A stretch of DNA of 64,000 bases, from assembly GCA_035510735.1 (NCBI GenBank), contig DATKGN010000006.1:1429-65428 (forward strand). Direction: 5' to 3'. Source of the DNA: Patescibacteria group bacterium. GTDB lineage: Bacteria; Patescibacteriota; Microgenomatia; UBA10105; UBA927. Shown here piece after piece: positions 1 through 64,000 of the stretch. Positions within the stretch are counted from its first letter, which is position 1. The number at the start of each line of letters is the position of its first letter. The translations under genes were made by a program, and so were the position numbers. The notes beneath the pieces were generated by a model. That model was not told where the DNA came from and searched no databases. It saw only the letters and a list, made by a program, of their open reading frames with translations.

Positions 1-79
1 ATGGAGTTACGGCTGAAATCTGGGAGGATACGGAATAAAACAGCCCCATACTTTCGCATGAGGCTGTTTATACTTGCTG

Positions 80-457
80 CTATAATTTAGCTTTTGGCAT
101 TACCCGACTGATTGGTTGCTCATCAAAATATCTATCGCGCTCAATACCTAGTCCAAACTTGCCGCGGTAACTTTCAAGCTCTGATAGAGCAAACGACCCC
201 CATTCATCGTTCCAGTCTCCAAAAATGGAAACATATCCGAAAAACTCTTTAGTTTCCGGATCGTATTCGGTTGCGTACCAGGTGCCAGCTCCTGCTGGAT
301 TGAAAAACTTAGCGATTACGACCGGATCGGCTACTTCTTCCTGTCTTCCGACTTTCTCGAATCTTTTTAATAGTCCTTTTGTTAATAGTTGCATTAATTG
401 TTCACCCCCTTTCTTTTGCTGCTTCCGGAAAATTAATGTATTTGGAAGCATGCCCAT
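80..457 (-). CDS. DUF2958-family protein (typical of plasmids/conjugative elements)
   Basis: Translation contains GTWYATEYDPET..FFGYVS..EWGSFALSELESYRG..GLGIERDRYF, matching DUF2958 consensus as I recall it. Confidence 0.65.
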   Translation of the reverse strand: MGMLPNTLIFRKQQKKGGEQLMQLLTKGLLKRFEKVGRQEEVADPVVIAKFFNPAGAGTWYATEYDPETKEFFGYVSIFGDWNDEWGSFALSELESYRGKFGLGIERDRYFDEQPISRVMPKAKL

Positions 458-708
458 GCTTCCAATACTTGGAATTCTTCATGGCGGGGTGAGTTGGGCA
501 AGGGCAAGCGAAGCGAAGTTTATTGGAGGCGAAGCCGGAAACCCTTGCCAAACGAGGGGCAAGACCCCTATTGTGTGTTAATCCAATGGTATTTAGATGA
601 CAGGTTTCTTCTTCTGATACCGACAGAGTGAAGAAGTTTTAGCCATAACGTACTATAATAGTTAACAGCGCTCGGTACCAAAATAAATTCCGAGATATCG
701 AAATAATC

Positions 709-2949
709 ATGAAACTTACAGACAACGAAAAACGAGATGTAATTAAATATTTAGAGGCAGGAAAGCCACTTCCTGAAAAATATCGTTTTCTTCTTTTCGA
801 TGACGATCGTGAGGTTGAACTCGTATGGAACGGCAAAACAGACGAAGTAACAAATGTAGTATTGCCTTTTCAAACAATAGAACAGATTGACGAACCAAGG
901 AGCGACGCTAAATTTGGCATGCAGGAGACACTTTTTGATACTTCAGGCAGACAGATAACAGGATGGACTAATAAACTTATATGGGGCGATAACAAACTTA
1001 TTCTTTCCTCATTAAAGAATGGGCCTCTTAGGAAAGAAATTGAAGCGCAGGGTGGGTTAAAACTTATCTATATTGATCCTCCGTTTGATGTTGGCGCGGA
1101 CTTTTCTATGGATATTGAAATTGGTGGCGAAGAATTCATTAAAAAACCATCAGTGATCGAAGAAATTGCTTACCGCGACACTTGGGGCAAAGGTGCAGAC
1201 AGCTTTATTTCAATGATTTATGAGCGTCTTCGACTAATGTATGATTTGCTAGCAGAGAATGGAAGTATTTATATTCATTGTGACTGGAGAGTAAATTCAT
1301 ATATGCGTTTAGTTTTAGATGAAATTTTTAATTATTTTATTGCTGAAATTGCTTGGCAAAAATTAAGATCAGTCAAATCTCAAAGCTTACATTTTTCAAA
1401 TATTAAAGACAGTATATTTATATATTCAAAATCAGATAGGTATGTGTTTAACCCTCAATTTACACCAAAGGACGAAAAATTATTAGAGACTCATTACCGT
1501 CATATTGAAGCGGAGACGGGGCGTCGTTATAACCTTGCTGATTTTACACAAAATGGGAGCGGTCAACCTAGAAAGTTTGGAGAGAGAATTATTTCACCGC
1601 CACCAAATAAGCATTGGATTTGGAGTCAAGAAAAAATTGATGAGGGTATTAAAAATGGAATGATTATGTTTTCAAAAACTGGTACACCGTATGTAAAAAG
1701 GTATTTTGATACAGGTGAGGGCACCAGAGTTGGAGATATTTGGGATGACATTTTTCCAGTTAATCAAGTCGCCGCAGAAAGACTAGATTATCCAACTCAA
1801 AAGCCCGAACTACTTCTGGAAAGAATTATTAAAGCATCTTCTAATGAAGGTGATCTTGTTGCAGATTTTTTCTGTGGATCTGGAACTACACTAGCAGTAG
1901 CAGAGCGATTAGGTAGGAAATGGATTGGTGCTGATTTGGGAAAGTTTGGAATTCATACTTCAAGGAAAAGATTAATTGGTGTTCAACGGGAGCTTAAAAA
2001 AGAAGGAAAAGATTTCCGGGCGTTTGAAATATTAAATGTCGGAAGATATGAAAGGGAGAACTTTTTAGCGGTTAATGATGATTTGCGCACAGAAGAAAGA
2101 GAAAAACAAGCTGAACGAAAAGAAAAAGAATTCGTCAAACTAATACTTTCTGCATACAAAGCAGAACCTGTTGAAGGCTTTATAAATATTTCAGGTAAAA
2201 AACGAGATCGTTTGGTTGCAGTTGGCCCGATAAGTACTCCCGTCTCCTCAAAACTTATTCGGGATATTGTGAGTGAATGTAAAGATAAAAAACTCACGAA
2301 AGTTGATGTACTTGGTTTTGATTATGAGATGGGGATGGACCTACAGGAATATAAAGATCAGGGAATTGATATTGTTTTCCGAATAATACCAAGAGAAGTG
2401 TTTGATAAAAAGGCGGTTGAAAAAGATCAAGTCAAGTTTTACGACGTAGCCTACATAGTAGCAAAACCAATAATAAAAGGGAAAGCGAATAGTAAAGAAT
2501 TATCGATTGAATTAACTGACTTTTCAGTATTTTACAATCAGGACGCAACAGAAGAAACAACAGAAGCACTTCGTCCTGGTGGTGAAAAAGTTATTGTTGA
2601 AAATGGACAGGTAGTAAAAATATCAAAAGATAAAGCCTCAGAAATCGTGTCAAAGGAAATTTTGACTAAAAAGTGGAGTGATTGGATTGATTATTGGGCA
2701 GTGGATTATAATTTCGCAAGTAGAAAAGAAATTGTTGCCGAAATTGATAAAGATGGTAACACTATTGAACGCTGGACTGGCGATTACATTTTTGATAATG
2801 AATGGCAGAGCTTTAGAACCAAGAAAAACAGGAACCTTGAGTTAGTTTCAGCGCCAAAAGAAGTTACCAAAGGCACTTATAAGGTGGCTGTAAAGGTTGT
2901 AGACATATTTGGCAATGACACAACAAGAGTTATGGAGGTGACTGTTTAA
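709..2949 (+). CDS. mod: Type III restriction-modification Mod subunit, N6-adenine DNA methyltransferase (beta class)
   Basis: Motif IV DPPF (IYIDPPFD) precedes motif I FxGxG (ADFFCGSGTT), the beta-class order typical of Type III Mod; res gene follows 1 nt downstream. Confidence 0.85.
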   Translation: MKLTDNEKRDVIKYLEAGKPLPEKYRFLLFDDDREVELVWNGKTDEVTNVVLPFQTIEQIDEPRSDAKFGMQETLFDTSGRQITGWTNKLIWGDNKLILSSLKNGPLRKEIEAQGGLKLIYIDPPFDVGADFSMDIEIGGEEFIKKPSVIEEIAYRDTWGKGADSFISMIYERLRLMYDLLAENGSIYIHCDWRVNSYMRLVLDEIFNYFIAEIAWQKLRSVKSQSLHFSNIKDSIFIYSKSDRYVFNPQFTPKDEKLLETHYRHIEAETGRRYNLADFTQNGSGQPRKFGERIISPPPNKHWIWSQEKIDEGIKNGMIMFSKTGTPYVKRYFDTGEGTRVGDIWDDIFPVNQVAAERLDYPTQKPELLLERIIKASSNEGDLVADFFCGSGTTLAVAERLGRKWIGADLGKFGIHTSRKRLIGVQRELKKEGKDFRAFEILNVGRYERENFLAVNDDLRTEEREKQAERKEKEFVKLILSAYKAEPVEGFINISGKKRDRLVAVGPISTPVSSKLIRDIVSECKDKKLTKVDVLGFDYEMGMDLQEYKDQGIDIVFRIIPREVFDKKAVEKDQVKFYDVAYIVAKPIIKGKANSKELSIELTDFSVFYNQDATEETTEALRPGGEKVIVENGQVVKISKDKASEIVSKEILTKKWSDWIDYWAVDYNFASRKEIVAEIDKDGNTIERWTGDYIFDNEWQSFRTKKNRNLELVSAPKEVTKGTYKVAVKVVDIFGNDTTRVMEVTV

Positions 2950-2950
2950 T

Positions 2951-5659
2951 ATGGCACTACACAAGGATTTTCCTCAAGACCCATATGTAATACTCGACCC
3001 GAGTATTAGATGGTTTCCGGCAGAGGAAGATTTGCGTGAAAAGGGAGGGCTAGAAAAATTACTTCCCCCATTGGTCGCTGATTTGCGTATTAAGGTAAAA
3101 GGCTGGAGAGATAAACATTATGAGGGAGCAAACGATACTTCTAGAGCTCTACTTAATTGGTGGTTTAAAGAAGAACATATTATTTACGACCAACATGGAA
3201 CCGCTTCGAAATTCCAATACTATTTTGCCCAACGGGAAGCGTTGGAAACAGTTATATGGCTTTATGAAGTTGCCAAAGTAAAAGATAAATATGATCTTAT
3301 TCGCTATAACTCCACAGGCGTGTTAAGTGCCGGAATGTTTACCGAAGACTGGTTGCGTTTTGTAATTAAAATGGCAACCGGCGCTGGGAAGACAAAAGTC
3401 ATGAGTTTACTTATCGCTTGGGCATATTTTCATAAAAAGTATGAACAGGACTCTCGCCTGGCAAAAAACTTTCTTTTAATTACACCCAACGTCATCGTGT
3501 TTGAAAGAATTAAAAATGATTTCGAGGGATTAAAAATCTTTTTTTCTGATCCGGTTTTACCTGAAAACGGATATCAAGGACAAAATTGGCAAGATGATTT
3601 CCAAGTGACATTACATCTGCAGGACGAGATAAAAACTATTTCTGATACAGGGAATATATTTTTGACCAACATCCACAGAGTATTCGAAGGAAATATCAAA
3701 GATGCTAGTTTGGATGATGAGGATACCTCTTCATATTTTTTGGGTCATAAACCGGTCACAAAAACAAACGATTCAACAGTCGATTTGGGAATGATTGTCC
3801 GTGATATTGATGAACTAATTGTTATCAATGATGAAGCCCACCATATTCATGATGAGAACATGGCTTGGTATAAATCGATATTAGATATCGACAACAGGCT
3901 AAAACAAAAAGGTTCGGGACTTGCTTTGCAACTGGATATGACAGCAACGCCAAAGAAGAATGATGGCTCGATATTTGTGCAAACGATAACGGACTATCCC
4001 CTTGTTGAGGCCATTCATCAAAGAATTGTCAAAAATCCTGTTATTCCTGACGCCGCCAGTCAAGGGAAACTAAAAGAGAATCAAAGCGCACTGTTTAGTG
4101 AAAAATATCGTGATTACATTAATCTCGGAATCGAGGAATGGCGTAAAACCTATGAGACCCTGAAACCTATGGGTAAGAAGTCAATTCTTTTTATCATGAC
4201 TGATGATACTAAAAACTGTGATGAGGTTGCTGAGTACATAAAGACAAGTTTTTTTGACTTGAAAGATGCAGTTCTGACCATTCATACCAATAAAAGCGGT
4301 GAGATATCTGAAAGTGTTACCGGTAAAAATATCGATGAATTAAATTTACTCAGAAAACAGGCCAATGAAATCGATAGTTGGGAAAGTCCTTTCAAAGTGA
4401 TTGTTTCCGTCATGATGCTGAAAGAAGGCTGGGATGTAAAGAATGTCACTACAATTGTCGGTCTTCGACCTTACGCTGCCGATTCCAAAATTCTTCCGGA
4501 ACAAACACTAGGACGTGGTCTCAGAAGGATGTTTTTTGGACAAAGCGATGTCGAAGAATATGTCAGCGTAATTGGTACACCAATGTTCATGGAGTTTGTG
4601 GAGTCGATTAATAGAGAGGGTGTTATTTTGGAAAGAAGAGAAATGGGAGAAGGATCTAAGGCGATTGCCCCAACAGTCATTGAAGTTGATAAAGAAAATC
4701 CTAATAAAAACATTGAAAAATTGGATATCGAGATTCCGGTTATGACCCCAAGAATACAAAGAGAATATAAAAATCTCGCGAGTTTAGATGTTTCCTTGTT
4801 TGGTAACCCTAAAGTTAAAGTTAAAACTTTTACTGAGGAAGAAAAACGGGAAATTGTATTTAAAGACGTAGTTGATGAAAAAACACACCACACGACTGTT
4901 CTGACTGGTGACGTGGAACCTGATTACAGAAGTGTCGTTGGTTTCTTTGCTCAAGCAATAATGCGTGAATTACGTCTGTTTGGTTGTTACGATATTTTAT
5001 TTGGAAATGTTAAAGATTTTATTCAGAATTATTTGTTTGAGACTCCGGTTGATTTGGAAGATCTAAATGTTCTGAGAAATTTATCAGAAGTTGAGTACAT
5101 AAAGCTCATTAAAGATTCTTTTAAAAAGGCAATAAACAACCTAACTGTTCAAGATAGTGGCGATACAGAAATCAAGAACTACATTAAAGTTAGTGAATCA
5201 CGACCGTTTGTTGTTAATGATAAGGCATACTTATTACCCAAGAAATCCGTTTTCAATAAAATTGTTGGTGATAGTAATTTTGAACTAACTTTTGCTGATT
5301 TCATTGAGAATTGTGACGATGTAATTTCCTTCTCAAAAAACTTTCAAAATAAGGAAGCTAGTGCTTTGAGAATCGAATATAAAAACTCGGAAGGTTTTAT
5401 TGCCACTTATTATCCGGACTTTTTTGTGAAAAAGGACGATAAGACTGTTTATATAGTCGAAACAAAAGGTCGCGAGGAAGAGGACGATAAATTGAAATTC
5501 GAAAGATTGCAAAAGTGGTGTGGGGATGTAAACAACCGGCAAACCAGAGTGGAATATAAAGCTTTATACATTAAGCAGGAAGAATGGGAAAAATACAAAC
5601 CAAAAAGTTTTGATGAGACAGTGAGGTTATTTAGTAGATCAATTGATAATAATGCATGA
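2951..5659 (+). CDS. res: Type III restriction enzyme Res subunit (SF2 helicase + C-terminal PD-(D/E)xK endonuclease)
   Basis: Walker A MATGAGKTKV, DEAH box VINDEAHH, helicase motif VI-like QTLGRGLRR, C-terminal YPDFFVK..IVETKG nuclease motif; adjacent to mod. Confidence 0.85.
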   Translation: MALHKDFPQDPYVILDPSIRWFPAEEDLREKGGLEKLLPPLVADLRIKVKGWRDKHYEGANDTSRALLNWWFKEEHIIYDQHGTASKFQYYFAQREALETVIWLYEVAKVKDKYDLIRYNSTGVLSAGMFTEDWLRFVIKMATGAGKTKVMSLLIAWAYFHKKYEQDSRLAKNFLLITPNVIVFERIKNDFEGLKIFFSDPVLPENGYQGQNWQDDFQVTLHLQDEIKTISDTGNIFLTNIHRVFEGNIKDASLDDEDTSSYFLGHKPVTKTNDSTVDLGMIVRDIDELIVINDEAHHIHDENMAWYKSILDIDNRLKQKGSGLALQLDMTATPKKNDGSIFVQTITDYPLVEAIHQRIVKNPVIPDAASQGKLKENQSALFSEKYRDYINLGIEEWRKTYETLKPMGKKSILFIMTDDTKNCDEVAEYIKTSFFDLKDAVLTIHTNKSGEISESVTGKNIDELNLLRKQANEIDSWESPFKVIVSVMMLKEGWDVKNVTTIVGLRPYAADSKILPEQTLGRGLRRMFFGQSDVEEYVSVIGTPMFMEFVESINREGVILERREMGEGSKAIAPTVIEVDKENPNKNIEKLDIEIPVMTPRIQREYKNLASLDVSLFGNPKVKVKTFTEEEKREIVFKDVVDEKTHHTTVLTGDVEPDYRSVVGFFAQAIMRELRLFGCYDILFGNVKDFIQNYLFETPVDLEDLNVLRNLSEVEYIKLIKDSFKKAINNLTVQDSGDTEIKNYIKVSESRPFVVNDKAYLLPKKSVFNKIVGDSNFELTFADFIENCDDVISFSKNFQNKEASALRIEYKNSEGFIATYYPDFFVKKDDKTVYIVETKGREEEDDKLKFERLQKWCGDVNNRQTRVEYKALYIKQEEWEKYKPKSFDETVRLFSRSIDNNA

Positions 5660-5729
5660 AATTTACTCGGAAAGCTTAAGAGATCCTTTGAGAGGTTTTT
5701 AAATATTTCAAGTGAATGACTGAATTAAA

Positions 5730-6740
5730 ATGATTAAAAAAATAGACAACAAAGAACTGAGAGAAATAATTCAAAGTGGCCACCTAAACGTGCTTGTTGG
5801 TTCTGGGTGTTCTTTAAATTACCTATCAACTTTAAAGGGTATAGAAGATAAGATGAACGTCGAAGCAACCAAAGAATCCGCTCAAAAAGATTATTACAAG
5901 TTGATAAAAAAATCTAAAGCAATCTTATATGAATCACTTGAAACGAATGCTGCTGAAAAGATAAAATTAAGCGACACAAAGGAAAATTATGATTCATTTC
6001 TTACGTTCTGGGCAGACACTGTATCCAAAAGATCTCTTCATATAGTCAATAAACAGGTAAACTTTTTTACAACTAATTTTGACATGTTTATGGAAGATTC
6101 TTGCGAAAGATTAGGGGTTCCTTACAATGATGGGTTCACTGGGCAAATCAATCCGATTTTCAGCGTTGCAAATTTTAATAAAATACAGAAATATAAGAGT
6201 TTACAGTTTGATAACACTTCTGACATACCTCTATTTAATCTAATAAAGCTACATGGATCTGTCTCATGGGTTGCAAAAGGTGAGAAAATTACCTACTCAG
6301 ACAGTTCTCATATCCCAGATAATTTGGCTACCAAATCAGGATCTGATTTTAGTAAACAATACAGAAAAATTGCAGTGATTAATCCTAATGCAGAAAAACA
6401 TTTTGAAACAGTTCTTGATACAAACTATGCTTCAATGTTAAGAAAGTTTACTCTAGAACTTGAGAAGGAAAACAGTGTTTTGGTCGTTGTTGGTTTTTCT
6501 TTAGAGGATAAACATATCAAAGATCTTCTCTATGGTGTCATGAAATCAAATCCTACTTTGATAGTAGTCTATTTTTCTTACTCTCAGTATGACGAGACGC
6601 TCGACAAACTAGAAGAAAAAAAGAATTCAAATTTATATATAATTTCACCTGAAAATAATTTTTCTTTTGAAAAAAGTGTTAAATACCTCTCTGAAGTTTT
6701 TGCACCCCAAAGAGACGATATACAACATGATGAAGAATAG
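5730..6740 (+). CDS. SIR2-like (SIR2_2 family) defence protein, partner of HerA
   Basis: NVLVGSGCS, TTNFD (cf. conserved TTNYD) and KLHGSVSW motifs of the SIR2_2 family; 3' end overlaps the HerA-like gene. Confidence 0.75.
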   Translation: MIKKIDNKELREIIQSGHLNVLVGSGCSLNYLSTLKGIEDKMNVEATKESAQKDYYKLIKKSKAILYESLETNAAEKIKLSDTKENYDSFLTFWADTVSKRSLHIVNKQVNFFTTNFDMFMEDSCERLGVPYNDGFTGQINPIFSVANFNKIQKYKSLQFDNTSDIPLFNLIKLHGSVSWVAKGEKITYSDSSHIPDNLATKSGSDFSKQYRKIAVINPNAEKHFETVLDTNYASMLRKFTLELEKENSVLVVVGFSLEDKHIKDLLYGVMKSNPTLIVVYFSYSQYDETLDKLEEKKNSNLYIISPENNFSFEKSVKYLSEVFAPQRDDIQHDEE

Positions 6741-8637
6741 CTTCAATCTACAAGATACCCTAGTCAGCAACTCAATATTTGTTATTGGGAGTGTCTTCAG
6801 TGTTAAGGGAAAAGATATTGTAATCAAGGTTAACAAAGATAAAAACCTTCCTCACCTGTTTTTTAAGGGTAAAACAATTAAGAATGTGTCTGTTGGGCTA
6901 TCTAATTATGTAAAAATAACCAAGGGCTTTACTGAGATTATATGCAAGGTTGAAGGTGAATTTTTAGAGGAAGATAAATTTCAAGCAAGTAAAAAATACA
7001 TAAACGAAAAACAAAAAATAGAACGATTCCTCAATGTATCGGTTTTTGGTTTTTATGATAGTGATAATCGATTCCAACATGGCATTAAGGAAATGCCATT
7101 AATCGGTAGTGAGTGTAAATTGCTCACAAGAGATGAATTTGAAATTTTACATCAATTATCTAATGGAACTGAGTTATCAATAAATCTAGGATCACTAATC
7201 GATGAGGAAACCCAAAGCATTAACCTCTCTATAAAGAAATTATTTGCTGGACATATTGGCATATTTGGTAATACCGGATCTGGAAAATCGAATACCTTAG
7301 CAAGGATGTATACAGAGTTATTTAAGTTGCCAAATTTAAATGATAACTTTAATAAAAAATCTAAGTTTATTTTTATAGATTTTAATGGAGAATATTCTAA
7401 AGATAGTGATGATCAAATTTTAACAGCAAATAAAGTTGTCTATAAATTACGAACAAAGGATAATAATGGCTCCAAATACCCAATTTCCAAAGCAGAAATT
7501 GAAAAAATGGAACTTTTATCCATATTGCTTAATGCTACTGAAAAAACACAACAACCATTCTTACATAGAGCTATAGACAGAGACTGGTATGACAACGACA
7601 ACGATGACCATCACAAGGAAGTTCAAAGTATAAACCAAAAGTTAAAAGACATCCTTTTGATGAAAAATAAAGAGTTTAATGTTCCTTTTTTGAAGAAATA
7701 CGTAAAAGACTTTGAACAACTAGGTTTTAAAGTCGTTAATGATAACAAAAATATTGACGATTTGAAATATCATGGTAATGATAATTGTACTTTCTATACT
7801 GGTCAAGGAACTACTGCTGTTTACGCAGATACAAACGAAGGTCATTTTATAGGGGTTGATGGATATTTTAACGTATCTATCTCTACAACTGAAGGTTTGA
7901 GTGACTTGCAAAAAATACAATTCAAAATAATAGACCAATATTACTTTGAGATTTTAAATGGATATGCAAATGATGAACACATCAATCCCCTTATGGGTAG
8001 ATTGAAAAAGCGATTTGACATGTTATCTAAGGTAGTTGAAATTAAGGACTCTTCTCAAACCAACGGAGAAAATGTTGATGTAACACCTTGTAATATAGAG
8101 GTAATTGATCTTAAAAATGTCAATTTTGAACTTAAAAAAGTTGTTCCATTACTTATTTGTAAAACAAACTACGATGAACAAAAAAATAGAAGGGATACCG
8201 ATAAAGAGAATTCTCTTCATATCATAATTGATGAGGCACATAGCATTTTGTCGGAAAACTCAAACAGAGAGGCTGAATCCTGGAAGGATTATAGACTCGA
8301 AACATTCGAGGAAATTATAAAAGAAGGTAGAAAGTTTGGAGTTTTCCTTACAATTGCAAGCCAACGACCGTCTGACATATCGCCAACTATTATTTCGCAG
8401 TTACATAATTATTTTATTCACAAATTAATGAATGAAAATGATTTGAAATCGATTAATAGAGCTGTTAGTTATTTAGATAAACTTTCCTTCGATTCAATAT
8501 CAAATCTTTCTACGGGATGCTGTTTCATCGCAGGACAAATGACACAATTTCCATTGTCAGTAAAAGTAAAACTGCTTGATAAAAATATTCGACCACAAAG
8601 TGAAACAATCGACTTAGATAAATTATGGAAACAATAA
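6727..8637 (+). CDS. HerA/FtsK-like ATPase of SIR2-HerA system
   Basis: Walker A GNTGSGKSNT, Walker B IIIDEAHS, C-terminal ASQRPSD region typical of HerA (DUF87). ORF track starts at TTG 6667; ATG at 6727 gives a 14-nt overlap with the SIR2 gene. Confidence 0.75.
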   Translation: MMKNSFNLQDTLVSNSIFVIGSVFSVKGKDIVIKVNKDKNLPHLFFKGKTIKNVSVGLSNYVKITKGFTEIICKVEGEFLEEDKFQASKKYINEKQKIERFLNVSVFGFYDSDNRFQHGIKEMPLIGSECKLLTRDEFEILHQLSNGTELSINLGSLIDEETQSINLSIKKLFAGHIGIFGNTGSGKSNTLARMYTELFKLPNLNDNFNKKSKFIFIDFNGEYSKDSDDQILTANKVVYKLRTKDNNGSKYPISKAEIEKMELLSILLNATEKTQQPFLHRAIDRDWYDNDNDDHHKEVQSINQKLKDILLMKNKEFNVPFLKKYVKDFEQLGFKVVNDNKNIDDLKYHGNDNCTFYTGQGTTAVYADTNEGHFIGVDGYFNVSISTTEGLSDLQKIQFKIIDQYYFEILNGYANDEHINPLMGRLKKRFDMLSKVVEIKDSSQTNGENVDVTPCNIEVIDLKNVNFELKKVVPLLICKTNYDEQKNRRDTDKENSLHIIIDEAHSILSENSNREAESWKDYRLETFEEIIKEGRKFGVFLTIASQRPSDISPTIISQLHNYFIHKLMNENDLKSINRAVSYLDKLSFDSISNLSTGCCFIAGQMTQFPLSVKVKLLDKNIRPQSETIDLDKLWKQ

Positions 8638-8673
8638 TTTAAATAAAGAGTCCATCTTAAAAGATTTCTTTGA

Positions 8674-9453
8674 GTGTATAAAAGTAATTTAAATAATATG
8701 TCCAAATACTACAATCCCAACCGAACACGTAATTTATATAACTCCGATTCTTTGGAGACTTTCCGTATCAGCCGGAGTAAAATTGACCTTTTTATCAATT
8801 GTCCTCGTTGTTTTTATCTTGATCGTAGGTTAGGAGTCGCTCAACCACCTGGATATCCATTTTCTCTCAATACTGCTGTCGATAAGCTTCTCAAGAAGGA
8901 ATTTGACAGGCATAGAGCCAATGGGACAGCCCATCCCCTAATGAAAGTTTATGGAATTGATGCCGTGCCTTTGTCACACGAAAAAATAAATGAATGGCGG
9001 GATTCACTTAGAGCAGGGATAACTTTTAAGATTGATAGCGAAAATGTAGTCATAACCGGCGGGGTTGATGATGTCTGGGTCAAACCCGATGGTGAATTTA
9101 TCATTGTTGATTACAAAGCTACTTCCAAAGAAGAAGAAGTGACGTTAGATGCTGACTGGCAAATCGGCTATAAACGCCAAATGGAGATATACCAGTGGTT
9201 ATTCCGAAAGAATGGCTTTCGCGTCTCCACAACTGGTTATTTTGTGTATTGTAATGGCAATACTGACAAAGAAGCTTTTGACGGTAAACTGGAATTTGAT
9301 ATTAAGATTATTCCATATGTTGGTGATTATTCCTGGGTCGAGAAGACCGTCCATGAGGCTATTGAATGTTTAAAAAGTGATACTCTTCCGGAATCCGGAG
9401 ACGATTGTGATTACTGTAAATATCGAAAAGCCGTTAGCCGTTTTGAAAAATAG
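8674..9453 (+). CDS. Cas4-like PD-(D/E)xK nuclease with Cys cluster (DUF83-like), stand-alone
   Basis: N-terminal CPRCFYL, VDDVW..IVDYKAT nuclease core, YKRQMEIYQWL and C-terminal CDYCKY, the Cas4/AddB-like Fe-S nuclease pattern. GTG start at 8674; alternative ATG at 8698. No cas1/cas2 or CRISPR array nearby. Confidence 0.6.
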   Translation: MYKSNLNNMSKYYNPNRTRNLYNSDSLETFRISRSKIDLFINCPRCFYLDRRLGVAQPPGYPFSLNTAVDKLLKKEFDRHRANGTAHPLMKVYGIDAVPLSHEKINEWRDSLRAGITFKIDSENVVITGGVDDVWVKPDGEFIIVDYKATSKEEEVTLDADWQIGYKRQMEIYQWLFRKNGFRVSTTGYFVYCNGNTDKEAFDGKLEFDIKIIPYVGDYSWVEKTVHEAIECLKSDTLPESGDDCDYCKYRKAVSRFEK

Positions 9454-9456
9454 ATC

Positions 9457-9816
9457 ATGGACAAAGAACATCATGATAGTTTTGGAGATTTCTTAGGAGC
9501 ACTTTTCCAATTATTTTTACTAGGTGCGATTATATATTTTCTGTTTTTAGTCATTTGGGGAATTTTCAAGTTAGTTTTGTGGTTACTCAAACGTATTTGG
9601 CAATTAATAACGTGGGTATGGTTTCAGATTAGAAAACACGCCGTCTTACAATACAGAATAAATAGGCTAAACTTGGCCACTCATGCTTTTCTTTTGAGAC
9701 ACGGCAAGATTAATCGAATTATGTTATGTATCCGTACCTATTTCTTAATCTTTTGGACAAGTCGACCATCCGAGTTATTTAATAAACTGAGCAAATCAAT
9801 AGATACGAACGTTTAA
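9457..9816 (+). CDS. small Trp-rich membrane protein, hypothetical
   Basis: ATG 3 nt after preceding stop; strongly hydrophobic N-terminal segment (LGALFQLFLLGAIIYFLFLVIWGIFKLVLWLL). Confidence 0.45.
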   Translation: MDKEHHDSFGDFLGALFQLFLLGAIIYFLFLVIWGIFKLVLWLLKRIWQLITWVWFQIRKHAVLQYRINRLNLATHAFLLRHGKINRIMLCIRTYFLIFWTSRPSELFNKLSKSIDTNV

Positions 9817-9844
9817 AAAATATTGACCGTATTAATTAATATTT

Positions 9845-10357
9845 ATGGCAATAATTAGTAATAAATACTCACTGAAAAAAGCTTGTTTAAGAAATTCAAA
9901 AAACTTACTTAAGGAATCAACAAGATTACTTAACCGAAAAAAGTATGCGTGGGCTACCTTTCTAGCTATAACCTCCTTCGAAGAAAGTCAAAAGTTAGGT
10001 CTTTTACACATGCTTGAGGCTAATTACTTATCTGAATCTAAATTTAATAAATTTTGGCGAAGTCATGAGTATAAAATAAGGTCAAAAGATGCACGTATAA
10101 GATTTAATTTCGATACCAGCGAAAAAATAAAACCTACGTTAGTTTTAGGATCAAAACAAGAAGCTCATGAGGTTATGAATATGCGAGAAAGTTGTTTATA
10201 CGTCGATTTTGCCGAAAAGTCGATATCTGAGCCTCTCAAAATCAACATAGCGATTGCTATACAATATATCAATGAAGCAACCAGAGAGCTAGAGTCCGCT
10301 AACTTTTTAGAGTTGTTACAAAAAAGGTTACATAGAGTACTTAAAGTTAAAAAATAA
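9845..10357 (+). CDS. AbiV-like abortive-infection family protein (tentative)
   Basis: N-terminal helix pattern C..N...LL.E...LL......A.FLA..S.EE..K, as I recall for the AbiV family; size 170 aa fits. Confidence 0.4.
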   Translation: MAIISNKYSLKKACLRNSKNLLKESTRLLNRKKYAWATFLAITSFEESQKLGLLHMLEANYLSESKFNKFWRSHEYKIRSKDARIRFNFDTSEKIKPTLVLGSKQEAHEVMNMRESCLYVDFAEKSISEPLKINIAIAIQYINEATRELESANFLELLQKRLHRVLKVKK

Positions 10358-10361
10358 AACT

Positions 10362-11138
10362 ATGAATGACGATCAATTAAGTTTAACAAAGAAGAAATTT
10401 CCGATACTGTTTTCCTTTTCTCAAGATTACACAGGCAGTGATTACAATGACATCAGGCAATTATTTAGAGATAAGCCAGTCTTAATTTTTGGTGAAGACT
10501 ACTGGTCAAAATATGAGCAATCCCTTCAATCTTTAACTGAAAAAGACAAACAATATTTGTTCGGTAAACTTAAAACCTTAACTAAAAGAATTGATGAAAA
10601 GGCGGGTTGGCCTCATTTCGAAGAAAGACTAAATGAAGCATTGGCTTATAGATATCTTCAAAAAAATGGTTACAAAAAAATACGGTTTATTGACGAAAAC
10701 ACTAAGAATGGACGAAAACCAGATTTAGAAATCCTAAATGCGAATGACTCACTTAATGGACTAGTGGAGGTAAAAACCATTAGATTCTCCCTTGACGAAT
10801 ATGCAGCCGTCAAAAAGGAATTAGAAACAGGTAAAGGAAGATTTTTGCCAATGCAAGTGAACAAAAATCTTTATAAAAAAATTACCGATGATCTAGATAA
10901 AGCAGTAAAACAACTGACTTACCAGGGTTCCGCATCAATATCTTTACGGAGAATTTATCTTTTTCTTAATTTAGACGCCGGAGTCTTAATGGATCTCATA
11001 TTTACCCCAGATAGCGATTTACAAAACTTTATTTGTCAAACTAAAAAAACTTTGGATAAGAATAATCATATTGACTTAAAAACGTATTTACTTGGTGGTA
11101 TTCCCGGAGAGCCAAAAGAGCTCAAATGCAAAGGCTAA
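10362..11138 (+). CDS. hypothetical protein with PD-(D/E)xK-like motif
   Basis: GRKPDLEIL...GLVEVKTI resembles a PD..(D/E)xK restriction-endonuclease-fold core; starts 4 nt after the AbiV-like gene. Confidence 0.4.
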   Translation: MNDDQLSLTKKKFPILFSFSQDYTGSDYNDIRQLFRDKPVLIFGEDYWSKYEQSLQSLTEKDKQYLFGKLKTLTKRIDEKAGWPHFEERLNEALAYRYLQKNGYKKIRFIDENTKNGRKPDLEILNANDSLNGLVEVKTIRFSLDEYAAVKKELETGKGRFLPMQVNKNLYKKITDDLDKAVKQLTYQGSASISLRRIYLFLNLDAGVLMDLIFTPDSDLQNFICQTKKTLDKNNHIDLKTYLLGGIPGEPKELKCKG

Positions 11139-11165
11139 TCCTGCGTTGATGTATACTATTCCTGT

Positions 11166-11390
11166 ATGCTTAACCCACAGGATGAAAAGACTAGGCAGGA
11201 CATTGCGTCGAAATTGAAAAAGTACCGTCTCAAAAAAGGCTTGTTTCAAACCGATGTAGCTAAGAAAGCTGGTTTGAACAGCAATTTTTACTCGAAAGTT
11301 GAACGCGGTGATGCTATTCCATCTGTGATTACACTTAAAAAGATTTTGGGGGCGCTTGGGGTTAAATCTTCAGAAATTCTCTCGTTTTAA
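11166..11390 (+). CDS. XRE-family helix-turn-helix transcriptional regulator
   Basis: Classic HTH_3 pattern LKKYRLKKGLFQTDVAKKAGLNSNFYSKVERGDAIPSVITLKKI. Confidence 0.75.
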   Translation: MLNPQDEKTRQDIASKLKKYRLKKGLFQTDVAKKAGLNSNFYSKVERGDAIPSVITLKKILGALGVKSSEILSF

Positions 11391-11608
11391 TTCTTCTTCA
11401 TTTCTATCTCGTGCAGAAGTTCTTTGTATTCCTTTTCAAGTTCTTCCGGTTCAAAATGAGCCATGGTGTGATAATGGGCTTTGAGATGCTCCAGTAAAGC
11501 CATCGCCATTTCCGGTGTAGCATGTTCGGGGTCAGTGGCTTTCAAAAATTTGAGAACACCGTCGATATCTTTTTCGTTTAACTGATACCCACCTGTCTTT
11601 GTCGTCAT
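11387..11608 (-). CDS. small hypothetical protein downstream of serine recombinase
   Basis: 73-aa ORF, helical/acidic composition, co-oriented 8 nt downstream of the recombinase. Confidence 0.35.
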   Translation of the reverse strand: MTTKTGGYQLNEKDIDGVLKFLKATDPEHATPEMAMALLEHLKAHYHTMAHFEPEELEKEYKELLHEIEMKKN

Positions 11609-11616
11609 GCGAGTTA

Positions 11617-13086
11617 TTATACCTCAAATAAGGGATTAATTTTTGGATAGCTCAATCCGGGATAATTCCAAACGAAACCGCGTGGAAATATGGTACTTAA
11701 AATTGCTTTTTGATTATCAACGGATATATGCATATATGTGTTGTATATATTCTCTAGATTGGAATTCATATATGTAATACAGGTTGAAAGCGTATATTCC
11801 TGTAGAAAAGATTTTTTAATCGATAACTTTATTCGGTCAATATTATCGCTCAATAGCGCGTTTTGCTCGCAAAATACCTCGTCTGTATAGAGACCGGATA
11901 AATGTTTATGGACGAGGTTCGTTCGCATAGCGATAAGTTTGCCTACGAGTTGTTCTCTTTTTGCCTTATACATCCTGATTTTCGAGTACCGTCTTTCATA
12001 TTCCTCCTGTAGGAGTTTATAAATAATCACACGACCAAGCTTGGACAGCTTCATTCTCGTTAATAGTGACTTTAATAACTTATGGAGCTTTTCGGCCGGT
12101 ACATACGGCGAATGACACAATTGCGATTTGTAACACCAATAATATGGATACTTCTTCAAGTGACCACTACACCATGAGCCGGTAAATCCGAGTCCGCATT
12201 TTCCGCACTTTACTATTCGACGTAATGGAAAATCAACATTCGGTGGATTTCGAAGCACCAAGGATGGTTTATTATGTCGACCGTCGAGTATTGCCTGAAC
12301 TTTCTCAAACAGCTCTTTTGAAACCATAGGCTCATGTTGCCCGTGGACCTCTTCGTTGTATCGCTTGGAAACAAGAAAACCGGCATAAAATTTTGAGCGA
12401 AATATCCGGTGTACCGTTTGACGCCGGATAAGATACTTTTGGTTGTTAATAGTGGTTCGTAATCCCCAAGAATTCATGATGTTCGTCATCTCACGAAGTG
12501 ACTTTGTACCCGTGGCCATCAATTCCCAGGCTTTTTTCACCTGATCCCAGACTTTGGTATCTTTAAAGACATATCCTTCATGGCGGATATATCCTAATTG
12601 TGCCTTTCCGGAACAAAGCAATCCTGATTGAAACCGTGCGTGCATACCGTTTCTTGCACGCTCACTTTTCATCTCATTATCAAGTTGTGCAATTCCTGCA
12701 TAAAAATTACCAATGAATTTGCCCATAGGAGTATCATCAACCGGCTCTGTTGCTGAAATAAGTTTAATTCCCATTCTATTCAGTTTCTCCTTTATGATGA
12801 GGTAGTCTGTCATCTGCCGAGACAAACGATCGGTTTTGTAAAATACAACAGCCTGAACATCTTTTGTATGCCGTCGGCAATATTCGAGAAGTTTGATCAG
12901 TTCAATTCTACCTGTGATAGTTTTTGCGGATTTTCCTTCTTCACGATATACCTGCGTAACGACATAACCTAACCGATCAGTTTCGCGCCTGCACACTTCT
13001 TCCTGTGTGCCCATAGAATAGTTATCGACCTGTTCCTCTGTTGATACCCGAAGATAAAGAATTGCTTGTTTTTGTGTTAGTTTCAT
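11617..13086 (-). CDS. large serine recombinase (resolvase/integrase family)
   Basis: N-terminal resolvase domain with catalytic Ser (YLRVSTEEQ), DRLSR motif, recombinase domain and C-terminal zinc ribbon (CGKCG...WCSGH...YWCYKSQLC). Confidence 0.85.
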   Translation of the reverse strand: MKLTQKQAILYLRVSTEEQVDNYSMGTQEEVCRRETDRLGYVVTQVYREEGKSAKTITGRIELIKLLEYCRRHTKDVQAVVFYKTDRLSRQMTDYLIIKEKLNRMGIKLISATEPVDDTPMGKFIGNFYAGIAQLDNEMKSERARNGMHARFQSGLLCSGKAQLGYIRHEGYVFKDTKVWDQVKKAWELMATGTKSLREMTNIMNSWGLRTTINNQKYLIRRQTVHRIFRSKFYAGFLVSKRYNEEVHGQHEPMVSKELFEKVQAILDGRHNKPSLVLRNPPNVDFPLRRIVKCGKCGLGFTGSWCSGHLKKYPYYWCYKSQLCHSPYVPAEKLHKLLKSLLTRMKLSKLGRVIIYKLLQEEYERRYSKIRMYKAKREQLVGKLIAMRTNLVHKHLSGLYTDEVFCEQNALLSDNIDRIKLSIKKSFLQEYTLSTCITYMNSNLENIYNTYMHISVDNQKAILSTIFPRGFVWNYPGLSYPKINPLFEV

Positions 13087-13265
13087 ACGTCTATATTAGT
13101 AAGTAGTTCATCAAGTGTTTTTCCTTCAAATATTTGCTGTTCTACAGTATTGAGCCAAACATCAACCAAATATTGTAGTTCGGAAATAGTTGTTTGAATT
13201 TCGTCGTCATTCATCTGAATGCCGTCTTTCTGTAACAGTTCGCGGATTTCGTCTAATTTATCCAT
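13083..13265 (-). CDS. small acidic hypothetical protein (possible recombination directionality/accessory factor)
   Basis: 60-aa ORF overlapping the recombinase start by 4 nt, 3 nt downstream of the PLD gene. Confidence 0.35.
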   Translation of the reverse strand: MDKLDEIRELLQKDGIQMNDDEIQTTISELQYLVDVWLNTVEQQIFEGKTLDELLTNIDV

Positions 13266-13268
13266 AGT

Positions 13269-13766
13269 TCAATAAATAAATCTACTTAATTTTAGATACT
13301 CAAACATTTCTTGTGACATACTGCTACTTTGGATTCTGCGCATTATTTCACGGCTGCACGTTTGGGAGAGAATGTTGAGGCTACCTTCCCAGAGTACTTT
13401 CCGATCAATGATAGCCAGTTTCCGGTGGGAGTATTCGTTGCTGATTAATACTTGGATTCCCATTGTTTCAAATTGCCTGATCTCACATTCAGCCTGTCGT
13501 TTGAGATTAGGATCGTGGTCGTCCGGATCACGGGTAATAACGTAAACTTTGACTTTCCTTCGAACCAGCTCCGCAAAGACCGCTGTCAGATGAAATACGC
13601 GTTGGGAGGTAATGAATGGGCTTTCGATGATAACTTCCGTTCTGGAGCGTTTAAGATCGGCTATAAACCGTTTGTAGAACGTGGTCTCGTCGAACAGTTG
13701 AGATTGGACAAGGTCGGGTGACAGATGGAACAGTTTTTTAACACCAGACAGGACAAGGTTATTCAT
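13269..13766 (-). CDS. phospholipase D-family (single HKD) nuclease, Nuc-like
   Basis: Exact HxKx4Dx6GSxN motif (HRKLAIIDRKVLWEGSLN); 165 aa like dimeric Nuc/BfiI-type endonucleases; RBS AAGGAGG 4 nt upstream of ATG. Confidence 0.7.
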   Translation of the reverse strand: MNNLVLSGVKKLFHLSPDLVQSQLFDETTFYKRFIADLKRSRTEVIIESPFITSQRVFHLTAVFAELVRRKVKVYVITRDPDDHDPNLKRQAECEIRQFETMGIQVLISNEYSHRKLAIIDRKVLWEGSLNILSQTCSREIMRRIQSSSMSQEMFEYLKLSRFIY

Positions 13767-13908
13767 GATCCTCCTTTTTCCCGTTTAAATCGGGTATAAT
13801 AACAATAACTTTGCCGTCACAGTAGGTAAATCCGAGTTTCTGAAGTTTTTCGTACGTAGCCAGGAGACTTGGGAGTATAGTGTTCCACCTACGGGACAGC
13901 TCGCTCAC
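13759..13908 (-). CDS. candidate small ORF (49 aa, GTG start) overlapping the PLD start
   Basis: Protein-like translation VSELSRRWNTILPSLLATYEKLQKLGFTYCDGKVIVIIPDLNGKKEDHE; no SD; below ORF-track length cutoff. Confidence 0.2.
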   Translation of the reverse strand: MSELSRRWNTILPSLLATYEKLQKLGFTYCDGKVIVIIPDLNGKKEDHE

Positions 13909-13947
13909 AAAGAAATTGAGGTTAATTATTCAGTATTGAATTTAGGT

Positions 13948-14142
13948 TTAATAGGGTTGGGTAATACTCGTTGGTTCTATAACCATAAATCTACTTAGAG
14001 GATTCGTAAATACTTCCGGAATATTATCTGGCACACACCACCATCCGCAGGTAAGAGTATTTCCTTTCGGACCAATTTCACCCAAACTCTTCGGTAAAAC
14101 GGTGCCGATCTCATTTAGAAAATCCATATCTTCCTGAGTCAA
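13948..14142 (-). CDS. hypothetical, probably the 3' part of a frameshifted PRTase-like gene
   Basis: TTG-start 64-aa ORF; its frame stays open and protein-like upstream into the 216-aa ORF region. Confidence 0.3.
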   Translation of the reverse strand: MTQEDMDFLNEIGTVLPKSLGEIGPKGNTLTCGWWCVPDNIPEVFTNPLSRFMVIEPTSITQPY

Positions 14143-14789
14143 TACATCCTCAAGTAACGGAATTTTTTGAGAATCTGCAACCCATACGTCAACATAATTC
14201 TCTTTAGCCTTTTCTCTGCCCAGGCACTTGAATACAATACGTATGCGTGAACTTTAGGATATCGTCCTTTACCAGAAGCCTCCCAGACAAGATCGAGTAT
14301 CTGATTCTTGACATGGGCAGTAGAAATTAACCAGTCTTCAATAATGTATAAATTGGTTTTTCCTCTGATCATTTTCGGTGTCACGCTAAGCCCTTCGCCT
14401 GTTGATATTTCGCTTGCTGCTTTTTTCAACCCCAGACCGCATAATTGTTCGTAAATCCAATGGCTACTCCTGCTAACAGGAAAATAGATGTAATGAAATG
14501 GCCCCTCTTGAGCTTTTTCGGTTAATGCAACCGCCATTTTTTTTAGATTCGTATCAAATGATTCTTTACTGATAAAATGGAATCCGTCTGCTAATCTATT
14601 AAGAAAAAGCTCCGGTGGGTTTGCTTCTAATATCGCCGTGGCACCCTGAACACTCCTGTCATAGGTTGTTGGAATATGTTTGTCTAGCAGAATCTGCGCA
14701 AATTGTTGAGGAGTTAAAGGCTCATTTGGAATAGGCAGTCGATCAGCTAGTCTACCTGAGTTCTCTACTCTGTAGGTTTGTTCTGCCAT
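14139..14789 (-). CDS. phosphoribosyltransferase (PRTase type I)-like domain protein, possibly disrupted
   Basis: NLYIIEDWLISTAHV resembles the PRPP-binding motif (cf. pyrE in this window, NVLVIEDLVSTGKS) but with Gly/Lys replaced. Confidence 0.35.
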   Translation of the reverse strand: MAEQTYRVENSGRLADRLPIPNEPLTPQQFAQILLDKHIPTTYDRSVQGATAILEANPPELFLNRLADGFHFISKESFDTNLKKMAVALTEKAQEGPFHYIYFPVSRSSHWIYEQLCGLGLKKAASEISTGEGLSVTPKMIRGKTNLYIIEDWLISTAHVKNQILDLVWEASGKGRYPKVHAYVLYSSAWAEKRLKRIMLTYGLQILKKFRYLRMY

Positions 14790-14907
14790 AAATTATTTAT
14801 AATTCGTGAAAATTTTGTTGCTCATAGAGAGTATAGATGATTTTAGCACCCAGGATCAACACCTATGAACGCGTACTGATGAAACGAAAAGATAAAACTC
14901 CAAAAAA

Positions 14908-15408
14908 TTAAAATCTCTCAAGAAAGCCGAAATGATCGTATTTATTAAGTAGACTATTAACACCTCTTTCGCCCTCGCTGAGACCGTCAATCTTTTCTAA
15001 AGGTGGTAACTCGAGAGTTGTTTTATGGGGTCGTAATCCCGATTCAATAACTACGTTTTCGGCAGCTAATATATGAAAACTTGTGATCTGCTTACTCTCT
15101 TTTAGTATACCTTGATTCATAGACCTTTCGAGCGCATGGATGAGACGCGAATAATATTCCATAAGCTGGATTGAATTTTGATCTCCACTGCTTGCCAATT
15201 CATCGACAACTCCTACCCCTCCACTCTCATGGATAAGAAGGGAAACGACGGAAAGTTCCTCAAAACGAGGATGACGAAGAATTTCAAGTATTCGGGGATA
15301 CGGATCTGACATTCCATCTCTTTTAACGTTTCTAGAATAGCGTTTTATGGTGCTAACTGTTGTAGTGCCATCAAAGTTTGGAAACGCAAGGTCAATTTGC
15401 TTACGCAT
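14908..15408 (-). CDS. hypothetical protein
   Basis: 166-aa ORF, no recognised motif. Confidence 0.35.
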   Translation of the reverse strand: MRKQIDLAFPNFDGTTTVSTIKRYSRNVKRDGMSDPYPRILEILRHPRFEELSVVSLLIHESGGVGVVDELASSGDQNSIQLMEYYSRLIHALERSMNQGILKESKQITSFHILAAENVVIESGLRPHKTTLELPPLEKIDGLSEGERGVNSLLNKYDHFGFLERF

Positions 15409-15485
15409 TTAAATATTATAGGATTATACAGATTATAAAGCAAATTCTGCCTTCGCTCCGAATATCTCGATTTGAAATAATTTAG

Positions 15486-15530
15486 GCGGGATTGGTTCAG
15501 GGTTCGAATCTCCCGCGTGCGGGATCTCGC
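15486..15530 (+). other. tRNA-like fragment: T-arm consensus GGTTCGAATC inside a GCGGGAT...TCCCGC mini-hairpin, followed by a second GCGGGAT
   Basis: Canonical T-loop sequence GGTTCGAATC is present, but D and anticodon arms are missing and the 7-nt acceptor partner is absent upstream; lies at the junction between AT-rich island and core genes. Confidence 0.3.
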
Positions 15531-15590
15531 TTCGCTCAATACGACGTGTTTCGCTTGCTCAACCGTGCGGGCTCACAAGAGAAGGTGTGA

Positions 15591-17252
15591 TCATTTGCTT
15601 GCTTCCAAAAAACGGTAGGCGAGGGAATCGTCGCTTCGATGGATTTCGGCTACGGTATGAAACCCCGGCAAGACCGGGCATTTTCCATAATCGACAAACA
15701 AAACGTGCCCTGAATATACGGCACCGTCCGTTTTGGTCGGACACTCGCTCTCCACGAATGAAATAGTGCCAAGTTGGTCCAGCCGCATATCATCTCTGAA
15801 TTTACCAATGATATTTGCGCTGAAATTTTTCGTATAAAACGCATAATACAAAGGGAACCTGTCGTACACGGGCGCCACAATGCGGGTATATTGGCCGACT
15901 TTTTGCTTCATGAGGGTAACCGCTTCACGGTCGCCGTCGTTTCGAAATACGCTGTCGGTCTTGTCTGAATGAGCATAGTACTGGTTCCAAAAATAGATGC
16001 TTTCGAGTGCGACACAGGAGATAAGGATGCCGCTCAAAAACTTCGGGTGTTTGATCAGTCCAACTAATCCTTCAAATCCGATTCCTGCCAATACGAGCAG
16101 CGGAAAAACCATGGTCAACGAGCGGTGCGCATGAGGTGAAAAATCGACGGTTAATGCGGCTGCAATAGGCGCGATGAGAAGTAAGTACAGGATAAATACG
16201 AGCGGAAATCGGGACTTTGCGGGAGGACGCCAAAAACAAACACCCAAAAAAAGCGGGATAAGCGATAAATAGATTAAGCCCTGCTCGGGCACGTTAAAAT
16301 AGCGATATTGCCCGCCCGATAGCAAAAAAAGGTATGACGGCGAGAAATACGACAGATACTGCGTAAAAAACTCACGGGTATACAAAACGATTTTATTATG
16401 AAAAACGCGCGCCTGCAGAATATGACCCTGCCCCAACTGGTCAGACAGCATCCGTCCCCTGGCTGCAACCCCAGCCGCGACGTCCGGACTCGTAAATAAC
16501 CCGGTCTGCCGGAGCCTCGCCTGTCCCCACACAGTCGATGCAATGGCGAGCGTGACGGCAAACAAAACGACGGTCAGGGTCAGCAGATGACGGCGCATGT
16601 TATTGTTTTTCCGGATAGCGTCAAAAACAAAGGGGACAAGGGTAAGAGGCGCAATGATGCGATACGAAGGATAGAGAAAATACGTTACGAACAACAGGAA
16701 TCCCGCAAACCATATGGTTTTTATGTCCTTCCGTTCATACCCTACGACCAGATAATACGCGGCCCATACGTAGATAAATAATCCTAAAATTCCCTCCGAC
16801 GTGGTTCGTGACAAAACGACGCTCCACGGGGTAACAGCCAAGAGAAATGCGCTTACCAGTCCCGCGCGCTTGCTGCCCATCACGGCGTGCACAAATGCAA
16901 ACAGCGGGAAAATGGTCAGCGCGCCCGCAAGGGCGATCGGGAATCTACCAGCAAATTCATTAATACCAAAGACGAAGGTCGAAAGACCGGAAACATAGAA
17001 TGGAATGACCGGTGGATAGTCGCCGAATTTATTAAAGTAGAGCAACGGGAAAAAATTGCCGTACACGTCTTTCCCGTGGGTAAGAATAAAACGACCGATG
17101 TAGGTGTTCGTCATTTCCTCGACGTAAAATCCGTGCGGCAGGATTCCCAGTTTGAACAGCCGCATAAAACACGCGAGGAAAAAAATAATAAGGAGAACCT
17201 GAAAGTCCCGGGTTTTTAGCAGTTTAATGATTTTTTCCATATTTACCGGCAT
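15591..17252 (-). CDS. membrane glycosyltransferase of the ArnT/PMT (GT39/GT83-like) family
   Basis: 553 aa, many TM segments, N-terminal loop region typical of 4-amino-arabinose / dolichyl-phosphate-mannose transferase family. Confidence 0.55.
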   Translation of the reverse strand: MPVNMEKIIKLLKTRDFQVLLIIFFLACFMRLFKLGILPHGFYVEEMTNTYIGRFILTHGKDVYGNFFPLLYFNKFGDYPPVIPFYVSGLSTFVFGINEFAGRFPIALAGALTIFPLFAFVHAVMGSKRAGLVSAFLLAVTPWSVVLSRTTSEGILGLFIYVWAAYYLVVGYERKDIKTIWFAGFLLFVTYFLYPSYRIIAPLTLVPFVFDAIRKNNNMRRHLLTLTVVLFAVTLAIASTVWGQARLRQTGLFTSPDVAAGVAARGRMLSDQLGQGHILQARVFHNKIVLYTREFFTQYLSYFSPSYLFLLSGGQYRYFNVPEQGLIYLSLIPLFLGVCFWRPPAKSRFPLVFILYLLLIAPIAAALTVDFSPHAHRSLTMVFPLLVLAGIGFEGLVGLIKHPKFLSGILISCVALESIYFWNQYYAHSDKTDSVFRNDGDREAVTLMKQKVGQYTRIVAPVYDRFPLYYAFYTKNFSANIIGKFRDDMRLDQLGTISFVESECPTKTDGAVYSGHVLFVDYGKCPVLPGFHTVAEIHRSDDSLAYRFLEASK

Positions 17253-17459
17253 TGTACATCAGGGTGGTCCGAAAACATATGCCAGTGTTTCTCCTTCCAT
17301 AGAGTACTTGATACGGTCAAGTAATTATGGCGGAATACGCAGTGTTCCAAATCTTGATACGTTGATGCAATAACAGAAAACACACCGTATATCATGATAA
17401 TGCTTCAGATTGACAAAGTGTTTTGTTGTACTGTAGATTACAGAAGAAAGGAATCCTCT

Positions 17460-17882
17460 ATGAAAACAGATAACAAGAAGACCACGACATTCACACAGGG
17501 GGAACGGGACGCCATGAAGGCGCGCGTCCAGGAACTGCGTGGGGCCGAGGTGGACGGAGAAAAAGTAGTACTCGCGAAGATCGCCGAGATGAAAGAACCG
17601 GATCACGCCATGGCTAAACAGCTCCATGCAATCGTCAAAGCCAGTACCCCAGGCCTCACCCCGAGGCTCTGGTACGGGATGCCCGCGTATGCCAAGAACG
17701 GCAAGGTTGTCTGTTTCTTCCAAAGCGGTGCTAAGTTCAAAACGAGGTACGCGACGTTGGGCTTCAGCGACGCGGCAAAACTCGATGACGACGCTATGTG
17801 GCCAACCGCCTCTGCGCTAACGAAGTTGACTGCAGCCGAAGAGGCAAGGATTGCCGCACTCGTGAAGAGGGCGGTTAGCTAA
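17460..17882 (+). CDS. DUF1801 (YdhG-like) domain protein
   Basis: ATG 17460 with AAGGA upstream; WYGMPAY..GKVVCFF pattern; GC-rich. Confidence 0.5.
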
Positions 17883-17898
17883 AGAAAGGAAATCAAAT

Positions 17899-18282
17899 AT
17901 GTCTAACAAAGTTATGAGTAAACCAATGAATATTCTGCTATGGGTGCTTCAGATTTTACTAGCCTTCTACAATGCCGTAGGGGGTATCTATATGATAGGG
18001 CATTACAAAATACTTGCCTATCTGTGGATCGTTAATGCTTTGCCCGCACCGGCTTGGGTAGCCCTTGGTGTACTTCAAGTCCTATTTGCGTTGGGTTTAG
18101 TTTTGCCCGGATCTCGACTGAAGCTACCCAAATTCACCCCCATCTCAGCGGTTGGCTTAGCCATCATATCGCTCTTGGGCAGTATGCTATACGATGCATA
18201 CGCCGGCTCAGGCATGATCTGGGTGGTGGTGCCTGCCGCTTTACTTACCTTCGTGGCATATGAGAGAGGACGCTCAAAGTAA
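17899..18282 (+). CDS. small integral membrane protein (DoxX-like?)
   Basis: 127 aa with 3-4 hydrophobic helices. Confidence 0.4.
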   Translation: MSNKVMSKPMNILLWVLQILLAFYNAVGGIYMIGHYKILAYLWIVNALPAPAWVALGVLQVLFALGLVLPGSRLKLPKFTPISAVGLAIISLLGSMLYDAYAGSGMIWVVVPAALLTFVAYERGRSK

Positions 18283-18296
18283 AGGTAAAACATAAC

Positions 18297-18671
18297 ATGA
18301 AACCGGAAGAACAAATAGATGAACTCATTGCAGGACTGAACGACTGGCGAGGAGCGATGCTTGCAAAACTACGCAAAATCATTCTTGATGCTGACCCCAA
18401 GATAATCGAAGAGTGGAAATGGATGGGTTCTCCGTGTTGGTCAAAAGGCGGGCTCATCTGTGTGGCGAACGCGCACAAGGATAAGGTAAAAGTGACCTTT
18501 TCTCAGGGCGCAAACATCCCCGATCCGGACAAGCTCTTTAACAACGGACTTGAAGGCAATAAATGGCGGGCGATTGATCTCTACGAGGGCGATACAATCA
18601 ATGAGCGTTCACTGAAAAACCTCATCCGTGCGGCCGCGGCCCACAACATTGCAAAAAAATCGACAAAGTGA
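18297..18671 (+). CDS. DUF1801 (YdhG-like) domain protein, paralogue of 17460..17882
   Basis: WKWMGSPCW..GLICVAN mirrors WYGMPAY..KVVCFF of the upstream gene. Confidence 0.5.
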   Translation: MKPEEQIDELIAGLNDWRGAMLAKLRKIILDADPKIIEEWKWMGSPCWSKGGLICVANAHKDKVKVTFSQGANIPDPDKLFNNGLEGNKWRAIDLYEGDTINERSLKNLIRAAAAHNIAKKSTK

Positions 18672-18767
18672 CCCACTTCGAGATGACAGGTTCAATAGTT
18701 TAGGCCGTCATAATGGCCTATAATTTGATCTTCCTCGGCGAAAATGATATAATTTTAGCCTCACTAT

Positions 18768-19145
18768 ATGGCAAACGAGACGCTAGATTTAGCTCCGAGA
18801 CAGCCGGCAATCGCTCCGGAGAAACTCCTTCTCCCCAATGGGCTATACGCAAACAAATACTCGCTTCAGCAATTAGCCTTTGATGGAGGTCTTCCTGTGC
18901 CGGAAATAATAACAGAACAACAGCTGGCGGAAAACGACATAAGACGGAAAAAGGCATACGACAAAGACCCGGATGAATTTTATACTAACTACTGGCAGTA
19001 CAGTGTGTATTGTCGGGGCTTTTTCGAGCAGCCGGTCGATATGTGGACTGTTGATACCCTTCCGACGAATAGTGATTATGCATCTGCAGATAAGCCGGCG
19101 TTTCAAAAAATGATGAAGGACGCAAGTAACAAAGCCTTCTCTTAA
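18768..19145 (+). CDS. hypothetical protein
   Basis: 125-aa ORF, no recognised motif. Confidence 0.35.
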   Translation: MANETLDLAPRQPAIAPEKLLLPNGLYANKYSLQQLAFDGGLPVPEIITEQQLAENDIRRKKAYDKDPDEFYTNYWQYSVYCRGFFEQPVDMWTVDTLPTNSDYASADKPAFQKMMKDASNKAFS

Positions 19146-19269
19146 ATATCATCTCAAAACAAACTTTGACCTCATAACCGTTCCTAAACCGAGATCATAT
19201 CTTCAGCGCGCAGTTCCTGAGGGATATTACTTTTCTACATTAACGCGGGGCAATGAACTGTTCTGCATA

Positions 19270-19823
19270 TTTGTAAGTCAGGAAAGACGACGAAGCGTTA
19301 ACTGGCTATATTATGGTAATGGTCGCGTTGCCGATTATTCAGCTGGCATCGGAGAAAACCTCCTTGAATATTTCGATGAGGAGCTACTTCCCATAGCGCA
19401 ACGGACCGATAATCTGTTGAATCATGCTCTGATAGGTGCATTTGATTATAAGTACGATTTTCTTCAAACATCAGAGGGACGTTTCTTATCCAATCACGCG
19501 TCGCTTCACAAAAAACTGACGAACAAACCATATTTAGGGATATCGAGCGCATCGCGAAACTAAAGGAAAATGGCGTACGGGAAATACACCTTGAAATCGG
19601 CGATGTTAACAAATCATCAAAGGTTATTCCTAAGGACGAATCCTACATTCTTACCTTAACCAATAACCTGCATGTCGGAAAAGCGGATTTATATAAAATT
19701 AATTTTAGCAATATGAAAGGCCTTTGCTTGCCAAGAGGGTTGAGGGGCGGCCTCCTTGAGCATAACGGCTATAACATCATCGCCTATGCGCTGTACTGGG
19801 GCCTCCCGATAGCGTTCGTATAG
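19270..19823 (+). pseudogene. frameshifted gene remnant (frameshift at A6 tract 19510..19515)
   Basis: Two protein-like reading frames (...GIGENLLEYFDEELLPIAQRTDNLLNHALIGAFDYKYDFLQTSEGRFLSNHASLHKK / TDEQTIFRDIERIAKLKENGVREIHLEIGDVNKSSKV...YALYWGLPIAFV*) join at the homopolymer; no ORF called here by the track. Confidence 0.4.
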
Positions 19824-19877
19824 AAGTACATAAATTCTGGCTCACCGATTTGGAACAAAAAGTGAATCGAGTGGAGT

Positions 19878-20576
19878 TTAGCTGCTATTTCCGACATCGG
19901 GCTCATACTTTTCTTTAAGTGCCTTCATCTCCTGTTTTAATTCACTTATCCTTAGTTCTCTTCCTGTCATGAGTTGATTCATTTCTGCAAGTTCATCAAT
20001 TTTCTGTTGAAGGGCTGCTGCTGCTTTTCGATTTTCCGTCACGTCATGAAAATTCCATACCCGACCGATAATATTATCTCCCACTTTGAGGGGAACTGAA
20101 TTCCTTTCAAATATCCTGCCGTCTTTAAATTCCAAAACTTCCTTACTAACCGCTTCCGGTTGACTGTATAATTCCTTCACTTTGGCCATAAAAACGTCAG
20201 GATGAATCAATTCGCCAATCGCAAAAGCCAACGCTTTATCATCATCATGCGATGCTATAGGTTCCCGCGGCATGTGCCACATTTCGATGAATCGTTCGTT
20301 ATAACTGAAAATTTTACCTTTGCCGTCCACCACGAGAACTCCGTCGCTGTTTGCTTCGAATGTGGCTTTCAGTTGAGAAATGTATTCGCTGAGTTCACGT
20401 GAGCTCAATTCCATCGACCGATCGGAAAGTGCCCGGTCATCGTCAAAATGTTTATAGGTATCGCTCACGGACTGTAACAGCGGCATTACCTCTTTCGGGA
20501 CCGCCTCAAGACTGCCGAAAATTTTGAGAATCTGGCGTGTGAGCGTCCGGTGAAATTGAATGGTTGTTTCATCCAT
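19878..20576 (-). CDS. PAS-domain signalling protein with N-terminal coiled coil
   Basis: PAS-like segment (GKIFSYNERFIEMWHMP...) and heptad-rich N-terminus. Confidence 0.5.
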   Translation of the reverse strand: MDETTIQFHRTLTRQILKIFGSLEAVPKEVMPLLQSVSDTYKHFDDDRALSDRSMELSSRELSEYISQLKATFEANSDGVLVVDGKGKIFSYNERFIEMWHMPREPIASHDDDKALAFAIGELIHPDVFMAKVKELYSQPEAVSKEVLEFKDGRIFERNSVPLKVGDNIIGRVWNFHDVTENRKAAAALQQKIDELAEMNQLMTGRELRISELKQEMKALKEKYEPDVGNSS

Positions 20577-20587
20577 AGATCCACGTT

Positions 20588-21739
20588 TTACAGCACTTCA
20601 TGAAACATCGTCACTGTCATCGTCTGATTATGAAGCTGACACTGATCAGCCGCAGCAGCGGTAGGGCACAATTCTCCGTAGGAATAGAATCCTGTTATCA
20701 CTGCCTTCTTTCCGATAACGTTTTGCACTGCCTCGATTTCTTCCTCCGTACGCTCCTGCAGAATGAGCTTTCTTCCGACGCAACTTACAAGTATCGCAAG
20801 CTCCACTTCGTTGTTCTCTAACCGCTTTATACTTAAATTGGCCGCCTCACCCGCTCCATCGATCACACGATCAAAATTTGCCCTCATTAATTGTGCAGGC
20901 GTCCCTTGCGGCATGTCACCGGCGAATGTCATGCTTTGTGCGGCTTCATCTACCGCAAGAATTGTCCGGACAATATTGGTTTCGCCGTTTTTGGTTTTCA
21001 CACGCAAACTCAAAGGAAATAGTAATCCGCTTCCGGGTAGTTCTTTCGTTTTCTCTCCTAAATACTCTTTATACAGCGCCAATGCCGGCTTATCATCCAG
21101 TTCATATAAAACGTTATCGCTCGATTTTGTAATAATACGCTCAGGACCAAACGAATCCCAACCGCCGAAACTTCCATATCCGACGCGAAGAGCTGTGCCG
21201 TAAAATCCGATGACAACGACCTTCCCTGAAACCGGCGGCCCGTCAAGCCCAACGACTGTTTCTTTGAATGCTGCTCCATCGCCTACTAATCCTCCTGTTA
21301 CGGATATATCAGGAGGCAGATTGTTTCGTAAACCGTCGACGAGTTTCGTGCCGTTAATTTTGAGCCCTTCAGAAAACACCATCACATGAACCAGTCCGTC
21401 GTGGGGTATCGAACCCGCCAGGGTTTTTCCTGCCTGTTCGCTTTCCGTAGCTTTCGAAACCATCGTTTGCCCAAACTCTAAACGTGTTTTGGCAAACGAA
21501 ACAGCCGTGAGGCAAAGCGAGTCATCCAGTACCTGAGTACCGATAATTTCACCGGCGGTAGAACAAAGTAAGATGTGCGCTTTCGGATACCAGGATTGGA
21601 TGAGAGACAGTTGAGCTGCATCTTTGACCATTTTGGTGCTGCCAAAAACCATCACCCACTGTGCGCTGTCTTTTATGTCTGACGAGGAAAGTTCAACCCA
21701 ACCGCTCGCTTGTTGCCATTTTTTTTGTTGTATTTGCAT
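20588..21739 (-). CDS. FIST-domain signalling protein
   Basis: Architecture and motifs consistent with FIST N/C domains; adjacent to the PAS protein. Confidence 0.5.
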   Translation of the reverse strand: MQIQQKKWQQASGWVELSSSDIKDSAQWVMVFGSTKMVKDAAQLSLIQSWYPKAHILLCSTAGEIIGTQVLDDSLCLTAVSFAKTRLEFGQTMVSKATESEQAGKTLAGSIPHDGLVHVMVFSEGLKINGTKLVDGLRNNLPPDISVTGGLVGDGAAFKETVVGLDGPPVSGKVVVIGFYGTALRVGYGSFGGWDSFGPERIITKSSDNVLYELDDKPALALYKEYLGEKTKELPGSGLLFPLSLRVKTKNGETNIVRTILAVDEAAQSMTFAGDMPQGTPAQLMRANFDRVIDGAGEAANLSIKRLENNEVELAILVSCVGRKLILQERTEEEIEAVQNVIGKKAVITGFYSYGELCPTAAAADQCQLHNQTMTVTMFHEVL

Positions 21740-21911
21740 ATTTCGCCTCCATACTCATGGTATACTATACCAATACGATGTCAATGAAAGATACATGAGT
21801 GGAAATGCGGGTTGGGATAAATCCAGGCAGAATATTGTGTGGTACCTCGCTTTACTCAATCATTGGACTCACCACTGGATTTATGTTTAATTGGTGTTGT
21901 ATCATACAATT

Positions 21912-22550
21912 ATGACGAAAAACGAAAAGGCACTGGAGGTATTCAAAAGACTCTCCAAAGCCATTCCGAATCCGAAAGTGGAACTGAATTTTAAAACGCC
22001 GTTCGAACTTCTGGTCGCAACGATATTGGCGGCTCAGTGTACCGATAAACTCGTCAATACCGTTACTCCCGCTTTGTTTAAGAAATATCCGACCCCTAAA
22101 GATATGGCCGCCGCATCAGCGTCTGATATCGACGCGTTCATCATCAAAGTCACGTTTCATTCCAATAAAGCGAAAAATATCCAGGCTGCTTCCAACATGA
22201 TTATGGACACATATCACGGTATCGTTCCTAAAACTATGGAAGAACTTGATGCGCTTCCGGGTGTCGCACGGAAAACAGCGAATGTCGTTTTGGGAAGTGC
22301 GTTTGGTATCGCGTCTGGAATCGTCATTGATACGCACGGTATCCGGCTTTCGAATAAATTAGGACTCACAACCGAAAAGGACCCCGTCAAAATCGAACAG
22401 GATCTTATGAAACTCATTCCCAAAGATAAATGGATCGATTTCGGACATTTGCTTACCCTCCACGGACGGTATGTGTGCACAGCCCGCCCGCATACATGCG
22501 AAAACTGCCCCCTAGGCGATCTGTGCCCGGAATATGCTAAAAATATATAG
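21912..22550 (+). CDS. nth: endonuclease III (DNA glycosylase/AP lyase)
   Basis: ELNFKTPFELLVATILAAQCTD, HhH-GPD region, C-terminal 4Fe-4S cysteines C-x6-C-x2-C-x5-C; ORF track start 21891. Confidence 0.85.
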   Translation: MTKNEKALEVFKRLSKAIPNPKVELNFKTPFELLVATILAAQCTDKLVNTVTPALFKKYPTPKDMAAASASDIDAFIIKVTFHSNKAKNIQAASNMIMDTYHGIVPKTMEELDALPGVARKTANVVLGSAFGIASGIVIDTHGIRLSNKLGLTTEKDPVKIEQDLMKLIPKDKWIDFGHLLTLHGRYVCTARPHTCENCPLGDLCPEYAKNI

Positions 22551-22552
22551 CC

Positions 22553-22888
22553 TTACGCGGTTTCACACCTATTTCTTGCGGCAAAGGCGAAGAAGTAAAA
22601 ATAGCGTTGCCACTCAGATGCCTGCTGGTGATATTGATTGTCTCCTATAAAATAATCCAGCCAAAGCTCCCTGGCCCTCGCTATTTCGCGCCTGCCCGCT
22701 CCATGGCGGCTATCAGCAAGCGTCAGGTCAAAAAGTTCTAAGGCCCGAACATTGGCTTGGGAAGCGTAGGGAATATTATTTTTCGCTTTCCATTGTATGG
22801 CCCGCTCAACCTCGCTTCCGATATTGGCCATTTGCTCAACGAGTGACAACCTCCTCCACCGACCTCCCGATAAATCCTTGTGCTGCAT
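22553..22888 (-). CDS. hypothetical protein
   Basis: 111-aa ORF, no confident motif. Confidence 0.3.
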   Translation of the reverse strand: MQHKDLSGGRWRRLSLVEQMANIGSEVERAIQWKAKNNIPYASQANVRALELFDLTLADSRHGAGRREIARARELWLDYFIGDNQYHQQASEWQRYFYFFAFAARNRCETA

Positions 22889-22891
22889 ATT

Positions 22892-23230
22892 TTATCGTAT
22901 TAATGCCGCAATGACGGCGCGTATTTCTTTTTGAAGATGTATATCTTGAATATTTCTACTCATGTTGCCTTCACTAGGACGGACGTTAATCATCGAGTCA
23001 AATTCTATAAAATCATCGCCGTCAAGATCGGGATACAGATTCACTCCCCAGACATCAGTCTGTTGGGAACCCTGAGATAATAATAAGGCCTCTTCATCAG
23101 CATGTAGACTAGCATCAATTGCCATAACATGACGTTTCACATCCACAACCGCTTTGACGAGATCTCCAAATCCGCGTTTCGCCATTTTTCGAAGTTCTTC
23201 TTTTGTAGTCGGCGAGTCAACAATTAACAT
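22892..23230 (-). CDS. hypothetical conserved small protein
   Basis: Start moved to internal Met (MLIVDSPTT...) because the first 22 codons of the track ORF look non-coding and overlap the divergent gene. Confidence 0.35.
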   Translation of the reverse strand: MLIVDSPTTKEELRKMAKRGFGDLVKAVVDVKRHVMAIDASLHADEEALLLSQGSQQTDVWGVNLYPDLDGDDFIEFDSMINVRPSEGNMSRNIQDIHLQKEIRAVIAALIR

Positions 23231-23299
23231 GAGGGTATTATAACAGAAAGAAAATGAGTAAATATCACGCGAGAGATGAGTAATTGCTATAATCACTCT

Positions 23300-24172
23300 A
23301 TGAAGCTTATTATCATTACCTTCACGCTCCTAGTCGCGTTGATGATTATCGCGTTTCTATATACGTGGTATAGATTTCGAAAGTCTATCTACATTCACAC
23401 GACGGAAAATCAAGAACTACTGAATAAATATCCTCTAGAGCATATTGAGGTGAACCTCACCACAAAAGACCGACTTCAAATCTCATCTTGGTATATTCCG
23501 GTTCCTCATCCGAAAGCTGTTGTCATTTTAATCCCGGGATTTACGGATAAGAATGGCGGCAAAGCGCTTATGCTTCCGCATGCAGCGTATTTAAAAGATG
23601 CCGGCTACTCTTCGATGCTTCTTGACCTCCGATCTACCGGTGAGAGCAGCGGCGCTAAATCTTATTTAGGAATCAAAGAATGGCAGGACGTTGAAGCTGC
23701 ATATGATTACCTAAAAAATCAACCTGAAAATAAAGATACGAAAATCGGGTTTTTTGGTATATCCATGGGTGCGGCAACGGCGATAATTACCACAGGAAAA
23801 ACAGGAAAGGGTGATTTCATCATCGCTTCCGTCCCATACGCCTCATTTGACGGTCTTTTTGCCTTTCAGCTGTCTAAAGATCATTTACCATCAGTACTGT
23901 TACCGCTCCTCAAGCTCGCAGCAGCAATTGAATTCGGGCTCTCATACAACACATATAACCCTTCCCGTCTTATAAAAAATATTCACATCCCGGTATTTAT
24001 AATCGCGGCGAAACAGGATAAAGATGTTGGGTATGCTGGAGCCGCAGACCTGTATCAGCTTGCCAACAAACCGAAATATTTTTGGGCGCCGAATTCACAA
24101 CACGATGTGCATCTCGAGCAACCGGAAAAATTTCAAAATAGAGTATTGTCATTTTTGGAAATGTTGAATTAA
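23300..24172 (+). CDS. alpha/beta-fold hydrolase with N-terminal membrane anchor
   Basis: N-terminal TM helix, nucleophile elbow GISMG; track start 23276. Confidence 0.55.
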   Translation: MKLIIITFTLLVALMIIAFLYTWYRFRKSIYIHTTENQELLNKYPLEHIEVNLTTKDRLQISSWYIPVPHPKAVVILIPGFTDKNGGKALMLPHAAYLKDAGYSSMLLDLRSTGESSGAKSYLGIKEWQDVEAAYDYLKNQPENKDTKIGFFGISMGAATAIITTGKTGKGDFIIASVPYASFDGLFAFQLSKDHLPSVLLPLLKLAAAIEFGLSYNTYNPSRLIKNIHIPVFIIAAKQDKDVGYAGAADLYQLANKPKYFWAPNSQHDVHLEQPEKFQNRVLSFLEMLN

Positions 24173-24183
24173 CGTAGAATAGT

Positions 24184-24753
24184 ATGAAAAACCCGATTGA
24201 ATACGACAATATCATTATTCTTCACGGCTGCCCGGCAACATCCACAAACATCATTCCGAAGAATCAACGGTGGATGAACTGGTTGGCGGAACAATTGAGG
24301 GAAAAGGGATATAACGCTACTGCCCCTGATATGCCTACCCCGTGGGCCCCGAAATATGAAGTATGGAAAAAAGAATTTGAAAAATACCAAATAACTAAAA
24401 ATAGCCTACTAGTCGGCCATAGCTGCGGAGCAGCGTTTTTCGTACGGTGGCTTCTTGATACCGGCAGAAAGGTTAAAAAGCTTATTCTTGTCGCTCCCGC
24501 AAAAATTTCCGAAACGGACGCGGATTCGAGACAGGATTTGTATCGATTTGATCTTCCTATGGATGCTTCACATATCGCAGATGAAATCGTAGTATTTACA
24601 TCCAACGATTTCCCCCATCATCTCAAATCACTTGAACTATACAAAAAGGCCCTTAAACCCCGTGTCGTTAAGCTGGAAAACAAGGGACACTTCCTCATTT
24701 TCACCATGGGCACAAACGAATTTCCAGAGCTTTTGGATGAAATTATCGGCTGA
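24184..24753 (+). CDS. alpha/beta hydrolase, YdeN/RBBP9-like serine hydrolase
   Basis: IIILHGCPAT... and nucleophile motif GHSCG; ~190 aa. Confidence 0.55.
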   Translation: MKNPIEYDNIIILHGCPATSTNIIPKNQRWMNWLAEQLREKGYNATAPDMPTPWAPKYEVWKKEFEKYQITKNSLLVGHSCGAAFFVRWLLDTGRKVKKLILVAPAKISETDADSRQDLYRFDLPMDASHIADEIVVFTSNDFPHHLKSLELYKKALKPRVVKLENKGHFLIFTMGTNEFPELLDEIIG

Positions 24754-24768
24754 AGAACACCCTCAGTC

Positions 24769-25311
24769 TTACGGACAGACGGAGGAGATAGTGTATTGTG
24801 CGGTGGCAGTTCCCGTACTACCATATACGATGACGGTATAATGACCGCAGTGCGATAAATTGATAAAATCCGTCAGAATATCGGTTGATCCATTGCCACC
24901 TATATAGGTTCCGGTATAATCTCCGCCGTTTAGAACGAGTAAATGTAATTTGACCCGTGAATCAGGCGCAAATCCCGTTCCTTTTACTTCTATATCCGTC
25001 AACCATCCGTAACAGCTTGAACCGGGTGTACATTCATGAACCTGAACATTCGTAATACTCGGCTGCGGGACGGGAGTAGGAGTCGGCGTAGGCCTCGGGG
25101 TCTGACTTGGCGTTGGTGTCGGGGTTACTCTGGGTGTCGGACTTGGCGTTGGTGTCGGGGTGACTTTAGGAGTTGGTGACGGTTTTTCATGGCACTCATC
25201 ACGGTCCATTCTCACGACGTGGCCGTTGGGTTGTTTGCAATCAACTAAATGGCCACCGGATACGAAATGGGAATAGGCCACCAGAACTGCAATAAGAAAT
25301 CCTTTGAACAT
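24769..25311 (-). CDS. secreted/lipo-protein with Pro-Thr-rich linker
   Basis: Signal peptide-like N-terminus, PTPTPSPTPRVTPTPTPSQTPRPTPTPTP low-complexity tract. Confidence 0.45.
   Translation of the reverse strand: MFKGFLIAVLVAYSHFVSGGHLVDCKQPNGHVVRMDRDECHEKPSPTPKVTPTPTPSPTPRVTPTPTPSQTPRPTPTPTPVPQPSITNVQVHECTPGSSCYGWLTDIEVKGTGFAPDSRVKLHLLVLNGGDYTGTYIGGNGSTDILTDFINLSHCGHYTVIVYGSTGTATAQYTISSVCP
25085..25190. repeat. coding tandem repeat (PT-linker codons)
   Basis: tcggacttggcgttggtgtcgggg unit repeated; encodes the PTPT tract. Confidence 0.6.
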
Positions 25312-25391
25312 AAATTGCAGTGTAATAAAATCCTATAGTTTTGTCAACAAGACAAATATCCCAATACATATTTGTGCTATTCTGTCCTTAT

Positions 25392-26276
25392 ATGACTTCC
25401 CAAAATAAACTTTTCGGCTTCGTTTCACTCCTGTCTGTCGGCTGCATTCTGTCGTTTTTTGGTTTATTCTCGAGAATCTTAAGTTCGTATACAGGAAATC
25501 CCATGCAGCTATTTCTGAGGGCATTTTTTATCACCCTTATTATCACTCCGTACATCCTGTCCAAAAGAAAAACCATAAACTTGCCTAAGGGGAAGCCGCT
25601 TCCTTTCTTCGTATTTTTGGTATCATTTCCGCTATATATCTTATTTTTCACGATCAGCGTGAACACCATAAAAGTCGCAAATGCATTTTTCTACATATTT
25701 ATCAGTACAACGATAACGTCATATGTGATTGGTAATATATATTTTAAGGAAAAAATAACAAAGCGGGAAATAATCGCATCTTTATTACTTCTTGCAGGAT
25801 TATTTCTGTTTGCCTTTCCTTTTACGTTTTTGCACTCTGCGGTCGGGATATTGGCAGGAATTTTCGGAGGGATACTCTCGGGCATCAGTAACGCAACGCG
25901 GAAATTCTATGACGGGAAAATTAACCGATGGTTCACGATATTCCTACAAATGCTGGTCGGTACGGTTATCGGAGCCGCCCTCGCACTATTCACTCACGGG
26001 ACGCAAATAATCAACTGGAATTTGTATGCGTCCGTTATTTTATTTCTTTTTGTCATCCTGAACGTCGCTGCGCAATACTTACTTTTTGTCGGCCTTAAGA
26101 ATTTTGATCTGAATTTGAGTTCGGTTGTGTTAGCATCTCAGCTTCTATTTGTTCTTCTGGTCGGCGCTATATTCCTTAAAGAATTGCCGACAACAACCGA
26201 ATTATTGGCTTCAATAATCGTGTTAACAGCAATTATTCTTTCAAAAGTAAACGTGCCAATGTTAAAATTAAGCTAA
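25392..26276 (+). CDS. EamA/DMT-family transporter
   Basis: ~10 TM helices, two EamA-like halves; track start 25341. Confidence 0.55.
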   Translation: MTSQNKLFGFVSLLSVGCILSFFGLFSRILSSYTGNPMQLFLRAFFITLIITPYILSKRKTINLPKGKPLPFFVFLVSFPLYILFFTISVNTIKVANAFFYIFISTTITSYVIGNIYFKEKITKREIIASLLLLAGLFLFAFPFTFLHSAVGILAGIFGGILSGISNATRKFYDGKINRWFTIFLQMLVGTVIGAALALFTHGTQIINWNLYASVILFLFVILNVAAQYLLFVGLKNFDLNLSSVVLASQLLFVLLVGAIFLKELPTTTELLASIIVLTAIILSKVNVPMLKLS

Positions 26277-26320
26277 TTGGACACGCTAATTTTTGACAAA
26301 ATTGAACGAAAGACTATAAT

Positions 26321-27274
26321 TTGGGCTGCATGAACGCCGAAAGAGTAATTGTCACTGATACTGGGGCCTCAATAACACCTCAACAAGCCACAGAAATGGG
26401 AGTTTCACTTATCCCTCTCCATATTATTTGGCCCGACGGATCAGACGAACTGGATACTTCTTATTCAAATAATCTCAAAGATTTTTATAACAAAATGCAG
26501 GATTTTATGGATAAAGGCGCACGTCCTCCGACCACTGCAGCACCATCGGTATTAGAATTTTCCAATCTCTATAACGATCTCCTTACGCATGGAGCAAAAG
26601 AAATCGGATCAGTACATATGATGAGTACAAAAAGCGGAACGTACAGCAATGCCACCGTAGCTGCGGAAGCCGTAATGAAGGCACACAAAGACGTGAAAAT
26701 TCGCGCCATAGACGCCAAATCCTTTTCTCTCGCGGAGTTGCTTCAGGTGAAAACGGCAATTGAACTACAAAATAACGGAGCACCACTGGAAGAAATCGAT
26801 AGAATCCTCACGAGGGATGCAGATAAAAACATGTCCGTATATGTTGCGATCAATTCGCTAAAGAATCTCGCCGCAAGCGGCCGCGTGTCAAAAGGGAAAG
26901 AATGGGCAACATCTCTTCTCAATATTAAAGTCATCGTTCATCTTATCGATAATGATTTGGAAAGCTATCAGCTCATACATGGTGGGAAAGCGGCTAGAAG
27001 AATGATCGTGCAGGATCTTATGGATGACGTTGAGACAAGAAAAGCGCCTCCATCAAAAATCGGCGTCATTTACACATATAATCCGGAAATCGGCGATGAA
27101 TTAGTTGATATGTTGGGTGGTGTTTTGCGAAAACCCGGAGAACCTACTGATAGCGAACATCCTCGAGCAGAACTTGTCGGACCTGTTGACGCCCTCGGTC
27201 TTATGGCAATCCACTCCGGTCCCAACGCCGGCGCCGTCGCCGCCGTTTGGAAAGATGTCGATCCACAGGCATAA
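26321..27274 (+). CDS. DegV-family fatty-acid-binding protein
   Basis: [30 protein letters not shown]-terminus and overall DegV architecture; alternative start 26330. Confidence 0.7.
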
Positions 27275-27315
27275 ATCACACGAGTCTTTACATTTATGGT
27301 ATTCTATACACGAGC

Positions 27316-27786
27316 ATGAAAAAACTCCATAAAGCAGTTATCGGCATTGTCGGCAGTCTGACATTTATCTCAGGTGCAGTTCCCGGCGTCCACGCGGCAA
27401 CCACGTCGCAAGGATATAGCACTACAACGGTAACGCGATCAAATACCTATCAGGATTCACTCATAAATGGGAGGCCGACAGCAACCCCGACGCCAACGCC
27501 TGCAGTAGTACCCACGTCAAATGGTATATTACGTTACATTCCATTGCCTTCCGTCAAACCGACCGCAACGCCGACACCAAAACCAACACCGAAGCCCACA
27601 CCCAAACCAACACCGAAACCGACTCCGAAGGGATCTCCGACACCAAAGGTGTCGCCAAAACCCACGCCCAAGCCAACACCGAAGGTTTCGCCGAAAATGG
27701 ATACAATTACTTCATCGGTCGTGAACACAGTAACTTCGACGTTCCAAAATATAGTCGATACCCTGAAGAATCTGTTTAAGTTTTAA
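27316..27786 (+). CDS. secreted protein with (T/S)PKPTPKP repeats
   Basis: Signal peptide [27 protein letters not shown], then [46 protein letters not shown]. Confidence 0.5.
27540..27700. repeat. coding tandem repeat (period ~12 nt, TPKP codons)
   Basis: ccgaagcccacacccaaaccaacaccgaaaccgactccgaag-type units. Confidence 0.6.
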
Positions 27787-28797
27787 TCAGCGATCCTCGA
27801 GAAGATGCCGTTTGTAAAGTGCTTCGTTGTACACGAAATCGTATCCGCCGATATAATTCACTTCCACCCCGCCGAATTTGCGTTTGAAGACCGAAAACCC
27901 CTGCCAAGGATGCGTTTCCGTATCCTCGCCGGGAGCTAAACCGTAAAAATCATACCATGCTAACCCCCGTTTTTTCGCATCCCTGATAATTTCCCAATGC
28001 AGGAGGTACGGAGCCATCATATTTTTTTTCTTCTCAGATGATGCACCGTAAAGAAACGTCGCCACGTGGCCGTAATACAACACCATCGCCGTCCCTAGGA
28101 TTTCGTTTCCAAGCACGGCAAAATAGATGACTGCGTCCGTCTCACGGACAAGTAAGTCGGCTAAACATAAGAAATAATCTTCATCTTTCCCGTCAAACCC
28201 CGTACGTTTCACAAACGGAGTATAGAGACGAAGGAAGTCATTGATTCCGTCGGGCAATGTTGTTTTCGTAATGCGCACATCATTCTTGGTTGCAACCTTT
28301 ATGTTGTATCTGCATTTTGGCTTCATCTCACGTAACAGTTCATTATCAGACTTGTGAAGATCAATAAGAAGCGTCCGGAGAGGAAGCTGATCAACAGGAG
28401 CTTTCCGAAATCTTGAAAAATACGCAGGAATACTCGTTAATTTCGGTTCAATCGAAAGATGCGACGTGCGATTTTCGCCCGTCAAATCCGCGACTGTATC
28501 GATTTCTGAAATAAGCATATGAAACATAGTTTCCGCTTTTTCCGGGTTATTGTACGGCAAAACCGGTCCTTCGGTAATTTCTATCGTATTTCTTCCTTTA
28601 TAGTGTGCGTATTTTGAAATAATCGTGCCACCAACAAGTTTGTCTTTCTCTACTATGCCGATCTTGTAGGATTGCCAGCCCAAGAGGTTCTTAAACTCTG
28701 TCCACCAGAACGACTGCATATAGCCTGATGCGGGATTTGTTTTGGTCAGATGTTCCCACTCATCACGCCTCGATTCGTCAATATAGATAAGCTTCAT
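27787..28797 (-). CDS. FemAB-family peptidoglycan peptide-bridge aminoacyltransferase
   Basis: 336 aa, FemAB-like GNAT duplicated fold. Confidence 0.6.
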   Translation of the reverse strand: MKLIYIDESRRDEWEHLTKTNPASGYMQSFWWTEFKNLLGWQSYKIGIVEKDKLVGGTIISKYAHYKGRNTIEITEGPVLPYNNPEKAETMFHMLISEIDTVADLTGENRTSHLSIEPKLTSIPAYFSRFRKAPVDQLPLRTLLIDLHKSDNELLREMKPKCRYNIKVATKNDVRITKTTLPDGINDFLRLYTPFVKRTGFDGKDEDYFLCLADLLVRETDAVIYFAVLGNEILGTAMVLYYGHVATFLYGASSEKKKNMMAPYLLHWEIIRDAKKRGLAWYDFYGLAPGEDTETHPWQGFSVFKRKFGGVEVNYIGGYDFVYNEALYKRHLLEDR

Positions 28798-28828
28798 AAC
28801 AATAATGTAACCGAGTATACTATAAAGT

Positions 28829-30181
28829 ATGCCCTATCGGACAATGGATTCGATACATGACTTCTCACACCTCCATGAGCGGCCCCACCCTCATGAGCGG
28901 CTCTTCCGGAGTGAAGTAATTGAACGGGTGATCAAAGAGGTCGCATGTGATATAGCTGATCCCGATATCAGAAAAATGTTTTCCCAGTGTTTCCCCAACG
29001 CCCTTGATACCACGGTCTATTACCACGAGAATGAAAATGGAGGAGGACAAGACTCATTTATCGTAACCGGCGATATACCGGCTATGTGGCTACGGGACAG
29101 CACCAACCAGATTTGGCCATATCTGCGCTATATAAATGACGATCCGGAACTTAAGAATCTATTCATTGGACTTATTCACCGTCAGGCACGAAGTATCGCC
29201 ATAGATCCATATGCGAACGCATTTGAGCAAAATTTTGAAATCTGGGAACGGAAGTATGAGCTTGACAGCCTCTGTTCATTTTTCCGATTATCAAGCGGCT
29301 ACTTTGAAACAACTGGCGATATCGCTCCTTTTAATAATCACTGGTTAAACGCGGTTAATAAGAGCCTCCAAGTCATCCATCTCGAGCAAAATACGCTCAA
29401 TAAGGAAAATTTGGAGCTCCTCTTCACATACCGCACGAAATCCGGCCACCACCATCCTGCTATCCGTCTCATGGGATACGGCTATCCCGGACGGCACTCT
29501 GGACTCTCACGGTGCGTATTCCGCCCGTCTGACGATGAGACCGTATTTCCGTATCACATCGCGGCAAACGCAATGGCTGTCGTCTTTTTACGGAAAATCG
29601 CTGTAATTCTCGATAAAATTTCTGCATTTGAAACCGCAAAACTCGCTTCGACGCTCGCTCACCAAATCGATGAAGGGATTAAACACTTAGGCGTTGTCCA
29701 TCATAAACATTTCGAGGAAATCTATGCATACGAAGTCGACGGTTTCGGATCGGCCTGCATCATGGATGATCCGAACGTTCCGAGTTTACTCAGTCTGCCA
29801 TACCTCGGATATACAACCGTCGATGACCCCATATATCAACATACGAGAGCGCTTGCCCTAAGCGACTGGAATTCGTTTTTCACTCACGGGAAGATTGCCT
29901 GCGGTATCAGCTCGCCGCACGTAGGTGTTTGTGATAAATTCTGGCCGATGGCAACGATCGTCCAGGCGCTCACGTCGACGGACCCCGACGAAATCAAATC
30001 CTGTCTCGCAATCCTCAAAAAAACACATGCAGGGACATTTTTTATCCATGAAAGCGTCCATGTGGATGATTCGCACCACTACACACGCCACTGGTTCTCC
30101 TGGGCAAATTCACTGTTCGGGGAACTCATTCTCACACTTCGGGAAACACACCCTGAGGTACTCCACACGATTTTACCCTGA
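28829..30181 (+). CDS. glycoside hydrolase family 125 (exo-alpha-1,6-mannosidase-like)
   Basis: [18 protein letters not shown] signature of GH125/DUF1237. Confidence 0.7.
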
Positions 30182-31924
30182 CCGGTAAATGACGTTCTCT
30201 TTTACTTCACGTGCATGCGTACCAAATACGGCGTATTGTCCGATCATCCGGGTTCCGCTTGCAACCCGAAGAGCGCCGCCTTTCCAAAATTTTTTCACAG
30301 CTGCAACCCACAAATGAGGATCTTCAGCGACTGTAAACGCGCGATCGAGATTCGTATAATAACTCGTAATCTCCTCATCGCTGTCGGTCGGTCCCTCGAT
30401 TCTGAAGTATGAATCCGGTTTAAGCTGCCAATACCATCCGTCCGGCGTTGAAACATGAGTAATAAACTTGGGCTTCATGCCGGATGTTTGACATGCCTCC
30501 GTCCCCACGATGGGTGTATTGGTCAAATTATGCCCTGCGGGAAGTAGCATAAGCGCGAGTTCTTCGTCCCACTGGGGTAAAAAATGAATTCTTTCCATGA
30601 ACAATTTGTCGCTCGGAATCATGTTTAAAACAAACTCAAGCATCGCCTTTCCCTCATCATCTTTAGGGTGGGCTTTACCGGCAATAAACATGTGCTGCAT
30701 AGGGTGCTTATCAAGAGTGTTCCATAATACGTCTGGTTTACGAAACAACATGTCGCGGCGTTTATACCCAGCCACCCGCCGCGGATCAATGGAAATAAGT
30801 ACACCTCGGGGCAGTGTCACAATGTGGCCAGATTGATCAACTCTGTTTCCAGCGGCAAGATAAGCACCTAACCCTGCAACCGCAAGACCGTGCAGATTAA
30901 TAATCTCATCATCATCTAAACGATCTATGGCTTCGTCAAAACCCTTCTCGACGGGTAAATCGAATTGGTCGATGACGCCGCGCCTGCGAAGAAAATCCAT
31001 TGCAACCTTATCCCACCTATCTCCGTACACCCCATTGGTGATTGCAGTAAATTCAAACGGACGATTATAGTGGGCTTGAAAACTATTTACCGCTGTTTTG
31101 GCGTGAATTTCGCTGACCGCATTGTATCGGCCAGCCAAATGCAGTGCCAAATCCGTGAGTATTAACTCGTTTCCATGATCACGCATAAAGGACGCCAATT
31201 GACTCTTTACCTCGTTGCTTTTTAAATTACTGAATATAAACGTGTCGCACTGATCCCATGTAAATCTTCCTAGTGCCGCCGGCACCAGTGTGTGATTGGA
31301 AAGTATTGTTTTCTCCCTAAGTTTTTGTAGCTCCCGGTCAAACGCTTCCTTCGAATCTCCCGCATCAAGGACAGCATAATCAAGAACGGCAAGCGCCTCT
31401 AAAACAGCAGCCGATTCGTTGAGCCTATGATATGCGGGTTCGCCCATAGTCCCCTTCTCAATAAGTTCGCGGATGACCTGAGCTGCGCCAAATCCCAATA
31501 CCGCCTCGTGCCAAAGACGCGCATTGCTCCACGGTTCTTCAGGGTATACTTCACCAGCGACACGAAACAGAAGGAGTTGCCCCCGGTCGCTGCCGATCGG
31601 ATACTGGTAAACTTCGATGGGATTATCTTTTCCCCACGCCCCACTGACGACCGGATGAAACAGCATCCTGACCATTCCGACATCTGTCGGAGAGGGCATC
31701 GCTTCTTCGACATCCTCCTGATGGAAGCGGCCATTGATATCGATACCTAACTTTTGGATCTTCCGCTTGTCATATGCCAGTCCGAAGCCGACAAACGGCA
31801 CCCCCCATTTGATATATTCAAGAAGAGTATCACCGAGAAGATATCCTAATCCGCCATTTGCCACCATCGCTGCGATGCCCCACTCCATGGAAACATCGAT
31901 AATCCTATGCTGCGGGTTAAGCAC
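30173..31924 (-). CDS. alpha-glucan (glycogen/maltodextrin) phosphorylase, GT35
   Basis: PLP-site-like [12 protein letters not shown] (cf. EASGTSNMK), [17 protein letters not shown] (cf. GGKAAPGY) region. Confidence 0.7.
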
Positions 31925-31943
31925 CTCGCCGACTTCAGGTATC

Positions 31944-32375
31944 CTATGAAGTTATCGTAGGTACACTATAAATAGGTTCAGGAGGATTGGTATTTATCAC
32001 AATAATCAATCGATGAATTGTAAACAGTCCTGATGGGGTAATCTCCACAATCGCCGATTGGTTAAATTGCATCGACTTATTCACGTCGTTCTGAAACTCT
32101 CTTAGCAGAGCATTTTCAAGTGTACGTACAGTACCTGAAACCGGCACAAATGGTGTAATAGACGCGAAATGTTTCTGAGGAAGACCCACAACGTCAATAT
32201 CATCATCAGGAGTACCTCCCATACGCGGGAACTCCGGTAACTCCGGTGAACCCATATGTATCGCGCCCACAAGCACACGTTCGGAGTTTACGCCGTAGGT
32301 CTGATCGTACAATAACCTATTATTCTCTCCGTATGCACTTATTTCTATCGACATTCTTCCGTCTTCAAGAGTCAT
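31944..32375 (-). CDS. hypothetical protein
   Basis: 143-aa ORF. Confidence 0.35.
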   Translation of the reverse strand: MTLEDGRMSIEISAYGENNRLLYDQTYGVNSERVLVGAIHMGSPELPEFPRMGGTPDDDIDVVGLPQKHFASITPFVPVSGTVRTLENALLREFQNDVNKSMQFNQSAIVEITPSGLFTIHRLIIVINTNPPEPIYSVPTITS

Positions 32376-32418
32376 ATATTTGAAACTATCTTAAATAGTA
32401 ACATTAATTAAATGTATT

Positions 32419-33219
32419 TCATGCCTCTTTACTCATATCTTCAAGAACTTCTTGAAATCTGCTATCCGGTATAATCTGATCTGCGGGCAAATAACTATAT
32501 CCCTTATGGCTGTTGATATACTTCTTCTCCCTTGCAATACGCTCCCCTTTAAACGTACCATCACGACCAGGTTTTTCATTATTGCAATGATGATCAATTC
32601 TAATCGCATTAATATGTCGTTTATTATGCCTGTTCAAAAAAACAACAAGTTGTTCGCTTATATCAACAAATAATCGAACCCACCGGAAATACCCCAAACC
32701 CATTCGTTCTTCAAGATAAGTCTCCCGCGACTGATCATCAGGCGGGCCAAATCGTCCTGCATGAAAATCCCTCATTATTAAATATGTATCATCCGGATTG
32801 TGTGAATCTCTCATAGCTTCAATGCTCGATACCGCGAGTATTGGCGGCGTTTTTATAGGTGATCGGGGAATATTTCCGGTCAGCCAATCACGAACACTCT
32901 TTTTAGGTTGCATGAGTTTCTCCGTTTTCGGATGCAAAGGATAATCCTGGTAGATGAACAAAAAAGAATTAGCCTCAAGTCGCATACCCACGGGAAAATC
33001 TGTAAATTCAGGAAATGTATAGACTGAAGCTATCCCTAAAAAGTGGTACCGGGATTTATCAGCTGCTGACTCATCTCTATAGATTTCAGGGTGATCTACG
33101 TATTTCGAAAGAGACCCTAGCGCTATAGGACGGGTAATTTGCCACGTCTTTCTCATTGTTTCTTGTAATTCCGTATCTAATTGAAAATACGTAGGAAGGT
33201 GAGAGGATTCGTTAATCAT
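32419..33219 (-). CDS. hypothetical protein
   Basis: 266-aa ORF; His-rich C-terminal segment, no confident family. Confidence 0.35.
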   Translation of the reverse strand: MINESSHLPTYFQLDTELQETMRKTWQITRPIALGSLSKYVDHPEIYRDESAADKSRYHFLGIASVYTFPEFTDFPVGMRLEANSFLFIYQDYPLHPKTEKLMQPKKSVRDWLTGNIPRSPIKTPPILAVSSIEAMRDSHNPDDTYLIMRDFHAGRFGPPDDQSRETYLEERMGLGYFRWVRLFVDISEQLVVFLNRHNKRHINAIRIDHHCNNEKPGRDGTFKGERIAREKKYINSHKGYSYLPADQIIPDSRFQEVLEDMSKEA

Positions 33220-33294
33220 AATACTATTATAGGTCTATACCAATAAATAATCAACTACACGATTGATAGTCAGGCATGTGAAGAATTCTCAAGT

Positions 33295-33675
33295 CTATCC
33301 CGTGACGGAGCAAATATGATTGAAGAAAACGACGGTTGATTGATCAATATCAAATTCGATGCCAATGACGTCAATCCGCTCCGCTTCGGGAAGATTAGGA
33401 TGCTTCACAACATAATACTGTGCCGTCTGAATCACTTCACGAAGCTTCCTCGGAGTAACGGACTCCTCCGGTGCGCCAAATGCATGTCCGATTCTCGTTT
33501 TAACTTCAACAAATATGAGTGTATTATCTTTAACACAAATAATATCTATTTCGCCGTAGCGCGCTTTGAAGTTGCGGTCAATGATGCGATACCCGTGTTT
33601 TTGAAGATACGTAACGGCTAAATCTTCGCCAAGTTTACCGAGTTGCTGCTTGTGGGGCGGCAGGTGAAATTTCAT
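33295..33675 (-). CDS. YraN-family (UPF0102) endonuclease
   Basis: [21 protein letters not shown]...[21 protein letters not shown]; 5' end as called overlaps rplS, so the true start is probably an internal TTG/GTG. Confidence 0.7.
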
Positions 33676-34054
33676 CTATTTTAGTAGCTGCTTTCCCAGT
33701 CCTGCGGCGCAAATAATAGAGTTTCGCACGCCGGACATCGCCACGCTTTTTGATCTCAATTTTCTTAATCCAAGGGGAAACAAGCGGGAAAATACGTTCT
33801 ATTCCGACGCTTGCGGTACCGATCCGGCGGACCGTAAACATAATATTCACCCCGTCTCCTTTTATGCCGATAACGATCCCTTCAAATACCTGTGTACGTT
33901 CGTGTGTCTCTTCGTGAACTTCCCGTTTGGTTTTTCCTGAGACTTGTTCTTTCTCAATAAGTTTATAATGTACGCGAACCGTGTCGCCGACATGGATGTC
34001 AACTTTTTTCTCTTTCTCTCCCTCACCACTTACCCAGGTAGCGTAATTTGCCAT
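33635..34054 (-). CDS. rplS: 50S ribosomal protein L19
   Basis: [13 protein letters not shown]...[17 protein letters not shown]. Confidence 0.85.
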
Positions 34055-34062
34055 AGTTTTCT

Positions 34063-34090
34063 TGTCATCCCCGACCTCGATCGGGGATCC
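34063..34090. repeat. short member of the TGTCAT-hairpin repeat family (TGTCAT + CCCCGA/TCGGGG stem), 8 nt upstream of the rplS ATG
   Basis: tgtcatccccgacctcgatcggggatcc. Confidence 0.5.
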
Positions 34091-34183
34091 TTCTTTCTAT
34101 AAATAGATTCCCACCGGAGTTTATCACGCACCTGATGCGGGGCGGAATGACACAAAATGTATTATACAATAAGTGACTTGAAG

Positions 34184-35827
34184 CTACAAGGCTAGGATGT
34201 ATTGGAGGAAAATCGGGTGGGGGTCAAGAGGTCTTGACCGGTATTCCGGGTGATATTGCGTTCCGATGAAGAACGGGTGAGTCGTTTTAGGCAATTCTAC
34301 AATCTCAACAAGATTTTCAACGACGGAGCGGCCCGCTAATATCATTCCGCCTTTTTCAAAATCTGTCGCATATTTGTCGTTAAATTCATACCGATGCCGA
34401 TGGCGTTCCCAAACAGTCCGTTTAACACTGTCGTCATATGCCTTATATTTCGTATAACTCCGATCGGCAATCGTGCCCTCTTTTACCTGGCATTCCCAAC
34501 GTCCTAGCCGCATCGTACCTCCATATGCACGACGCTTCAATATCTCCTCCTGACCATGAATCATATGGATAACCGGATGGGGAGTATTGCTATCACACTC
34601 AAGGGTATTGGCCTTCTCGTATCCCAGGACGTTTCGTGCATACTCAACGACAGCCAGCTGCATGCCATAACAAAGCCCCAAATACGGAATTTTATTGACC
34701 CGGGCAAAGTGAACCGCTTTAATTTTGCCTTCAACACCGCGCGGCCCCCAGCCAATAGGGACGATAATCCCATCCGCGTCTTTGAGCTCATCGTGATCGC
34801 CCTTCTCCAGCCGTTCGGCCTGAATCCATCGGACATCAACGTCAATGCCCTCCGCCCAGCTCGCATGATCAATCGCATCCATAAGTGCTGCGTAACTATC
34901 CCGCAGCTGATACTCACCGGTAGCAAAATATTTGCCGACAATCGCAACCGTTTTTTTCTTTGACTTTTTAGCAATGACTTTCTCAATCATGGTGTTCCAC
35001 TTACTGATATCAAGCTTTCGTAGCGGTAACCCTAGCATATCCAATATCATTTCATCCATTTTCTGTTTCGCGAGATGTGGCGCTGTTGAATAGGGTGTTT
35101 TCATATCCACACTGTCAATGACGTGGTCGCCGTCCACACCACAAAAGAGTGCGAACCGTTCGCGGCGGCGTTCATCCATGGGTTTTTCAGCGCGAGCCAC
35201 GATGAAATCTGGTTGTATACCCATGCCATTGAGCATCTTCACAGATAACTGCGTTGGCTTCGTCTTGGGTTCGCCCAAGTGGCTGGGAGTAGGAAGGTAG
35301 CTTACATGGACGTGAACAACGGAATTTTTCCGGTTACGCGTGAGAATCCGCGATGCTTCATAGTAAAGGACATTCTGATATTCCCCTGTCGTACCTCCGA
35401 GTTCAACGATAATGATATCCGATTGTTCTTTTTCTCCGGCTTCTCGAATCCGGGTCAATATTTCATCAGTGACGTGGGGGATTGCCTCGACATCTTCGCC
35501 GTTGTATCCGAAATTCCGCTCACGATGGATAACAGCCTGATAGACCTGACCCATCGTAATAAAATTATGGCGGTACATGTTTTTACTCAAAAACTTCTCA
35601 TAGGTGCCCATATCCATATCTGCTTCTGTCCCGTCATCCATGAGGAACGGGTCACCGTGTTCGATCGGATTGATAAGACCTGCGTCAATATTGAGATAAT
35701 TTTCACATTTTACGGGGGTGACTGAGTATCCTCGACTTTGAAGAAGAAGGGCGATTGATGCTGTTGTGACGCCTTTTCCTAAACCGGAAATCACGCCACC
35801 AGAAACGAAAATATATTTGGTGGGCAT
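34184..35827 (-). CDS. pyrG: CTP synthase
   Basis: MPTKYIFVSGGVISGLGKG N-terminus, glutamine amidotransferase C-domain (GLCYGMQ). Confidence 0.9.
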   Translation of the reverse strand: MPTKYIFVSGGVISGLGKGVTTASIALLLQSRGYSVTPVKCENYLNIDAGLINPIEHGDPFLMDDGTEADMDMGTYEKFLSKNMYRHNFITMGQVYQAVIHRERNFGYNGEDVEAIPHVTDEILTRIREAGEKEQSDIIIVELGGTTGEYQNVLYYEASRILTRNRKNSVVHVHVSYLPTPSHLGEPKTKPTQLSVKMLNGMGIQPDFIVARAEKPMDERRRERFALFCGVDGDHVIDSVDMKTPYSTAPHLAKQKMDEMILDMLGLPLRKLDISKWNTMIEKVIAKKSKKKTVAIVGKYFATGEYQLRDSYAALMDAIDHASWAEGIDVDVRWIQAERLEKGDHDELKDADGIIVPIGWGPRGVEGKIKAVHFARVNKIPYLGLCYGMQLAVVEYARNVLGYEKANTLECDSNTPHPVIHMIHGQEEILKRRAYGGTMRLGRWECQVKEGTIADRSYTKYKAYDDSVKRTVWERHRHRYEFNDKYATDFEKGGMILAGRSVVENLVEIVELPKTTHPFFIGTQYHPEYRSRPLDPHPIFLQYILAL

Positions 35828-35832
35828 AGTCT

Positions 35833-35862
35833 AAGATACCAAAAGTGAGGCTACCGTGTCAA
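35833..35862 (-). promoter_or_regulatory. candidate sigma70-like promoter for pyrG (TTGACA-N18-TATCTT), -10 ending 5 nt before the ATG (leaderless-type)
   Basis: Hexamers read on the minus strand; spacing only. Confidence 0.3.
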
Positions 35863-35884
35863 AGGGTAAAAGTCAATAGGCTTT

Positions 35885-36038
35885 TGTCATTCCCGCTCGT
35901 ATTCTTTGTCATTCTCGTGCCCGCCCGCCGGCGAGGCAGGAAAGCGAGGATCGGTATTCTCGTTAAGGCCTTCAACATTGGATCCCCGATCCCAACTGCG
36001 CCAAGGCTACGCCGGGCGAGGCAGGTCGGGGATGACAT
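35885..36038. repeat. GC-rich palindromic intergenic element, TGTCAT...ATGACA termini (family copy, ~154 nt) between upp stop and pyrG
   Basis: tgtcattcccgc...tgtcattctcgtgcccgcccgccggcgaggcagg ... gccgggcgaggcaggtcggggatgacat; arms are reverse complements. Confidence 0.6.
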
Positions 36039-36670
36039 TATAATTGTTCAGTTCCGAAGTACCGATCCCCGAAATCCCCAAGCCCCGGCACGATATACGC
36101 CAAGTCATTGAGTTTCTCATCGATAGCTGCAGTAATAACCGGTACATCCGGGTGGTGATCACAGAACCTCTTAATACCCTCCGGAGCAGATACAATAGAA
36201 ACGCTGATAATTCGCTTCGCTCCTTTTTGTTTCACCGCGGTCACGGTATCATCCATTGATCCGCCGGTTGCAAGCATCGGGTCAATGACAAAAACGATGT
36301 GCGTTGAAAAAATCTTCGGAATTTTTTTGTAATATTCACGGGCAATTGCCGTTTTTTCATCCCGCTCCAGACCGATAAATCCGACGGACATGGAGGGTAA
36401 AAGTTCGCGCATAGCAGTGAGCATCGCAAGCCCCGCCCGGAGAACCGGCACAACGACTACTTCGTCACTCAATTTTTTCCCGATAAACGGTGAAAGCGGT
36501 GTCTCGATCTGTTTATCCGTCGTCTTTACGTTTTTCAGCGCTTCAACGAGAAGCACTTTGGAAACAACGTCAGCGTGACGCCGAAACTCTTCCGTCCGCG
36601 TTGTTTTGTCACGTAGAATCGTAAGGGAATGATCTATGAGCGGGTGAGACACGACGGTTACGTTTTTCAT
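36038..36670 (-). CDS. upp: uracil phosphoribosyltransferase
   Basis: Full-length similarity to Upp incl. VIDPMLATGGS and C-terminal YIVPGLGDFGDRYFGT. Confidence 0.85.
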   Translation of the reverse strand: MKNVTVVSHPLIDHSLTILRDKTTRTEEFRRHADVVSKVLLVEALKNVKTTDKQIETPLSPFIGKKLSDEVVVVPVLRAGLAMLTAMRELLPSMSVGFIGLERDEKTAIAREYYKKIPKIFSTHIVFVIDPMLATGGSMDDTVTAVKQKGAKRIISVSIVSAPEGIKRFCDHHPDVPVITAAIDEKLNDLAYIVPGLGDFGDRYFGTEQL

Positions 36671-36673
36671 ACG

Positions 36674-37339
36674 TTACTCAAACCCCATCTCATGACCCCA
36701 TGTTTTGGGGTTTGAGAGGAAGCTATAAACGCTTTTACTTTGTTCCACTGTAATATAATTCTCGGCAGCAGCAGTTTCAATAACGGTTTGAATATTGGTG
36801 AGTGTTAAGAGTTCGATATTTAAATTTGTCACGGTTTCAACAAAACCCGCAATTGTCGACGTCGTTATCGCGAGACACTGGGATACCTTACCGCCTGCCT
36901 CCCGTATTGCATTAACATTAAGCGCAATACTTTTCCCTGTAGAAACAAGATCTTCAATAACGAGCACATTACTCCCTGATGCAAACTCGCCTTCAATCAA
37001 ATTTTCTTTCCCATGCTCTTTTTTGGAAGATCGCACATACACCATCGGTAATTTAAGTTCATACGCTAACACTGACGCATGTGGAATTGCCGCCGTTGCC
37101 GTACCTGAAAGCACATCGGGTTGTTGCTTTACATATTGTTTAATCACCTTGACATAGTTATTAATAACAACGTTCCACTCCGGATAATGGGAAATAAGCA
37201 ATCGATTATCTGTATATATAGGAGCAAGTAAGCCGCTAACATACCGGAAGGGTTTTTGGGTATTAATGGTTACCGCTTTTATCTCAAGTAGGCCTTTGGC
37301 AACTTCCTGCGCTATCTTTTTGTCAACAATTGTATCCAT
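36674..37339 (-). CDS. pyrE: orotate phosphoribosyltransferase
   Basis: PRPP motif NVLVIEDLVSTGKS; pyr operon context. Confidence 0.75.
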   Translation of the reverse strand: MDTIVDKKIAQEVAKGLLEIKAVTINTQKPFRYVSGLLAPIYTDNRLLISHYPEWNVVINNYVKVIKQYVKQQPDVLSGTATAAIPHASVLAYELKLPMVYVRSSKKEHGKENLIEGEFASGSNVLVIEDLVSTGKSIALNVNAIREAGGKVSQCLAITTSTIAGFVETVTNLNIELLTLTNIQTVIETAAAENYITVEQSKSVYSFLSNPKTWGHEMGFE

Positions 37340-37354
37340 ACGTAAAAGTATATA

Positions 37355-38173
37355 TTATCTGTACTGATTTATCTGATCACGTAGTTTTAGAGCCTCTTCG
37401 CGGGCTTTTTGTGCAAAATCCGCACCCGTTGAGGCGAAAAGGATTCCTCGCGATGAATTGATAATAGCGTTTCGTCCATGTCTGTCAACACCGGCCTTCA
37501 CTGTTTTCTTCGCGTCTCCGCCTTGAGTGCCAACACCAGGGATAAGGATCGGCATGTCGCCGGCTATACGTCGCACAATACTAAGTTCGGTAGGGTAGGT
37601 GGCCCCCACCACCAAACCGCAGTTCCCATTAGCATTCCAGTTCTTAGAAAAATTTTCGGCGACAATCTGATAAAGTGGTTTTCCTTTAACCATCAGGTCT
37701 TGAAATTCCCCGGCGCCGGGGTTTGACGTTCTGCATAGTATCAAAATCCCCTTTTCTTTTTGATCGAGAAAGGGTTTGAGCGCTTCGCCCCCCAGGTACG
37801 GCTGAAGCGTAACTGCATCACCTCCGAGATAATCAAACACAAACTTCGCATATCCGACATTTGTATTACCGATGTCAGCGCGTTTGGCATCAATAATGAT
37901 AACGACGTCGGGATAATGGGCCTTGAGATAATCACACGTCATCTTCATCGCTTCAACGCCGGCTACCCCCCGCGCTTCATAAAATGCCGTATTGAGCTTA
38001 TAGGCGCAAACCAAATCCTGTGTGGCATAAATAATTGCTTTATTAAATGTCGTTTGCGGGTGCGGCCCGTTTCTGATACGCTCGGGAATTTTATCGATAT
38101 CGCTATCCAACCCGATACACAGAAGCGAATTATTTTTTGCAACGATCGCATCTAATTTTTGTCGAAATGTCAT
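37355..38173 (-). CDS. pyrF: orotidine-5'-phosphate decarboxylase (type 2)
   Basis: LCIGLDSD...IIIDAKRADIGNT motifs. Confidence 0.8.
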   Translation of the reverse strand: MTFRQKLDAIVAKNNSLLCIGLDSDIDKIPERIRNGPHPQTTFNKAIIYATQDLVCAYKLNTAFYEARGVAGVEAMKMTCDYLKAHYPDVVIIIDAKRADIGNTNVGYAKFVFDYLGGDAVTLQPYLGGEALKPFLDQKEKGILILCRTSNPGAGEFQDLMVKGKPLYQIVAENFSKNWNANGNCGLVVGATYPTELSIVRRIAGDMPILIPGVGTQGGDAKKTVKAGVDRHGRNAIINSSRGILFASTGADFAQKAREEALKLRDQINQYR

Positions 38174-38751
38174 GGTTTCCTCCCTTTTACTTCAGTCAAC
38201 ATACGCTCAACGAGTACTCCCGGAGAATTTTCAAAAAACACCACTGCCTTATTTGGTTTTTGAATCTTAGTGTGAAGTTCGCGCAGTCCGTCAGCGACTC
38301 CGCCGGTTCCGGTTAAAACACCTATTACTTTCTCCATATCATAGAGGTTGGTAAACTCATTCATGGTCCCCCACCTACCTGATACGATTATACCGCCATC
38401 ACAATGTGCCGTTGACATGATGTTACGGTATTTTTTCCTCGCCATTTCGTCACGTGCGAGTTCAAAACTTTCCGGCATGTAAATAAGTTTGGCATACATC
38501 GATACATCAATATTTGGATAGACTTTCTGATGGTCTTCTTTGGATAGCTCAGGAGAAAACCCCCATATTTCAATTGGACTGACCGAACGGGCCGTATTTG
38601 CAACCTCGTATGGGACTCCGGCGCAGGCCCCGTTGATTAAGATGATTGAATCCCCTATTTTTCCAAGTTCCATCCCCAGGCTCTTTGCGATCTGTGTCGC
38701 CCTAGGAGATTCATTAACCGCGGAACCGAAAATACCGATTTTGATTTTCAT
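38170..38751 (-). CDS. LOG-family / TIGR00725-type Rossmann protein (nucleotide phosphoribohydrolase-like)
   Basis: IGIFGSA...PYEVANTA...GGIIVSGRWGTMNEF resembles LOG/YvdD family; ATGA overlap with pyrF. Confidence 0.5.
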   Translation of the reverse strand: MKIKIGIFGSAVNESPRATQIAKSLGMELGKIGDSIILINGACAGVPYEVANTARSVSPIEIWGFSPELSKEDHQKVYPNIDVSMYAKLIYMPESFELARDEMARKKYRNIMSTAHCDGGIIVSGRWGTMNEFTNLYDMEKVIGVLTGTGGVADGLRELHTKIQKPNKAVVFFENSPGVLVERMLTEVKGRKP

Positions 38752-38756
38752 ATCTG

Positions 38757-39176
38757 TTACTTGGCGGAAAACAATAAAATGATTCCAAAACTGGATAGTA
38801 ATAGGCCTAAGATTGCCTGTAACGATAGTTTTTCCCGAAGCAACAAGACCCCTAATATTGCTACAAGTGCGACACCACCTACTCGTAATATGGGCATCAC
38901 CGTAGATACCCCGGGGCCGATTTCCAGGGTTTTAAATGAAAAAAGCGTAAACAGTGACACGAACACGCCACCGAGTAACGCGAACATCAAACCCTGTTGA
39001 TTTGTTTCGACCTTGCGGCTGAACAAAAGATAAACAACGACCGTGGTTACAAACGACCCGATTTGAAATATAAGATTGGTAAAATACGGATCCTTGAGCT
39101 GCGATCCGAGTTTACGTAAGATATCGGATATCCCGATAAAACCTACCGCCACAAGTGCGTTTGCAATCCAGTTCAT
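38757..39176 (-). CDS. small EamA-like (4-TM) membrane protein
   Basis: 139 aa, four hydrophobic helices. Confidence 0.45.
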   Translation of the reverse strand: MNWIANALVAVGFIGISDILRKLGSQLKDPYFTNLIFQIGSFVTTVVVYLLFSRKVETNQQGLMFALLGGVFVSLFTLFSFKTLEIGPGVSTVMPILRVGGVALVAILGVLLLREKLSLQAILGLLLSSFGIILLFSAK

Positions 39177-39179
39177 AAA

Positions 39180-40106
39180 TTATGTATGGGCTGCGCCAAC
39201 TATCCCTTTGAGACTTTTAAGCCCTTCTTTCTCCATATACTGCCGGAGGCCTGATTTAATCTCTTCAAAAACGCCGACCCCTTTAAAGTATGTTGCGGTT
39301 CCCACACCCACAAGTGTGGCTCCTGCCATGATGGCTTCAAGAGCATCCTGCGTTGTTGTGATTCCGCCCATACCGATTATCGGAATCTTCACCGCCTCAT
39401 AGATATCATAGATGCATCTAATTGTCATCGTTTTAATACCCGGTCCCGACACTCCGCCTCGTTTGGCACCTAAGACCGGCTTCTTCCTGACAATATCGAT
39501 AACCATCCCGGGCCCGAATGTGTTCACGGCAACAATGCCGTCAGCGCCCGCGGCCTCGCATGCTTTGGCAACCTCGGCGATACTTGGTACATTTGGCGTT
39601 AATTTTGCTAAGACCGGCACCTTGCCCATTATTTTTTTCACTGCGCGGACAGCAGCTGCTGATGAATCAGCTCCGATCCCCAGAGGCTTACCCATATCAT
39701 CTTCGACATTCGGACAGCTTAGGTTAAGTTCAAAAAGAGCGTTTCCGATAACCGGCAAAAAACCTTCGGCAAACCGTTCAAAATCGCGGACGGTTGTTGC
39801 AAATACGCTTACGATAACCGGAACAGGTGAAGTTTTTATAAATTCGGCAACGAGTGGTATGCCTTTTTCAAGCCCCGGCCCCCTCAAACCCACTGAGTTA
39901 AGAAATGCATTTTCAGTTTTGAGAACCCGTGGGAGCGGATTGCCTTCTCTCGGCTCCGGAGTCAGTGATTTCGTCGTCACCGCGCCCACACCGGACTTTG
40001 CAAACCGGTCATGATCGCGCGGAATTTCCTGCGCGATACCGGAGGGCAATACCAACGGGTTTGGAAATATGACGCCGCAATAATCTATCGATAAAATATC
40101 ACCCAT
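39180..40106 (-). CDS. pyrD: dihydroorotate dehydrogenase catalytic subunit (class 1)
   Basis: GVIFPNPLVLPSG...NSVGLRGPGL, FMN-binding TIM barrel pattern. Confidence 0.8.
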   Translation of the reverse strand: MGDILSIDYCGVIFPNPLVLPSGIAQEIPRDHDRFAKSGVGAVTTKSLTPEPREGNPLPRVLKTENAFLNSVGLRGPGLEKGIPLVAEFIKTSPVPVIVSVFATTVRDFERFAEGFLPVIGNALFELNLSCPNVEDDMGKPLGIGADSSAAAVRAVKKIMGKVPVLAKLTPNVPSIAEVAKACEAAGADGIVAVNTFGPGMVIDIVRKKPVLGAKRGGVSGPGIKTMTIRCIYDIYEAVKIPIIGMGGITTTQDALEAIMAGATLVGVGTATYFKGVGVFEEIKSGLRQYMEKEGLKSLKGIVGAAHT

Positions 40107-40121
40107 ATATATACCAACATC

Positions 40122-41162
40122 CTATACTATCTTTCCGCCATCAACAAGTAGCTTCCCGCGTAAAACGACCCGTTCAATACAGCCACTCAACTCCCACCCG
40201 TCAAACGGAGACCATCCGCATTTCGTTTCATAGCCTGTACTTCCAACTACATAGGGTTTTACGGGATCAAGCTCAATAAATGTGTTAGGTTGGTCAGGTA
40301 TCGTAAATATTTTCTTGGGTTTCGTGTATAAAAGGTCAATCATTTTGTCCGTTGTCAGTTTTTTTTCGACAATTGCATGCACAAGTAATGGAATTGTCGT
40401 TTCTAAACCTGGCACTCCAAAGCAAGGAGTGCTATGCACCTTCTCTTCTTTCGTATGTGGAGCGTGATCACTCTCTATAATGTCGATGATTCCCGTTTGT
40501 ATTGACTCCCACAACATCTCCTGGTCCTGTTTGCTTCCGATTGGCGGTTTAAAGAGAGCGAATGCGCCGAGTTTCGCAACATCGCCCTCTGTTAAAAACA
40601 AATGATGGGGCGTGACACCGCAGGTGATAATAAGATTATGTTCTTTCGCCGTTTTGACCCGACCAACGTCATCCTGCGTTACGACATGACATATGTGGAT
40701 GCGACGATGGTAATGAGCAGCTAAATCGACACACTCACCTAATATATCGCCCTGTGCATGGACAAGTATTGGCTTATCCGACTCCCACGCCGCGAAAATT
40801 GCATCAAGGGCAACTGGATCGGTGATCATAAGATCACCCGTCGTCTTCCCGCAGTATACCTTGAGACCAAATACATGTGGATCGCGTATTACCGCCCCAA
40901 ATGAAGCGAGATTGTGTCCGTCCGTCCCGAAGTGGAAACCGGTATCACACAGCGCTTTTGAATCCGCAAGGGAAACTTTTTCATTGAGGCGTTCGGAGCT
41001 TATTGTGGGGCAGCCCGGATTATTGGGCATATCACAAACAAATGTGAATCCGCCCTTAATTGCCGCCCTACTGCCGCTGGCAAAGTCTTCTTTATTCGTC
41101 GCGCCGGGCTCACGGAGGTGCACATGCATATCGATAAATCCCGGAAACCGTTGGAGTGCCAT
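40122..41162 (-). CDS. pyrC: dihydroorotase
   Basis: FIDMHVHLREPG metal-binding motif; pyr context. Confidence 0.8.
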   Translation of the reverse strand: MALQRFPGFIDMHVHLREPGATNKEDFASGSRAAIKGGFTFVCDMPNNPGCPTISSERLNEKVSLADSKALCDTGFHFGTDGHNLASFGAVIRDPHVFGLKVYCGKTTGDLMITDPVALDAIFAAWESDKPILVHAQGDILGECVDLAAHYHRRIHICHVVTQDDVGRVKTAKEHNLIITCGVTPHHLFLTEGDVAKLGAFALFKPPIGSKQDQEMLWESIQTGIIDIIESDHAPHTKEEKVHSTPCFGVPGLETTIPLLVHAIVEKKLTTDKMIDLLYTKPKKIFTIPDQPNTFIELDPVKPYVVGSTGYETKCGWSPFDGWELSGCIERVVLRGKLLVDGGKIV

Positions 41163-41173
41163 AGTTTATTTTT

Positions 41174-41259
41174 TGTCATTGCGAGTCGAGTCATCGAGAC
41201 GTGGCAATCTCTTTATATTTTAGAGATTGCTTCGCCGTCTGAACGGACTCCCAATGACA
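41174..41259. repeat. palindromic intergenic element TGTCATTGCGAG...CAATGACA (family copy) between pyrB stop and pyrC start
   Basis: tgtcattgcgagtcgagtcatcgagacgtggcaatctct ttatatttt agagattgcttcgccgtctgaacggactcccaatgaca; nested palindrome gcaatctct/agagattgc. Confidence 0.65.
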
Positions 41260-41266
41260 GACCATG

Positions 41267-42205
41267 CTATTTCTTCAACACTAAGGAAAGTAACGCCATC
41301 CGCACGTACATACCGTTTTGCATTTGTTCCCGTAAGTACAGCGCCCGCGGATCAGTGTCCACATCGGGAGCAATCTCGCCGACTCGGGGGAGCGGGTGCA
41401 TGAGTATTGCCGACTTTTTTAATTTCCCCATAATCCCGCGGTTTATGATGAACCGGTGCTTCAGGCGTTCATATGTTTTCAAATCGGTAAACCGCTCTTT
41501 TTGTACACGGGTGACATACAAGACATCCGTATCAGATAGCACATCATTAAGCACCGCTGTCTCTTGTGTAACGATTCCTTGATCGTTCAGGACAGTCACG
41601 AATTCTTTCGGTATCATAAGTTCTGGAGGGGAAACAAAATTAATCTTTTTGGGGCGATACAACCGGAGTAATGTCGAAAGTGAATGGATAGTCCGACCAT
41701 TCAGCATGTCTCCGACAAATGTAATCGTGAGACCGCTTAGAGAACCGAAATGATTATGTATAGTATAAAAATCAAGGAGCGCCTGAGTCGGATGCTCGCC
41801 CGTTCCATCGCCCGCGTTAATGACCGGTTTCTCAGTTGCCGCTGCAGCGATATCGGCCGCACCAACTTCAGGGTGTCTCACAACAATGACATCTGAATAA
41901 CTTGCAAATGTCCGGACGGTATCTTCGAGCGTTTCTCCTTTTGCAACCGACGAGTAGACAACGCCCTGGAGCGGTATAAATCCACCGCCAAGGCGCTGCA
42001 TCGACGCTATGAATGATCCGAATGTCCGGCTGCTTGGCTCATAAAACAACGCGGTCATGAGTTTTCCATGTAAAAGATCTGAGGCTCCCTTCGTTTGTAC
42101 TAATTCCTGCATCTGCCGAGTTCTTTCAATAATCACTTCTATATCCTCTTTCGTAAATTGTGATGTGCTTAAGATGTCCGACTGATAGAGGGTTTGGTGT
42201 TTCAT
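41267..42205 (-). CDS. pyrB: aspartate carbamoyltransferase catalytic subunit
   Basis: STRT motif (YEPSSRTFGSF), HPLP region. Start set to ATG at 42205, 1 nt after the carB stop; track start 42220 would overlap carB. Confidence 0.85.
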   Translation of the reverse strand: MKHQTLYQSDILSTSQFTKEDIEVIIERTRQMQELVQTKGASDLLHGKLMTALFYEPSSRTFGSFIASMQRLGGGFIPLQGVVYSSVAKGETLEDTVRTFASYSDVIVVRHPEVGAADIAAAATEKPVINAGDGTGEHPTQALLDFYTIHNHFGSLSGLTITFVGDMLNGRTIHSLSTLLRLYRPKKINFVSPPELMIPKEFVTVLNDQGIVTQETAVLNDVLSDTDVLYVTRVQKERFTDLKTYERLKHRFIINRGIMGKLKKSAILMHPLPRVGEIAPDVDTDPRALYLREQMQNGMYVRMALLSLVLKK

Positions 42206-42206
42206 A

Positions 42207-45200
42207 TTATATGTACTCATTCCATGCTAATACTTTTAGATCACTTAGGGTATACCTGTGCATGGATTCAATGAATAACCGTGCGGACTCTGCGTTGGTA
42301 AATATCGGAATCGCAAGATCAATCGACATCCGCCGCATAAGATATCCGTCGGTAAACCCGCGGGTGACGCGGCTCCGGCTCGCGTCCGTAAATCGTTCAG
42401 GCAAAACGACGGAAAAACCAATTTTTCGTGCTTTCAATAAATCAGCATAATGCGGGTGAAGTCCTTCATGAAGCTTATGGACTTTTACTGAACTGACCCC
42501 CTCCCCCCGTAAAAAATCGTTCGTTCCTGCCGTCGCATATAATGTGTAGCCCATCGAGCGAAGGAGCTTTGCAGCGGCGAGAAAATTTTGTTTTTGTGCC
42601 GACCCGCCTAAGCTTAAAAATACTGCTTTATGCTCCGGATACCTGGTTCCTGTGGCAAGGAGCGCCTTGAGATACGCCTCATGGATATCTGCCCCGAACG
42701 CTGCGACTTCTCCGGTTGAACTCATTTCAACGCGGAGTACCGGATCGGCGCCTCGTAGACGCTTGAATGAAAACTGCGGAACTTTAACCGTAACATGATG
42801 CATCCTCTTCATAATAATTGGTTTAACTTTTTTTCCAAGTGCAACCCTGGTCGCGAGTGTTATGAAGTTAACACCTGTGGCTTTACTGACAAATGGAATA
42901 CTCCTTGAAGCACGGAGGTTGCACTCAATAACGAAGGGGCGCGATTTATGAACCAAAAACTGGATATTGAACGGGCCGCTCACCTTAAGCTCTTTGACAA
43001 TCGCTTCTGCATCTTTCTTAATAACCGCCTGCATATCTTCAGACAGCGTCATTGGTGGCAAAACAAGCGTGGCGTCTCCAGAGTGAACACCCCCGTTTTC
43101 AACGTGTTCCGATAGTGCGTAAACGATGAGCCTTCCGTGATCCGCAACTCCATCGAAATCGCATTCTGTTGCTCCTTCTATAAATTTTGTCATAACAAGG
43201 GAACTATTCCTTGTATCAGCGTCAACGCCCGCCAGATATTCTTCTAATTGCTTTTCAGCTTCAATAACAAGCATGGCTTTCCCGGATAATACGAATGAAG
43301 GGCGAATGAGAACCGGAAAACCGATTTTCTTTGCCATTTTGAGCGACTGATCAAATGATTTGGCCTCACTCCATTCGGGTTGTGCGATACCGAGATGGTC
43401 AAGGAGTTTACTGAAGACTTGGCGATCCTCAGCTTTCATAATCGTTTTGGCGTCGGATCCGAGGAGTGGAATTTTGTGTTCAGCAAGCTTCAATGCGAGA
43501 TTATTCGGGATCTGTCCGCCGACCGCGACGATAAACGGAGACCTCTCTTTATCATATATGTCCATGACCCTCTCAAGCGTCAGTTCTTCGAAATAGAGAT
43601 AATCCGTATTATCATAATCAGTTGATACGGTTTCAGGATTGCAGTTGATCATGACCGTTTTTTTACCAAATTTCTTAAGCGTCATAACGGTGTTGACTGC
43701 ACACCAATCAAATTCAACCGACGTACCTATGGAGTACGGGCCGCCTCCCAACACAATGACTTTATCCTCGGGCGCCGGCTCATAATCTGAGGACCGGGCG
43801 GCATACGTCATGTACAGATAATTTGTTTTCGCTGGGAATTCACCGGCCATCGTATCGATATGTTTAATGAAGGGTACGATGCCCATCATTACCCTTACGG
43901 ACCGGACGTCATCTTCTGTCGATTTCCGAAATAGTGCTATCTGTTTATCAGAAAACCCCTGGCGTTTTGCATCGGCGAGCAAATCGGAAGATAACTCTTT
44001 TTCACTGACTAACCGTACGTACGTATCAACAACTCTCCGCAGGGAATACAAAAACCATGGATCAATTCCGGTTAATGCATAAATTTCCTCGACCGAGATA
44101 CCTCGTGCGAGCGCGGCAGAGACAATAAATAGTCTCTTGGCGTCAGGTTTTTTCAACCGCTTTTTAATCGTACTTTTATCAAGACCCATAAGGCTCGGAT
44201 CGATGACTCCTTCATAACCTTGATTGATCATCCGGACGGCTTTTTGTATGGCTTCCTTAAATGTCCGCGCAATACTCATCACTTCTCCGACGCTTTTCAT
44301 CTCACTTCCGATATGCAGATCGACATTTGTATATTTCTCAAGATCCCAACGGGGAATTTTGACGACGACGTAATCAAGAGCGGGCTCAAAAAAAGCGGAA
44401 GTCTTCTTTGTCACAGAGTTCTCGAGCTCGGGGAGTTTCCTCCCAAGAGCCAGTTTTGCAGCGATATACGCGAGAGGGTATCCCGTGGCTTTGGAAGCAA
44501 GAGCGCTTGAGCGGGAAAGTCGTGCATTCACTTCGATGATGCGATAGTCCCCGTTTTTCGGGTTAAGTGCATATTGGATATTACACTCGCCCACGATTTT
44601 AAACTCACGGATTGTGTCAATCGCAATTTGGCGAAGGTTGTAATATTCATCATTGGTGAGCGTCTGCGAGGGCGCGATAACAATTGATTCACCGGTATGG
44701 ATGCCGACCGGATCAAAATTCTCCATATTGCAGACTGTTATGCAGTTATCATCCTGATCCCGTACGACTTCATATTCCACTTCCTTCCACCCGTAGAGAC
44801 ACTCTTCAAGAATCACCTGGGAATTCGTCGCGAATGCGTTGGTTAATAATTCGGAAAGTATCTGTTTATTTTCAGCAACCCCGCTGCCTGTGCCCCCGAG
44901 CGCGTATCCCGTACGAAGCATGATCGGGTACCCGAAGCTTCCCGCAATCGCCAATCCTTCCTCTACACTTTTGGCAATTTTTCCTTTGGCTGTTTTAAGA
45001 CCGATACGCTCAAGGCGTTTCGCAAATAATTCTCTGTCCTCCGTATCAATTACTGCTTCTATAGGAGTGCCCAAAATATCTACATGGTATTTTGTAAGTA
45101 CTCCGCTGTTATGAAGTTCTATACCGCAATTGAGGGCAGTCTGTCCTCCGAATGAGAGAAGAATACCATCAGGCTTTTCTTTTGCGATGACACGTTCGAC

Positions 45201-45410
45201 AAAATCAGAGGTAACGGGTAAAAAATAGACACTATCGGCTAGCCCTTCGGAGGTCTGAATGGTCGCGATATTCGGATTAATAAGGATGACCGTTTTGCCT
45301 TCTTCTTTGAGCGCTTTTATCGCCTGAGTGCCTGAGTAGTCAAATTCACCAGCCTCGCCTATTTTAAGCGCTCCTGATCCTAATATGAGTACTTTTTGTA
45401 TCTGTTTCAT
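42207..45410 (-). CDS. carB: carbamoyl-phosphate synthase large subunit (with C-terminal MGS-like domain)
   Basis: Duplicated ATP-grasp halves, N-terminal KVLILGSGALKIGEAGEFDYSG. Start at second Met, giving ATGA overlap with the carA stop. Confidence 0.9.
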   Translation of the reverse strand: MKQIQKVLILGSGALKIGEAGEFDYSGTQAIKALKEEGKTVILINPNIATIQTSEGLADSVYFLPVTSDFVERVIAKEKPDGILLSFGGQTALNCGIELHNSGVLTKYHVDILGTPIEAVIDTEDRELFAKRLERIGLKTAKGKIAKSVEEGLAIAGSFGYPIMLRTGYALGGTGSGVAENKQILSELLTNAFATNSQVILEECLYGWKEVEYEVVRDQDDNCITVCNMENFDPVGIHTGESIVIAPSQTLTNDEYYNLRQIAIDTIREFKIVGECNIQYALNPKNGDYRIIEVNARLSRSSALASKATGYPLAYIAAKLALGRKLPELENSVTKKTSAFFEPALDYVVVKIPRWDLEKYTNVDLHIGSEMKSVGEVMSIARTFKEAIQKAVRMINQGYEGVIDPSLMGLDKSTIKKRLKKPDAKRLFIVSAALARGISVEEIYALTGIDPWFLYSLRRVVDTYVRLVSEKELSSDLLADAKRQGFSDKQIALFRKSTEDDVRSVRVMMGIVPFIKHIDTMAGEFPAKTNYLYMTYAARSSDYEPAPEDKVIVLGGGPYSIGTSVEFDWCAVNTVMTLKKFGKKTVMINCNPETVSTDYDNTDYLYFEELTLERVMDIYDKERSPFIVAVGGQIPNNLALKLAEHKIPLLGSDAKTIMKAEDRQVFSKLLDHLGIAQPEWSEAKSFDQSLKMAKKIGFPVLIRPSFVLSGKAMLVIEAEKQLEEYLAGVDADTRNSSLVMTKFIEGATECDFDGVADHGRLIVYALSEHVENGGVHSGDATLVLPPMTLSEDMQAVIKKDAEAIVKELKVSGPFNIQFLVHKSRPFVIECNLRASRSIPFVSKATGVNFITLATRVALGKKVKPIIMKRMHHVTVKVPQFSFKRLRGADPVLRVEMSSTGEVAAFGADIHEAYLKALLATGTRYPEHKAVFLSLGGSAQKQNFLAAAKLLRSMGYTLYATAGTNDFLRGEGVSSVKVHKLHEGLHPHYADLLKARKIGFSVVLPERFTDASRSRVTRGFTDGYLMRRMSIDLAIPIFTNAESARLFIESMHRYTLSDLKVLAWNEYI

Positions 45411-46474
45411 TTTTTGAATAATGAAAATACCCACTTTGTATCAAATGGTCCGGGATTACCTTCCGGATGAAACTGGGTTGTCCAAATTTTTTGTTTATCG
45501 CATTTTAATCCTTCATTCGTCCCGTCATTTAAATTAATAAACCATTCGGATACTCCGTGAGGAATCGTCCTCCTATCTACGGCATACCCATGATTCTGGC
45601 TCGTCACATAGGCTTTTCCTGTTGTCACATCCTGACACGGCTGGTTCAGCCCGCGGTGACCGTACGGTAGTTTATACGTATCGGCGCCAAGCGCCAACGC
45701 AGCGAGCTGATGACCCAGGCACACACCAACAAATGGGATATGACGGTCAATAACCTGTCTTATATGTTCTATGGTCACCTTGCAGTCTTTCGGATCTCCC
45801 GGACCATTTGAACATACAACACCGTCGATCGAATCAGCATAAATAAGAGGATCCTCGTTCCACGGGATACGTATAACTTCGTAACCGTTGGCAAGGAGCT
45901 CCCGCAGAATTCCGTGCTTCACTCCGCAATCAATAAGAACAATACGCTTACCGGAATACTCTCGCGGCATATATTTGATGGTTTCCGACAAACTCGCTTT
46001 CGGCACAAGATCAGTTAATACAGAATCATCCCATGAAAAGCTTTTTGAACGCGAAATCATGCCGCGCATGACGCCCTTCTCACGGATTTTTTGAGTCAGC
46101 GCCCGGGTATCAATATGGGAAATGGCAGGAACATGGGAGGAAGTAAGCCACGACGATAAGGATTGTGCCATTTGGTAGTGAGACGGTGTTTCAATGTCAG
46201 ATGACATGATGACTCCCTGAGGCCACACGCGTTCTGACTCAAAGTTCGCCATCAGATGGGCATCCATATGAATTGGCGCAGGTACGCCATAATTGCCGAT
46301 AAGAGGGTATGTAAAAATTAACAGTTGTCCGCCAAACGACGGATCGGTGAGACTCTGCGGGTAGCCGGTCATACCGGTCGTAAAAACGACTTCACCGCAG
46401 GTGTCTCCATCATACCCAACGCTTTCCCCTTCAATAATTTCACCGTCTTCAAGTAGTAAATAGTTTTTTTTCAT
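45407..46474 (-). CDS. carA: carbamoyl-phosphate synthase small subunit (glutamine amidotransferase)
   Basis: GVCLGHQL catalytic Cys motif, C-terminal His/Glu region. Confidence 0.9.
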   Translation of the reverse strand: MKKNYLLLEDGEIIEGESVGYDGDTCGEVVFTTGMTGYPQSLTDPSFGGQLLIFTYPLIGNYGVPAPIHMDAHLMANFESERVWPQGVIMSSDIETPSHYQMAQSLSSWLTSSHVPAISHIDTRALTQKIREKGVMRGMISRSKSFSWDDSVLTDLVPKASLSETIKYMPREYSGKRIVLIDCGVKHGILRELLANGYEVIRIPWNEDPLIYADSIDGVVCSNGPGDPKDCKVTIEHIRQVIDRHIPFVGVCLGHQLAALALGADTYKLPYGHRGLNQPCQDVTTGKAYVTSQNHGYAVDRRTIPHGVSEWFINLNDGTNEGLKCDKQKIWTTQFHPEGNPGPFDTKWVFSLFKK

Positions 46475-46523
46475 TATCGATAAAAAAATCCCGCTTTCGC
46501 GGGGTTACTATGAGTGAAAATTA

Positions 46524-47516
46524 TCATATACCGAGGGCAATTCGCCCATTAATGGTTGCAATATTAACGGCTTTGGCGATATCGGTAAATCGATTGCCAC
46601 ACATGAGCAAACTTAATTCCTGCCACATATCGCCATCACAGAATGGCACCATGTAGTCACAAATATTATCAGTACCAAGTGCGACAGTGATTCCTGCAGG
46701 GACTAATTCATCTATCGGGGTTAATGAATTATGAAACGGCATCAGAGTTTCATTGCGTTTACTATCAATCCATGCGATGGGACAACTCACCATCATGAGG
46801 CCGGCTTTTTTCATTTTTCTATACAGCTTTAGGCGATATTCTTTTGGGTGTGCTGCTATAGAAATTCCGTGAATTGCAACGACTCTCCCCTGCATACCAT
46901 GTGCGATTGTTTTATCGCAAAGAAGTTCGGTTTCGGTATCATTCACCGTATTGAACTGATCGACATGCACATGCACCATCTTGTTATATTTTTTGGCAGT
47001 CGAAAGCAATATATCCATATGCTCTGCGCCTTTTTTGTAATCCACTTCATCCCTCCGTGGTAATCCACCAATGATATCCACCATCTGGGCAGCCACATCA
47101 AACCACTTACGTGCTTCAGGATTAATAATTCCTTTAAGGGTTTGATTGATAAATTTTATGTTAATATCTTTCTTATAGTGTTCCCTGGCTCTGAGGGCGG
47201 CCCGAATAGCACGATCTTCACATACGGGGTCAACATCTATAAACGATCCTAAGGCGGTCACCCCCTGAGCGAGCATCACTTCAATGGCTTTTGATATCCT
47301 ATCGTAGTAATCATTTTCTGTCGCATCTTTTTTCACAGCATCGACCAAATCCCACTTTTCCTCTAATGAATGATTTTTATAAATATCCAGAGTATCAGGA
47401 TTTATCGTAAATGCCCGGTCTGCATGCGCATGAGCGTTCACCCATCCTCCCTGCTTTTTTATTTCAGAAAGCATCAGTGGCTTAAAATTCCAGACTTGCG
47501 TTTTATCTGATTTCAT
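46524..47516 (-). CDS. amidohydrolase-superfamily protein, cytosine-deaminase-like
   Basis: NAHAHADRAF (HxH metal site) and HVHVD motifs; start moved to internal Met (MKSDKTQV...) to avoid overlap with argG. Confidence 0.5.
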   Translation of the reverse strand: MKSDKTQVWNFKPLMLSEIKKQGGWVNAHAHADRAFTINPDTLDIYKNHSLEEKWDLVDAVKKDATENDYYDRISKAIEVMLAQGVTALGSFIDVDPVCEDRAIRAALRAREHYKKDINIKFINQTLKGIINPEARKWFDVAAQMVDIIGGLPRRDEVDYKKGAEHMDILLSTAKKYNKMVHVHVDQFNTVNDTETELLCDKTIAHGMQGRVVAIHGISIAAHPKEYRLKLYRKMKKAGLMMVSCPIAWIDSKRNETLMPFHNSLTPIDELVPAGITVALGTDNICDYMVPFCDGDMWQELSLLMCGNRFTDIAKAVNIATINGRIALGI

Positions 47517-47535
47517 AATCCTGCTTCCGTCATAT

Positions 47536-49155
47536 TTATGATTTATGAAGCTGAGCCGAATACAATTTTTCAATAAGGCTTTCCGCAACATTAATTGTCG
47601 TTACGAGTGTAGTGTTAAATTTAATTGCGTATTCACGGATCGTCTGTCCGTCGGTCTTTTCCTTCGTCTTCGTGCCTGACGGGATGTTGATAATAAGGTC
47701 AAACCGGTTAGCAGCCAGCAAATCCGCAAGATTCGGTTTGAGGTGCGGCTGGGAGATCTTATTGACCAATATAGCTTCAATCCCGTGGATCTTCAGGAAC
47801 TTATGCGTCTTATATGTCGCGTACAGTTTATAGCGAAGTTCTGAGAGCCTTCGAATCGTTGATAATAATTTTATTTTGTTGCTCCGTTTGCCGATAGACA
47901 GAAGCACCGTTTTCTCGGCGCGTTGGGAAAGGCGCATCTGAAGCGTGTAGAGTTCGATAAATCCTGCCGATGCGTTTTGATTGAACGCTCCCGAGGTCAT
48001 GAATGTCGCAAGCTTTTCCTGGAAGATCGTATTGGGGGTCTCGACAGCAACCGCTTCGCAAGAACCCTTAAACAACCGTAATTTAACTTTACCGGTCACT
48101 TTCTGATTCATTTTATCGATGAATGCGTTAAGATCGTCAAACAACGGTTCGTACCACTTGGCACCGTAACAAAGGTATGCCCATTTGGTATCGATCGTCG
48201 ACTTAAATTCATTTTCTTCTCGGGTGGACACATACTTCTCAAGATCCCGGTGGGCAGTTATGATAATTTCAGCAGCCGGCGCTTCATACAACCCCCGTAC
48301 CTTTAACCCAACGACCCGGTCCTCTATGAGATGAACAATACCGACCCCGTATTTGGCACCGACCTTATTTAACTCGAGGATGATATCCGTCAATTTCATC
48401 TGATTGCCGTTGACCGCAACCGGCAGACCTTTAATAAACTCAAGTTCGACAATTTCCGGCTTATCAGGTGCTTCCCATGGGGGCGTCGTGATCTGGAGAA
48501 TTTTTTCCATCGGTGGAATGAGCGCCGGATTTTCAATCTCTCCGCCCTCACCCGTCACTCCCCACATGTTGTCATCGTAGGAATACGGTTTTTGCACTGT
48601 CTGTTTGACTTCGATGCCGTGCTTTTTGGCGTATACTAATTCTTCATCCCTGCCCATAGACCATTCGCGGACCGGCGCAATGATTTTGATATCGGGGTTA
48701 AGCGCGAGCGCGGTGCCTTCAATCCGGACCTGATCATTCCCTTTGCCGGTGCATCCGTGCGCTATCGCATCGGCTCCTTCACGTGCCGCAATTTTTACCG
48801 CCCATTTCGCAAGAAGAGGCCGCCCGATCGGAGTGGATAGATGGTAACGACCCTGATAACTGGCATTTGCTTTTATACCCTTCGCAATATATTCTTCAGC
48901 GAATTCATCTTTAGCATCAATCACATATGCATTGATCGCTCCCAGTTTGAGCGCTTTTTTACGGATCTGCTCCAAATCATCGGTTAACTGACCGATATCT
49001 ATAGTAAGGGCAACAATCTGGGCTTTATATTCGTCAGCAATCCACTTAAGCATGACCGATGTGTCCAATCCTCCCGAATATAAAAGAACGACTTTTTTGA
49101 CTTCTCCTTTTTTCGCCTCATACGAGGATACTTTGATGTAATCCTGCTTATGCAT
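47536..49155 (-). CDS. argG: argininosuccinate synthase fused to a C-terminal MGS-like domain
   Basis: N-terminal PP-loop VVLLYSGGLDTSV and full ArgG body; C-terminal ~130 aa KLYATYKTHKFLKIHGIEAILVNK...FDLIINIPSG...TTLVTTINVAESLIE parallels the CarB C-terminal MGS-like domain present in this window. Confidence 0.8.
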   Translation of the reverse strand: MHKQDYIKVSSYEAKKGEVKKVVLLYSGGLDTSVMLKWIADEYKAQIVALTIDIGQLTDDLEQIRKKALKLGAINAYVIDAKDEFAEEYIAKGIKANASYQGRYHLSTPIGRPLLAKWAVKIAAREGADAIAHGCTGKGNDQVRIEGTALALNPDIKIIAPVREWSMGRDEELVYAKKHGIEVKQTVQKPYSYDDNMWGVTGEGGEIENPALIPPMEKILQITTPPWEAPDKPEIVELEFIKGLPVAVNGNQMKLTDIILELNKVGAKYGVGIVHLIEDRVVGLKVRGLYEAPAAEIIITAHRDLEKYVSTREENEFKSTIDTKWAYLCYGAKWYEPLFDDLNAFIDKMNQKVTGKVKLRLFKGSCEAVAVETPNTIFQEKLATFMTSGAFNQNASAGFIELYTLQMRLSQRAEKTVLLSIGKRSNKIKLLSTIRRLSELRYKLYATYKTHKFLKIHGIEAILVNKISQPHLKPNLADLLAANRFDLIINIPSGTKTKEKTDGQTIREYAIKFNTTLVTTINVAESLIEKLYSAQLHKS

Positions 49156-49177
49156 AAAAAAAGAGCCGTTAGGCTCT
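49156..49177 (-). terminator. intrinsic terminator-like hairpin (AGAGCC-TAAC-GGCTCT + T6/7) ending at the argG ATG
   Basis: Perfect 6-bp stem and U-tract read on the minus strand; stop codon of the upstream small ORF lies in the loop. Confidence 0.5.
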
Positions 49178-49222
49178 ATCCTTTTGGCAACATGTGAACT
49201 GGGTAATAAGAATATGACTCAT
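49169..49222 (-). CDS. candidate 17-codon leader ORF upstream of argG (MSHILITQFTCCQKDRA)
   Basis: AGGAA 6 nt upstream of ATG; stop TAA sits in the terminator loop 14 nt before the argG ATG. Confidence 0.3.
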   Translation of the reverse strand: MSHILITQFTCCQKDRA

Positions 49223-49238
49223 ACAATTCCTAGAGCCT

Positions 49239-49267
49239 AGTCTATCGCAGAAATCCCGAGGTGTCAA
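49239..49267 (-). promoter_or_regulatory. candidate promoter for argG leader (TTGACA-N17-TAGACT)
   Basis: Hexamers and spacing on minus strand. Confidence 0.3.
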
Positions 49268-49381
49268 TACAAAACCGTCTTTTTTGTAAGGAAAAGTGCA
49301 AAAATGATCAAGTATGAACCAATAACTCGTCATTTTATTGAAATAATAGATATAATTCACTATTTTAACAAAAGTGAGATA

Positions 49382-49885
49382 CTATAACGTACGACCGTGA
49401 TATGAAGGATGTGAAGTGGTTTTACTGATCCCTCCGAGATTTTTACGGAAGAGCGCATAGAAAATATCTCCCTTCGTGACAAGACCGACTACCTCGTCTT
49501 TTTCGGACAGAACCGGCATTTGGCTAAGTCGTCGCGCAATCATTCGCGACAACGCCCGCATAACCGGCGAATCCGCTCTGGTAAAAACCACACGGGTCCG
49601 CATGACATCTCGGGCTTTTGTATTCCCGAGTTCCCGGACCTTACTTTCCATCTGTTCAAAATCTTCAAAACTCGTTATGTCTTCAAAATACTCCTGATAA
49701 TTGGGAAAAAGCGCTTCAAGTAAATCTTCTTTGGCGATAATACCTATAAGCTTTTTTTTAACATCGACAACGGGGATGGAATTCATGTGTTTCTTAAACA
49801 GCGATCTCCAGAGTTCCCGGATAGTCGTGTCCGGTGTCGCCGTAAACACATGTTGGCTCATGACTTGACGAACTTTCATATGCAC
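49382..49885 (-). CDS. CBS-domain pair protein
   Basis: Two CBS-like repeats (IPVVDVKKKLIGIIAKEDLL; MPVLSEKDEVVGLVTKGDIF). Confidence 0.6.
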   Translation of the reverse strand: MHMKVRQVMSQHVFTATPDTTIRELWRSLFKKHMNSIPVVDVKKKLIGIIAKEDLLEALFPNYQEYFEDITSFEDFEQMESKVRELGNTKARDVMRTRVVFTRADSPVMRALSRMIARRLSQMPVLSEKDEVVGLVTKGDIFYALFRKNLGGISKTTSHPSYHGRTL

Positions 49886-50017
49886 CTCTTTTCTGCTTCT
49901 TAAAGGAGAAGCGATTCGATGATATGCGGTTTAAGTCAAAAATAATTTCTCAAGCGACGTTGGGCCGTTTGAAAGTGTAGTGTATCGATTATATATCTGT
50001 CAACCCCGCGACAATAA

Positions 50018-50452
50018 TTAGTGGTTGGATGAAGAAATCGGCGTTCGTTGACGATGACGTCTATATACTTTAAGTTCCAGTAGTGACCGCCTAAGCATTG
50101 CTTGGGCTGTAGCAAGCTCATCACCGGTAGCACGCCCGGCAATAACATTTTTAGCTGCTTCCTGTGCTTTTTTAATTTCCGTTTCATTGAGCTCATGCGC
50201 ATGAACGGCACGCGACACGAGAATCGAAACTTTGCTTTGAGCAACTTCCATGAAGCCGCCGCCGATAGCGAGCAGATACTCTTTCGGTCCGACGGTAATT
50301 TTAATCTCACCCTCACTAAGCGATGAAAAGAGCGGCTCGTGATGCGCAAGGACGCCGATTGAACCATTCTGTGTCGGCACAACCACACTATCAACTTCTT
50401 CAGCAAAAGCCTGCCGCTGTGGGGTGATGATCTCAAGTAAAAATTTTGTCAT
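50018..50452 (-). CDS. atpC: F0F1 ATP synthase subunit epsilon
   Basis: LEIITPQRQAF...VVVPTQNGSIGVLAHHEPL. Confidence 0.85.
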   Translation of the reverse strand: MTKFLLEIITPQRQAFAEEVDSVVVPTQNGSIGVLAHHEPLFSSLSEGEIKITVGPKEYLLAIGGGFMEVAQSKVSILVSRAVHAHELNETEIKKAQEAAKNVIAGRATGDELATAQAMLRRSLLELKVYRRHRQRTPISSSNH

Positions 50453-50454
50453 AT

Positions 50455-50518
50455 CGTTAAGCGTAAATAGTTAAGCGTAAACCGCGATTGACGATTAACG
50501 GTTAACGAATAACGAACT
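50455..50518. repeat. intergenic short tandem/direct repeats between atpD and atpC (TTACGCTTAAC x2; CGTTA(A)(C) reiterations)
   Basis: cgttaagcgtaaatagttaagcgtaaaccgcgattgacgattaacggttaacgaataacgaac. Confidence 0.5.
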
Positions 50519-50519
50519 T

Positions 50520-52812
<2,293 letters not shown>

Positions 52813-52816
52813 GTTA

Positions 52817-54328
52817 TCAAGCCGTGAATGTCTTTTTAAACTCAGAAACTGCATTTTTTAATCCTGTTTCGATTTCCGGCGTAATCGTTTTTTCTTTGGT
52901 TATCGCCGTCAACACTTTTTTGTGTGACCGTTCAACATACGTTAAGAATTCTTTTTCAAACCGTGATATGTCGGGAACCGGAACGTCATCAAGGTATCCG
53001 TTTGAACCCGCCCACATACTTGCAACCTGCTGTGCCATCGAAAGCGGCGCACCCCTTCCCTGCTTTAACAGTTCCATCATCCGGGCACCCCGTGCAATCT
53101 GTTTTTTGGTTGTCTCATCAACATCAGTCGAAAACTGTGCGAAAGCCGCAAGCGACCGATATTGGGCAAGGTCCAGCTTAAGGCTGCCCGCTACTTTTTT
53201 CATCGCCTTCACCTGCGCGGCTCCTCCGACACGGGAAACCGAAAATCCGACGTTAATAGCGGGCCTCTGTCCTGCGTTAAATAAATCAGACTCCAAAAAG
53301 AGCTGACCGTCGGTAATAGAGATAACGTTGGTCGGAATGTATGCTGAGATATCATTTGCCTGCGTTTCGATAATAGGAAGCGCCGTAATTGATCCTCCGC
53401 CGTGTGCCGCGTCCAGTCGGCATGCGCGCTCCAAAAGCCGGCTGTGAAGATAGAACACATCTCCCGGATAGGCTTCTCGGCCGCTTGGACGCTTCAAAAT
53501 AAGGGAAATCTGGCGGTATGCCCATGCATGTTTGGTCAAATCATCGTAGATGATAAGGACATCTTTACCCTTATCCATGAAATACTCAGCCATGGCACAT
53601 CCTGCATAGGGTGCGATATATTGATACGCAGCGGAATCGGCTGCCGAGGCCGCTACAATGATCGTATGTGCCATCGCTTTATGTTCGGCAAGCTCAGTTG
53701 CCACCTGCACGATACGCGACGTCTTTTGACCGACAGCGACGTAAATACAGATCACTCCCTCTTCTTTTTGATTGATGATCGTATCGACGACAACCGAGGT
53801 CTTCCCCGTATTGCGGTCTCCGATAATGAGTTCACGTTGTCCACGGCCGACAGGGATCATGGCATCGATCGCCTTGATACCGGTTTGAAGGGGAGTATTG
53901 ACCGGTTGACGAACAACGACGCCCGGAGCAATCTTCTCAAGAGGATAGAATTTTTTCGCCGTAATTTTCCCTTTACCGTCAATCGGGTCTCCGATTGGGT
54001 TAATAACGCGGCCTAAAAATGCCTCATCGACTGGCACGGACAATAATTGTCCGGTTGCTTTCACTTCATCGCCCTGTTTTAACTTGAGATAATCACCTAA
54101 AATAATGGCTCCGATTGAATCTTCTTCGAGGTTAATGGCAAATCCGTAAATTTCGTGTGGAAACTCAAGCCGTTCAAGATACGCGACATTTGGAAGCCCG
54201 CTGATTTTTGCAACGCCGTCACTGATGGACGTAATATATCCGACGTGCTTTGACGTCATCTTCGGCTCGAAGGACTCCATCTTTTTGGCGAGATCTTTTG
54301 CAATTTGTTGTGTGATATCGTTTTTCAT
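52817..54328 (-). CDS. atpA: F0F1 ATP synthase subunit alpha
   Basis: Walker A GDRNTGKT, alpha signature. Confidence 0.9.
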
Positions 54329-54335
54329 ATGTTTT

Positions 54336-54692
54336 TTATTGATTTAACAGAAGGGCCAGCTGTTCAAGTTGACCTCTCATTGTCGTATCCACGATCCAGT
54401 CCCCCACCTGAATCCGCAGACCTGCAATGATGAGAGGGTTAACGGTACTTTCCAACTGTACTTCGTGTCCCAGTAATTTGACAAGAGCCTTCACGAGCCG
54501 CGCTTTTTCCTCTTCAGTAAGAGCGACGCTCGTTTCCACTTTGGCAATTTTTTCCTTCTTGGCGGTCGCCGTCACTTTCCCCAAAAACGCCTGCACCTTC
54601 GGTAACACTGCTTTTGATCGGTCTTCATGACGGAGATAATTGACAACCCCGTCAACGAGTCCGCGTGCATCTTTGGTTAAAGGTGTATCCAT
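54336..54692 (-). CDS. atpH: F0F1 ATP synthase subunit delta (short form, 118 aa)
   Basis: Position between atpF and atpA; helical OSCP-like C-terminal part only. Confidence 0.6.
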
Positions 54693-54694
54693 AG

Positions 54695-55195
54695 TTAAAC
54701 CGATTTCATCGACTCCAGCTCACTCACGTGTTTGGCTATCATCGCGTGTTTTTCTTCGTTGGACAAAACTCCCGTCAACAGCCGTTTAGCCATCGCGATA
54801 GCAAGCTCGACTGCGCTGGCCTGAACCTGCTTTTGCATCGCAAGCCGCTCATGATCGATATCCGCCCGGGCTTTGAGAAGGATCACTTCCGCTTCCTTAT
54901 GCGCTTCGGCAATAATTTCCTTTTCCTCTTCTTTGGCCTGTTTCCGAGCTTCCTCAATAATGTCCTGACCCTCTTTTCGGACCGTGACGAGCATTTTCTG
55001 CTTTTTCTCTTCAAATTTTTCTTCCTCTTCGCGCATCTTCGCTGTCAGATTGAGGCCTTCAGCGATCTCTTTCTTCCGTTTTTCAAGCATACCGAGAATC
55101 GGTTTATATAAAAGCTTTGACAGCACAAACACTATAATCGCAAAGTTGACGATTTGTGCGATCAGTAATTTTGGTTCAATTCCTAATTTATCCAT
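54695..55195 (-). CDS. atpF: F0F1 ATP synthase subunit b
   Basis: N-terminal TM helix then long charged coiled coil. Confidence 0.8.
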   Translation of the reverse strand: MDKLGIEPKLLIAQIVNFAIIVFVLSKLLYKPILGMLEKRKKEIAEGLNLTAKMREEEEKFEEKKQKMLVTVRKEGQDIIEEARKQAKEEEKEIIAEAHKEAEVILLKARADIDHERLAMQKQVQASAVELAIAMAKRLLTGVLSNEEKHAMIAKHVSELESMKSV

Positions 55196-55288
55196 AAATG
55201 TTCCTTTCTATAACATCTGGCACATCAATGCCATTTTACCATCCCGCTTAGGGCGGGATGAGAAAACATCATTGTTTCCACTCACTCT

Positions 55289-55522
<234 letters not shown>

Positions 55523-55540
55523 TCACCTCCGATCAAAATT

Positions 55541-56272
55541 TTATGCGTGCTCCTCTCCGTGTGATACGGCGACATTGAGAAATACTGCGGTCAGCATTGA
55601 GAAAACAAGCGCCTGGATGAACCCGACGAATAATTCCAGGGTTAAGAAAGGGAGCGGCACGAGGAACGGCATGAGGAATGCCATAACTGCAAGGAGGACT
55701 TCGCCTGCAAAAATATTGCCGAATAACCGGAACGCAAACGAAATGACTTTCGACAGTTCAGACACAAGCTCAAGAATACCCAGGAGAAACATAATAGGGT
55801 TTGAAAAATTGATAAAGCGCGAACTGTAATGAAATCCGACTACCTTAAACCCGAAGTACTGAATTGCGATAACCGCAACGAGCGCGAGTCCGATCGTCAT
55901 ATTAAGATCAGCGGTTGCAGCCCTTAGGAGCGGTACAAATTCTTCACCATGGAAAAATCCAATGGTTCCGAAACCGGGCAAAAGCCCCAACCAGTTTGCT
56001 GTAATGATAAAAAGGAAAAAGCTTGCAACCAACGGGAAAAACTTATTGATATGCTTCTCTCCCGTAACGGACTTAAAAAAGTCATAGAGGCCTCCGATCA
56101 ACACTTCCGCAATTACCTGTATTCCCGATGGGATCATTTGAAGATTTCGTGTCGCAGCCCAGGAAAAAATAATGAGAACCGCCATGGTCACCCATGTTGC
56201 AAGAAGCGAATTGGTGATCGGCATTCCGAGAATGCTTCCGATTCTTTCCGCTGCAAGCGATATGTGTAGCAT
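55541..56272 (-). CDS. atpB: F0F1 ATP synthase subunit a
   Basis: 243 aa, 5-6 TM, conserved Arg region (FRLFGNIFAGE). Confidence 0.85.
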   Translation of the reverse strand: MLHISLAAERIGSILGMPITNSLLATWVTMAVLIIFSWAATRNLQMIPSGIQVIAEVLIGGLYDFFKSVTGEKHINKFFPLVASFFLFIITANWLGLLPGFGTIGFFHGEEFVPLLRAATADLNMTIGLALVAVIAIQYFGFKVVGFHYSSRFINFSNPIMFLLGILELVSELSKVISFAFRLFGNIFAGEVLLAVMAFLMPFLVPLPFLTLELFVGFIQALVFSMLTAVFLNVAVSHGEEHA

Positions 56273-56333
56273 ATATTCCTTAATTTGTTTACGATTGTGT
56301 TAATACCCGAACAAATTTTATTTGAAGGGTATA

Positions 56334-56675
56334 TTATTTTTTTTGATTCAATAGTTCACGGATAGTCTGTATAAATCCGACAACTGAAATGACGATGCCG
56401 ACAAAAAGTAATAAGAGGGTTGCTTTTGGGTACGTTGATAGTCTTCTATCAATGTATGCCCCGAGTAACCCCCCACCGACAATCGGCAGCGCGATCGCAT
56501 ATCCGATTTGACCGACAAACCCGAGATAGAACCATGCACCAGTATCTTCTTTCCTCTTCTTTTTAGGTGAATTCCCGCTTACTTCAACAATCCCGTTAAT
56601 ATCCTTTATGTGAAGCCGATATGATTCTTTCTTCGGTCCTTTTTGTTCTCCAAACTTTTCTATTTTCGTATTCAT
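56334..56675 (-). CDS. atpZ: AtpZ/AtpI-family protein (ATP synthase operon gene 1)
   Basis: Small 2-TM protein at the head of the atp operon (FYLGFVGQIGYAIALPIVGGGLLGAYID). Confidence 0.6.
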   Translation of the reverse strand: MNTKIEKFGEQKGPKKESYRLHIKDINGIVEVSGNSPKKKRKEDTGAWFYLGFVGQIGYAIALPIVGGGLLGAYIDRRLSTYPKATLLLLFVGIVISVVGFIQTIRELLNQKK

Positions 56676-56899
56676 TGTAGTAAATGAAAGCCTACTCCGT
56701 CAATGCGTAACCGTGATGCATGTGTGTAAGGTAGGTTACATTTAGGCACGGGCATATTGAAGCCTTGAGCACCTTCAGCCCTAGGATTCTTTTATTGTAT
56801 ATCAATCTTCTTCATTATCACAAAGCTGAAATTCCACGAAGCGGCATTAACAACGCTCCCATCCGGGGTTGGTGACTCCCGGGATACCGCGTAGTGGGA

Positions 56900-59800
56900 T
56901 TATTCTGTTGAATAGGTTTGAGCTGAGAGTAAATTCGCATCATCAATGAGGATGGTGAGCCGGTCGTCTTTCTCGTCGATTTTACCGCCCACCGTCACGA
57001 TCTGGTCCATCTGCCAATAATCCATCGTCCGCGCATACACCTTAGGGAATACGACTATTTCAATTATTCCGGTCAGATCCTCGAGCTTCACGAAGGCCAT
57101 CTCATGGTTGCCGGCTTTTGTCGTAATCCGCTTCACATTGACGACAATTCCGCCGACTGATACCCGTTCACCGACCCTATTAACGTTGATATCGGCAATT
57201 GAGGTTAAGGAAAGCGTGCTTAGCTGCTTCCGGTACGGTTCCAAAGGATGCATCGTGAGGTAAAATCCCAATAATTCCTTTTCGTACGCCAGAAGCTCAG
57301 ACTGGGCGATCTCCGGCACTTGAGGGAGAATGTCAGAGAGAATCTGTTTTGCATCATCTTCGGCAAACAACCCGACCTGACCTGATGCGACCTGTTTTTT
57401 TTGCTTATGAACCTGGTCAAGAACCGCCGGAAGGAACGCAAGGAGTGCCGCGCGTTTCCCGAATGCATCCATGGCGCCGGCTTTGATGAGACTCTCAAGC
57501 ACTTTCTTATTGACCTTGCCGGTTTCCACACGGCCCAAGAAATCCCCGATTCCCACGAATTTACCGGCAGCGCGGGCGGCAAGGATGACTTCGATTGCCG
57601 CTTCACCCACATTCTTGACCGCAGACAGTCCGAAACGGATCTTTTCATTCTCTATCGTAAACTCCACGTCCGATGAATTCACGTCTGGAGGGAGGAGCGC
57701 GATTCCGGTCCTCCGGCACTCGGCAACGATACTTGAGATCTTATCGTCGCGTGCCGGCCCCGTATTTGCCCGGGACTCAGCAGCCAATACCGCAGTCATG
57801 TATTCAACTGGATAATTGGCTTTGAGGTACGCTGTCTGATAGGCAATCATGGCGTAACATGCCGCATGCGCTTTGTTAAATCCGTAGCCGGCGAAGGGCT
57901 CAATGAGATTGAAAATCTCCTCAGCGCCCTGCCTGGCCATCCCGTTTTTGATACATCCTTCGACAAATTTCTCCTTCTGTTTCTTCATTTCCGAAGGAAT
58001 CTTTTTGCCTACTGCCTTCCGAAGCTTATCGGCGTCCCCCCACGAGTAACCGGCCAGGGTGATGGCGGTCAAAAGCACGTCGTCCTGGTAGGCGATAATC
58101 CCGTAGGATTGTTTCAAAACATCCTTAAGCCGGGGGTCCGGGTACATAATCTGTGTGGGATCGTGTTTCCGCCGTATAAATTCGGGGATGACCTGCATGG
58201 GTCCGGGCCGGAAAAGGGCGACCATCGCCATGACATCGAAGATGTTGGTGGGCCGTAATTCCTTGATGTAGCGCCGCATGCCCGCCGACTCAAGCTGGAA
58301 TACGCCTGTTGTCTCGCCGCTTGAAAGCATTTTGTAGGTCTTCGCGTCGTTAAGCGGGATTGAGGATAAGTTAATCGTCTCCCCGCGCACTTGTTTAATA
58401 AATTTGAGGGCCTGTGTCATGATCGTCAGGTTCCGTAAGCCCAAAAAGTCCATCTTGAGAAGCCCCACGCCGTCTTCGCCTACGGTATACATATCGTATT
58501 GGGTCACAATCCGCTCGCCCTTACTCTCACGCTGGAGCGGTGTATACTCGACGATCGCCTTGTCGGCGATGACAACGCCTGCTGCATGAACCGACGCATG
58601 GCGTGCAACGCCTTCGAGCTTCCGCGCGACATCAAGAAGCCGCTTGGTCTCCGGTTCACTTTGGTACGCCAGAGCGAGCTCTGGCGCCTGCTGGATAGCT
58701 TTATCGATTGTCATCGCACTTCCCTGAAATCCCATGGGAATCATCTTTGAAATCCTATCCGGCTGTGCATAGGGCATCCCGAGCGCCCGGCCGGCATCAC
58801 GGACGGCACCGCGCGCCTCCATCGTGCCGAAGGTGATAATCTGGGCGACCTTGTCCGAACCATACCGCTGTGTGACGTATTTGATGACTTCATCACGCCT
58901 ATCATCAGCAAAATCAAGGTCGATATCGGGGGGGCTAGGGCGGAATGGATTTAAAAACCGCTCAAACGGGAGGTTAAAGAATAAGGGATCAATGCCGGTG
59001 ATGTTGAGGATAAACGAAATAACTGACCCCGCAGCCGATCCGCGTCCGGGTCCGACCCCGATCCCGTTATTCTTAGCCCAGTTGACGAAATCCTGGACGA
59101 TAAGGAAATACGTCGAATAGCCCTTGGTATTGATAATGTCGAGCTCGTAATTGATCCGTTCCCGTACCGCTTCCGTCATCTTTGGATATTTCGTAGGCGC
59201 CCGGTCCCAAACCATTTTACGTAGGTACGAAGCCGGCGTCTCTCCCGCTTCAAGCGGATACTGCGGCAAAATCCATTTTCCGACAGATAAGGTGATGTCG
59301 CACATGGATGCGATCTTGACGGTATTTTCAATCGCCTCAGGATATTGGATGAAAAGTCCGCGCATCTCTTCGGGCGAACGCATATAAAAATCAGGCGACT
59401 CAAGCATCGAGAGCGGCCGGTCCTTCTCTATCATCGTGTGCTGGGTCTGGACGCAAAGGAGAATTTCCTGCGCCTCCGCATCTTCGGGGTCTACATAATG
59501 AATGTCGTTGGTCGCGACCAAGGGAAGGCCAAGCTTGCGCGACAGCGCAACGAGCTTCTCATTGATTTCGTCCTGGAGGGGAATATGGGGGTGTTTCTGA
59601 AGCTCTATATAATAATGATCGCTGCCGAAAAGCTCGCTATACTTCCTCGCCGTATCCTCTGCCTCTTTGTCTTTCCCCTCACGCAGGAGTACGGATATCT
59701 GCCCCTGAAGACACGCGCTGGTGCAGATGATCCCTTCGTGATATTTGGTCAGAAGTTCGAAGTCGATGCGCGGTTTGTAGTAGTAGCCTTCAAGGTGCGC

Positions 59801-60124
59801 GATCGTGACGAGCTTCATGAGGTTCTTGTATCCTTCCTCGTTTTTGGCAAGGAGAATGAGATGGTATGGGTCGGTATCAATCTTTCCCTCTTTATCGAGG
59901 TGGCTCCGGCGGGCAATATACGTCTCCACTCCTAAAATCGGTTTAATGCCCGCGGCTTTGGCTTTAAGGTAAAACTTGAAGGAGCCGTACATGGCGCCGT
60001 GATCGGTGAGGGCCAAGGCATCCATCCCGAACGATTTGGCGCGCTCAATAAGGTGGTCCAATTTCCCCAGTCCATCAAGGAGTGAAAATTCGCTGTGCGT
60101 GTGCAAGTGTACAAAATCTCCCAT
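56900..60124 (-). CDS. dnaE: DNA polymerase III alpha subunit
   Basis: PHP N-terminus FVHLHTHSEFSLLDG, polymerase core, OB-fold tail. Start placed at MGDFVHLH (60124); alternative upstream ATG at 60142 (MTTALIMGDF) lies inside the hairpin repeat. Confidence 0.85.
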   Translation of the reverse strand: MGDFVHLHTHSEFSLLDGLGKLDHLIERAKSFGMDALALTDHGAMYGSFKFYLKAKAAGIKPILGVETYIARRSHLDKEGKIDTDPYHLILLAKNEEGYKNLMKLVTIAHLEGYYYKPRIDFELLTKYHEGIICTSACLQGQISVLLREGKDKEAEDTARKYSELFGSDHYYIELQKHPHIPLQDEINEKLVALSRKLGLPLVATNDIHYVDPEDAEAQEILLCVQTQHTMIEKDRPLSMLESPDFYMRSPEEMRGLFIQYPEAIENTVKIASMCDITLSVGKWILPQYPLEAGETPASYLRKMVWDRAPTKYPKMTEAVRERINYELDIINTKGYSTYFLIVQDFVNWAKNNGIGVGPGRGSAAGSVISFILNITGIDPLFFNLPFERFLNPFRPSPPDIDLDFADDRRDEVIKYVTQRYGSDKVAQIITFGTMEARGAVRDAGRALGMPYAQPDRISKMIPMGFQGSAMTIDKAIQQAPELALAYQSEPETKRLLDVARKLEGVARHASVHAAGVVIADKAIVEYTPLQRESKGERIVTQYDMYTVGEDGVGLLKMDFLGLRNLTIMTQALKFIKQVRGETINLSSIPLNDAKTYKMLSSGETTGVFQLESAGMRRYIKELRPTNIFDVMAMVALFRPGPMQVIPEFIRRKHDPTQIMYPDPRLKDVLKQSYGIIAYQDDVLLTAITLAGYSWGDADKLRKAVGKKIPSEMKKQKEKFVEGCIKNGMARQGAEEIFNLIEPFAGYGFNKAHAACYAMIAYQTAYLKANYPVEYMTAVLAAESRANTGPARDDKISSIVAECRRTGIALLPPDVNSSDVEFTIENEKIRFGLSAVKNVGEAAIEVILAARAAGKFVGIGDFLGRVETGKVNKKVLESLIKAGAMDAFGKRAALLAFLPAVLDQVHKQKKQVASGQVGLFAEDDAKQILSDILPQVPEIAQSELLAYEKELLGFYLTMHPLEPYRKQLSTLSLTSIADINVNRVGERVSVGGIVVNVKRITTKAGNHEMAFVKLEDLTGIIEIVVFPKVYARTMDYWQMDQIVTVGGKIDEKDDRLTILIDDANLLSAQTYSTE

Positions 60125-60136
60125 AATTAGTGCGGT

Positions 60137-60219
60137 TGTCATTGCGAGCCCGTTCTTACGGCGAAGCAATCCCTCCCTGCGCAGGCAGGTCAAATACAAA
60201 AATCTTCGCTCGCAACGAC
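60137..60219. repeat. palindromic element TGTCATTGCGAGC...GCTCGCAACGAC (family copy) covering the dnaE 5' end
   Basis: gtcattgcgagcccgttcttacggcgaagcaatccctcc...cttcgctcgcaacgac; left arm nearly identical to the right arm of the 41174..41259 copy. Confidence 0.6.
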
Positions 60220-60240
60220 CGATCGAACGCTGTTCGTACA

Positions 60241-60271
60241 ATAGCTAAAACCTATGGGAGATGCAAGAGGA
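60241..60271. repeat. 31-bp perfect direct repeat, left copy (ATAGCTAAAACCTATGGGAGATGCAAGAGGA)
   Basis: Identical 31-mer recurs at 62156..62186. Confidence 0.9.
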
Positions 60272-60309
60272 AATCACATCTACATCGTTAACGATTTTGT
60301 TGAATACTT

Positions 60310-62106
60310 CTACGTTTTTCCACCCGTATATATAGCGTTAATATCCATTTTTCGTAAGAGCAGCTCTAATCCTTCTCTCGATAATCCGTTTGTTTTTGCT
60401 AGTGGCCGCATTTGTTTTCTCACAGATAAACCTTGATCTATACGACTAATAAGATTATTGCAGAACAACAATTCACGCGCGGACAATGAGCTACGTTTTT
60501 CTAATAACTTTTTGGCTCCCTCATATACCGATACTACGAAATCCGGTTTCTGTTCCAAATAGTGTCTGAGATTATCGATATTTGATCTATGATTAGAACG
60601 TAATAAACCCTGACTTTGAAGAGTATCAAGGTTTGCATATCGCCCAGTTGAATCAGCTGTGGTAAGCAATTGAAAAAGCTTCCATGAATCCTGCGTTAAA
60701 TTGGCGAGATCAAATTTTGTGACAGTAGATTTACGATGCAACAAATAATGGTGAGCTGAATTATTCCTTATCCTGTTTCCGTTTGTGTCACAAAATATTT
60801 GTATTCTGTTGGATAGTAACCCGCGAATTTTCCTTAGGATATATGTTGTTTGCGTGCTATCAGGGAGCTGTTTTTTAATCTGAGAAATATATTCATATGC
60901 ATATCTATTATGTTCATCTTTTTCAAACATCATTCTTACGAAGGATCTTTCAAGATCCGTTAAGCTCCCAAATAGTTTTTTTGTTTCTTCGGGTGTCAAT
61001 TGTTCTAATTCCAAACGCAAAGGTTGATGCCTTGCGTAATAATTAAATCTACTGATTTCAAAATCCGCTTCAATTGCCGAAACATACCCTTTTATATTCA
61101 CCGGGTCATCTGGAATAACCTTAGTGCTCCCTAGTCTCTCTGCATATGCTTGTACACCCTTATTAAAGTCTCCATGCAGTTGCCAACGATTTAAATGTAA
61201 GCGTGCAAAAAACTCTGGTTTTTTTGTTTCCGAATACACATAACCCATACAATATAATATTGCAAACGACTGATGAGGCTGTAATTCTGATAACAAGTTA
61301 AAAATCTGCCGTATAGTTAACTGCTTGGACACCTCAGCAAACCGCTGTCGAAGAGAATTAGCAGAGGGTATACCTACCGAACCTGAGTCTTCAGACGTTG
61401 GCAGTGACTGAAAATCATTTTGCCCTTTTTGTACCAGCGCTTTAATTTCTGGGCCTATGACGTCATCATCCGGAGGCGCGCCATCTTCAATCCAAGCAAC
61501 AAGTGCTTTTTTTTGTGAAGCTGATAATGAGTCAACAACCTGTGATATTTCATTCAGAGATTCCCGTTGTTCCACGATCTGTTCCGGTGTCATTGATTCA
61601 TCAGGAAATATAAAGTCGTCATCTCCACCGTCATCAAAATCATCGTGGTGGACCATTCTGATCCTGTCGGTTGCCTGAATCTCTCTAAAATTATTTACTC
61701 TACTCATGATAGGCATTATGCGGAATATATACCTATCCATTTGGTGAATAAAATCTTCTTCGTCTCGAACAGTATCAACCTTCTTATACTTTCTTAACCA
61801 ATCCTCAACCCGCGGTTGATACTGCTCCGTAATCTCATCATCGAGAATGTGGTGTTTTTTAAACTTACTGAAACTGTTATAAATATATTGTTCAAATCGG
61901 AACAGACCCTCCCGCACATCCGTTTCAGTGTACACATGGTCCGCGTATGATTGCAGATCATAGAGTATATCGCCCATTCTCACATTATGAACATCGACGA
62001 AGGGAACAGAGTAGAGATGAGACACTCTTCTCGCGGAACCTACTATAGACTGCATGTCGGCAAATTGAAGCTCTTTAACGGATTCTTTTTTAATTACTTC
62101 GTTCAT
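60310..62106 (-). CDS. hypothetical 598-aa protein (orphan, no recognised domain) carried on the segment bounded by the 31-bp direct repeats
   Basis: Long uninterrupted ORF, acidic DDFDDGGDDD tract, no motif I can assign. Confidence 0.5.
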   Translation of the reverse strand: MNEVIKKESVKELQFADMQSIVGSARRVSHLYSVPFVDVHNVRMGDILYDLQSYADHVYTETDVREGLFRFEQYIYNSFSKFKKHHILDDEITEQYQPRVEDWLRKYKKVDTVRDEEDFIHQMDRYIFRIMPIMSRVNNFREIQATDRIRMVHHDDFDDGGDDDFIFPDESMTPEQIVEQRESLNEISQVVDSLSASQKKALVAWIEDGAPPDDDVIGPEIKALVQKGQNDFQSLPTSEDSGSVGIPSANSLRQRFAEVSKQLTIRQIFNLLSELQPHQSFAILYCMGYVYSETKKPEFFARLHLNRWQLHGDFNKGVQAYAERLGSTKVIPDDPVNIKGYVSAIEADFEISRFNYYARHQPLRLELEQLTPEETKKLFGSLTDLERSFVRMMFEKDEHNRYAYEYISQIKKQLPDSTQTTYILRKIRGLLSNRIQIFCDTNGNRIRNNSAHHYLLHRKSTVTKFDLANLTQDSWKLFQLLTTADSTGRYANLDTLQSQGLLRSNHRSNIDNLRHYLEQKPDFVVSVYEGAKKLLEKRSSLSARELLFCNNLISRIDQGLSVRKQMRPLAKTNGLSREGLELLLRKMDINAIYTGGKT

Positions 62107-62155
62107 GATGTATGAGGCAGATTTTGGCGGTTAAAATCATCGTAATAGTTTCACG

Positions 62156-62186
62156 ATAGCTAAAACCTATGGGAGATGCAAGAGGA
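62156..62186. repeat. 31-bp perfect direct repeat, right copy
   Basis: Identical to 60241..60271. Confidence 0.9.
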
Positions 62187-62203
62187 TGTTAAGGAGATTG
62201 GCT

Positions 62204-63067
62204 ATGCTATACTGCGTTGTAAATAGTATGAATGCATACTTTGAACTAATTCTTGCATCGATCATATTTGCTTCCGGGGGCGTGTTCGTAAAAATCCTGC
62301 ACCTCCCGTCAACGACGCTGACCTTTTTCCGTGTCGGTGTCCCGACAATCGTACTTTTTATCTACCTGACAGCAAAGAAGATTCCGCTTTTTCGGGGAAA
62401 TAATAAACTTGTTCTCATCGCTTCCGCTCTTAACGCCGTCCGACTTCTCATGTACTTCATCGCATATACGATGGCGACGATTGGAAACGCGTCACTGATG
62501 ACCGCGACAACACCGATCTTCATATTTATCTACAGCTATTTCTTCCTGAAAGAAAAAATCAGCAGGAAACGCTTTTTCCTCCTTGCGCTCGCGATATCAG
62601 GCGCTGTCGTCCTCTACAGCAACCAACCGATCTCATTCGGGAACAAAGATTTTATCGGCATGACGTTTGCACTCCTCTCAACGGCTCTCTATGCATTTAC
62701 AGTAATTATCTTTAAAAAGGAACTCTCACGATATACAAAAGCAGAAACCATTTTTTACCAGAACGTCGTCGGAGCGTTTGTGTTTTTACCATTCCTTTTC
62801 ATCAACCATCCGGCTCCGGTGCTTTGGCAAATATCTTTGGCTTCAGTATCCGGATTACTCATAGGCATCGTGGGTTTTATCTTCTACTTCGCGGCCCTCA
62901 AGAAAGTTGCGGCATCCGCCGTATCGCTGGCATCAATCGATAGTGTCATCGCCGTCCTCTTCGGTATTCTCTTCTTCAAAGAGCATCTGACGCCCAACAT
63001 GGTCATCGGCGGCGCCTGCATCCTCACGGCGTCGCTCTTTATCCAAAAAGAAATGAGAAAAACTTGA
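62204..63067 (+). CDS. EamA/DMT-family transporter
   Basis: 10 TM, duplicated EamA halves; start at ATG 62204 with AAGGAG 7 nt upstream (track start 62186 lies in the repeat). Confidence 0.6.
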   Translation: MLYCVVNSMNAYFELILASIIFASGGVFVKILHLPSTTLTFFRVGVPTIVLFIYLTAKKIPLFRGNNKLVLIASALNAVRLLMYFIAYTMATIGNASLMTATTPIFIFIYSYFFLKEKISRKRFFLLALAISGAVVLYSNQPISFGNKDFIGMTFALLSTALYAFTVIIFKKELSRYTKAETIFYQNVVGAFVFLPFLFINHPAPVLWQISLASVSGLLIGIVGFIFYFAALKKVAASAVSLASIDSVIAVLFGILFFKEHLTPNMVIGGACILTASLFIQKEMRKT

Positions 63068-63124
63068 TCCGACAAGATTGAAAGAAAGAACGTTCAATAT
63101 ACTTTTGATATACTGTACGCATAC

Positions 63125-63499
63125 ATGGACACAGAATTAAAACAATTACTCGCGACCGACAAATCATTTTCCGACCTGTCAAAAGAAAAAGGCGCGGCTG
63201 AAGCATTCTCTCGGTATCTTGTGAAGGACGCCACCATGCTCCCGAATAATGGAACCCCAATTGTAGGAATCGCCGCGATATATAAATCCATGAGCCTGGG
63301 AAAGAATGAAGTATTAACCTGGGAACCAAAGGGTGGGGATGTTTCAAAAATAGCGGACATGGGCTACACCTGGGGTATATTTAATCTTTCATTAGCTAAT
63401 GGGAAAATAGAAACAGGTAAATACTTAAATGTTTGGCGAAAACAAGATGATGGATCTTGGAAGGTAGAGGTAGATATGGGGAATAATAATCCCGCTTAA
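63125..63499 (+). CDS. NTF2-like/SnoaL-like (DUF4440-type) small protein
   Basis: C-terminal VWRKQDDGSWKV pattern typical of NTF2-like fold proteins. Confidence 0.4.
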   Translation: MDTELKQLLATDKSFSDLSKEKGAAEAFSRYLVKDATMLPNNGTPIVGIAAIYKSMSLGKNEVLTWEPKGGDVSKIADMGYTWGIFNLSLANGKIETGKYLNVWRKQDDGSWKVEVDMGNNNPA

Positions 63500-63678
63500 G
63501 AATCAGTCAATAAGTTGCTTCGTTAAGTAATCCATCACTTTCTTCTTATCCCCTTTTCCTTTAAGAGTCTTTAGCACGTTGCCGAAGAGGAACATTTCAT
63601 CTGCTCTTAGCCCGTTTTGAATCGACACTTCTGCTTCCACTCCTATAATTACCCTATGAAAGGAATGAGAGAAGGAAA

Positions 63679-63987
63679 TTAATTCAGTAACCCCGCAATC
63701 TCAAATTCATTAGATCCTAATGTTTTTTTCATGAGTTTATCCCTGGCAATAGGTGATAAAGTAATTATTTGACTATAGCTCGTAGCGCTTGATCTTTCTC
63801 TATCACCTATTACCGTTTGCGTACCTTTTGTAGTTACGTATTTTTCTGGGACGTTCATTCCTCCGTGACAAATTATTAAATTTCCAGAATCAGAGTCTAT
63901 ATGTAAATTTAAAACTCCACCACCTTTTTTTGGACAACCAGGCACCTCAATGTTTCCTATTAAGCCTTTTTCATTAATTATTTGCAC
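63679..63987 (-). CDS. hypothetical protein (N-terminus may extend past window end)
   Basis: 102-aa ORF close to window edge. Confidence 0.25.
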   Translation of the reverse strand: MQIINEKGLIGNIEVPGCPKKGGGVLNLHIDSDSGNLIICHGGMNVPEKYVTTKGTQTVIGDRERSSATSYSQIITLSPIARDKLMKKTLGSNEFEIAGLLN

Positions 63988-64000
63988 GGTATTGTCTACG

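Follow-up and report, generated by a model that had tools for sequence, protein, structure and literature searches.

The window that we analysed is a stretch of 64,000 nucleotides from a Patescibacteria (CPR) MAG, and its first 15.5 kb hold accessory genes (Table 1). HMM scans bear out the gene content read from the sequence in the initial annotation, namely DUF2958, Type III restriction-modification (R-M), SIR2-HerA, nucleases, a serine recombinase and a PLD-family protein. The same annotation had described this region as more AT-rich than the housekeeping genes to its right. Indeed, its G+C content is 0.361 over 1-13908 (0.345 over the cargo at 709-11138), as against 0.459 over the host DNA at 15591-64000, with values of 0.40 over 11.1-15.6 kb and 0.400 over 13909-15590. 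GC3 agrees, since the last two island ORFs lie well below the host value of 0.48 +/- 0.06, whereas the PMT_2 gene is the first host-like one. The break in composition falls at ~15.4-15.6 kb, where it had been placed (near 15.5 kb). An NCBI "Patescibacteria group bacterium" protein shows 100% identity to the PMT_2 protein, whose homologues are all from CPR; together with the large serine recombinase (LSR) and a relaxase, PMT_2 matches NCBI Patescibacteria proteins that all come from one 133,987-bp contig. The first ~14-15.5 kb of the contig are foreign, AT-rich and horizontally acquired, in or against an integrative mobile element, so that the mobile-element reading of the region stands.

Table 1. 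Features of the left part of the window, with strand and supporting evidence.
Feature	Position	Strand	Evidence
DUF2958 gene, 104 aa from conserved ATG at 394	80..394 (longest ORF to 457)	-	PF11171 3.5e-18
Conserved non-coding terminal/leader region, three hairpins	395..569	-	DNA homology to ~40 loci
Type III R-M mod	709-2949	+	N6_N4_Mtase 6.5e-43; PADLOC MTase_III 1.9e-108
Type III R-M res	2951-5659	+	ResIII 1.4e-17; PADLOC REase_III 6.2e-19
SIR2	5730-6740	+	SIR2_2 5.3e-13; PADLOC SIR2 4.3e-49
HerA ORF	6667-8637	+	DUF87/HerA 1.2e-17; PADLOC HerA 2.7e-172
PD-(D/E)XK Cas4-like nuclease	8674-9453	+	PDDEXK_1 4.1e-15; Cas4 models 6e-11; TIGR00372 2.3e-10, under cut-off
Partner ORF of Cas4-like nuclease, 119 aa	9457-9816	+	
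AbiV-like HEPN protein	9845-10357	+	HEPN_AbiV PF18728 1.8e-20, above cut-off; PADLOC AbiV 5.7e-10
Partner ORF of AbiV, 258 aa	10362-11138	+	
Conserved recombinase module, six ORFs	11152..13908	-	66-77% DNA identity over same 2.75 kb in relatives
HTH_3 regulator	11166-11390	+	
73-aa ORF	11387-11608	-	
Large serine recombinase, 489 aa	11617-13086	-	Resolvase, Recombinase, Zn_ribbon_recom domains; PHROG integrase 2.5e-74
60-aa ORF	13083-13265	-	
PLD-family nuclease	13269-13766	-	
49-aa ORF	13759-13908	-	
64-aa ORF	within 13909..15408	-	
AT-rich orphan ORF, 216 aa	14139-14789	-	GC3 0.37
AT-rich orphan ORF, 166 aa	14908-15408	-	GC3 0.32
T-arm-like motif, intergenic between 166-aa ORF and PMT_2 gene	15486..15530	+	
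GT39/PMT_2 glycosyltransferase gene, compositional right edge of island	15591..17252	-	PMT_2 3e-11; GC3 0.56

As for the left end of the window, DUF2958 is the final gene of a conserved transfer backbone, the remainder of which lies to the left. Homologues of DUF2958 were found in 60 genome loci, CPR for the most part, with 52-88% identity, and its conserved start and RBS (AAAGGAGGTGA) are present across 30 aligned loci. In ~40 CPR loci, the backbone is a compact unit of 6.4-7.4 kb with an LSR, a VirD4-like coupling protein, a PF13814/MobC relaxase and DUF2958, the gene order in maps of the 60 loci being DUF2958 / c4 / c6 / Replic_Relax / T4CP / HTH / small ORF / LSR. It is a discrete unit with defined ends in many genomes without the recombinase module described below; L028, L029, L031 and L032 are homologous to one another over ~7.4 kb, with the CCCC end and the tRNA as the exact limits. 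In the window, the terminus is sharp at ...GGGGCAAGACCCC(T), position 569, since homology in ~40 loci stops at 569-572 and the flanks beyond are unrelated. The preceding region, 395-569, is a candidate for the terminus of the element, for an oriT, for a translational leader or for several of these at once; its hairpin H3 shows compensatory changes at four pairs, as well as anti-SD pairing (RNAalifold).

The relaxase P0243 (PF13814) is found outside the window but on the same 133,987-bp contig, which agrees with the earlier suggestion that the element extends past the left edge. In locus L001, which is 100% identical across window positions 1-1200, the relaxase adjoins DUF2958, and the DUF2958/mod junction recurs nearly unchanged in two other metagenomes, identity with the window being 100% over 1200 nt in L001 and over 650 nt in L002. 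Judging from relatives, the window copy would also possess the coupling protein, the backbone LSR and the tRNA. HMM scans found no VirB4 or other type IV secretion system (T4SS) genes in 1-15590, i.e., no T4SS of its own as an ICE would have. VirB4, PrgI-like, pilin-domain and M23 peptidase genes are near the backbone in some loci, at a variable distance outside its sharp end, and were rejected as part of the element.

The initial annotation had supposed that the element uses the 3' end of a tRNA gene, and for the family this holds true, as seen from the adjacency of LSR and tRNA and from the crossover position in relatives. An opposite-strand tRNA is present beside ~26 of the 32 LSRs that are not of the window type and have downstream room, the spacing being constant at either 105-107 or 238-261 nt, and the LSR ORF in CPR loci reads antisense through it. 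One element is joined to tRNA-Leu(CAA) in L085 and to tRNA-Arg(UCU) in L086, identity beginning at GGCACCA, while four related elements begin directly after the ...GCAC of four different tRNA-Leu genes. The crossover in relatives is in the last few tRNA bases (…GCAC/CCA), so that ~7 nt at most would be duplicated, and the targets among close relatives include Leu, Glu, Gln, Ser, Arg, His and Tyr tRNAs. No displaced tRNA fragments were found in related loci, except for an odd 17-nt 5' copy in L053. Backbone LSRs appear to be a clade of serine integrases recognising tRNA 3' ends. To our knowledge, such recognition has no prior description, and targeting of tRNA ends by a serine recombinase looks undescribed.

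Directly against the backbone end lies a slot, 570-11151, filled with defence genes. The mod and res genes are adjacent, 1 nt apart, as in a Type III R-M system. Judging by their protein domains, the overlapping SIR2 and HerA ORFs are a SIR2-HerA defence system, while the HEPN_AbiV domain protein identifies an AbiV system. The equivalent slot in five related contigs holds entirely different defence sets, for example OLD/AAA_15, a Type III-like R-M system and a DGR in L080; a protein kinase, an NgoFVII R-M system and DUF2779 in L082; a caspase with TIR, a LexA-like protein and a Type I R-M system in L084; and a Type IIG R-M system, Dam and EVE-GmrSD in L089.

The slot is followed by a conserved module of 2.75 kb around a second recombinase, which is common to six independent loci (window, L063, L080/81, L082/83, L084 and L089). 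Homology begins at window positions 13904-13915 and stops at 11152-11196, and all the ORFs are full length, with 60-92% amino-acid identity across the six loci. The 489-aa LSR is intact and keeps the catalytic motif YLRVSTEEQ, which provides the region with a recombinase of its own, as is required of an IME. No att sites were identified for this type of recombinase, scans of viral contigs with the recombinase and PLD proteins yielded nothing useful, and no prophage structural or packaging genes were found, PHROGs matches being limited to the integrase and a repressor-type HTH. The 49-aa ORF was considered as a C-terminal remnant of a recombinase and rejected, with no similarity seen; likewise, the sole sign of a recombinase pseudogene in 13087-15700, a match of 30% identity with stop codons (E=0.006 against 4 kb), was noise. 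The second recombinase module looks undescribed.

The conserved edge of the module coincides with the start codon of the small ORF. Because the module begins exactly there, the sharp loss of homology at 13908 could mark the limit of a gene and not the end of the element. Moreover, since the two orphan genes past 13908 are also AT-rich, the true end may be anywhere within 13909-15590. These orphan genes, extending to 15408, are probably foreign: they have no matches in Pfam, PHROG, PADLOC, NCBIfam or PDB and no tblastn match in any related locus, and the predicted structure of the 216-aa protein (pLDDT 43.7) is unusable. A search of the available genomes for an empty site via the flanking PMT_2 gene returned none, its nearest homologues being 45-49% identical and non-syntenic. 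The region does not display the defined attL/attR and empty site of an IME, its left end being off the window and its right end bracketed between 13908 and 15590.

The initial annotation placed the right end further on, reading 15486-15530 as an attachment site that came from the 3' end of a tRNA. Under this reading, one element would stretch to this motif from an intact tRNA beyond the left edge of the window, a duplicated tRNA 3' end serving as the distal att. The sequence is as had been reported, with GGTTCGAATC at 15501-15510 between GCGGGA (15486-15491) and TCCCGC (15511-15516), and there is a second GCGGGAT at 15519-15525. A single element of this extent would fit both the break in composition and the preference of the family for tRNAs. 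Besides, GGTTCGAATC is unique in the window, the T-loop motif is found elsewhere in ~130 kb of related loci only inside real tRNAs, and the 16 nt at 15492-15507 agree letter for letter with a Gottesmanbacteria tRNA-Lys(UUU), covering its variable loop, 5' T stem and T loop (p~0.009, anchored shuffle), the only support for tRNA likeness. However, this likeness is confined to the 5' side of the T loop, when it is the 3' end of the tRNA that one would expect in a displaced att copy. No sequence 3' of the T loop resembles an acceptor end, and the T stem is unpaired, its 5' CAGGG having no complementarity to the 3' CTCCC. ARAGORN finds zero tRNAs in the 64 kb, and Rfam/Infernal finds neither a tRNA nor a partial one at E<=10, including when started at 15497 so as to permit a 5'-truncated match. 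The fold of the junction is no stabler than that of shuffles (z = -0.59); an intrinsic terminator, which we considered for the hairpin, was not detected. Relatives point the same way. Conserved mobile DNA does not extend past 13908 and so misses the motif by 1.6 kb, no related locus has the T-loop motif at an element boundary or tRNA-fragment repeats, and the tRNA junction of the family is beside the backbone LSR, at the opposite, off-window end. With the crossover at the last few tRNA bases, the distal end should carry no copy of the T arm. We therefore regard a single element reaching from a tRNA to 15.5 kb as very unlikely, and the motif as a decayed tRNA relic at best, not an attachment site.

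We consider it probable instead that 1-13908 belongs to a composite integrative mobile region of a CPR bacterium and forms its distal part. A mobilizable backbone, consisting of DUF2958, the PF13814/MobC-type relaxase, a VirD4/TrwB-type coupling protein and, as in relatives, its own LSR, would end at 569 and would be inserted by that LSR right at the 3' terminus of a tRNA gene. The variable slot, here with four defence units, would abut the backbone end and be closed by the conserved module around the second LSR, while 13909-15590 would be extra AT-rich orphan DNA. The defence genes would shield both host and element against phage and foreign DNA, and the serine recombinases would integrate and excise the element, although the mobility of the window copy itself, and which recombinase acts on which substrate, are inferred.

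The same blocks could also be two elements in tandem, in which case 570-13908 (or 570-14443) would be an independent defence island with its own 489-aa LSR, docked on the backbone terminus and hitch-hiking on the backbone relaxase and coupling protein. That the backbone is discrete and occurs in many genomes without the module is in line with this, as is the presence of module plus cargo directly at the terminus in at least four independent loci (window, L080, L082 and L089). In addition, serine integrases of streptococcal IMEs often target conserved ICE genes (PMC5357655), and a direct repeat in the window matches at 17/20 positions (570-589 vs 14444-14463), with an empirical frequency of 3e-4. 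This repeat, however, does not recur in L080, L082 or L089, for which reason it was set aside as a mark of the cargo flanks, and its second copy lies inside an ORF. The first cargo-side bases at 569/570 vary from locus to locus, which leaves no common att arm to be seen, and the LSR occupies the distal end of the block, its 3' end directed inward, which is not how the backbone is arranged. Two tandem elements are thus possible but rather doubtful. We give still less credence to a static chromosomal defence hotspot in which the recombinase, DUF2958 and PLD genes would be decayed, immobile remnants. Decayed backbones do occur in Gottesmanbacteria chromosomes, with coupling protein, relaxase and recombinase fragmented in L053 and L059, and the window has neither T4SS genes nor defined att sites. 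Against this stand the full-length ORFs of the module in six loci, the recombinase catalytic motifs that have been kept, the near-identical DUF2958/mod junctions in two other metagenome samples and the complete turnover of cargo between close relatives.

CPR bacteria have tiny genomes and are mostly uncultured, and their DNA exchange is poorly known. A relaxase/coupling-protein/serine-recombinase unit recurring at tRNA genes in dozens of their genomes makes conjugative mobilization in CPR testable, and a defence slot with complete turnover between close relatives is a useful place to seek new CPR anti-phage systems. Beyond the composite region, we tentatively propose that compact elements combining a serine recombinase, a MobC relaxase and VirD4 might form a widespread, undescribed family in CPR, insert at the CCA end of many different tRNA genes and owe their mobilization to the "orphan" T4SS found on Patescibacteria chromosomes, and that a second class of recombinase-bearing defence islands, the window copy included, might dock on the element terminus and hitch-hike. 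If this is true, the CPR T4SS would gain a conjugative role, and there would be a clade of serine integrases with tRNA-end specificity.

The kind of element is itself already known, namely IMEs with a serine integrase, a MobC relaxase and VirD4. In streptococci, these are the IME_Class_8 elements, in which a serine integrase is combined with a PF13814/MobC relaxase and a VirD4 coupling protein (Coluzzi et al. 2017, PMC5357655). CPR units share these three proteins and the compact coupling protein-relaxase-serine integrase layout, with the integrase facing outward at one end. They differ by having DUF2958 and a structured non-coding terminus and by inserting at tRNA 3' ends, whereas the targets of streptococcal serine-integrase IMEs are rumA, ICE genes or intergenic sites (PMC5357655); window-type copies add the second recombinase module and the defence slot. 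In rumA-targeting streptococcal ICEs, the serine integrase gene itself contains the att site (Ambroset et al. 2016, PMC4701971). Similarly, the CPR recombinase ORF runs into its target, antisense through the tRNA, so that its C-terminus is altered upon integration, but the target is the end of a tRNA gene, not a protein-coding gene.

A survey of Patescibacteria genomes counted 58 MOBC relaxases, with 39 relaxase genes (all classes) close to t4cp (Microb Genom 2025, PMC12102498). Relaxases were considered rare in Patescibacteria and the T4SS was suggested to be co-opted for non-conjugation functions, with no mention of recombinases, tRNA insertion or defence cargo (PMC12102498). The VirB4, PrgI-like, pilin-domain and M23 peptidase genes near some CPR backbones resemble these T4SS clusters, although they lie outside the discrete unit, which would presumably use a host T4SS.

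Islands and ICEs that target tRNAs with tyrosine integrases (Islander/TIGER type; actinomycete AICEs) commonly accrete in tandem at one site. In contrast, CPR elements rely on a large serine recombinase; with a crossover within the final few tRNA bases, they have no long direct repeat or displaced T-arm copy, and close relatives use many different tRNAs. Finally, mobile elements are known to have defence-gene hotspots, such as those of SXT/R391 ICEs and P2/P4 prophages. The CPR slot resembles these in being a fixed slot between backbone blocks with different anti-phage systems in each relative, but it is found in another host phylum and lies between an element terminus and a recombinase/PLD module.

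The first ~15.6 kb of the window have a lower G+C content than the remainder, with values of 0.345 at 709-11138, 0.405 at 11139-13908 and 0.400 at 13909-15590, against 0.459 at 15591-64000. Likewise, GC3 ranges from 0.26 to 0.47 in the island vs 0.48 +/- 0.06 in host genes, and reaches 0.56 in the first host-like gene, a glycosyltransferase flanking the island. Regional G+C and GC3 thus confirm the AT-richness reported in the initial annotation, and HMM scans confirmed every gene function that it had named.

Features of the island and of related loci (L numbers). Positions are those of the window; the slot is the region between the conserved block and the backbone terminus.
Feature	Position or size	Content	Basis
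Backbone end	1-569	DUF2958	HMM scan
Conserved non-coding stretch (minus-strand sense)	395-569	~175 nt upstream of DUF2958, ending at the sharp backbone terminus	
Defence genes	570-11151	Type III Mod and Res; SIR2 and HerA; PD-(D/E)XK Cas4-like nuclease; AbiV	HMM scans
Conserved block, right of the defence genes	11152-13908 (2.75 kb)	HTH regulator; three-domain large serine recombinase (LSR); PLD nuclease	HMM scans
Beyond block, window	13909-15408	two orphan ORFs	
Imperfect direct repeat (17/20)	570-589 and 14444-14463	first 20 nt past the backbone end; second copy within a 216-aa orphan ORF	
T-arm-like motif	15501-15510	GGTTCGAATC	
Possible pairing	15486-15491 with 15511-15516	GCGGGA with TCCCGC	
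tRNA-Lys-like piece	15492-15507	TTGGTTCAGGGTTCGA	
Backbone relaxase, relatives	~260 aa	PF13814 Replic_Relax	domain match
Coupling protein, relatives	~870-970 aa	TrwB/TraG/T4SS-DNA_transf	domain matches
Slot, L080		OLD/AAA_15; Type III-like R-M; DGR	
Slot, L082		protein kinase; NgoFVII R-M; DUF2779	
Slot, L084		caspase with TIR; LexA-like; Type I R-M	
Slot, L089		Type IIG R-M; Dam; EVE-GmrSD	
Beyond block, L080	3 nt away	tRNA-Glu 5' end	
Beyond block, L082 and L084		terminator-like hairpins	
Beyond block, L063		recombinase pseudogene	
Beyond block, L089		GIY-YIG gene and acetyltransferases	

Scanning 185,579 species genomes with the DUF2958 protein returned 60 loci at 52-88% identity, almost all in CPR MAGs and a few under other labels. 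Many MAGs with the CPR-type backbone bear the labels "uncultured Gammaproteobacteria," "Pseudomonadales," "archaeon" or "Eubacteriales" (L003, L005, L006, L009-L011, L018, L023, L026 and others), which reflects either mislabelled or contaminated bins or a wider host range of the element. Clustering of the ORFs in the DUF2958 loci defined a recurrent unit in the order DUF2958, two small ORFs, PF13814 protein (MobC relaxase superfamily; PMC5357655), coupling protein, often an HTH protein, a small ORF and an LSR. Conserved backbone DNA halts at one and the same nucleotide in about 40 loci (...GGGGCAAGACCCC(T), window 569; terminus motif AGGGGYCTTRCCCCT), past which all loci differ, and homology among four close relatives spans exactly the distance from this terminus to a tRNA, about 7.4 kb. 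The backbone is therefore a discrete, IME-type element. Only in some loci do T4SS genes (VirB4-like, PrgI-like, pilin-domain and M23 peptidase) lie near it, and there they are outside the ends of the unit. Of the backbone, the window contains just the DUF2958 end. A metagenome contig 100% identical over window positions 1-1200 runs on into a relaxase, to which the relaxase of the source contig is 89% identical, and the flanking glycosyltransferase, the LSR and the relaxase match NCBI "Patescibacteria group bacterium" proteins all encoded on one 133,987-bp contig, which places the host among the CPR bacteria. Two Gottesmanbacteria chromosomes contain decayed versions of the backbone in which the ORFs for relaxase, coupling protein and recombinase are broken up (L053:10422-16406 and L059:10417-16681), so the family leaves fossils as well.

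In the relatives, an opposite-strand tRNA lies downstream of about 26 of the 32 backbone LSR genes with enough downstream sequence, at a spacing that is constant by clade (105-107 or 238-261 nt past residue 470). These tRNAs are Leu, Glu, Gln, Ser, Arg, His and Tyr. Two near-identical CPR assemblies, L085 and L086 (JGI, 872 kb; ENA, 846 kb), carry the same element and distal flank; compared at 4640-4960 in each, the element adjoins tRNA-Leu(CAA) in L085 and tRNA-Arg(UCU) in L086, the difference being due either to recombinase-mediated rearrangement or re-integration, or to an assembly join across repeated elements. Since identity between the two starts at GGCACCA, with different genes upstream, and four related elements start immediately after ...GCAC of four distinct tRNA-Leu genes, crossover of the backbone elements takes place within the final bases of the tRNA. 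A copy of the T arm would consequently not be expected at the far end. In L053, where tRNA-Leu(UAA) (16369-16455) lies beside the recombinase, a second, exact copy of the first 17 nt of this tRNA is found 154 nt away in the direction of the host (16609-16625); insertion at the 3' end does not explain this repeat.

The non-coding stretch adjoining the terminus contains three hairpins, one of which shows compensatory changes at four pairs in an alignment of 30 loci (A4), and a UCACCCC segment able to pair with the Shine-Dalgarno sequence GGAGGUGA. The stretch is thus a candidate for an oriT, for an att arm or for a translational leader. Several CPR loci have reverse transcriptase genes beside their DUF2958 terminus (L080:19853-21250; L085-L087, with RVT_1; L004, L006 and L013, clusters c16/c30). 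In L080 and L085-L087, these genes are paired with bAvd, as in diversity-generating retroelements, and in L085-L087 a ~1050-aa fn3 surface protein is encoded nearby. L080 also has a portion of the mod/DUF2958 intergenic region (18542-18689, corresponding to window 517-711), including a second copy of the terminus motif, present twice, once on each flank of the retroelement cassette, which suggests that the cassette inserted at the backbone terminus.

To the right of position 569, the defence genes are followed by the conserved block, composed of an HTH gene, a 73-aa ORF, a 489-aa recombinase, a 60-aa ORF, PLD and a 49-aa ORF. The 73-aa and 60-aa ORFs are candidates for directionality factors. 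The recombinase retains the YLRVSTEEQ catalytic motif, DRLSR and a zinc ribbon. This block recurs in L063, L080/81, L082/83, L084 and L089 at 66-77% DNA identity, its homology starting at window 13904-13915 and ending at 11152-11196. In all contigs that are long enough (L080, L082 and L089), it sits 7-10 kb from the backbone terminus, and the genes in between form a different defence set at each locus. None of the recombinases of the window clade (60-79% identical to that of the window) has a tRNA downstream. L019 (6699-8838) has an intermediate arrangement between the common and window types: a backbone-type recombinase, then a homologue of the window PLD (46% identity), then T4SS genes in place of a tRNA.

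Past the block, neighbours are unrelated among loci. The last conserved mobile position, 13908, is the start codon of the 49-aa ORF, so that this edge may mark the limit of a gene and not an att site. The orphans beyond it have no match in Pfam, PHROGs, PADLOC, NCBIfam or PDB and no counterpart in related loci. Since conserved DNA stops at 13908 and the orphans have an island-like composition, the right end of the island is bracketed between 13908 and 15590. As for the imperfect direct repeat, 4 of 13,290 other island 20-mers match equally well in the same 1.7-kb stretch (empirical frequency 3e-4), and it is absent from L080, L082 and L089, the loci with both ends.

The initial annotation had proposed an attachment site derived from a tRNA 3' end at the 15.5-kb junction. 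The T-arm-like motif occurs once in the window, and the overlapping piece matches exactly the variable loop, 5' T stem and T loop of a tRNA-Lys(UUU) from a Gottesmanbacteria chromosome. A match of at least 16 nt to any of 69 distinct CPR tRNA sequences arose in 43 of 5000 shuffles that kept the T-loop core constant and randomised the flanks, and the piece may be a tRNA relic. Nevertheless, the evidence opposing a tRNA origin is substantial. ARAGORN called no tRNA in the whole 64-kb window, and Infernal with all Rfam models (E<=10) found none in stretches of 601 nt, 17.5 kb or 64 nt, the last beginning at 15497 so as to permit a 5'-truncated match. The fold of the junction region is not more stable than that of shuffles (z = -0.59), and no terminator was called there. 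Because likeness to the tRNA stops 3' of the loop, where the would-be 3' T stem reads CTCCC vs CAGGG on the 5' side, and no acceptor-like sequence follows, the piece is not a tRNA 3' end. The proposed attachment site is therefore unsupported.

The broader reading of the island as a mobile element is borne out, and the initial observation was largely correct, the features of interest being 569/570 and 11152-13908 rather than 15.5 kb. The analysis establishes which defence genes are present, that the backbone is discrete and has tRNA-end junctions in relatives, that the second recombinase module is conserved and that the cargo turns over. Together, these findings are probably best read as a composite mobile region made of a backbone end, a defence slot and a recombinase module; within this composite reading, a tandem "docking island" variant seems rather unlikely. 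In the composite region, the window copy would keep its coupling protein, backbone recombinase and tRNA on the left, the relaxase would nick inside the structured non-coding stretch, and transfer would proceed through a T4SS provided in trans. The 489-aa recombinase might move the composite as a whole or just the 570-13908 block.

A survey of T4SS in Patescibacteria reported few relaxases, 58 of them MOBC; counting every class, 39 relaxase genes lay near t4cp. It mentions neither recombinases nor tRNA insertion (PMC12102498), and a study of HGT in this group described genomic islands with R-M systems without element-level analysis (PMC12455944). The closest described architecture is streptococcal IME_Class_8, a compact unit with a VirD4 coupling protein, a PF13814/MobC relaxase and a serine integrase (PMC5357655). 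However, the CPR backbone LSRs adjoin tRNA ends, whereas in streptococcal surveys the serine integrases of ICEs and IMEs target rumA, mutT, hsdM or ICE genes, and it is tyrosine integrases that insert at tRNA genes (PMC4701971, PMC5357655).

Follow-up and report, generated by a model that had tools for sequence, protein, structure and literature searches.

A SIR2-HerA pair, a Cas4-like nuclease gene and a small membrane protein gene are probably independent units of one Patescibacteria defence array

The window, i.e. the whole stretch of 64,000 nucleotides analysed here, comes from a Patescibacteria chromosome and includes a low-GC island in which eight tightly spaced genes lie in one orientation between positions 709 and 11138 (Table 1). 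These genes encode a type III restriction-modification (R-M) module, a SIR2-HerA pair, a Cas4-like nuclease, a small membrane (TM) protein, AbiV and its partner U258. The element preceding the first gene shares 89.6% identity with positions 1066-1130 of a related locus, L114, where type I HsdR takes the place of Mod as the first gene. Towards the other end of the array, AbiV scores above threshold with both PF18728 (74.1 bits, cut-off 27.1) and TIGR04498 (63.6 bits, cut-off 27). U258 gave no family match in profile searches and has no homologue in any fetched locus; with the KPDLEI...LVEVKT motif read in its sequence, it is a possible PD-(D/E)xK nuclease. The array is followed by a frame of genes shared with loci L120 and L121, to which the HTH regulator shows 94% and the PLDc_2 protein 88% amino acid identity, the latter being 46-50% identical to its counterparts in L113, L114 and L001. 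Compared to L120 and L121, in which the interval between the small ORF and the PLD gene carries no recombinase, the large serine recombinase is an insertion in this frame.

Table 1. Features of the defence array and of its flanking frame (window coordinates).
Feature	Position	Strand	Evidence
Promoter-like element (TATAAT 655-660) and 5' leader, up to the ATG of the first array gene	644..708	+	conserved in L114
Type III R-M methyltransferase (Mod)	709..2949	+	PF01555 E 6e-43; PADLOC MTase_III E 2e-108
Type III R-M restriction subunit (Res)	2951..5659	+	PF04851 E 1e-17; PADLOC REase_III E 6e-19
SIR2 NADase of the SIR2-HerA pair	5730..6740	+	PF13289; PADLOC SIR2; solved-complex chain matches
HerA ATPase of the SIR2-HerA pair	6727..8637	+	PADLOC HerA; Walker A/B; solved-complex chain matches
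AT-rich junction, SIR2-HerA block to nuclease gene, 60 nt	8638..8697	.	
Stand-alone PD-(D/E)xK nuclease of predicted RecB/Cas4/Dna2 fold, CxxC...CxxC cluster; independent single-gene unit	8698..9453	+	PF12705
Small membrane protein, 119 aa; moves with the right-hand frame instead of with SIR2-HerA or the nuclease	9457..9816	+	
AbiV (HEPN) abortive-infection gene	9845..10357	+	PF18728 E 2e-20; TIGR04498
258-aa protein (U258), AbiV partner gene, 4 nt past AbiV	10362..11138	+	PD...EVK motif
HTH (Xre-type) regulator, right-hand frame	11166..11390	+	NCBIfam and PHROG HTH matches
73-aa frame ORF	11387..11608	-	96% aa identity to L120/L121
Large serine recombinase	11617..13086	-	PF00239, PF07508, PF13408
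PLDc_2 (Nuc-like) protein, right end of frame	13269..13766	-	PF13091 E 2e-13

The initial annotation had read the four genes in 5730-9816 as a possible functional module, starting from a SIR2 and a HerA gene that overlap by 14 nt; the coordinates and identities of these two genes hold. Specifically, profile searches matched SIR2 to PF13289 (E 5e-13) and to the PADLOC SIR2 model (E 4e-49), and HerA to PF01935 (E 1e-17) and, over its full length, to the PADLOC model PDLC04097 (E 2e-172). The GSG, TTNFD and KLHGS motifs were all found in SIR2, and both Walker A (GNTGSGKS) and Walker B (IIIDEAH) are intact in HerA; its 636-aa product has the same sequence as a protein already deposited from Patescibacteria. 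In addition, both proteins match chains of solved SIR2-HerA complexes (8w9l/8wld, 8j4u and 8yhx for SIR2; 8yho, 8wiv and 8j4u for HerA). Judged from its sequence, the pair is a typical, intact two-gene SIR2-HerA system with a predicted anti-phage action. It resembles the known systems (Nezha, E. coli types I-III; Paenibacillus) in that the gene for a SIR2_2 protein immediately precedes and overlaps that of the HerA ATPase, and in its intact catalytic and Walker motifs. Since the scores with the NCBIfam equivalogs SIR2_antiphage (NF042942; 82.8 bits, cut-off 500) and HerA_antiphage (NF042943; 136 bits, cut-off 800) fall far short of threshold, we regard it as a divergent subtype and not as a Nezha equivalog. 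It differs from the known systems also in its close relatives, which come from Patescibacteria and from environmental MAGs of several other phyla, and in the packing of the pair into co-directional arrays directly behind R-M modules. On plasmids of cultured bacteria, SIR2-HerA (38-40% HerA identity) forms isolated two-gene operons.

The assignment of the third gene to the Cas4-like PD-(D/E)xK nucleases with a cysteine cluster was confirmed by PF12705 (E 4e-15) and by PADLOC Cas4 models (E 6e-11). The alignment of its homologues showed C35, C237 and C240 to be invariant and C38 nearly so, with D124/D125, D138-x-K140 and Q161xxxY165 as further conserved residues. Every homologue starts at the equivalent of ATG 8698 (MS[KQ]YYNP...), giving a product of 251 aa, and GTG 8674 is merely the first possible start; therefore, the spacer following HerA measures 60 nt and not 36 nt, as first reported. 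With respect to the iron-sulphur nuclease domains of Cas4, Dna2, AddB and AdnA, which form its known comparison group, the protein exceeds a typical Cas4 by about 50 aa, and its cysteines are arranged 2+2 (CxxC...CxxC), in contrast to the 1+3 arrangement of Cas4 described for SSO0001. A CRISPR-associated Cas4 identity was considered and rejected: the score with the NCBIfam cas4 model TIGR00372 (40.8 bits) is under the 65-bit cut-off, PF12705 is the sole Pfam match, with none to PF01930 at E <= 0.01, the tandem repeat search found no CRISPR array, and no cas family, nor a cas1/cas2 neighbourhood, was found among the island proteins. The earlier view of a Cas4-like gene standing outside any CRISPR-Cas context is thus upheld. 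No Rfam family was matched.

More than 100 related loci were compared, and the boundaries of the homology blocks were defined by blastn of the window against all of them. SIR2-HerA homology starts at 5704-5733 and ends at 8628-8641, never further, in 27 orthologous loci; the block spans exactly sir2 and herA, ceases at most a few bases from the HerA stop, and in every locus with upstream sequence sir2 lies directly 5' of herA. Across the 27 loci the two genes are inherited as one block, and the SIR2-HerA systems of the literature are likewise two-gene (PMC11472057, PMC11514289, PMC13434337). The nuclease block runs from 8678/8681 to 9452, close to the start and stop codons, and the block shared with the TM loci begins at 9441-9446, approximately at the TM start. 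The 8638-8697 junction shows no homology to any SIR2-HerA locus, its last 20 nt or so alone match nuclease loci, and it is flanked by an imperfect 25-nt repeat (8630-8654 and 8680-8704).

The initial annotation had asked beforehand whether the downstream genes recur at orthologous SIR2-HerA loci. Among the 26 informative HerA-sampled loci besides the window, the TM gene does not recur at all, and a nuclease-family gene follows HerA directly in two only, L019 and L125, with differing genes 3' of it. Measured against that question, the TM part of the proposal fails completely and the nuclease part almost does. Elsewhere the genes 3' of HerA are heterogeneous (DUF192, DpnI-like, HAD hydrolase, response regulator, SNF2 helicase, trypsin-like protein). 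All four genes together were found in none of these 26 loci, nor in any of 83 nuclease-sampled or 4 TM loci.

These data bear on a three-gene variant in which the nuclease would be a facultative SIR2-HerA accessory; it might, for example, turn nicks made by HerA into DNA ends that would fuel ATP use and license NADase activity, or it might degrade phage DNA. In line with this, the nuclease adjoins HerA in 3 of the 27 loci, window included, and always occupies the slot immediately downstream (gap of 13-60 nt), and DUF2779 genes, of a second Cas4-like family, adjoin HerA in three to four further loci (abutting it in L011, L031 and L113; second gene in L006). Moreover, nuclease-family relatives are fused to TIR or NUDIX domains, and a single protein, P0314, joins DUF2779 to the nuclease family. 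Precedents also exist, namely the gating of the NADase by DNA ends in type III Sir2-HerA (PMC13434337), the boosting of Argonaute by ACE1 (PMC12094033) and the pairing of HerA with a nuclease in DUF4297-HerA (PMC12198126). However, 24 of the 27 loci carry no nuclease, including L113, the closest HerA relative (91% amino acid identity), in which HerA is followed by a DUF2779 gene of opposite orientation and the 251-aa nuclease is absent. The window, L019 and L125 are phylogenetically separate, scattered in the HerA tree, each having closer HerA relatives (81-91% identity) without nuclease; their nuclease alleles share no more than 52-63% identity, and the window allele is nearest (93% identity) to alleles from SIR2-HerA-free loci. 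In addition, DUF2779 genes near HerA occur on either strand, and an obviously separate R-M pair, EcoRI-like MTase and GmrSD, directly precedes SIR2 in six loci, a higher count than that of the nuclease behind HerA. Therefore, three-gene co-inheritance was rejected, and we consider such a variant unlikely. In DUF4297-HerA and archaeal HerA-NurA a HerA ATPase gene likewise adjoins a nuclease gene, but there the nuclease is an obligate conserved partner of a different family, whereas the window nuclease is missing from most orthologous HerA loci. It also differs from ACE1, an Argonaute-associated Cas4-family nuclease consistently co-encoded with its pAgo and forming a heterodimer with it (PMC12094033), in having no consistent partner.

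The 83 nuclease-sampled loci are non-redundant, and 77 of them extend at least 300 nt upstream. SIR2, HerA, TM, AbiV and U258 are absent from all 83, a sample drawn mainly from the 72-93% identity clade, the 50-65% clades, which hold the L019 and L125 alleles, contributing only three loci. The neighbours of the nuclease are hypervariable and mostly of defence families, including GajA/AriA/OLD-type ATPases, DRT reverse transcriptases, Shedu, GmrSD, Schlafen helicase, Ppl and R-M, and the genes upstream are skewed to ATPases and helicases. As judged from these loci, the nuclease is very frequent in Patescibacteria defence islands, where it occurs beside dozens of unrelated systems.

The same neighbourhoods bear on the idea that the nuclease serves the maintenance or DNA processing of a conjugative (T4SS) element, the defence genes being incidental cargo. 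In L125 a TrbC-PrgI-TraC-VirB4-M23 operon follows it directly, and related arrays flank type IV secretion genes, those of L113 and L114 starting directly after VirB4-M23. Purifying selection on the nuclease gene is strong (dN/dS about 0.07, dS saturated), and its single plasmid match is located inside a long co-directional array. However, of the 83 loci only a handful showed T4SS genes within 8-10 kb, some upstream genes are housekeeping ones (transketolase, ROK, cyclophilin), and the TIR, NUDIX and HD fusions of the family point to immunity, so that we regard a non-defence role as quite improbable. A promiscuous helper cassette, whose processing of DNA ends or single-stranded DNA would boost any ATPase-, nickase- or restriction-based system encoded upstream of it, is a rather doubtful alternative. 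An interchangeable partner of this kind would explain the ATPase and helicase skew, the three independent HerA-nuclease junctions and the fusions to TIR, NUDIX, HD or DUF2779 domains; if it were so, HerA nicks in this array would become the DNA ends that license NAD+ depletion.

The fourth gene was correctly placed 3 nt past the nuclease stop as coding for a small Trp-rich membrane protein (6 Trp, conserved N-terminal transmembrane helix). Only four homologous clusters were found in 5.8 billion proteins, and all four lie within 1.3 kb upstream of the HTH, small ORF and PLDc_2 genes, none adjoining a nuclease, SIR2 or HerA gene. A four-gene system, with NADase, ATPase, nuclease and membrane effector acting jointly, is suggested only by tight spacing and common orientation at one locus. 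Against it stand these contexts, the start of TM homology at the gene itself and the other genes that follow the nuclease in L019 and L125; we judge it extremely improbable. The module first deduced from the spacing is not borne out, as equal spacing extends across eight genes, type III R-M and AbiV included.

In conclusion, 5730-9816 is probably a mosaic of three independently assorting units within the longer co-directional defence array. The identities of the genes, the mosaic boundaries and the independent assortment are shown by the data, and common transcription and the biochemical activities are inferred. The first unit is a canonical two-gene SIR2-HerA pair, a predicted abortive-infection system in which, as in published homologues, a HerA hexamer (ATPase/nickase) may assemble with a SIR2 dodecamer, and phage cues may release the NADase, leading to NAD+ depletion. 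The second is a single, self-contained gene for a RecB/Cas4/Dna2-type nuclease with a putative metal cluster of four cysteines; it presumably needs no dedicated partner and would act on free DNA ends or on single-stranded DNA. The third is a small membrane protein that moves with the right-hand hotspot frame (HTH / small ORF / PLD nuclease). Co-transcription of the four genes, proposed at the outset, is likely: no terminator-like hairpin was found between HerA and the nuclease (spacer fold z = -0.47), and the conserved promoter at about 655 probably drives type III R-M, SIR2-HerA, nuclease, TM and AbiV together. We infer that the tight spacing reflects this probable common transcription, which does not imply joint function.

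The array resembles defence islands and hotspots on integrative or conjugative elements in its low GC, conserved flanking frame genes, hypervariable multi-system cargo and serine recombinase, and in the T4SS genes of related loci. It differs from the usual islands in its unusually tight one-direction packing behind a conserved promoter and leader, and in exchange exactly at start and stop codons; we found no published account of such a promoter-led, codon-exact cassette array in Patescibacteria.

Very few defence systems are reported to have been identified in Patescibacteria (PMC12366544), and the window adds a SIR2-HerA example. It also warns that tight gene spacing in defence islands should not be taken as evidence for a multi-gene system: here eight genes, probably under one promoter, belong to at least four separate systems in one orientation with near-zero gaps. 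Two leads emerge for these bacteria, namely an abundant, strongly conserved, uncharacterised nuclease of predicted Cas4 fold in their defence islands, and a T4SS-flanked hotspot with a conserved promoter, downstream of which cassettes would be swapped precisely at gene boundaries.

The SIR2 and HerA genes lie in a low-GC island of the window, extending from about 700 to about 13,800 (GC 0.30-0.38 versus about 0.46 elsewhere), while the remainder is occupied by chromosomal housekeeping genes encoding DnaE, carbamoyl-phosphate synthase, CTP synthase, ArgG and ATP synthase. The island carries an array of eight plus-strand genes with intergenic gaps of -14 to 70 nt, followed by an HTH gene and then, on the minus strand, by a 73-aa ORF, a large serine recombinase, a 60-aa ORF and a PLDc_2 protein. 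HerA and the nuclease each have an identical deposited protein labelled Patescibacteria group bacterium. No Rfam match was found in the window, and scans for promoters (46 promoter-like sites versus 44.9 expected by chance) and terminators (none in the array) were uninformative.

Features of the defence array and of related loci (L-numbers)
Feature	Locus	Position	Strand	Remark
DUF2958 gene	window	80-457	-	left edge of the array; T4SS genes at the equivalent edge in related loci
65-nt element	window	644-708		TATAAT at 655-660; counterpart at L114 1066-1130
Type III Mod	window	709-2949	+	
Type III Res	window	2951-5659	+	
SIR2	window	5730-6740	+	
HerA	window	6727-8637	+	
25-nt direct repeat	window	8630-8654, 8680-8704		HerA-nuclease junction
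PD-(D/E)xK nuclease	window	8698-9453	+	
119-aa membrane protein (TM gene)	window	9457-9816	+	
AbiV	window	9845-10357	+	
22-nt tandem repeat	window	9876-9933		within 5' part of AbiV gene
258-aa protein	window	10362-11138	+	
Right-hand frame	window	11166-13766		HTH +; small ORF and PLDc_2 -
Serine recombinase	window	11617-13086		
DUF2779 protein	L006	5836-7194		near HerA
DUF2779 protein	L011	9931-11382		near HerA
DUF2779 protein	L031	507-1991		near HerA
DUF2779 protein	L113	6364-7770		near HerA
T4SS genes (TrbC pilin, PrgI, TraC-like, VirB4/TraG ATPase, M23 peptidase)	L113	1-964		bordering array
T4SS genes (as above)	L114	1-1052		bordering array
T4SS genes (as above)	L125	8805-13888		bordering array

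Both subunits of the pair match the PADLOC SIR2-HerA models (SIR2, E 4e-49; HerA, E 2e-172) as well as solved SIR2-HerA complexes, and the SIR2 catalytic and HerA Walker motifs are retained. Scanning one genome per species yielded 27 loci, with HerA identities of 56-82%, from Patescibacteria and at least eight other lineages, and exact-protein look-ups added three further contexts. In all sampled loci SIR2 lies directly upstream of HerA, while the gene downstream of HerA changes. At the DNA level, the similarity of the window to each SIR2-HerA locus begins at 5704-5752 and stops at 8628-8641, no more than four bases from the HerA stop codon. On plasmids of cultured bacteria, 144 records of HerA homologues were found (38-40% identity), and the four inspected were all isolated two-gene operons; a search of IMG/VR for additional SIR2-HerA or nuclease loci found none. 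The pair in the window is a standard SIR2-HerA system and adds a new member from Patescibacteria to a divergent subtype. In addition, the SIR2-HerA genes of this clade almost always follow a restriction module of the same orientation, in many cases at a spacing of -4 to 22 nt (L006-L032, L113, L125, L126): six loci have an EcoRI-like MTase and GmrSD pair immediately ahead of SIR2, and others have type I, type III or AlwI-type modules.

The initial annotation had proposed that SIR2, HerA, the nuclease and the TM gene possibly form a four-gene variant of the defence pair. All four genes were confirmed as called, and so was the 14-nt overlap between SIR2 and HerA, as in two-gene SIR2-HerA systems. 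The spacer between HerA and the nuclease, given there as 36 nt, is actually 60 nt, since all nuclease homologues begin at the ATG at 8698. This spacer holds no terminator, and the absence of a CRISPR context for the nuclease was borne out, as the window contains no CRISPR array. An imperfect, AT-rich 25-nt direct repeat (80% identical) flanks the HerA-stop/nuclease-start junction and may be due to chance; no attC-like or other cassette-junction repeat was found besides it, most spacers being too short for such sites.

Six-frame profile searching detected the nuclease family in the window and, of the loci sampled first, in L019 alone, and L125 was added later; in all, a nuclease-family gene follows HerA in 2 of the 26 other informative SIR2-HerA loci and is missing there from the rest. 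Each of the three has closer HerA relatives without the nuclease: L113 (91%) for the window, L007, L006 and L022 (89-91%) for L125, and L030, L021 and L020 (81-82%) for L019. L113, the nearest relative by HerA, lacks the 251-aa nuclease and carries after HerA an opposite-strand DUF2779 gene, then NERD, HTH, small ORF and PLD. The mutual identity of the three nuclease alleles is just 52-63%. The HerA-nuclease order was gained or retained in three separate SIR2-HerA lineages, the nuclease always being the next gene wherever it is present.

From the nuclease side, 83 non-redundant loci were sampled, biased to the window's own clade, and none contained SIR2, HerA, the TM gene, AbiV or the 258-aa protein. 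The neighbours on both sides are mostly unique in the data set, co-directional and 0-25 nt distant, and DNA similarity among the nuclease loci ends precisely at the nuclease ATG and stop codon. Scanned in bulk for family matches, 112 immediate neighbours gave a mixture of defence families: AAA_21/AAA_15 ATPases of GajA, AriA or OLD type, DRT-type reverse transcriptases, trypsin-like proteases, Shedu, GmrSD, Schlafen helicase, Fic, RhuM, Ppl and R-M subunits. For instance, a homologue of 93% identity is preceded by a type I R-M system with a reverse transcriptase, and one of 83% by a UvrD helicase. The reading as a core housekeeping gene was rejected, since the 83 loci show no conserved synteny and accessory or defence genes make up most of the surroundings. 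As to position, some families were seen upstream only (L033-L112, L114, L122, L123), namely AAA_21/SMC-type (6/6), AAA_15 (3/3), Schlafen-helicase (2/2) and UvrD, while trypsin-like and FtsK-like genes recur downstream.

The nuclease matches PF12705 and scores 40.8 bits against the cas4 model, whose cut-off is 65. In an alignment of 50 family members (34-93% identity), C35, C237 and C240 are invariant and C38 nearly so; D124/D125, D138-x-K140 and Q161xxxY165 are also conserved. Relatives number in the thousands, the best 120 clusters being at least 80% identical, and the family comprises 312 clusters at 50% identity (E <= 1e-30). Recent transfer does not account for this similarity, which reflects long-term constraint: in 90% of the pairs synonymous sites have reached saturation, dS is still about 0.9 for the closest allele, and dN/dS is about 0.07. 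The reading as a phage or plasmid gene was likewise rejected, with no match in 50,697 phage records, one plasmid match and two IMG/VR contigs. The nuclease domain also occurs in fusions with DUF2779, GYF + TIR, HD_4 and NUDIX (representative proteins P0314, P0284, P0283 and P0266), and these architectures hint at a link with NAD or nucleotide-based immunity.

A second Cas4-like family, DUF2779, whose members here are about 470-490 aa long, is the direct neighbour of HerA in three loci and stands one gene away in a fourth, on either strand; one of these proteins shows a weak Cas4-like N-terminal match. Though one protein fuses DUF2779 with the nuclease, the two are different families, as the hhalign probability is 0.2. 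Two published precedents, the gating of the NADase by DNA ends in one Sir2-HerA type (PMC13434337) and the boosting of Argonaute by a Cas4-family nuclease (PMC12094033), make it possible that the nuclease acts as a loose, interchangeable helper. Against such a role, the unrelated EcoRI-like methylase and GmrSD pair adjoins SIR2 more commonly than the nuclease follows HerA. We found no paper linking SIR2-HerA with Cas4.

Only four clusters related to the TM gene were found in a collection of 5.8 billion proteins. Wherever a context was recovered for the three non-identical clusters, the gene lies at most 1.3 kb upstream of the same frame, made up of an HTH gene (about 74 aa), an opposite-strand small ORF and PLDc_2. 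Ahead of it stands DUF5677, an unknown gene or a type I R-M system, never the nuclease or HerA. Compared with L120/L121, whose frame is 88-96% identical in amino acids, DNA homology starts at 9446, at the TM start, and the window has two insertions: AbiV with the 258-aa gene downstream of the TM gene, and the serine recombinase with the 60-aa ORF between the small ORF and PLD. The 258-aa protein, which starts 4 nt past AbiV, contains the PD...EVK motif that is typical of PD-(D/E)xK nucleases (KPDLEI...LVEVKT). It matched no family, lacks homologues in the sampled loci and may be a partner of AbiV. The AbiV gene itself contains a 22-nt tandem repeat (2.7 copies, 78% matches).

The TM gene does not belong to the SIR2-HerA module, and the four-gene interpretation is not supported, as SIR2-HerA, the nuclease and the TM gene vary independently across the sampled loci. 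We conclude that the nuclease is an independent Cas4-fold cassette flanking SIR2-HerA, that the TM gene is part of the hotspot frame, and that all of them sit in a mosaic defence array.

The same right-hand frame closes differing defence arrays in L113, L114, L119, L120/L121 and L001. L114 and L115 do not differ as far as PLD but diverge beyond it, and hence the PLD end may mark the edge of a mobile element. At the other end, a VirB4/TraG-like ATPase and an M23 peptidase immediately precede the start of the array in L113 and L114, while L125 carries a complete TrbC-PrgI-TraC-VirB4-M23 operon downstream of the nuclease. The 65-nt element preceding the array is 90% identical to its L114 counterpart, and both run up to the ATG of whichever gene opens the array, type III Mod in the window and type I HsdR in L114. 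This promoter-like leader, shared before differing first genes, suggests that one promoter would drive an exchangeable array. The literature search turned up no account of this Patescibacteria hotspot. In conclusion, the locus is an example of a hypervariable defence array, probably led by a promoter, of a kind associated with T4SS genes.

Follow-up and report, generated by a model that had tools for sequence, protein, structure and literature searches.

The locus analysed here raises the question of whether an abiV-like gene and the gene that follows it form a unit and, if so, what kind of unit. It lies in a stretch of 64,000 nucleotides (hereafter, the window) from a Patescibacteria metagenome-assembled genome. 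The original prediction grouped an AbiV-like protein and a nuclease-like protein into a candidate two-gene abortive-infection or toxin module, with an XRE-type regulator gene behind them.

Results

Layout of the locus and its island setting

The three genes follow one another on the + strand. The first, abiV (9845..10357), encodes a 170-aa AbiV-family HEPN protein, a predicted metal-independent RNase. Its stop codon is separated from the start codon of the second gene by the four nucleotides AACT (10358..10361, + strand). This second gene (10362..11138), here called B, encodes 258 residues that comprise a helical N-terminal domain (residues ~1-73) and a C-terminal core of predicted PD-(D/E)xK nuclease type. 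A gene for a 74-aa protein of the XRE/Cro-C1 HTH type (11166..11390) starts 27 nt past B. Open reading frame coordinates, strand and the 4-nt gap between abiV and B, as originally given, were all confirmed in the window sequence. So was the co-directional array that the three genes share with the SIR2-HerA genes, which extends from 709 to 11390 and also takes in a type III restriction-modification system. This system, SIR2-HerA and a Cas4-like nuclease are located directly upstream of the cassette. The GC content is 30-38% at the cassette region versus 45-50% across the remaining window, and neither abiV nor B had a match in phage, plasmid or IMG/VR collections. Most likely, the cassette is cargo of a horizontally acquired defence island in a Patescibacteria genome. 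A 22-nt imperfect inverted repeat around the cassette (9819-9840 / 11823-11844) was dismissed, since its 11-nt seed is expected by chance within 17 kb.

The AbiV protein and its upstream region

Assignment of the 170-aa protein to the AbiV family was borne out by profile searches, at scores far above chance. It matched Pfam HEPN_AbiV (PF18728) with E=1.8e-20 and 74.1 bits versus a cutoff of 27.1, residues 11-142 aligning with profile positions 6-146 of 155, as well as NCBIfam TIGR04498 (E=2.4e-17, 63.6 bits versus a cutoff of 27) and the PADLOC AbiV model (E=5.7e-10). A profile of six AbiV homologues furthermore matched the AbiV crystal structures 9bj5/9bj7 with E=1.2e-5. The active site of AbiV has been described (Anantharaman 2013, PMC3710099) as combining the basic residue from a degenerate Rx4-6H motif with a conserved alternative His that lies between helices 2 and 3, and the window protein has these family-typical residues. 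They are H74 (nt 10064-10066), which aligns with H93 in the segment 91-RNHKSKH-97 of the lactococcal protein, K77, and R114-x4-Y119 (R114 at nt 10184-10186), which corresponds to the lactococcal R-E-S-S-L-Y segment; H74 and R114 are invariant in the six homologues. R91-x5-H97 is needed in Lactococcus cremoris AbiV according to mutagenesis, but this motif is not conserved family-wide (Zhu 2024 preprint). The window protein does not have the canonical R-x5-H: R72 aligns with R91, but I78 occupies the position of H97, and R72 itself is not conserved among close homologues. We conclude that the window protein is a genuine AbiV-family HEPN protein which, by homology, is expected to act as a translation-blocking RNase in abortive infection.

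The view that AbiV acts as a single gene, on which the original prediction drew, is out of date. Lactococcal AbiV degrades rRNA in vitro, is toxic if expressed alone and needs the upstream RNA antitoxin abiV2 (bioRxiv 10.1101/2024.05.05.592566), and is therefore no longer a single-gene system. In the three loci that carry both abiV and B (see below), a conserved or unusually structured upstream RNA was not detectable by alignment, folding, Rfam or repeat searches. The gap between the preceding ORF and abiV measures only 28 nt in the window, the upstream regions of the three loci align poorly and that of the window folds with a z-score of −0.30. There was no Rfam match, and no nearby tandem or short-range repeats like those of type III antitoxins were seen; an RNA that is not conserved may nonetheless be present.

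Fold and predicted active site of B

The segment GRKPDLEIL...GLVEVKTI, from which a PD-(D/E)xK core had been proposed, is present in the 258-aa protein. Two AlphaFold2 models of the product of 10362..11138 were obtained, one with a pLDDT of 82.9 and a second with a pLDDT of 94.4 and a pTM of 0.91. In the latter, the core has the anticipated order alpha-beta-beta-beta-alpha-beta, made up of H84-101, E106-109, E122-125, E131-140, H144-156, (H168-188) and E195-202. Model secondary structure and residue conservation place the predicted catalytic core at 10635..10976 on the + strand. P120-D121 (nt 10719-10724) are found at the start of strand 122-125 (beta2) and E136-V-K138 (nt 10767-10775) within strand 131-140 (beta3), while E92 lies in helix 84-101, Q184 in helix 168-188 and D205 after strand 195-202. 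In an alignment of 100 diverse homologues, ~20-66% identical to B, residues E136, K138, Q184 and D205 never vary, and conservation is 90% or more at P120, D121, V137 and T139; E92 is invariant within the close family. A regular expression for PD...(D/E)xK found the pattern in 150 of 158 B-family proteins. At the level of sequence, the PD...EVK motif of B is not a chance string. A conserved antisense ORF within B (10670-10864) was rejected as a gene and is a by-product of B conservation.

Searches for an established family gave none with significance (best E values of 0.003 in Pfam and 5e-3 in Foldseek, with TM-scores of 0.2-0.3). B had no family match in Pfam, NCBIfam or PADLOC, and HMM searches with a small and a large B profile against PDB sequences returned nothing meaningful. 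The recurrent sub-threshold Pfam matches of B members were to PD-(D/E)xK families only, namely NOV_C (6/100), Hjc (4/100), RecU and RE_NgoBV. The leading Foldseek matches, weak in all cases, were YaeQ, SfsA, BstEII, Mus81/XPF, Mrr, HamA and a Cas4-family protein, and the top matches were mostly proteins of the PD-(D/E)xK fold. As no structural match had E<0.001, the term nuclease rests for B on topology and motif. Membership in Shedu, Hachiman or Cas4 was tried and rejected, no model of these having matched. The core of B is predicted to be a metal-dependent nuclease of the PD-(D/E)xK type and is apparently active, and its helical N-terminal domain is regulatory-looking.

Pairing and coupling of abiV and B

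Co-occurrence analysis revealed abiV and B side by side in three independent, diverged Patescibacteria loci (the window, L001 and L011), 4-5 nt apart and in unrelated surroundings. Identity of the two proteins to those of the window is ~66-67% in L001, L002 and L095 and 52-59% in L011. The members of the pair diverged in parallel, AbiV proteins being 59-67% and B proteins 52-66% identical, and the AbiV-linked B proteins are monophyletic with a bootstrap of 90 in a neighbour-joining tree. Apart from AbiV and B, nothing is shared between the surroundings of the two genes in the window and in L001, which suggests that the pair moves as a unit. It is also independent of SIR2-HerA, as AbiV and B are all that these two loci share; a role of AbiV and B as extra SIR2-HerA subunits was rejected for want of co-occurrence at other loci, where neither SIR2 nor HerA genes were found next to B or this AbiV clade.

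The 4-5 nt spacing ahead of B is seen in L001, L011, L008 and L009 as well as in the window. At the abiV-B junction of the window, neither a Shine-Dalgarno sequence nor a promoter-like site was found, and B likewise has neither a ribosome-binding site nor a promoter in L001 and L011; the solo B genes of L004 and L010 have a TATAAT-like box immediately ahead of their ATG. A junction of this kind implies that B is co-transcribed with abiV, and B is probably coupled to it translationally, by termination-reinitiation.

B is missing beside the AbiV relatives with identities of 50%, 41% and 36%. The AbiV-B pair is real but narrow, and the pairing is not obligate. Since only three loci of one small clade carry both genes, their co-inheritance could reflect tight linkage alone. 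Of the proposed two-gene module, the adjacent co-occurrence and the well-supported clade of AbiV-linked B proteins thus speak for a unit, but not for a specific or obligate one, given that AbiV proteins of at most 50% identity occur without B and that B is found with Fic, with an 87-aa ORF, with a 223-aa domain or solo.

The XRE gene and its recombinase neighbours

The XRE protein matched HTH_3 (E=2.9e-13) and the PADLOC 'control protein' model (E=5.3e-11), with sub-threshold matches to HipB/Y4mF-type antitoxins and restriction-modification control proteins. Its inclusion in a conserved unit had to be abandoned: in the closest relative, L001, the XRE gene is absent and B is followed by a 219-aa protein that has no Pfam match. 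Only the lineage of the window itself (the window and L094) has an XRE gene behind B. L009 has an XRE gene of 36% identity located two genes ahead of B, and L096 has two XRE genes near B; in both loci, XRE is upstream with other genes in between. The XRE gene of the window abuts a convergent serine-recombinase block. It is a neighbour and not a component of the cassette, and may regulate locally, either the array or the recombinase element next to it.

Breadth and partners of the B family

The B family comprises 619 representative clusters at 50% identity (E<=1e-3) and has no Pfam model. Among the source names listed, all are 'hypothetical', and B effectively represents a new, unnamed family. 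Loci of the wider family were searched for with a profile from a 25-sequence subset of the B alignment. In these loci, B is mostly solo and its neighbours are heterogeneous, often housekeeping genes. Defence genes were not enriched around B among the 76 wider-family loci with a delimitable B gene, and among neighbours sampled from 78 wider-family loci AbiV was found neither with the AbiV Pfam model nor by BLAST against the window AbiV. A metagenome scan for close relatives of B yielded only one further context.

Sister B proteins of ~50% identity are encoded behind a Fic gene (L008, with a 5-nt gap), behind an 87-aa ORF (L009) or alone with their own -10 box. Elsewhere, B is fused to Fic (L015, L018, L019), to PIN_4 (L029), to PIN (P0149, P0269), to DUF2442 or to a HicB-like domain, the last with a 72-aa HicA-like gene ahead; in L062, DUF4160 precedes the DUF2442-B fusion. 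In P0011, B is fused to an N-terminal domain of 223 aa which, like the 87-aa ORF of L009 and the 219-aa ORF of L001, has no match in Pfam. The sequence of B, including its N-terminal domain, is conserved regardless of the upstream gene, which argues against a specific protein interface between AbiV and B. Most likely, B would be a general-purpose nuclease, accessory or second effector, that joins several kinds of toxin module.

Discussion

The explanation we favour, tentatively, is that of an operonic abortive-infection cassette of RNase and nuclease, carried in a defence island, in which B would be the generic accessory nuclease. The analysis itself shows what the genes are, the fold class of B, how well its catalytic residues are conserved, the operon layout, the joint inheritance of the pair and the variety of partners that B has. 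What we infer of enzymatic activities and substrates, of a defence role and of any physical or functional interaction between AbiV and B is as follows. By homology to lactococcal AbiV, the window AbiV would degrade rRNA in the infected cell and translation would be shut down. B, co-transcribed with AbiV, would be a metal-dependent PD-(D/E)xK nuclease serving as accessory or second effector, a part that may plug into AbiV here and into Fic, PIN, HicA/HicB-like or DUF4160/DUF2442 modules elsewhere. In this clade, the pair would then constitute an abortive-infection or TA-like unit of RNase plus nuclease.

It is possible, with a lower probability, that AbiV and B are autonomous single-gene toxin or defence units, AbiV being served by an antitoxin that escaped detection, and that they were joined once in a Patescibacteria ancestor and kept together by linkage, without cooperating in function. 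Most B genes of the wider family are solo among heterogeneous, often housekeeping neighbours, those of L004 and L010 with their own -10 box; AbiV relatives without B exist, the conservation of B is unaffected by its partner, and defence islands commonly stack unrelated systems head to tail, as is the case here with restriction-modification, SIR2-HerA and the Cas4-like nuclease. However, the 4-5 nt spacing was held over ~35-48% protein divergence in three unrelated contexts, the promoter of B was lost in the coupled loci, and repeated fusions of B to toxin and antitoxin domains are hard to square with coincidence. The same fusions, to toxins (PIN, Fic) as well as antitoxins (HicB-like, DUF2442), bear on a reading that we consider rather unlikely, in which B replaces the abiV2 RNA as a protein antitoxin or sensor of AbiV and phage nucleic acid, on meeting the nuclease-like domain, frees the HEPN RNase. 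Lactococcal AbiV is toxic alone and needs its RNA antitoxin (bioRxiv 10.1101/2024.05.05.592566), the three AbiV+B loci showed no sign of an upstream RNA that is conserved or unusually structured, and the downstream, translationally coupled position of B would provide a fixed stoichiometry with AbiV. Yet a simple binding antitoxin has no need of catalytic residues that are invariant across the family and that point to selection on enzymatic activity. A single conserved protein is also unlikely to neutralise four unrelated toxin folds, B shows no partner-specific divergence, and most B genes have no adjacent toxin. Equally doubtful is the broader proposition that B is a new, widespread nuclease-fold family that gates AbiV, Fic, PIN, HicA-like and DUF4160 toxins as a separate gene or fused C-terminal domain.

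Two readings draw other neighbours into the explanation. A unit of two toxins, AbiV and B, with the XRE protein as antitoxin or dedicated regulator seems very unlikely: the gene is placed 27 nt past B on the same strand, its sub-threshold matches include HipB/Y4mF-type and control proteins, and XRE genes occur near B in L009 and, twice, in L096, but none follows B in L001, other genes lie between B and the upstream XRE genes of L009 and L096, XRE HTH genes occur everywhere in mobile islands, and the one in the window may belong to the convergent serine-recombinase block that it abuts. This block is part of a wider pattern, a large serine recombinase being encoded ~0.3-3 kb from B in all five long Patescibacteria contexts (the window, L001, L004, L006 and L008), with three of these recombinase genes overlapping a tRNA gene at the 3' end. 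B might on these grounds serve integrative elements as a nuclease for maintenance or recombination and not be a defence or toxin gene, with AbiV only co-resident cargo. We regard this as the most improbable of the explanations: the recombinases are only ~25% identical to one another and differ in where they lie and which way they point with respect to B, there is no recombinase association in the wider B family (integrases make up 2 of 150 neighbours), and B is fused to TA domains, not to recombination proteins.

The locus is a useful lead and not a new kind of system. AbiV was long regarded as a single-gene abortive-infection factor, its need for an RNA antitoxin having been shown only recently, and a clade in which AbiV is instead firmly tied to a protein of nuclease fold provides a natural experiment for learning how HEPN toxins are kept in check or strengthened. 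B marks an unannotated PD-(D/E)xK family; work on a single member would give hundreds of genes an annotation and might expose an accessory function shared by TA and defence biology. If the gating reading were true, it would mean a protein-gated AbiV system and a general principle of TA activation. The locus also extends the sparse catalogue of Patescibacteria defence genes.

Comparison with known systems

The closest characterised relative is the AbiV system of Lactococcus cremoris, a type III TA-like pair of the HEPN RNase abiV1 and the RNA antitoxin abiV2. The window AbiV belongs to the same PF18728/TIGR04498 family, aligns to 9bj5/9bj7 and keeps the lactococcal-type H (H74 = H93), K77 and the R-E-S-x-L-Y segment. 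It differs in having isoleucine at the position of H97, no detectable abiV2-like upstream RNA and a 258-aa PD-(D/E)xK protein coupled downstream. The hosts are a Firmicute and a Patescibacteria MAG, respectively, and identity is low (profile E=1.2e-5).

B resembles the PD-(D/E)xK superfamily, with YaeQ, SfsA, NOV_C/DUF3883 and Hjc as nearest folds, in its predicted core, the acidic residue of beta2, the (D/E)xK of beta3 and an extra conserved E in the first core helix. Its own helical N-terminal domain of ~75 residues and the invariant Q184 and D205 set it apart from the families of this fold. Shedu SduA and Hachiman HamA are single-protein PD-(D/E)xK defence nucleases with variable N-terminal domains. 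B likewise has, beside its nuclease core, an N-terminal domain that is not catalytic and could act in sensing or autoinhibition, and these proteins too are found in defence islands; HamA is among the weak Foldseek matches of B. Unlike them, B matched no PADLOC model and has no helicase partner, and no concentration of its wider family in defence islands is visible.

Type II TA modules with an XRE antitoxin are not a close parallel, as the HTH gene is not conserved beside the toxin genes (only in the window and L094). Components of the HicA/HicB, DUF4160/DUF2442, Fic and PIN TA modules are fused or adjacent to the B domain, and the window pair is TA-like in its geometry of two small genes in one operon and a mobile context. 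In contrast to classical TA modules, B is an extra third element that is neither a canonical toxin nor a canonical antitoxin, and its partner in the window is an Abi-type HEPN protein.

An AbiV gene followed by a protein with a nuclease core

The abiV gene (9845-10357, +; 170 aa) is followed after 4 nt by the gene for the 258-aa protein B (10362-11138, +), and after a further 27 nt by a 74-aa XRE-type HTH ORF (11166-11390, +), all three lying exactly where the original prediction had placed them. The AbiV-family assignment made there was borne out by matches of the 170-aa protein to Pfam HEPN_AbiV (E=1.8e-20; 74 bits against a cutoff of 27), TIGR04498 (E=2.4e-17) and the PADLOC AbiV model (E=5.7e-10), and a profile of six homologues matched the crystal structures 9bj5 and 9bj7 (E=1.2e-5). 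H74, K77, R114 and Y119 are invariant in these six homologues. H74 and K77 align with H93 and K96 in 91-RNHKSKH-97 of the lactococcal protein and R114-E-S-C-L-Y119 with its R-E-S-S-L-Y, whereas the R91-x5-H97 spacing is not retained in this alignment, I78 occupying the position of H97. Zhu et al., who mutated that motif, note that it lacks conservation across the family (bioRxiv 10.1101/2024.05.05.592566). The residue pattern with H74 kept is the one described for AbiV by Anantharaman et al., in which the canonical His is lost and another conserved His serves instead (PMC3710099). By its sequence, gene 1 is an AbiV.

B had no match among the Pfam, NCBIfam and PADLOC models. AlphaFold2 gave a pLDDT of 82.9 with a 10-sequence alignment, and of 94.4 (pTM 0.91) with 100 sequences. 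The model comprises a helical N-domain (approximately residues 1-73) and a core consisting of a helix (84-101, containing E92), strands at 106-109, 122-125 (D121 at its start) and 131-140 (holding E136-V-K138), two helices, and a strand at 195-202 with D205 after it. As modeled, the order of elements is that of the classical alpha-beta-beta-beta-alpha-beta nuclease core, in agreement with the PD-(D/E)xK core originally read from the sequence. No substitution occurs at E136, K138, Q184 or D205 across 100 diverse family members, and conservation reaches at least 90% at P120, D121, V137 and T139. Foldseek returned no close relative. Its best match was YaeQ (E=5e-3, probability 0.97, TM 0.2-0.3), and the top matches in PDB and BFVD were mostly PD-(D/E)xK proteins (YaeQ, SfsA, BstEII, Mus81/XPF, Mrr, HamA, a Cas4-family protein, CdiA-CT). 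The recurrent sub-threshold Pfam matches of the 100 members were likewise solely to PD-(D/E)xK families, namely NOV_C, Hjc, RecU and RE_NgoBV. We therefore accept a PD-(D/E)xK fold for the protein, with an active site that is probably intact. B is a new family and not a member of a named one.

B as a portable domain

A word-indexed search recovered 10 relatives of B, whose profile was then used in an exhaustive HMMER search yielding 619 representative clusters (E<=1e-3), 417 of them with E<=1e-10. The source names listed for the family in public databases read "hypothetical protein" throughout, save for one JGI "antitoxin HicB", a name that derives from the N-terminal domain of a fusion. Loci were recovered from Acidobacteriota, Alpha-, Delta- and Gammaproteobacteria, Nitrospirota, Verrucomicrobiota and Saccharimonadales. 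A scan of genome contigs returned 78 loci, 76 of which had a B gene with boundaries that could be set. Its neighbors in this wider family were heterogeneous, many of them housekeeping genes, with transposases, integrases and HEPN/MNT pairs merely scattered among them.

Recurrent exceptions to this pattern come from soil bacteria, among them Acidobacteriota and Proteobacteria, where B is the C-terminal domain of proteins that also contain Fic, PIN_4, DUF2442 or HicB-like domains (fusion loci L015, L018, L019, L029, L050, L054, L062, L070 and L099). Fic-B fusions occur at three Acidobacteriota loci, a PIN_4-B fusion at L029, PIN-B fusions in proteins P0149 and P0269, and DUF2442-B fusions in P0033/P0253 and at four additional loci. 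In L062 the DUF2442-B fusion lies behind a DUF4160 gene, and DUF4160/DUF2442 is a described toxin-antitoxin pair (PMC12065111); the gene preceding the HicB-like fusion encodes 72 aa and matches HicA below threshold (E=2.5e-4). The B sequence, including the N-domain, does not vary according to the partner. Since B is fused or linked to Fic, PIN, DUF2442 and HicB-like modules or stands alone, it acts as a portable domain attached to toxins, antitoxins or nothing. This Rosetta-stone pattern links an unannotated nuclease family to toxin-antitoxin systems.

The AbiV-B partnership

For the close Patescibacteria subfamily (48-66% identity) nine distinct contexts were recovered. AbiV lies directly upstream of B, with a gap of 4-5 nt, in the window, in L001/L002/L095 and in L011. 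Elsewhere B is preceded by a Fic gene (L008, gap 5 nt) or, behind an AAA_14 ATPase, by an 87-aa ORF without Pfam match (L009, gap 4 nt), is fused in frame to a 223-aa domain without Pfam match (P0011, L096), or stands alone (L004, L006, L010). Upstream of the coupled B genes neither a promoter nor a Shine-Dalgarno sequence was found. The solo genes of L004 and L010 have a TATAAT-like box 5-12 nt upstream of the ATG, suggesting that their transcripts are leaderless.

The three AbiV-linked B proteins form one clade (bootstrap 90%), the two proteins diverge in parallel (AbiV 67% and 59% identity, B 66% and 52%), and AbiV and B are the only genes common to the window and L001. On these sequence grounds we infer that the pair arose once, has been retained while its proteins diverged substantially, and travels as a cassette of two genes. 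Among AbiV homologues, only the three closest (at least 58% identity) have B as the next gene. Behind the homologue at 50% identity lies a NUDIX gene, behind that at 41% a seryl-tRNA synthetase gene in convergent orientation, and behind that at 36% a 57-aa ORF. The conserved AbiV-nuclease pair originally proposed thus recurs, but AbiV at 50% identity or less occurs without B, and B occurs with other partners or solo. The partnership is real yet narrow, and obligate for neither gene.

Genomic setting

The cassette sits in a horizontally acquired, recombinase-associated defense island. The source names carried by identical proteins assign the window to a Patescibacteria MAG. GC content is 30-38% over the defense array as against 45-50% past 16 kb. 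Directly upstream of the cassette region lie a complete type III restriction-modification system (Mod, 709-2949, +; Res, 2951-5659, +) and a SIR2-HerA pair (5730-6740, +; ~6667-8637, +), and abiV, B and the XRE gene form the 3' end of this co-directional array; the original prediction had put them in one such array with the SIR2-HerA genes. With TTG as its start, the HerA ORF runs 74 nt over the end of SIR2, and translation therefore probably begins at an ATG further downstream. A Cas4-like gene (8674-9453, +; PDDEXK_1, E=4e-15) begins 36 nt downstream of HerA, with CRISPR context absent, and could be a SIR2-HerA accessory or a separate unit; Cys motifs close to opposite ends of its product (N-terminal CPRC and C-terminal CDYC) suggest a Cas4-type Fe-S cluster. 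A 119-aa hydrophobic ORF (9457-9816, +) follows after 3 nt.

Directly after the XRE gene, a minus-strand block (11387-13265) contains a 73-aa ORF (11387-11608, -) and a large serine recombinase (11617-13086, -), the latter lying between the 73-aa ORF and a gene for a small PLD-like (PLDc_2) protein (13269-13766, -). The PLD-like protein is 47% identical to one in L096 (5103-5615, -), there convergent and directly after the B fusion gene. A 73/74-aa ORF is likewise found in L096 (4869-5093, -), with a "DPEH" motif common by eye, and the two genes may be a separate unit travelling with B. In the right-hand part of the low-GC island, two ORFs without Pfam match (14139-14789 and 14908-15408, -; 216 and 166 aa) precede a PMT-family glycosyltransferase gene. 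At the left edge, a 125-aa ORF (80-457, -) shares 51% identity with a DUF2958 protein of L004 (2558-2884), which lies in a conjugative-element-like region (relaxase, TraG/VirD4-like ATPase) of a Roizmanbacteria genome that also carries a B homologue.

Large serine recombinases near B in L004 (9028-10794), L006 (1718-3217) and L008 (2356-3945) overlap with their 3' ends opposite-strand tRNA genes (Ser, Pro and Gln, respectively), pointing to integrative elements that target tRNA genes. In the window, ARAGORN detected no tRNA. Its tRNA-Ser calls in L001 (12522-12609) and L004 (10691-10780) have an ACT anticodon, unusual for bacteria, and may be mis-calls or a lineage peculiarity.

Possible function and relation to known systems

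The reading we favor, held tentatively at somewhat under even odds, is an operonic RNase-plus-nuclease unit. AbiV would be a HEPN effector arresting translation, and B, expressed via abiV, a self-contained, probably metal-dependent nuclease recruited as accessory or second effector. The enzymatic activities, substrates, toxicity and phage defense of the cassette are what we infer here. That AbiV and B are two autonomous units, merely linked, is unlikely but deserves to be kept in mind. B as a protein antitoxin or sensor in place of the RNA antitoxin abiV2 would fit the lack of a detectable RNA element upstream of AbiV, but its catalytic residues are invariant and it is indifferent to its partner, which makes this role improbable; such gating of AbiV by B would be notable if true.

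The XRE-regulated three-gene module of the original prediction is very doubtful, as no XRE gene follows B in L001. Hardly any weight goes to B as a nuclease serving an integrative element: a serine recombinase lies ~0.3-3 kb from B in 5/5 long Patescibacteria contexts, but these recombinases are mutually just ~25% identical and the link is not seen in the wider B family.

A literature search gave no description of AbiV paired with a PD-(D/E)xK protein, nor of the B family, and neither gene was found in phage, plasmid or IMG/VR collections. The main interest lies in B, as the marker of a sizeable family that lacks annotation and is built into several toxin-antitoxin architectures. The view of AbiV as a single-gene system is outdated: the lactococcal protein, an rRNA-degrading RNase toxic on its own, requires the upstream RNA abiV2 as antitoxin (bioRxiv 10.1101/2024.05.05.592566; reviewed in PMC13064643). 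Rather than founding a new category of system, the cassette amounts to an AbiV system with a protein partner from a new family inside a well-known nuclease superfamily.

Follow-up and report, generated by a model that had tools for sequence, protein, structure and literature searches.

A Patescibacterial single-HKD nuclease cassette and the integrase module probably lodged within it

In the window, i.e. the whole 64,000-nucleotide stretch of DNA analysed here, which stems from an uncultivated, ultra-small Patescibacterium, a PLD-superfamily nuclease (hereafter PLD) is encoded together with a large serine recombinase and several small ORFs. We favour, with a confidence slightly better than even, an organization in two nested modules: a nuclease cassette hosting an integration module composed of orf60 and the recombinase, with the recombinase as the guest and the nuclease not its cargo. 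The pairing of nuclease and recombinase itself is real and recurrent in the loci compared, the data basis being throughout MAGs and short metagenomic contigs.

Layout of the locus and class of the nuclease

The features of the locus are as follows.

13759-13908, minus strand: orf49, GTG start, small conserved protein with the motif RRWN..PSL..TYEKL.KLGFTY
13269-13766, minus strand: PLD, 165 aa, single-HKD PLD-superfamily nuclease without signal peptide
13083-13265, minus strand: orf60, acidic protein (pI 4.05) predicted to form three helices, upstream partner of the recombinase family
11617-13086, minus strand: large serine recombinase of the integrase type, 489 aa, N-terminal catalytic motif YLRVSTEEQ
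11616-11621, minus strand: TATAAT box, read from the sequence, 7 nt upstream of the orf73 ATG
11387-11608, minus strand: orf73, small and mildly acidic, usual downstream partner of PLD
11166-11390, plus strand: XRE-type HTH regulator (Pfam HTH_3, 2.9e-13), convergent with orf73
13948-15408, minus strand: three co-directional ORFs (64, 216 and 166 aa) that separate the cassette from the PMT-type glycosyltransferase gene
15591-17252: housekeeping PMT-type glycosyltransferase gene, beyond these three ORFs

The ORF listing of the window reproduces the five minus-strand ORFs of the preliminary description (orf49, PLD, orf60, recombinase and orf73) and their junctions: orf49 and PLD overlap by 8 nt, 3 nt separate the PLD stop from the orf60 start, orf60 and the recombinase overlap by 4 nt, and 8 nt lie between the recombinase stop and the orf73 start. 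No terminator-like site separates the four minus-strand genes. Values of dN/dS are 0.03-0.10 (PLD), 0.04-0.11 (orf60), 0.05 (recombinase) and 0.09-0.21 (orf73); all five ORFs are under purifying selection, and chance ORFs are excluded. The stop of the HTH gene overlaps that of orf73 by 4 nt, and this convergent XRE-type gene, left out of the preliminary description, is part of the conserved unit.

The textbook HxKx4Dx6GSxN motif reported for PLD is intact (H114-R-K116-x4-D121-x6-G128-S129-L-N131) and occurs once per chain; in an alignment of 23 homologues H114, K116, D121, S129 and N131 are invariant and G128 is nearly so. The protein matches Pfam PLDc_2 (2.3e-13), and a PDB sequence search returned Zucchini as the sole match. 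Its AF2 model (pLDDT 81, the first 20 residues being of low confidence) gave as best Foldseek matches, with whole-chain coverage, Zucchini (4ggj), H. pylori NucT (6ehi) and pKM101 Nuc (1byr; TM 0.69/0.75, rmsd 2.7), whereas lipid enzymes align with it as one of their two domains only (TMt 0.2-0.3). By predicted fold and motif, PLD is thus a single-HKD nuclease of the Nuc/NucT/Zucchini type and not a lipid enzyme; the Nuc-type assignment first made from the motif stands, and the concern that the homologues might be housekeeping lipid enzymes finds no support. The likeness to BfiI suggested at the same time holds for the catalytic domain and fails past it, because PLD has no DNA-recognition domain.

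Like Nuc (pKM101/R46), NucT and Zucchini/MitoPLD, PLD carries one HKD motif per chain of ~150-170 aa, shares their fold (TM 0.62-0.75) and keeps the catalytic His/Lys/Asp/Asn set intact. Since a chain with a single HKD motif must homodimerise to build one active site, a PLD homodimer with a shared active site is to be expected. It differs from these enzymes in sequence (14-22% identity), in the lack of a signal peptide or membrane anchor, and in its setting, a cassette that also encodes two small proteins and an XRE regulator. Export or membrane association is known for Nuc and NucT; by inspection, the N-terminus of PLD (MNNLVLSGVKKLFHLSPDLVQSQLFDE) has no hydrophobic signal-like segment that could serve as an export signal of that kind, and the protein is presumably cytoplasmic. 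Membership in DISARM DrmC, Mokosh MkoC or Dpd DpdK was rejected: the PADLOC matches (MkoC 7e-12, DrmC 4e-5, DpdK 1e-3) reach the PLD domain only, DpdK reaches 18.9 bits in NCBIfam, where the cut-off is 100, no partner genes of these three systems lie beside PLD, and PADLOC found no match to Drm, Mko or Dpd models among the neighbouring proteins.

The nuclease cassette and its small partner genes

Judged from comparison with related loci, the series orf49, PLD and orf73, together with the convergent XRE-type HTH gene, is a conserved Patescibacterial cassette, of which more than 590 copies were found in species-representative genomes, sometimes several (two to three) per genome. Counted across 86 PLD loci, the adjacency and co-occurrence of PLD and orf73 are as expected of a toxin-immunity pair, a gene of the orf73 family lying directly downstream of PLD in 67 and the HTH regulator being present in 65. 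In empty loci, i.e. those without the recombinase module, the gap from PLD to orf73 is 1-31 nt, mostly 5-31.

The protein-like 49-codon ORF that had been noticed across the PLD start proves to be a conserved small gene, kept in 33 of 80 related loci (tblastn). Its indels are multiples of three and its synonymous divergence is oddly low; its region gave no Rfam match and no covarying RNA structure. Conservation begins exactly at its GTGAGCG, the sequence further upstream being unrelated in every locus aligned, and the conserved cassette has its left edge at the first base of orf49. The right edge is the HTH promoter region (~11144): the HTH gene of the window is 99% identical to the copy of the related locus L001, and homology to that locus stops at 11144. 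The 64-, 216- and 166-aa ORFs have no family matches and no homologue in any related locus, and lie outside the conserved cassette.

No family match was found for orf73 in Pfam, NCBIfam or PADLOC, and acidity is not a uniform trait of its family (median pI 6.3). The TATAAT box upstream of it is found in empty and occupied loci alike; in 22 of 53 loci (42%) an exact TATAAT lies within the 48 nt that follow the PLD stop, against 1.9% of background windows, and in the window the recombinase stop codon (11617-11619) falls inside this box. The two tiny ORFs, which had been placed in one unit, belong to separate modules: orf60 pairs with the recombinase, and orf73, with its own TATAAT box, pairs with PLD.

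Beyond the PLD domain itself, no curated TA or defence family was matched by PLD or orf73. The arrangement resembles type II TA and effector-immunity pairs, in which a potentially toxic enzyme likewise precedes a small co-occurring protein expressed from a promoter of its own and is accompanied by an XRE regulator. We propose that orf73 acts as an inhibitor or immunity factor and that the nuclease has a role in defence or in addiction/toxin-immunity: PLD would be a potentially self-harmful nuclease, restrained by its neighbour orf73, expressed from the TATAAT promoter, and by the XRE regulator, and the cassette would be a module of the toxin-immunity or abortive-defence type.

The orf60-recombinase module and its insertion point

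The recombinase contains a Resolvase domain with the nucleophilic serine (Pfam 5.4e-29, residues 8-155; N-terminal catalytic sequence AILYLRVSTEEQ), a DBD1 (PF07508, Recombinase, 1.3e-11, residues 181-270) and a DBD2 (PF13408, Zn_ribbon_recom, 8.3e-8, residues 287-339). It is ~25% identical to phage serine integrases over the full length and has 1043 relatives at E<=1e-40. This Resolvase, DBD1 and zinc-ribbon DBD2 architecture is that of the SPbeta SprA/SprB, TP901-1 Int/Orf7 and A118-type systems, from which the recombinase differs by an orf60-type partner gene that is always directly upstream and translationally coupled and, in the clade of the window, by an insert of two genes with no cargo between the presumed ends. 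As with XisF (fdxN element) and SpoIVCA (skin), the recombinase lies precisely between or within host genes and is polymorphic in presence and absence; these intervening elements and the IS607-type ones are likewise compact, with little beyond the recombinase. In contrast to XisF and SpoIVCA, the insert of the window breaks no coding sequence and stands outside any developmental context; IS607 transposases belong to the small serine recombinases and order their domains differently. Membership in IS607, XisF or CcrB was rejected, all NCBIfam scores being under cut-off (20 bits vs 110, 77 vs 375 and 83 vs 900, respectively), and the recombinase is placed outside the XisF and IS607 families for this reason.

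An orf60-type gene lies directly upstream of the recombinase at recombinase identities from 98% down to 41%, and orf60 is an obligate, translationally coupled partner of the recombinase family in every context, PLD-free ones included. The protein has a conserved C-terminal motif, WLD.FEREIFEGKTL.ELL; its AF2 model (pLDDT 90) is helical and found no Foldseek match among solved structures, including any solved directionality factor. By analogy, orf60 is a candidate directionality factor or cofactor: SprB, the directionality factor of SPbeta, is a helical protein of 58 aa (PMC11722253) and thus of the same size class as orf60 with its 60 aa, and a preprint describes directionality factors as lacking a common fold (bioRxiv 10.1101/2024.08.21.608926). 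That orf60 is constantly co-translated with the integrase is unusual for a directionality factor and counts against this role. Relatives of the recombinase at 46-49% identity are found at the edges of integrative elements, beside housekeeping genes, and Replic_Relax, coupling-ATPase, TA and defence genes are the integrative-element neighbours of the module; within a family of integrative elements in Patescibacteria, orf60 and the recombinase probably serve as the integration module.

In one recombinase clade (~50-100% identity), PLD, orf60 and the recombinase follow one another in 12 of 12 loci, and relatives at 70, 60, 53 and 51% identity all have the order PLD, orf57-60, recombinase. The pairing thus extends beyond this genome, and the objection raised beforehand, that it might be confined to it, does not hold. 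Seen from the PLD genes, 77 of 91 are empty and 11 are occupied by the recombinase module, which therefore is an optional guest inside the nuclease cassette; being optional, though recurrent in relatives, the arrangement is not a dedicated nuclease-recombinase machine. The earlier view of an integrase carrying the nuclease as cargo in one functional operon is not supported, as most PLD cassettes have no recombinase.

The insert consists of two genes alone (~1.65 kb, no cargo, a spacer of 1-9 nt and almost no non-coding DNA). On one side its insertion point is bounded by the PLD stop (+1-9 nt), on the other by TTTGAGGTATAAT, and the PLD-to-orf73 distance in occupied loci is 1654-1661 nt. As a mechanism, we suggest that the recombinase, with orf60 as a SprB-like directionality cofactor, first inserted at the PLD/orf73 gap and would be able to excise; orf60 and the recombinase, located past the PLD stop and ahead of the orf73 promoter, would be read through from the PLD transcript, and the module, selfish or semi-domesticated, may survive as a guest in a niche that is both safe and transcribed. 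A stronger version, to which we give only limited credence, is that the two genes form an autonomous, cargo-less, promoter-less 1.65-kb mobile element whose attachment site is the gap of a few nucleotides between nuclease and partner.

Occupancy varies among the nearest relatives of the window: L094 (97%) and L095 (82%) are occupied, L096 (90%) has a different, 67-aa ORF, and L001 (87%) is empty; at least seven independent gains or losses are required at this single position. The PLD of L095 belongs to clade A (82-89% identity to clade A vs 62-64% to clade B), and its recombinase is closer to clade B (88-90%) than to the window and L094 (85-86%); inside clade B, identity is 95-97% for PLD and 87-89% for the recombinase. 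These values show recombinase divergence to be uncoupled from cassette divergence. Homology between the window and L001 (88-90%) is restricted to 11144-11593 and 13341-13908, and the module of the window is flanked by donor-type sequence of ~70 nt and ~35 nt, which indicates that it reached this locus by homologous recombination. These flanks show that at least the latest transfer took this route, for which recombinase activity is dispensable. Neither att sites nor terminal repeats, a shared core or dyad symmetry could be established at the insert ends or in the empty gaps compared, and the scar candidates in empty gaps were not significant (best p 0.08-0.25). The maintenance of this compact arrangement down to ~50% identity under strong purifying selection suits a selected function no less well than a selfish element.

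Genomic surroundings and other explanations

Past the HTH gene, low-GC defence cargo on the plus strand (709-11138) fills a variable slot; the annotations are from Pfam and PADLOC.

709-2949, plus strand: type III R-M Mod
2951-5659, plus strand: type III R-M Res
5730-6740, plus strand: SIR2
6667-8637, plus strand: HerA
8674-9453, plus strand: Cas4-like PD-(D/E)XK
between the Cas4-like gene and AbiV, plus strand: 119-aa ORF, member of the defence cargo
9845-10357, plus strand: AbiV
10362-11138, plus strand: 258-aa protein of unknown function, at the end of the cargo next to the HTH gene

The GC content of this cargo is 0.30-0.38 vs 0.45-0.50 in the rest of the window, the latter values being reached from ~15.5 kb. 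The same slot in relatives holds CBASS, AbiE, QatA, ThsB, Shedu, PARIS and methyltransferases; as in defence-island hotspots with conserved anchor genes, the PLD-orf73 pair borders a slot of varying defence systems. In relatives, the cassette edges a defence-gene hotspot adjoining a chromosomal T4SS-like operon. The cassette is followed by a convergent M23 / VirB4 / TraC-N / PrgI / membrane-protein operon in 33 of 80 loci, in 8 of them with no intervening gene, and the other 47 have zero T4SS genes within 10 kb. An integrative conjugative element was ruled against, no T4SS-like gene being present in the 64-kb window and no relaxase-type match among the neighbours scanned by profile search.

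On another reading, the recombinase is the integrase of a larger integrative element that spans the low-GC defence genes as well as the PLD cassette; the nuclease would then be cargo or an addiction module, as the preliminary description had suggested, and the element would end near 15.5 kb and past the window start. The recombinase relatives at 46-49% identity do edge multi-gene elements with TA, R-M, KAP NTPase and reverse-transcriptase genes, GC is below that of the rest in the first 15.5 kb of the window, positions 80-457 encode a DUF2958 protein, as is typical of plasmids and ICEs, and the cassette has sharp homology edges, unrelated contexts and at times 2-3 copies per genome. We nevertheless hold this explanation to be unlikely: the recombinase lies away from the island edge with conserved cassette genes on both sides, the same cassette, hotspot and comparable defence cargo occur without a recombinase in most loci, a search for boundary repeats found none, no tRNA or other classical attB is nearby, and the T4SS adjoining the cassette in relatives is described as chromosomal, near-ubiquitous and without relaxase (PMC12102498).

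A tie between the cassette and the T4SS, with PLD as a secreted effector or a processor in DNA/nucleotide scavenging, orf73 as its immunity protein and the recombinase as a passenger, strikes us as still less plausible. Besides the 33 loci cited above, it would account for L100, where the recombinase abuts the T4SS operon; the separate orf73 promoter suits the logic of an immunity gene, and two variants of the PLD C-terminus exist that are exchangeable. The fold relatives Nuc and NucT also come from a plasmid or organism bearing a T4SS, Nuc being encoded on a conjugative plasmid and NucT stemming from H. pylori. Against this, the window and 47 of 80 loci (within 10 kb) have no T4SS genes, genomes with three copies have only one cassette beside the T4SS, proximity may merely mirror a shared integration hotspot, and PLD is absent from the families listed near virB4 in the T4SS study (PMC12102498). 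Finally, the recombinase may be domesticated and serve a local rearrangement for the host, such as switching of PLD/orf73 expression or gene capture and shuffling in adjacent slots, instead of its own movement. This would agree with its long persistence, under strong purifying selection, at one compact and fixed position, with the diverse small genes taken up by the PLD-orf73 and orf73-HTH gaps (L096, L015, L036, L066, L068, L005, L031) and with L001, where two cargo genes lie between copies of a 64-70 bp repeat of the 5' end of the HTH gene. It is improbable, as the window has no inverted or direct repeats fit as sites, slot variability and cargo turnover are equal in loci without a recombinase, and no window-type module is inverted among related loci.

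Under the nested organization that we favour, a four-gene nuclease cassette, uncharacterised so far and very common in Patescibacteria, is now defined. It offers a practical anchor for locating CPR defence islands, beside the enigmatic T4SS of the lineage in relatives, and PLD/orf73 becomes a candidate toxin-immunity or effector pair that could be tested in those few CPR systems open to cultivation. Also recognised is a large family of serine integrases in CPR bacteria for which a small partner protein is obligate; one clade of this family is pared down to the two genes alone, at a fixed gap in an operon. Should this module not be self-mobile, it would be a clean example of an insert spread by homologous recombination between related cassettes. 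Should it be self-mobile, it would represent an unusual mobile element nested within a toxin-partner gene pair, and a minimal, well-delimited integrase/cofactor/target system with possible use as a genome-engineering tool. As an autonomous element, it would be coding from end to end, would borrow its transcription from the host operon and close its own reading frame in the -10 box of the partner gene, with the flanking toxin and immunity genes guarding against sloppy deletion; no self-mobile large-serine-recombinase element described so far would then be smaller, and this class of enzymes would have gained a new lifestyle.

Composition of the PLD cassette and its inserted gene pair

The five minus-strand ORFs of the preliminary description were all recovered at their positions, with the 3-nt gap, the 4-nt overlap and the orf49/PLD overlap it had proposed, and a convergent gene encoding an XRE-type protein (HTH) proves to be a member of the same conserved unit.

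Genes of the PLD locus in the window
13759-13908, minus strand: orf49, overlapping PLD by 8 nt
13269-13766, minus strand: PLD, separated from orf60 by 3 nt
13083-13265, minus strand: orf60, overlapping the recombinase gene by 4 nt
11617-13086, minus strand: large serine recombinase (489 aa), separated from orf73 by 8 nt
11387-11608, minus strand: orf73
11166-11390, plus strand: XRE-type HTH gene (Pfam HTH_3, 2.9e-13), overlapping the convergent orf73 stop by 4 nt

Purifying selection acts on all genes, with a dN/dS of 0.03-0.10 in PLD, 0.04-0.11 in orf60, 0.05 in the recombinase gene, 0.09-0.21 in orf73 and 0.01-0.05 in HTH. A scan of the window locus found no terminator-like site separating the minus-strand genes, and the promoter scan was uninformative since promoter-like sites were rarer than in shuffled sequence. 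The sole minus-strand terminator-like hairpin downstream of orf73 (11238-11252) lies within the HTH gene and the two stop codons overlap by 4 nt (11387-11390), so that the PLD/orf73 and HTH transcripts would overlap antisense, a possible regulatory interaction.

An alignment search with PLD returned more than 590 confirmed copies in species-representative genomes, from which the best 80 loci were kept; these come mostly from Patescibacteria MAGs, with two to three copies in some genomes. Membership of the cassette was established by tblastn and all-against-all clustering of the loci, which delineated a conserved unit made of orf49, PLD and orf73, in this order, with the convergent HTH gene. 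An orf73-family gene lies directly downstream of PLD in 67 of 86 PLD-bearing loci and HTH is found in 65 of them, while orf60 and the recombinase separate PLD from orf73 in just three of the 80 best loci (L002-L004). The distance from the PLD stop to the orf73 ATG is 1-31 nt (mostly 5-31) in about 25 loci devoid of this insert (empty loci) and 1654-1661 nt in those carrying it (occupied loci). By PLD identity, the nearest relatives of the window are the occupied L094 (97%) and L095 (82%) and the empty L001 (87%); in L096 (PLD 90% and orf73 96% identical to the window) an unrelated 67-aa ORF occupies the PLD/orf73 gap. DNA homology between the window and L001 (88-90%) is confined to 11144-11593 and 13341-13908, and upstream of the first base of orf49 no resemblance was seen among any of the loci. 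These limits mark the cassette as a discrete unit in which the recombinase pair is an insert.

Other small unrelated genes were observed in the PLD/orf73 gap (L096 699-902, L015, L036, L066, L068) and in the orf73/HTH gap (L005, L031, L068); they encode 67-197 aa, with no family match for the one tested. As both gaps take such genes in different lineages, the recombinase pair is one of several kinds of insert. Cassettes may also be repeated: one Levybacteria MAG (L023) carries two PLD-HTH cassettes 3 kb apart (7217-7654, 10001-10438), and a 1.13-Mb Microgenomates genome (JBAZXP010000001.1; L022, L031, L071) carries three, one of which adjoins a T4SS operon. In 12 loci (cluster c9, e.g. L002, L007, L026, L040, L054, L098) a gene for a stand-alone GIY-YIG protein of about 90 aa lies directly upstream of the PLD cassette on the opposite strand; such genes also occur near two recombinase relatives (L084, L090). 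In L012 (690-890) the PLD 3' end and the start of the downstream gene are apparently duplicated in tandem; this candidate recombination footprint was set aside as most likely a scaffolding artefact, because a run of Ns lies within it.

The nuclease, the recombinase and the small ORFs

The HKD motif ascribed to PLD is intact (H114-x-K116-x4-D121-x6-G128-S129-x-N131): in 23 homologues H114, K116, D121, S129 and N131 are invariant and G128 nearly so. Pfam assigns the protein to PLDc_2 (2.3e-13), and Zucchini/MitoPLD were the only matches in a profile search of PDB sequences. The AF2 model (pLDDT 81) matched Zucchini (4ggj), H. pylori NucT (6ehi) and pKM101 Nuc (1byr; TM 0.69/0.75, rmsd 2.7 Å) over the whole chain, whereas it fits just one of the domains of two-domain lipid enzymes. 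PADLOC/NCBIfam matches to MkoC, DrmC and DpdK do not go beyond the domain, and no neighbouring protein matched a partner of these systems. The sequence has no signal-like segment at its N-terminus. Structure matches, domain-level hits and the lack of a signal together point to a Nuc-type single-HKD nuclease, presumably cytoplasmic, and not to a housekeeping lipid enzyme, the grouping that the preliminary description had named as fatal to its reading. PLD adds a new member to the Nuc/NucT/Zucchini class, and its genomic setting is new as well. A phage or plasmid origin was dropped, as PLD had no match in 50,697 phage and 72,556 plasmid records.

The recombinase contains the Resolvase, Recombinase and Zn_ribbon_recom domains (Pfam) and shares about 25% identity with phage serine integrases across its full length. 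It scores far under every cut-off of the NCBIfam CcrB, XisF and IS607 models; it is a bona fide large serine integrase that belongs to no curated subfamily. Its 1043 relatives at E<=1e-40 are nearly all unnamed metagenomic proteins. The arrangement PLD, 57-60-aa ORF, recombinase recurs at the same position in L099, L098, L100 and L101 (recombinase identity 70, 60, 53 and 51%), three of which continue into orf73, HTH and defence genes, and in L100 the recombinase abuts the T4SS-like operon. Across the recombinase clade of the window it was found in 12 of 12 loci wherever the upstream region is visible, so the pairing is by no means peculiar to this genome. In relatives at 46-49% identity (L102/L103, L104, L105) the small ORF and recombinase lie at the edge of multi-gene integrative elements adjoining housekeeping genes; such elements carry Replic_Relax, TrwB/TraG-like ATPases, HTH regulators, a Gp49/HTH TA pair, reverse transcriptase, KAP NTPase or type I R-M genes. 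More distantly, the pair follows wHTH proteins (L087, L088; 41-42%) or lies on the far side of the HTH gene of a PLD cassette (L009, L016, L008; 42%). This range of contexts, from element edges to the PLD/orf73 gap, identifies orf60 and the recombinase as the integration module of Patescibacterial mobile elements, one clade of this module residing, cargo-less, inside the PLD cassette. In the Daviesbacteria integrative element of L102 (5706-6740) and L103 (1955-2977), the reverse transcriptase (RVT_1, about 340 aa) lies directly 5' of the orf60-like ORF and recombinase, possibly as a defence cargo gene of retron or DRT type.

The two tiny ORFs, orf60 and orf73, are parts of different modules. 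In all relatives examined, over a range of recombinase identity from 98% to 41% and also in loci with no PLD nearby, orf60 lies directly 5' of the recombinase; its stop usually overlaps the recombinase start, and its C-terminal motif WLD.FEREIFEGKTL.ELL is conserved throughout. It encodes an acidic protein (pI 4.05, against 9.67 for the recombinase) predicted to form three helices (pLDDT 90), a fold with no match in the PDB, integrase-RDF complexes included, at E<=0.001. SprB of SPbeta, a helical protein of 58 aa, binds DBD2 and the coiled-coil hinge of its integrase (PMC11722253), and by analogy orf60 may act on the recombinase in the same manner. orf73, in turn, goes with PLD: in 22 of 53 loci an exact TATAAT follows the PLD stop at no more than 48 nt, as against 1.9% of background windows. 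That of the window (11616-11621) is 7 nt 5' of the orf73 ATG, and the final codons and stop of the recombinase (TTT GAG GTA TAA) run into it.

In two independent pairs (window 13759-13908 and L001 9858-10004; L003/L004), the synonymous divergence of orf49 is far below that of the PLD next to it (pS 0.09 vs 0.53 and 0.11 vs 0.51), despite its coding appearance at longer range. A structured RNA or known RNA family was rejected, as the conserved region had no Rfam match and RNAalifold gave -2.4 kcal/mol with zero covariation. The region could hold an embedded PLD promoter/operator or a recombination site at the cassette edge.

Gain, loss and exchange of the insert

On a NJ tree of PLD genes (91 in all, of which 11 are occupied, 77 empty and 3 undetermined), occupancy requires at least seven changes of state, every one at the identical position, and the nearest neighbour of several occupied PLDs is empty (L005 for L099, 87%; L022 for L101, 79%). 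Divergence of the recombinase is also uncoupled from that of the cassette. Between clade A (window, L094, L096, L001, L095) and clade B (L002-5, L081), PLD diverges by 30-41% and orf73 by 41-52%. The recombinase of L095, which has a clade-A PLD, is 88-90% identical to those of clade B and 85-86% to those of the window and L094. Inside clade B, PLD is 95-97% identical and the recombinase only 87-89%. Taken together, these data require repeated precise gain, loss or exchange of the insert.

The flanks of the insert indicate one route. The last 24 codons of the window PLD, beside the insert, are of clade-B type, and the 5' UTR and first five codons of orf73 (MTTKTGG) match the occupied L085 (MTIKTGG) and not L001/L096 (MSKIGG), while the remainder of both genes is 86-96% identical to L001/L096. 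Such donor-type flanks are the sequence signature of homologous recombination that, in at least one exchange, carried the insert into the window locus together with its flanks, a process in need of no recombinase activity. Alignment of occupied and empty junctions from 15 loci gave clear insert limits and no shared att core or dyad, and the likeness of empty gaps to the orf60 start was not significant (p 0.08-0.25 for the best candidates). The empty L005 gap contains TTTGAGGTATAAT, the same as the occupied right junction, part of which is the promoter box common to all loci; the TTTGAGG in this gap is no more than suggestive. A role of PLD as a homing-type nuclease for the insert was rejected because empty and occupied alleles alike contain PLD.

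Defence slot, T4SS neighbourhood and proposed mechanism

In 33 of 80 loci the HTH gene is followed by a slot of 0-7 variable genes (eight loci have none) and then by a convergent conserved operon encoding a M23 peptidase, a VirB4/TraG-P-loop ATPase, a TraC-N-like protein, PrgI and two polytopic membrane proteins. This operon is the Patescibacterial T4SS. The paper on that system characterises it as chromosomal, near-ubiquitous, MPF-FATA-like and in most cases devoid of a relaxase, and mentions neither a PLD nor a recombinase (PMC12102498). T4SS-syntenic cassettes include L018, L034, L044 (e.g. from 10520), L049, L072, L074, L078 and L079, plus 25 more loci; the HTH gene points the same way as the end of the T4SS-like operon. 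Slot genes in other loci are mostly defence genes: CBASS cyclases with AGS-C and Cap15, AbiEii, QatA, ThsB-TIR, SduA, AriA/B, KAP NTPases, C5-methyltransferases and PifA. The systems named among them are CBASS, AbiE, Qat, Thoeris ThsB, Shedu and PARIS. In the window, the equivalent position is taken by a low-GC (0.30-0.38) defence island at 709-11138.

Genes of the defence island in the window
709-2949, plus strand: type III R-M Mod
2951-5659, plus strand: type III R-M Res
5730-6740, plus strand: SIR2, overlapping HerA
6667-8637, plus strand: HerA (PADLOC HerA, 3e-172)
8674-9453, plus strand: Cas4-like PD-(D/E)XK nuclease
between the Cas4-like gene and AbiV, plus strand: 119-aa ORF
9845-10357, plus strand: AbiV
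10362-11138, plus strand: unknown 258-aa protein

Type III R-M homologues also occur near the PLD cassettes of L051 and L072, and window 33496-33657 shows a weak likeness to the 258-aa protein (43% over 58 aa, E 6e-5).

One rival explanation is a larger element with PLD as its cargo. GC content is 30-42% from window position 1 to about 15.5 kb and 45-50% further on, and past the defence genes, right at the window start, there is a gene for a DUF2958 protein (3.5e-18; 80-457, minus strand); this domain is usually found on plasmids and ICEs. Short-word blastn and a repeat search over window 1-18000 gave no boundary repeats beyond chance, and the window holds no tRNA gene. An ICE is weakened by the CPR T4SS literature (PMC12102498) and by the lack of T4SS and relaxase genes in the window, past the start of which the slot side extends. 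Another rival explanation is that the cassette holds a T4SS effector-immunity pair. Alternatively, a domesticated recombinase could rearrange the slots. In L001, a locus without recombinase, two directly repeated copies (64-70 bp, about 84% identity) of the HTH promoter and first ~45 coding nt (10900-10990 and 13200-13275) bracket a 2.2-kb insertion of two genes (171 aa, and 550 aa with a MauJ-like domain), and are the footprint of a cargo insertion at the HTH 5' end.

We take as established the division into modules, the class of the nuclease, the statistics of co-occurrence, the orf73 promoter box and the hotspot context, as well as the findings that the insert is precisely and repeatedly present or absent, that divergence is uncoupled and that the flanks are recombinant. 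As to mechanism, we propose that PLD would be a homodimeric nuclease able to harm its own cell, with orf73 as its restraint and the XRE protein as its regulator, the three forming a module of toxin-immunity or abortive-defence type. The two-gene module would first have inserted into the PLD/orf73 gap by site-specific recombination, and could be excised there; it would rely on read-through from the PLD promoter for its transcription, and would otherwise spread among related cassettes via homologous recombination. No prior account of the cassette or of its place beside the CPR T4SS was found in the searchable literature, nor one of a large-serine-recombinase module that lacks cargo and is lodged in an operon gap. 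With its proposed mechanism, the locus is of interest to CPR biology and to mobile-element specialists.
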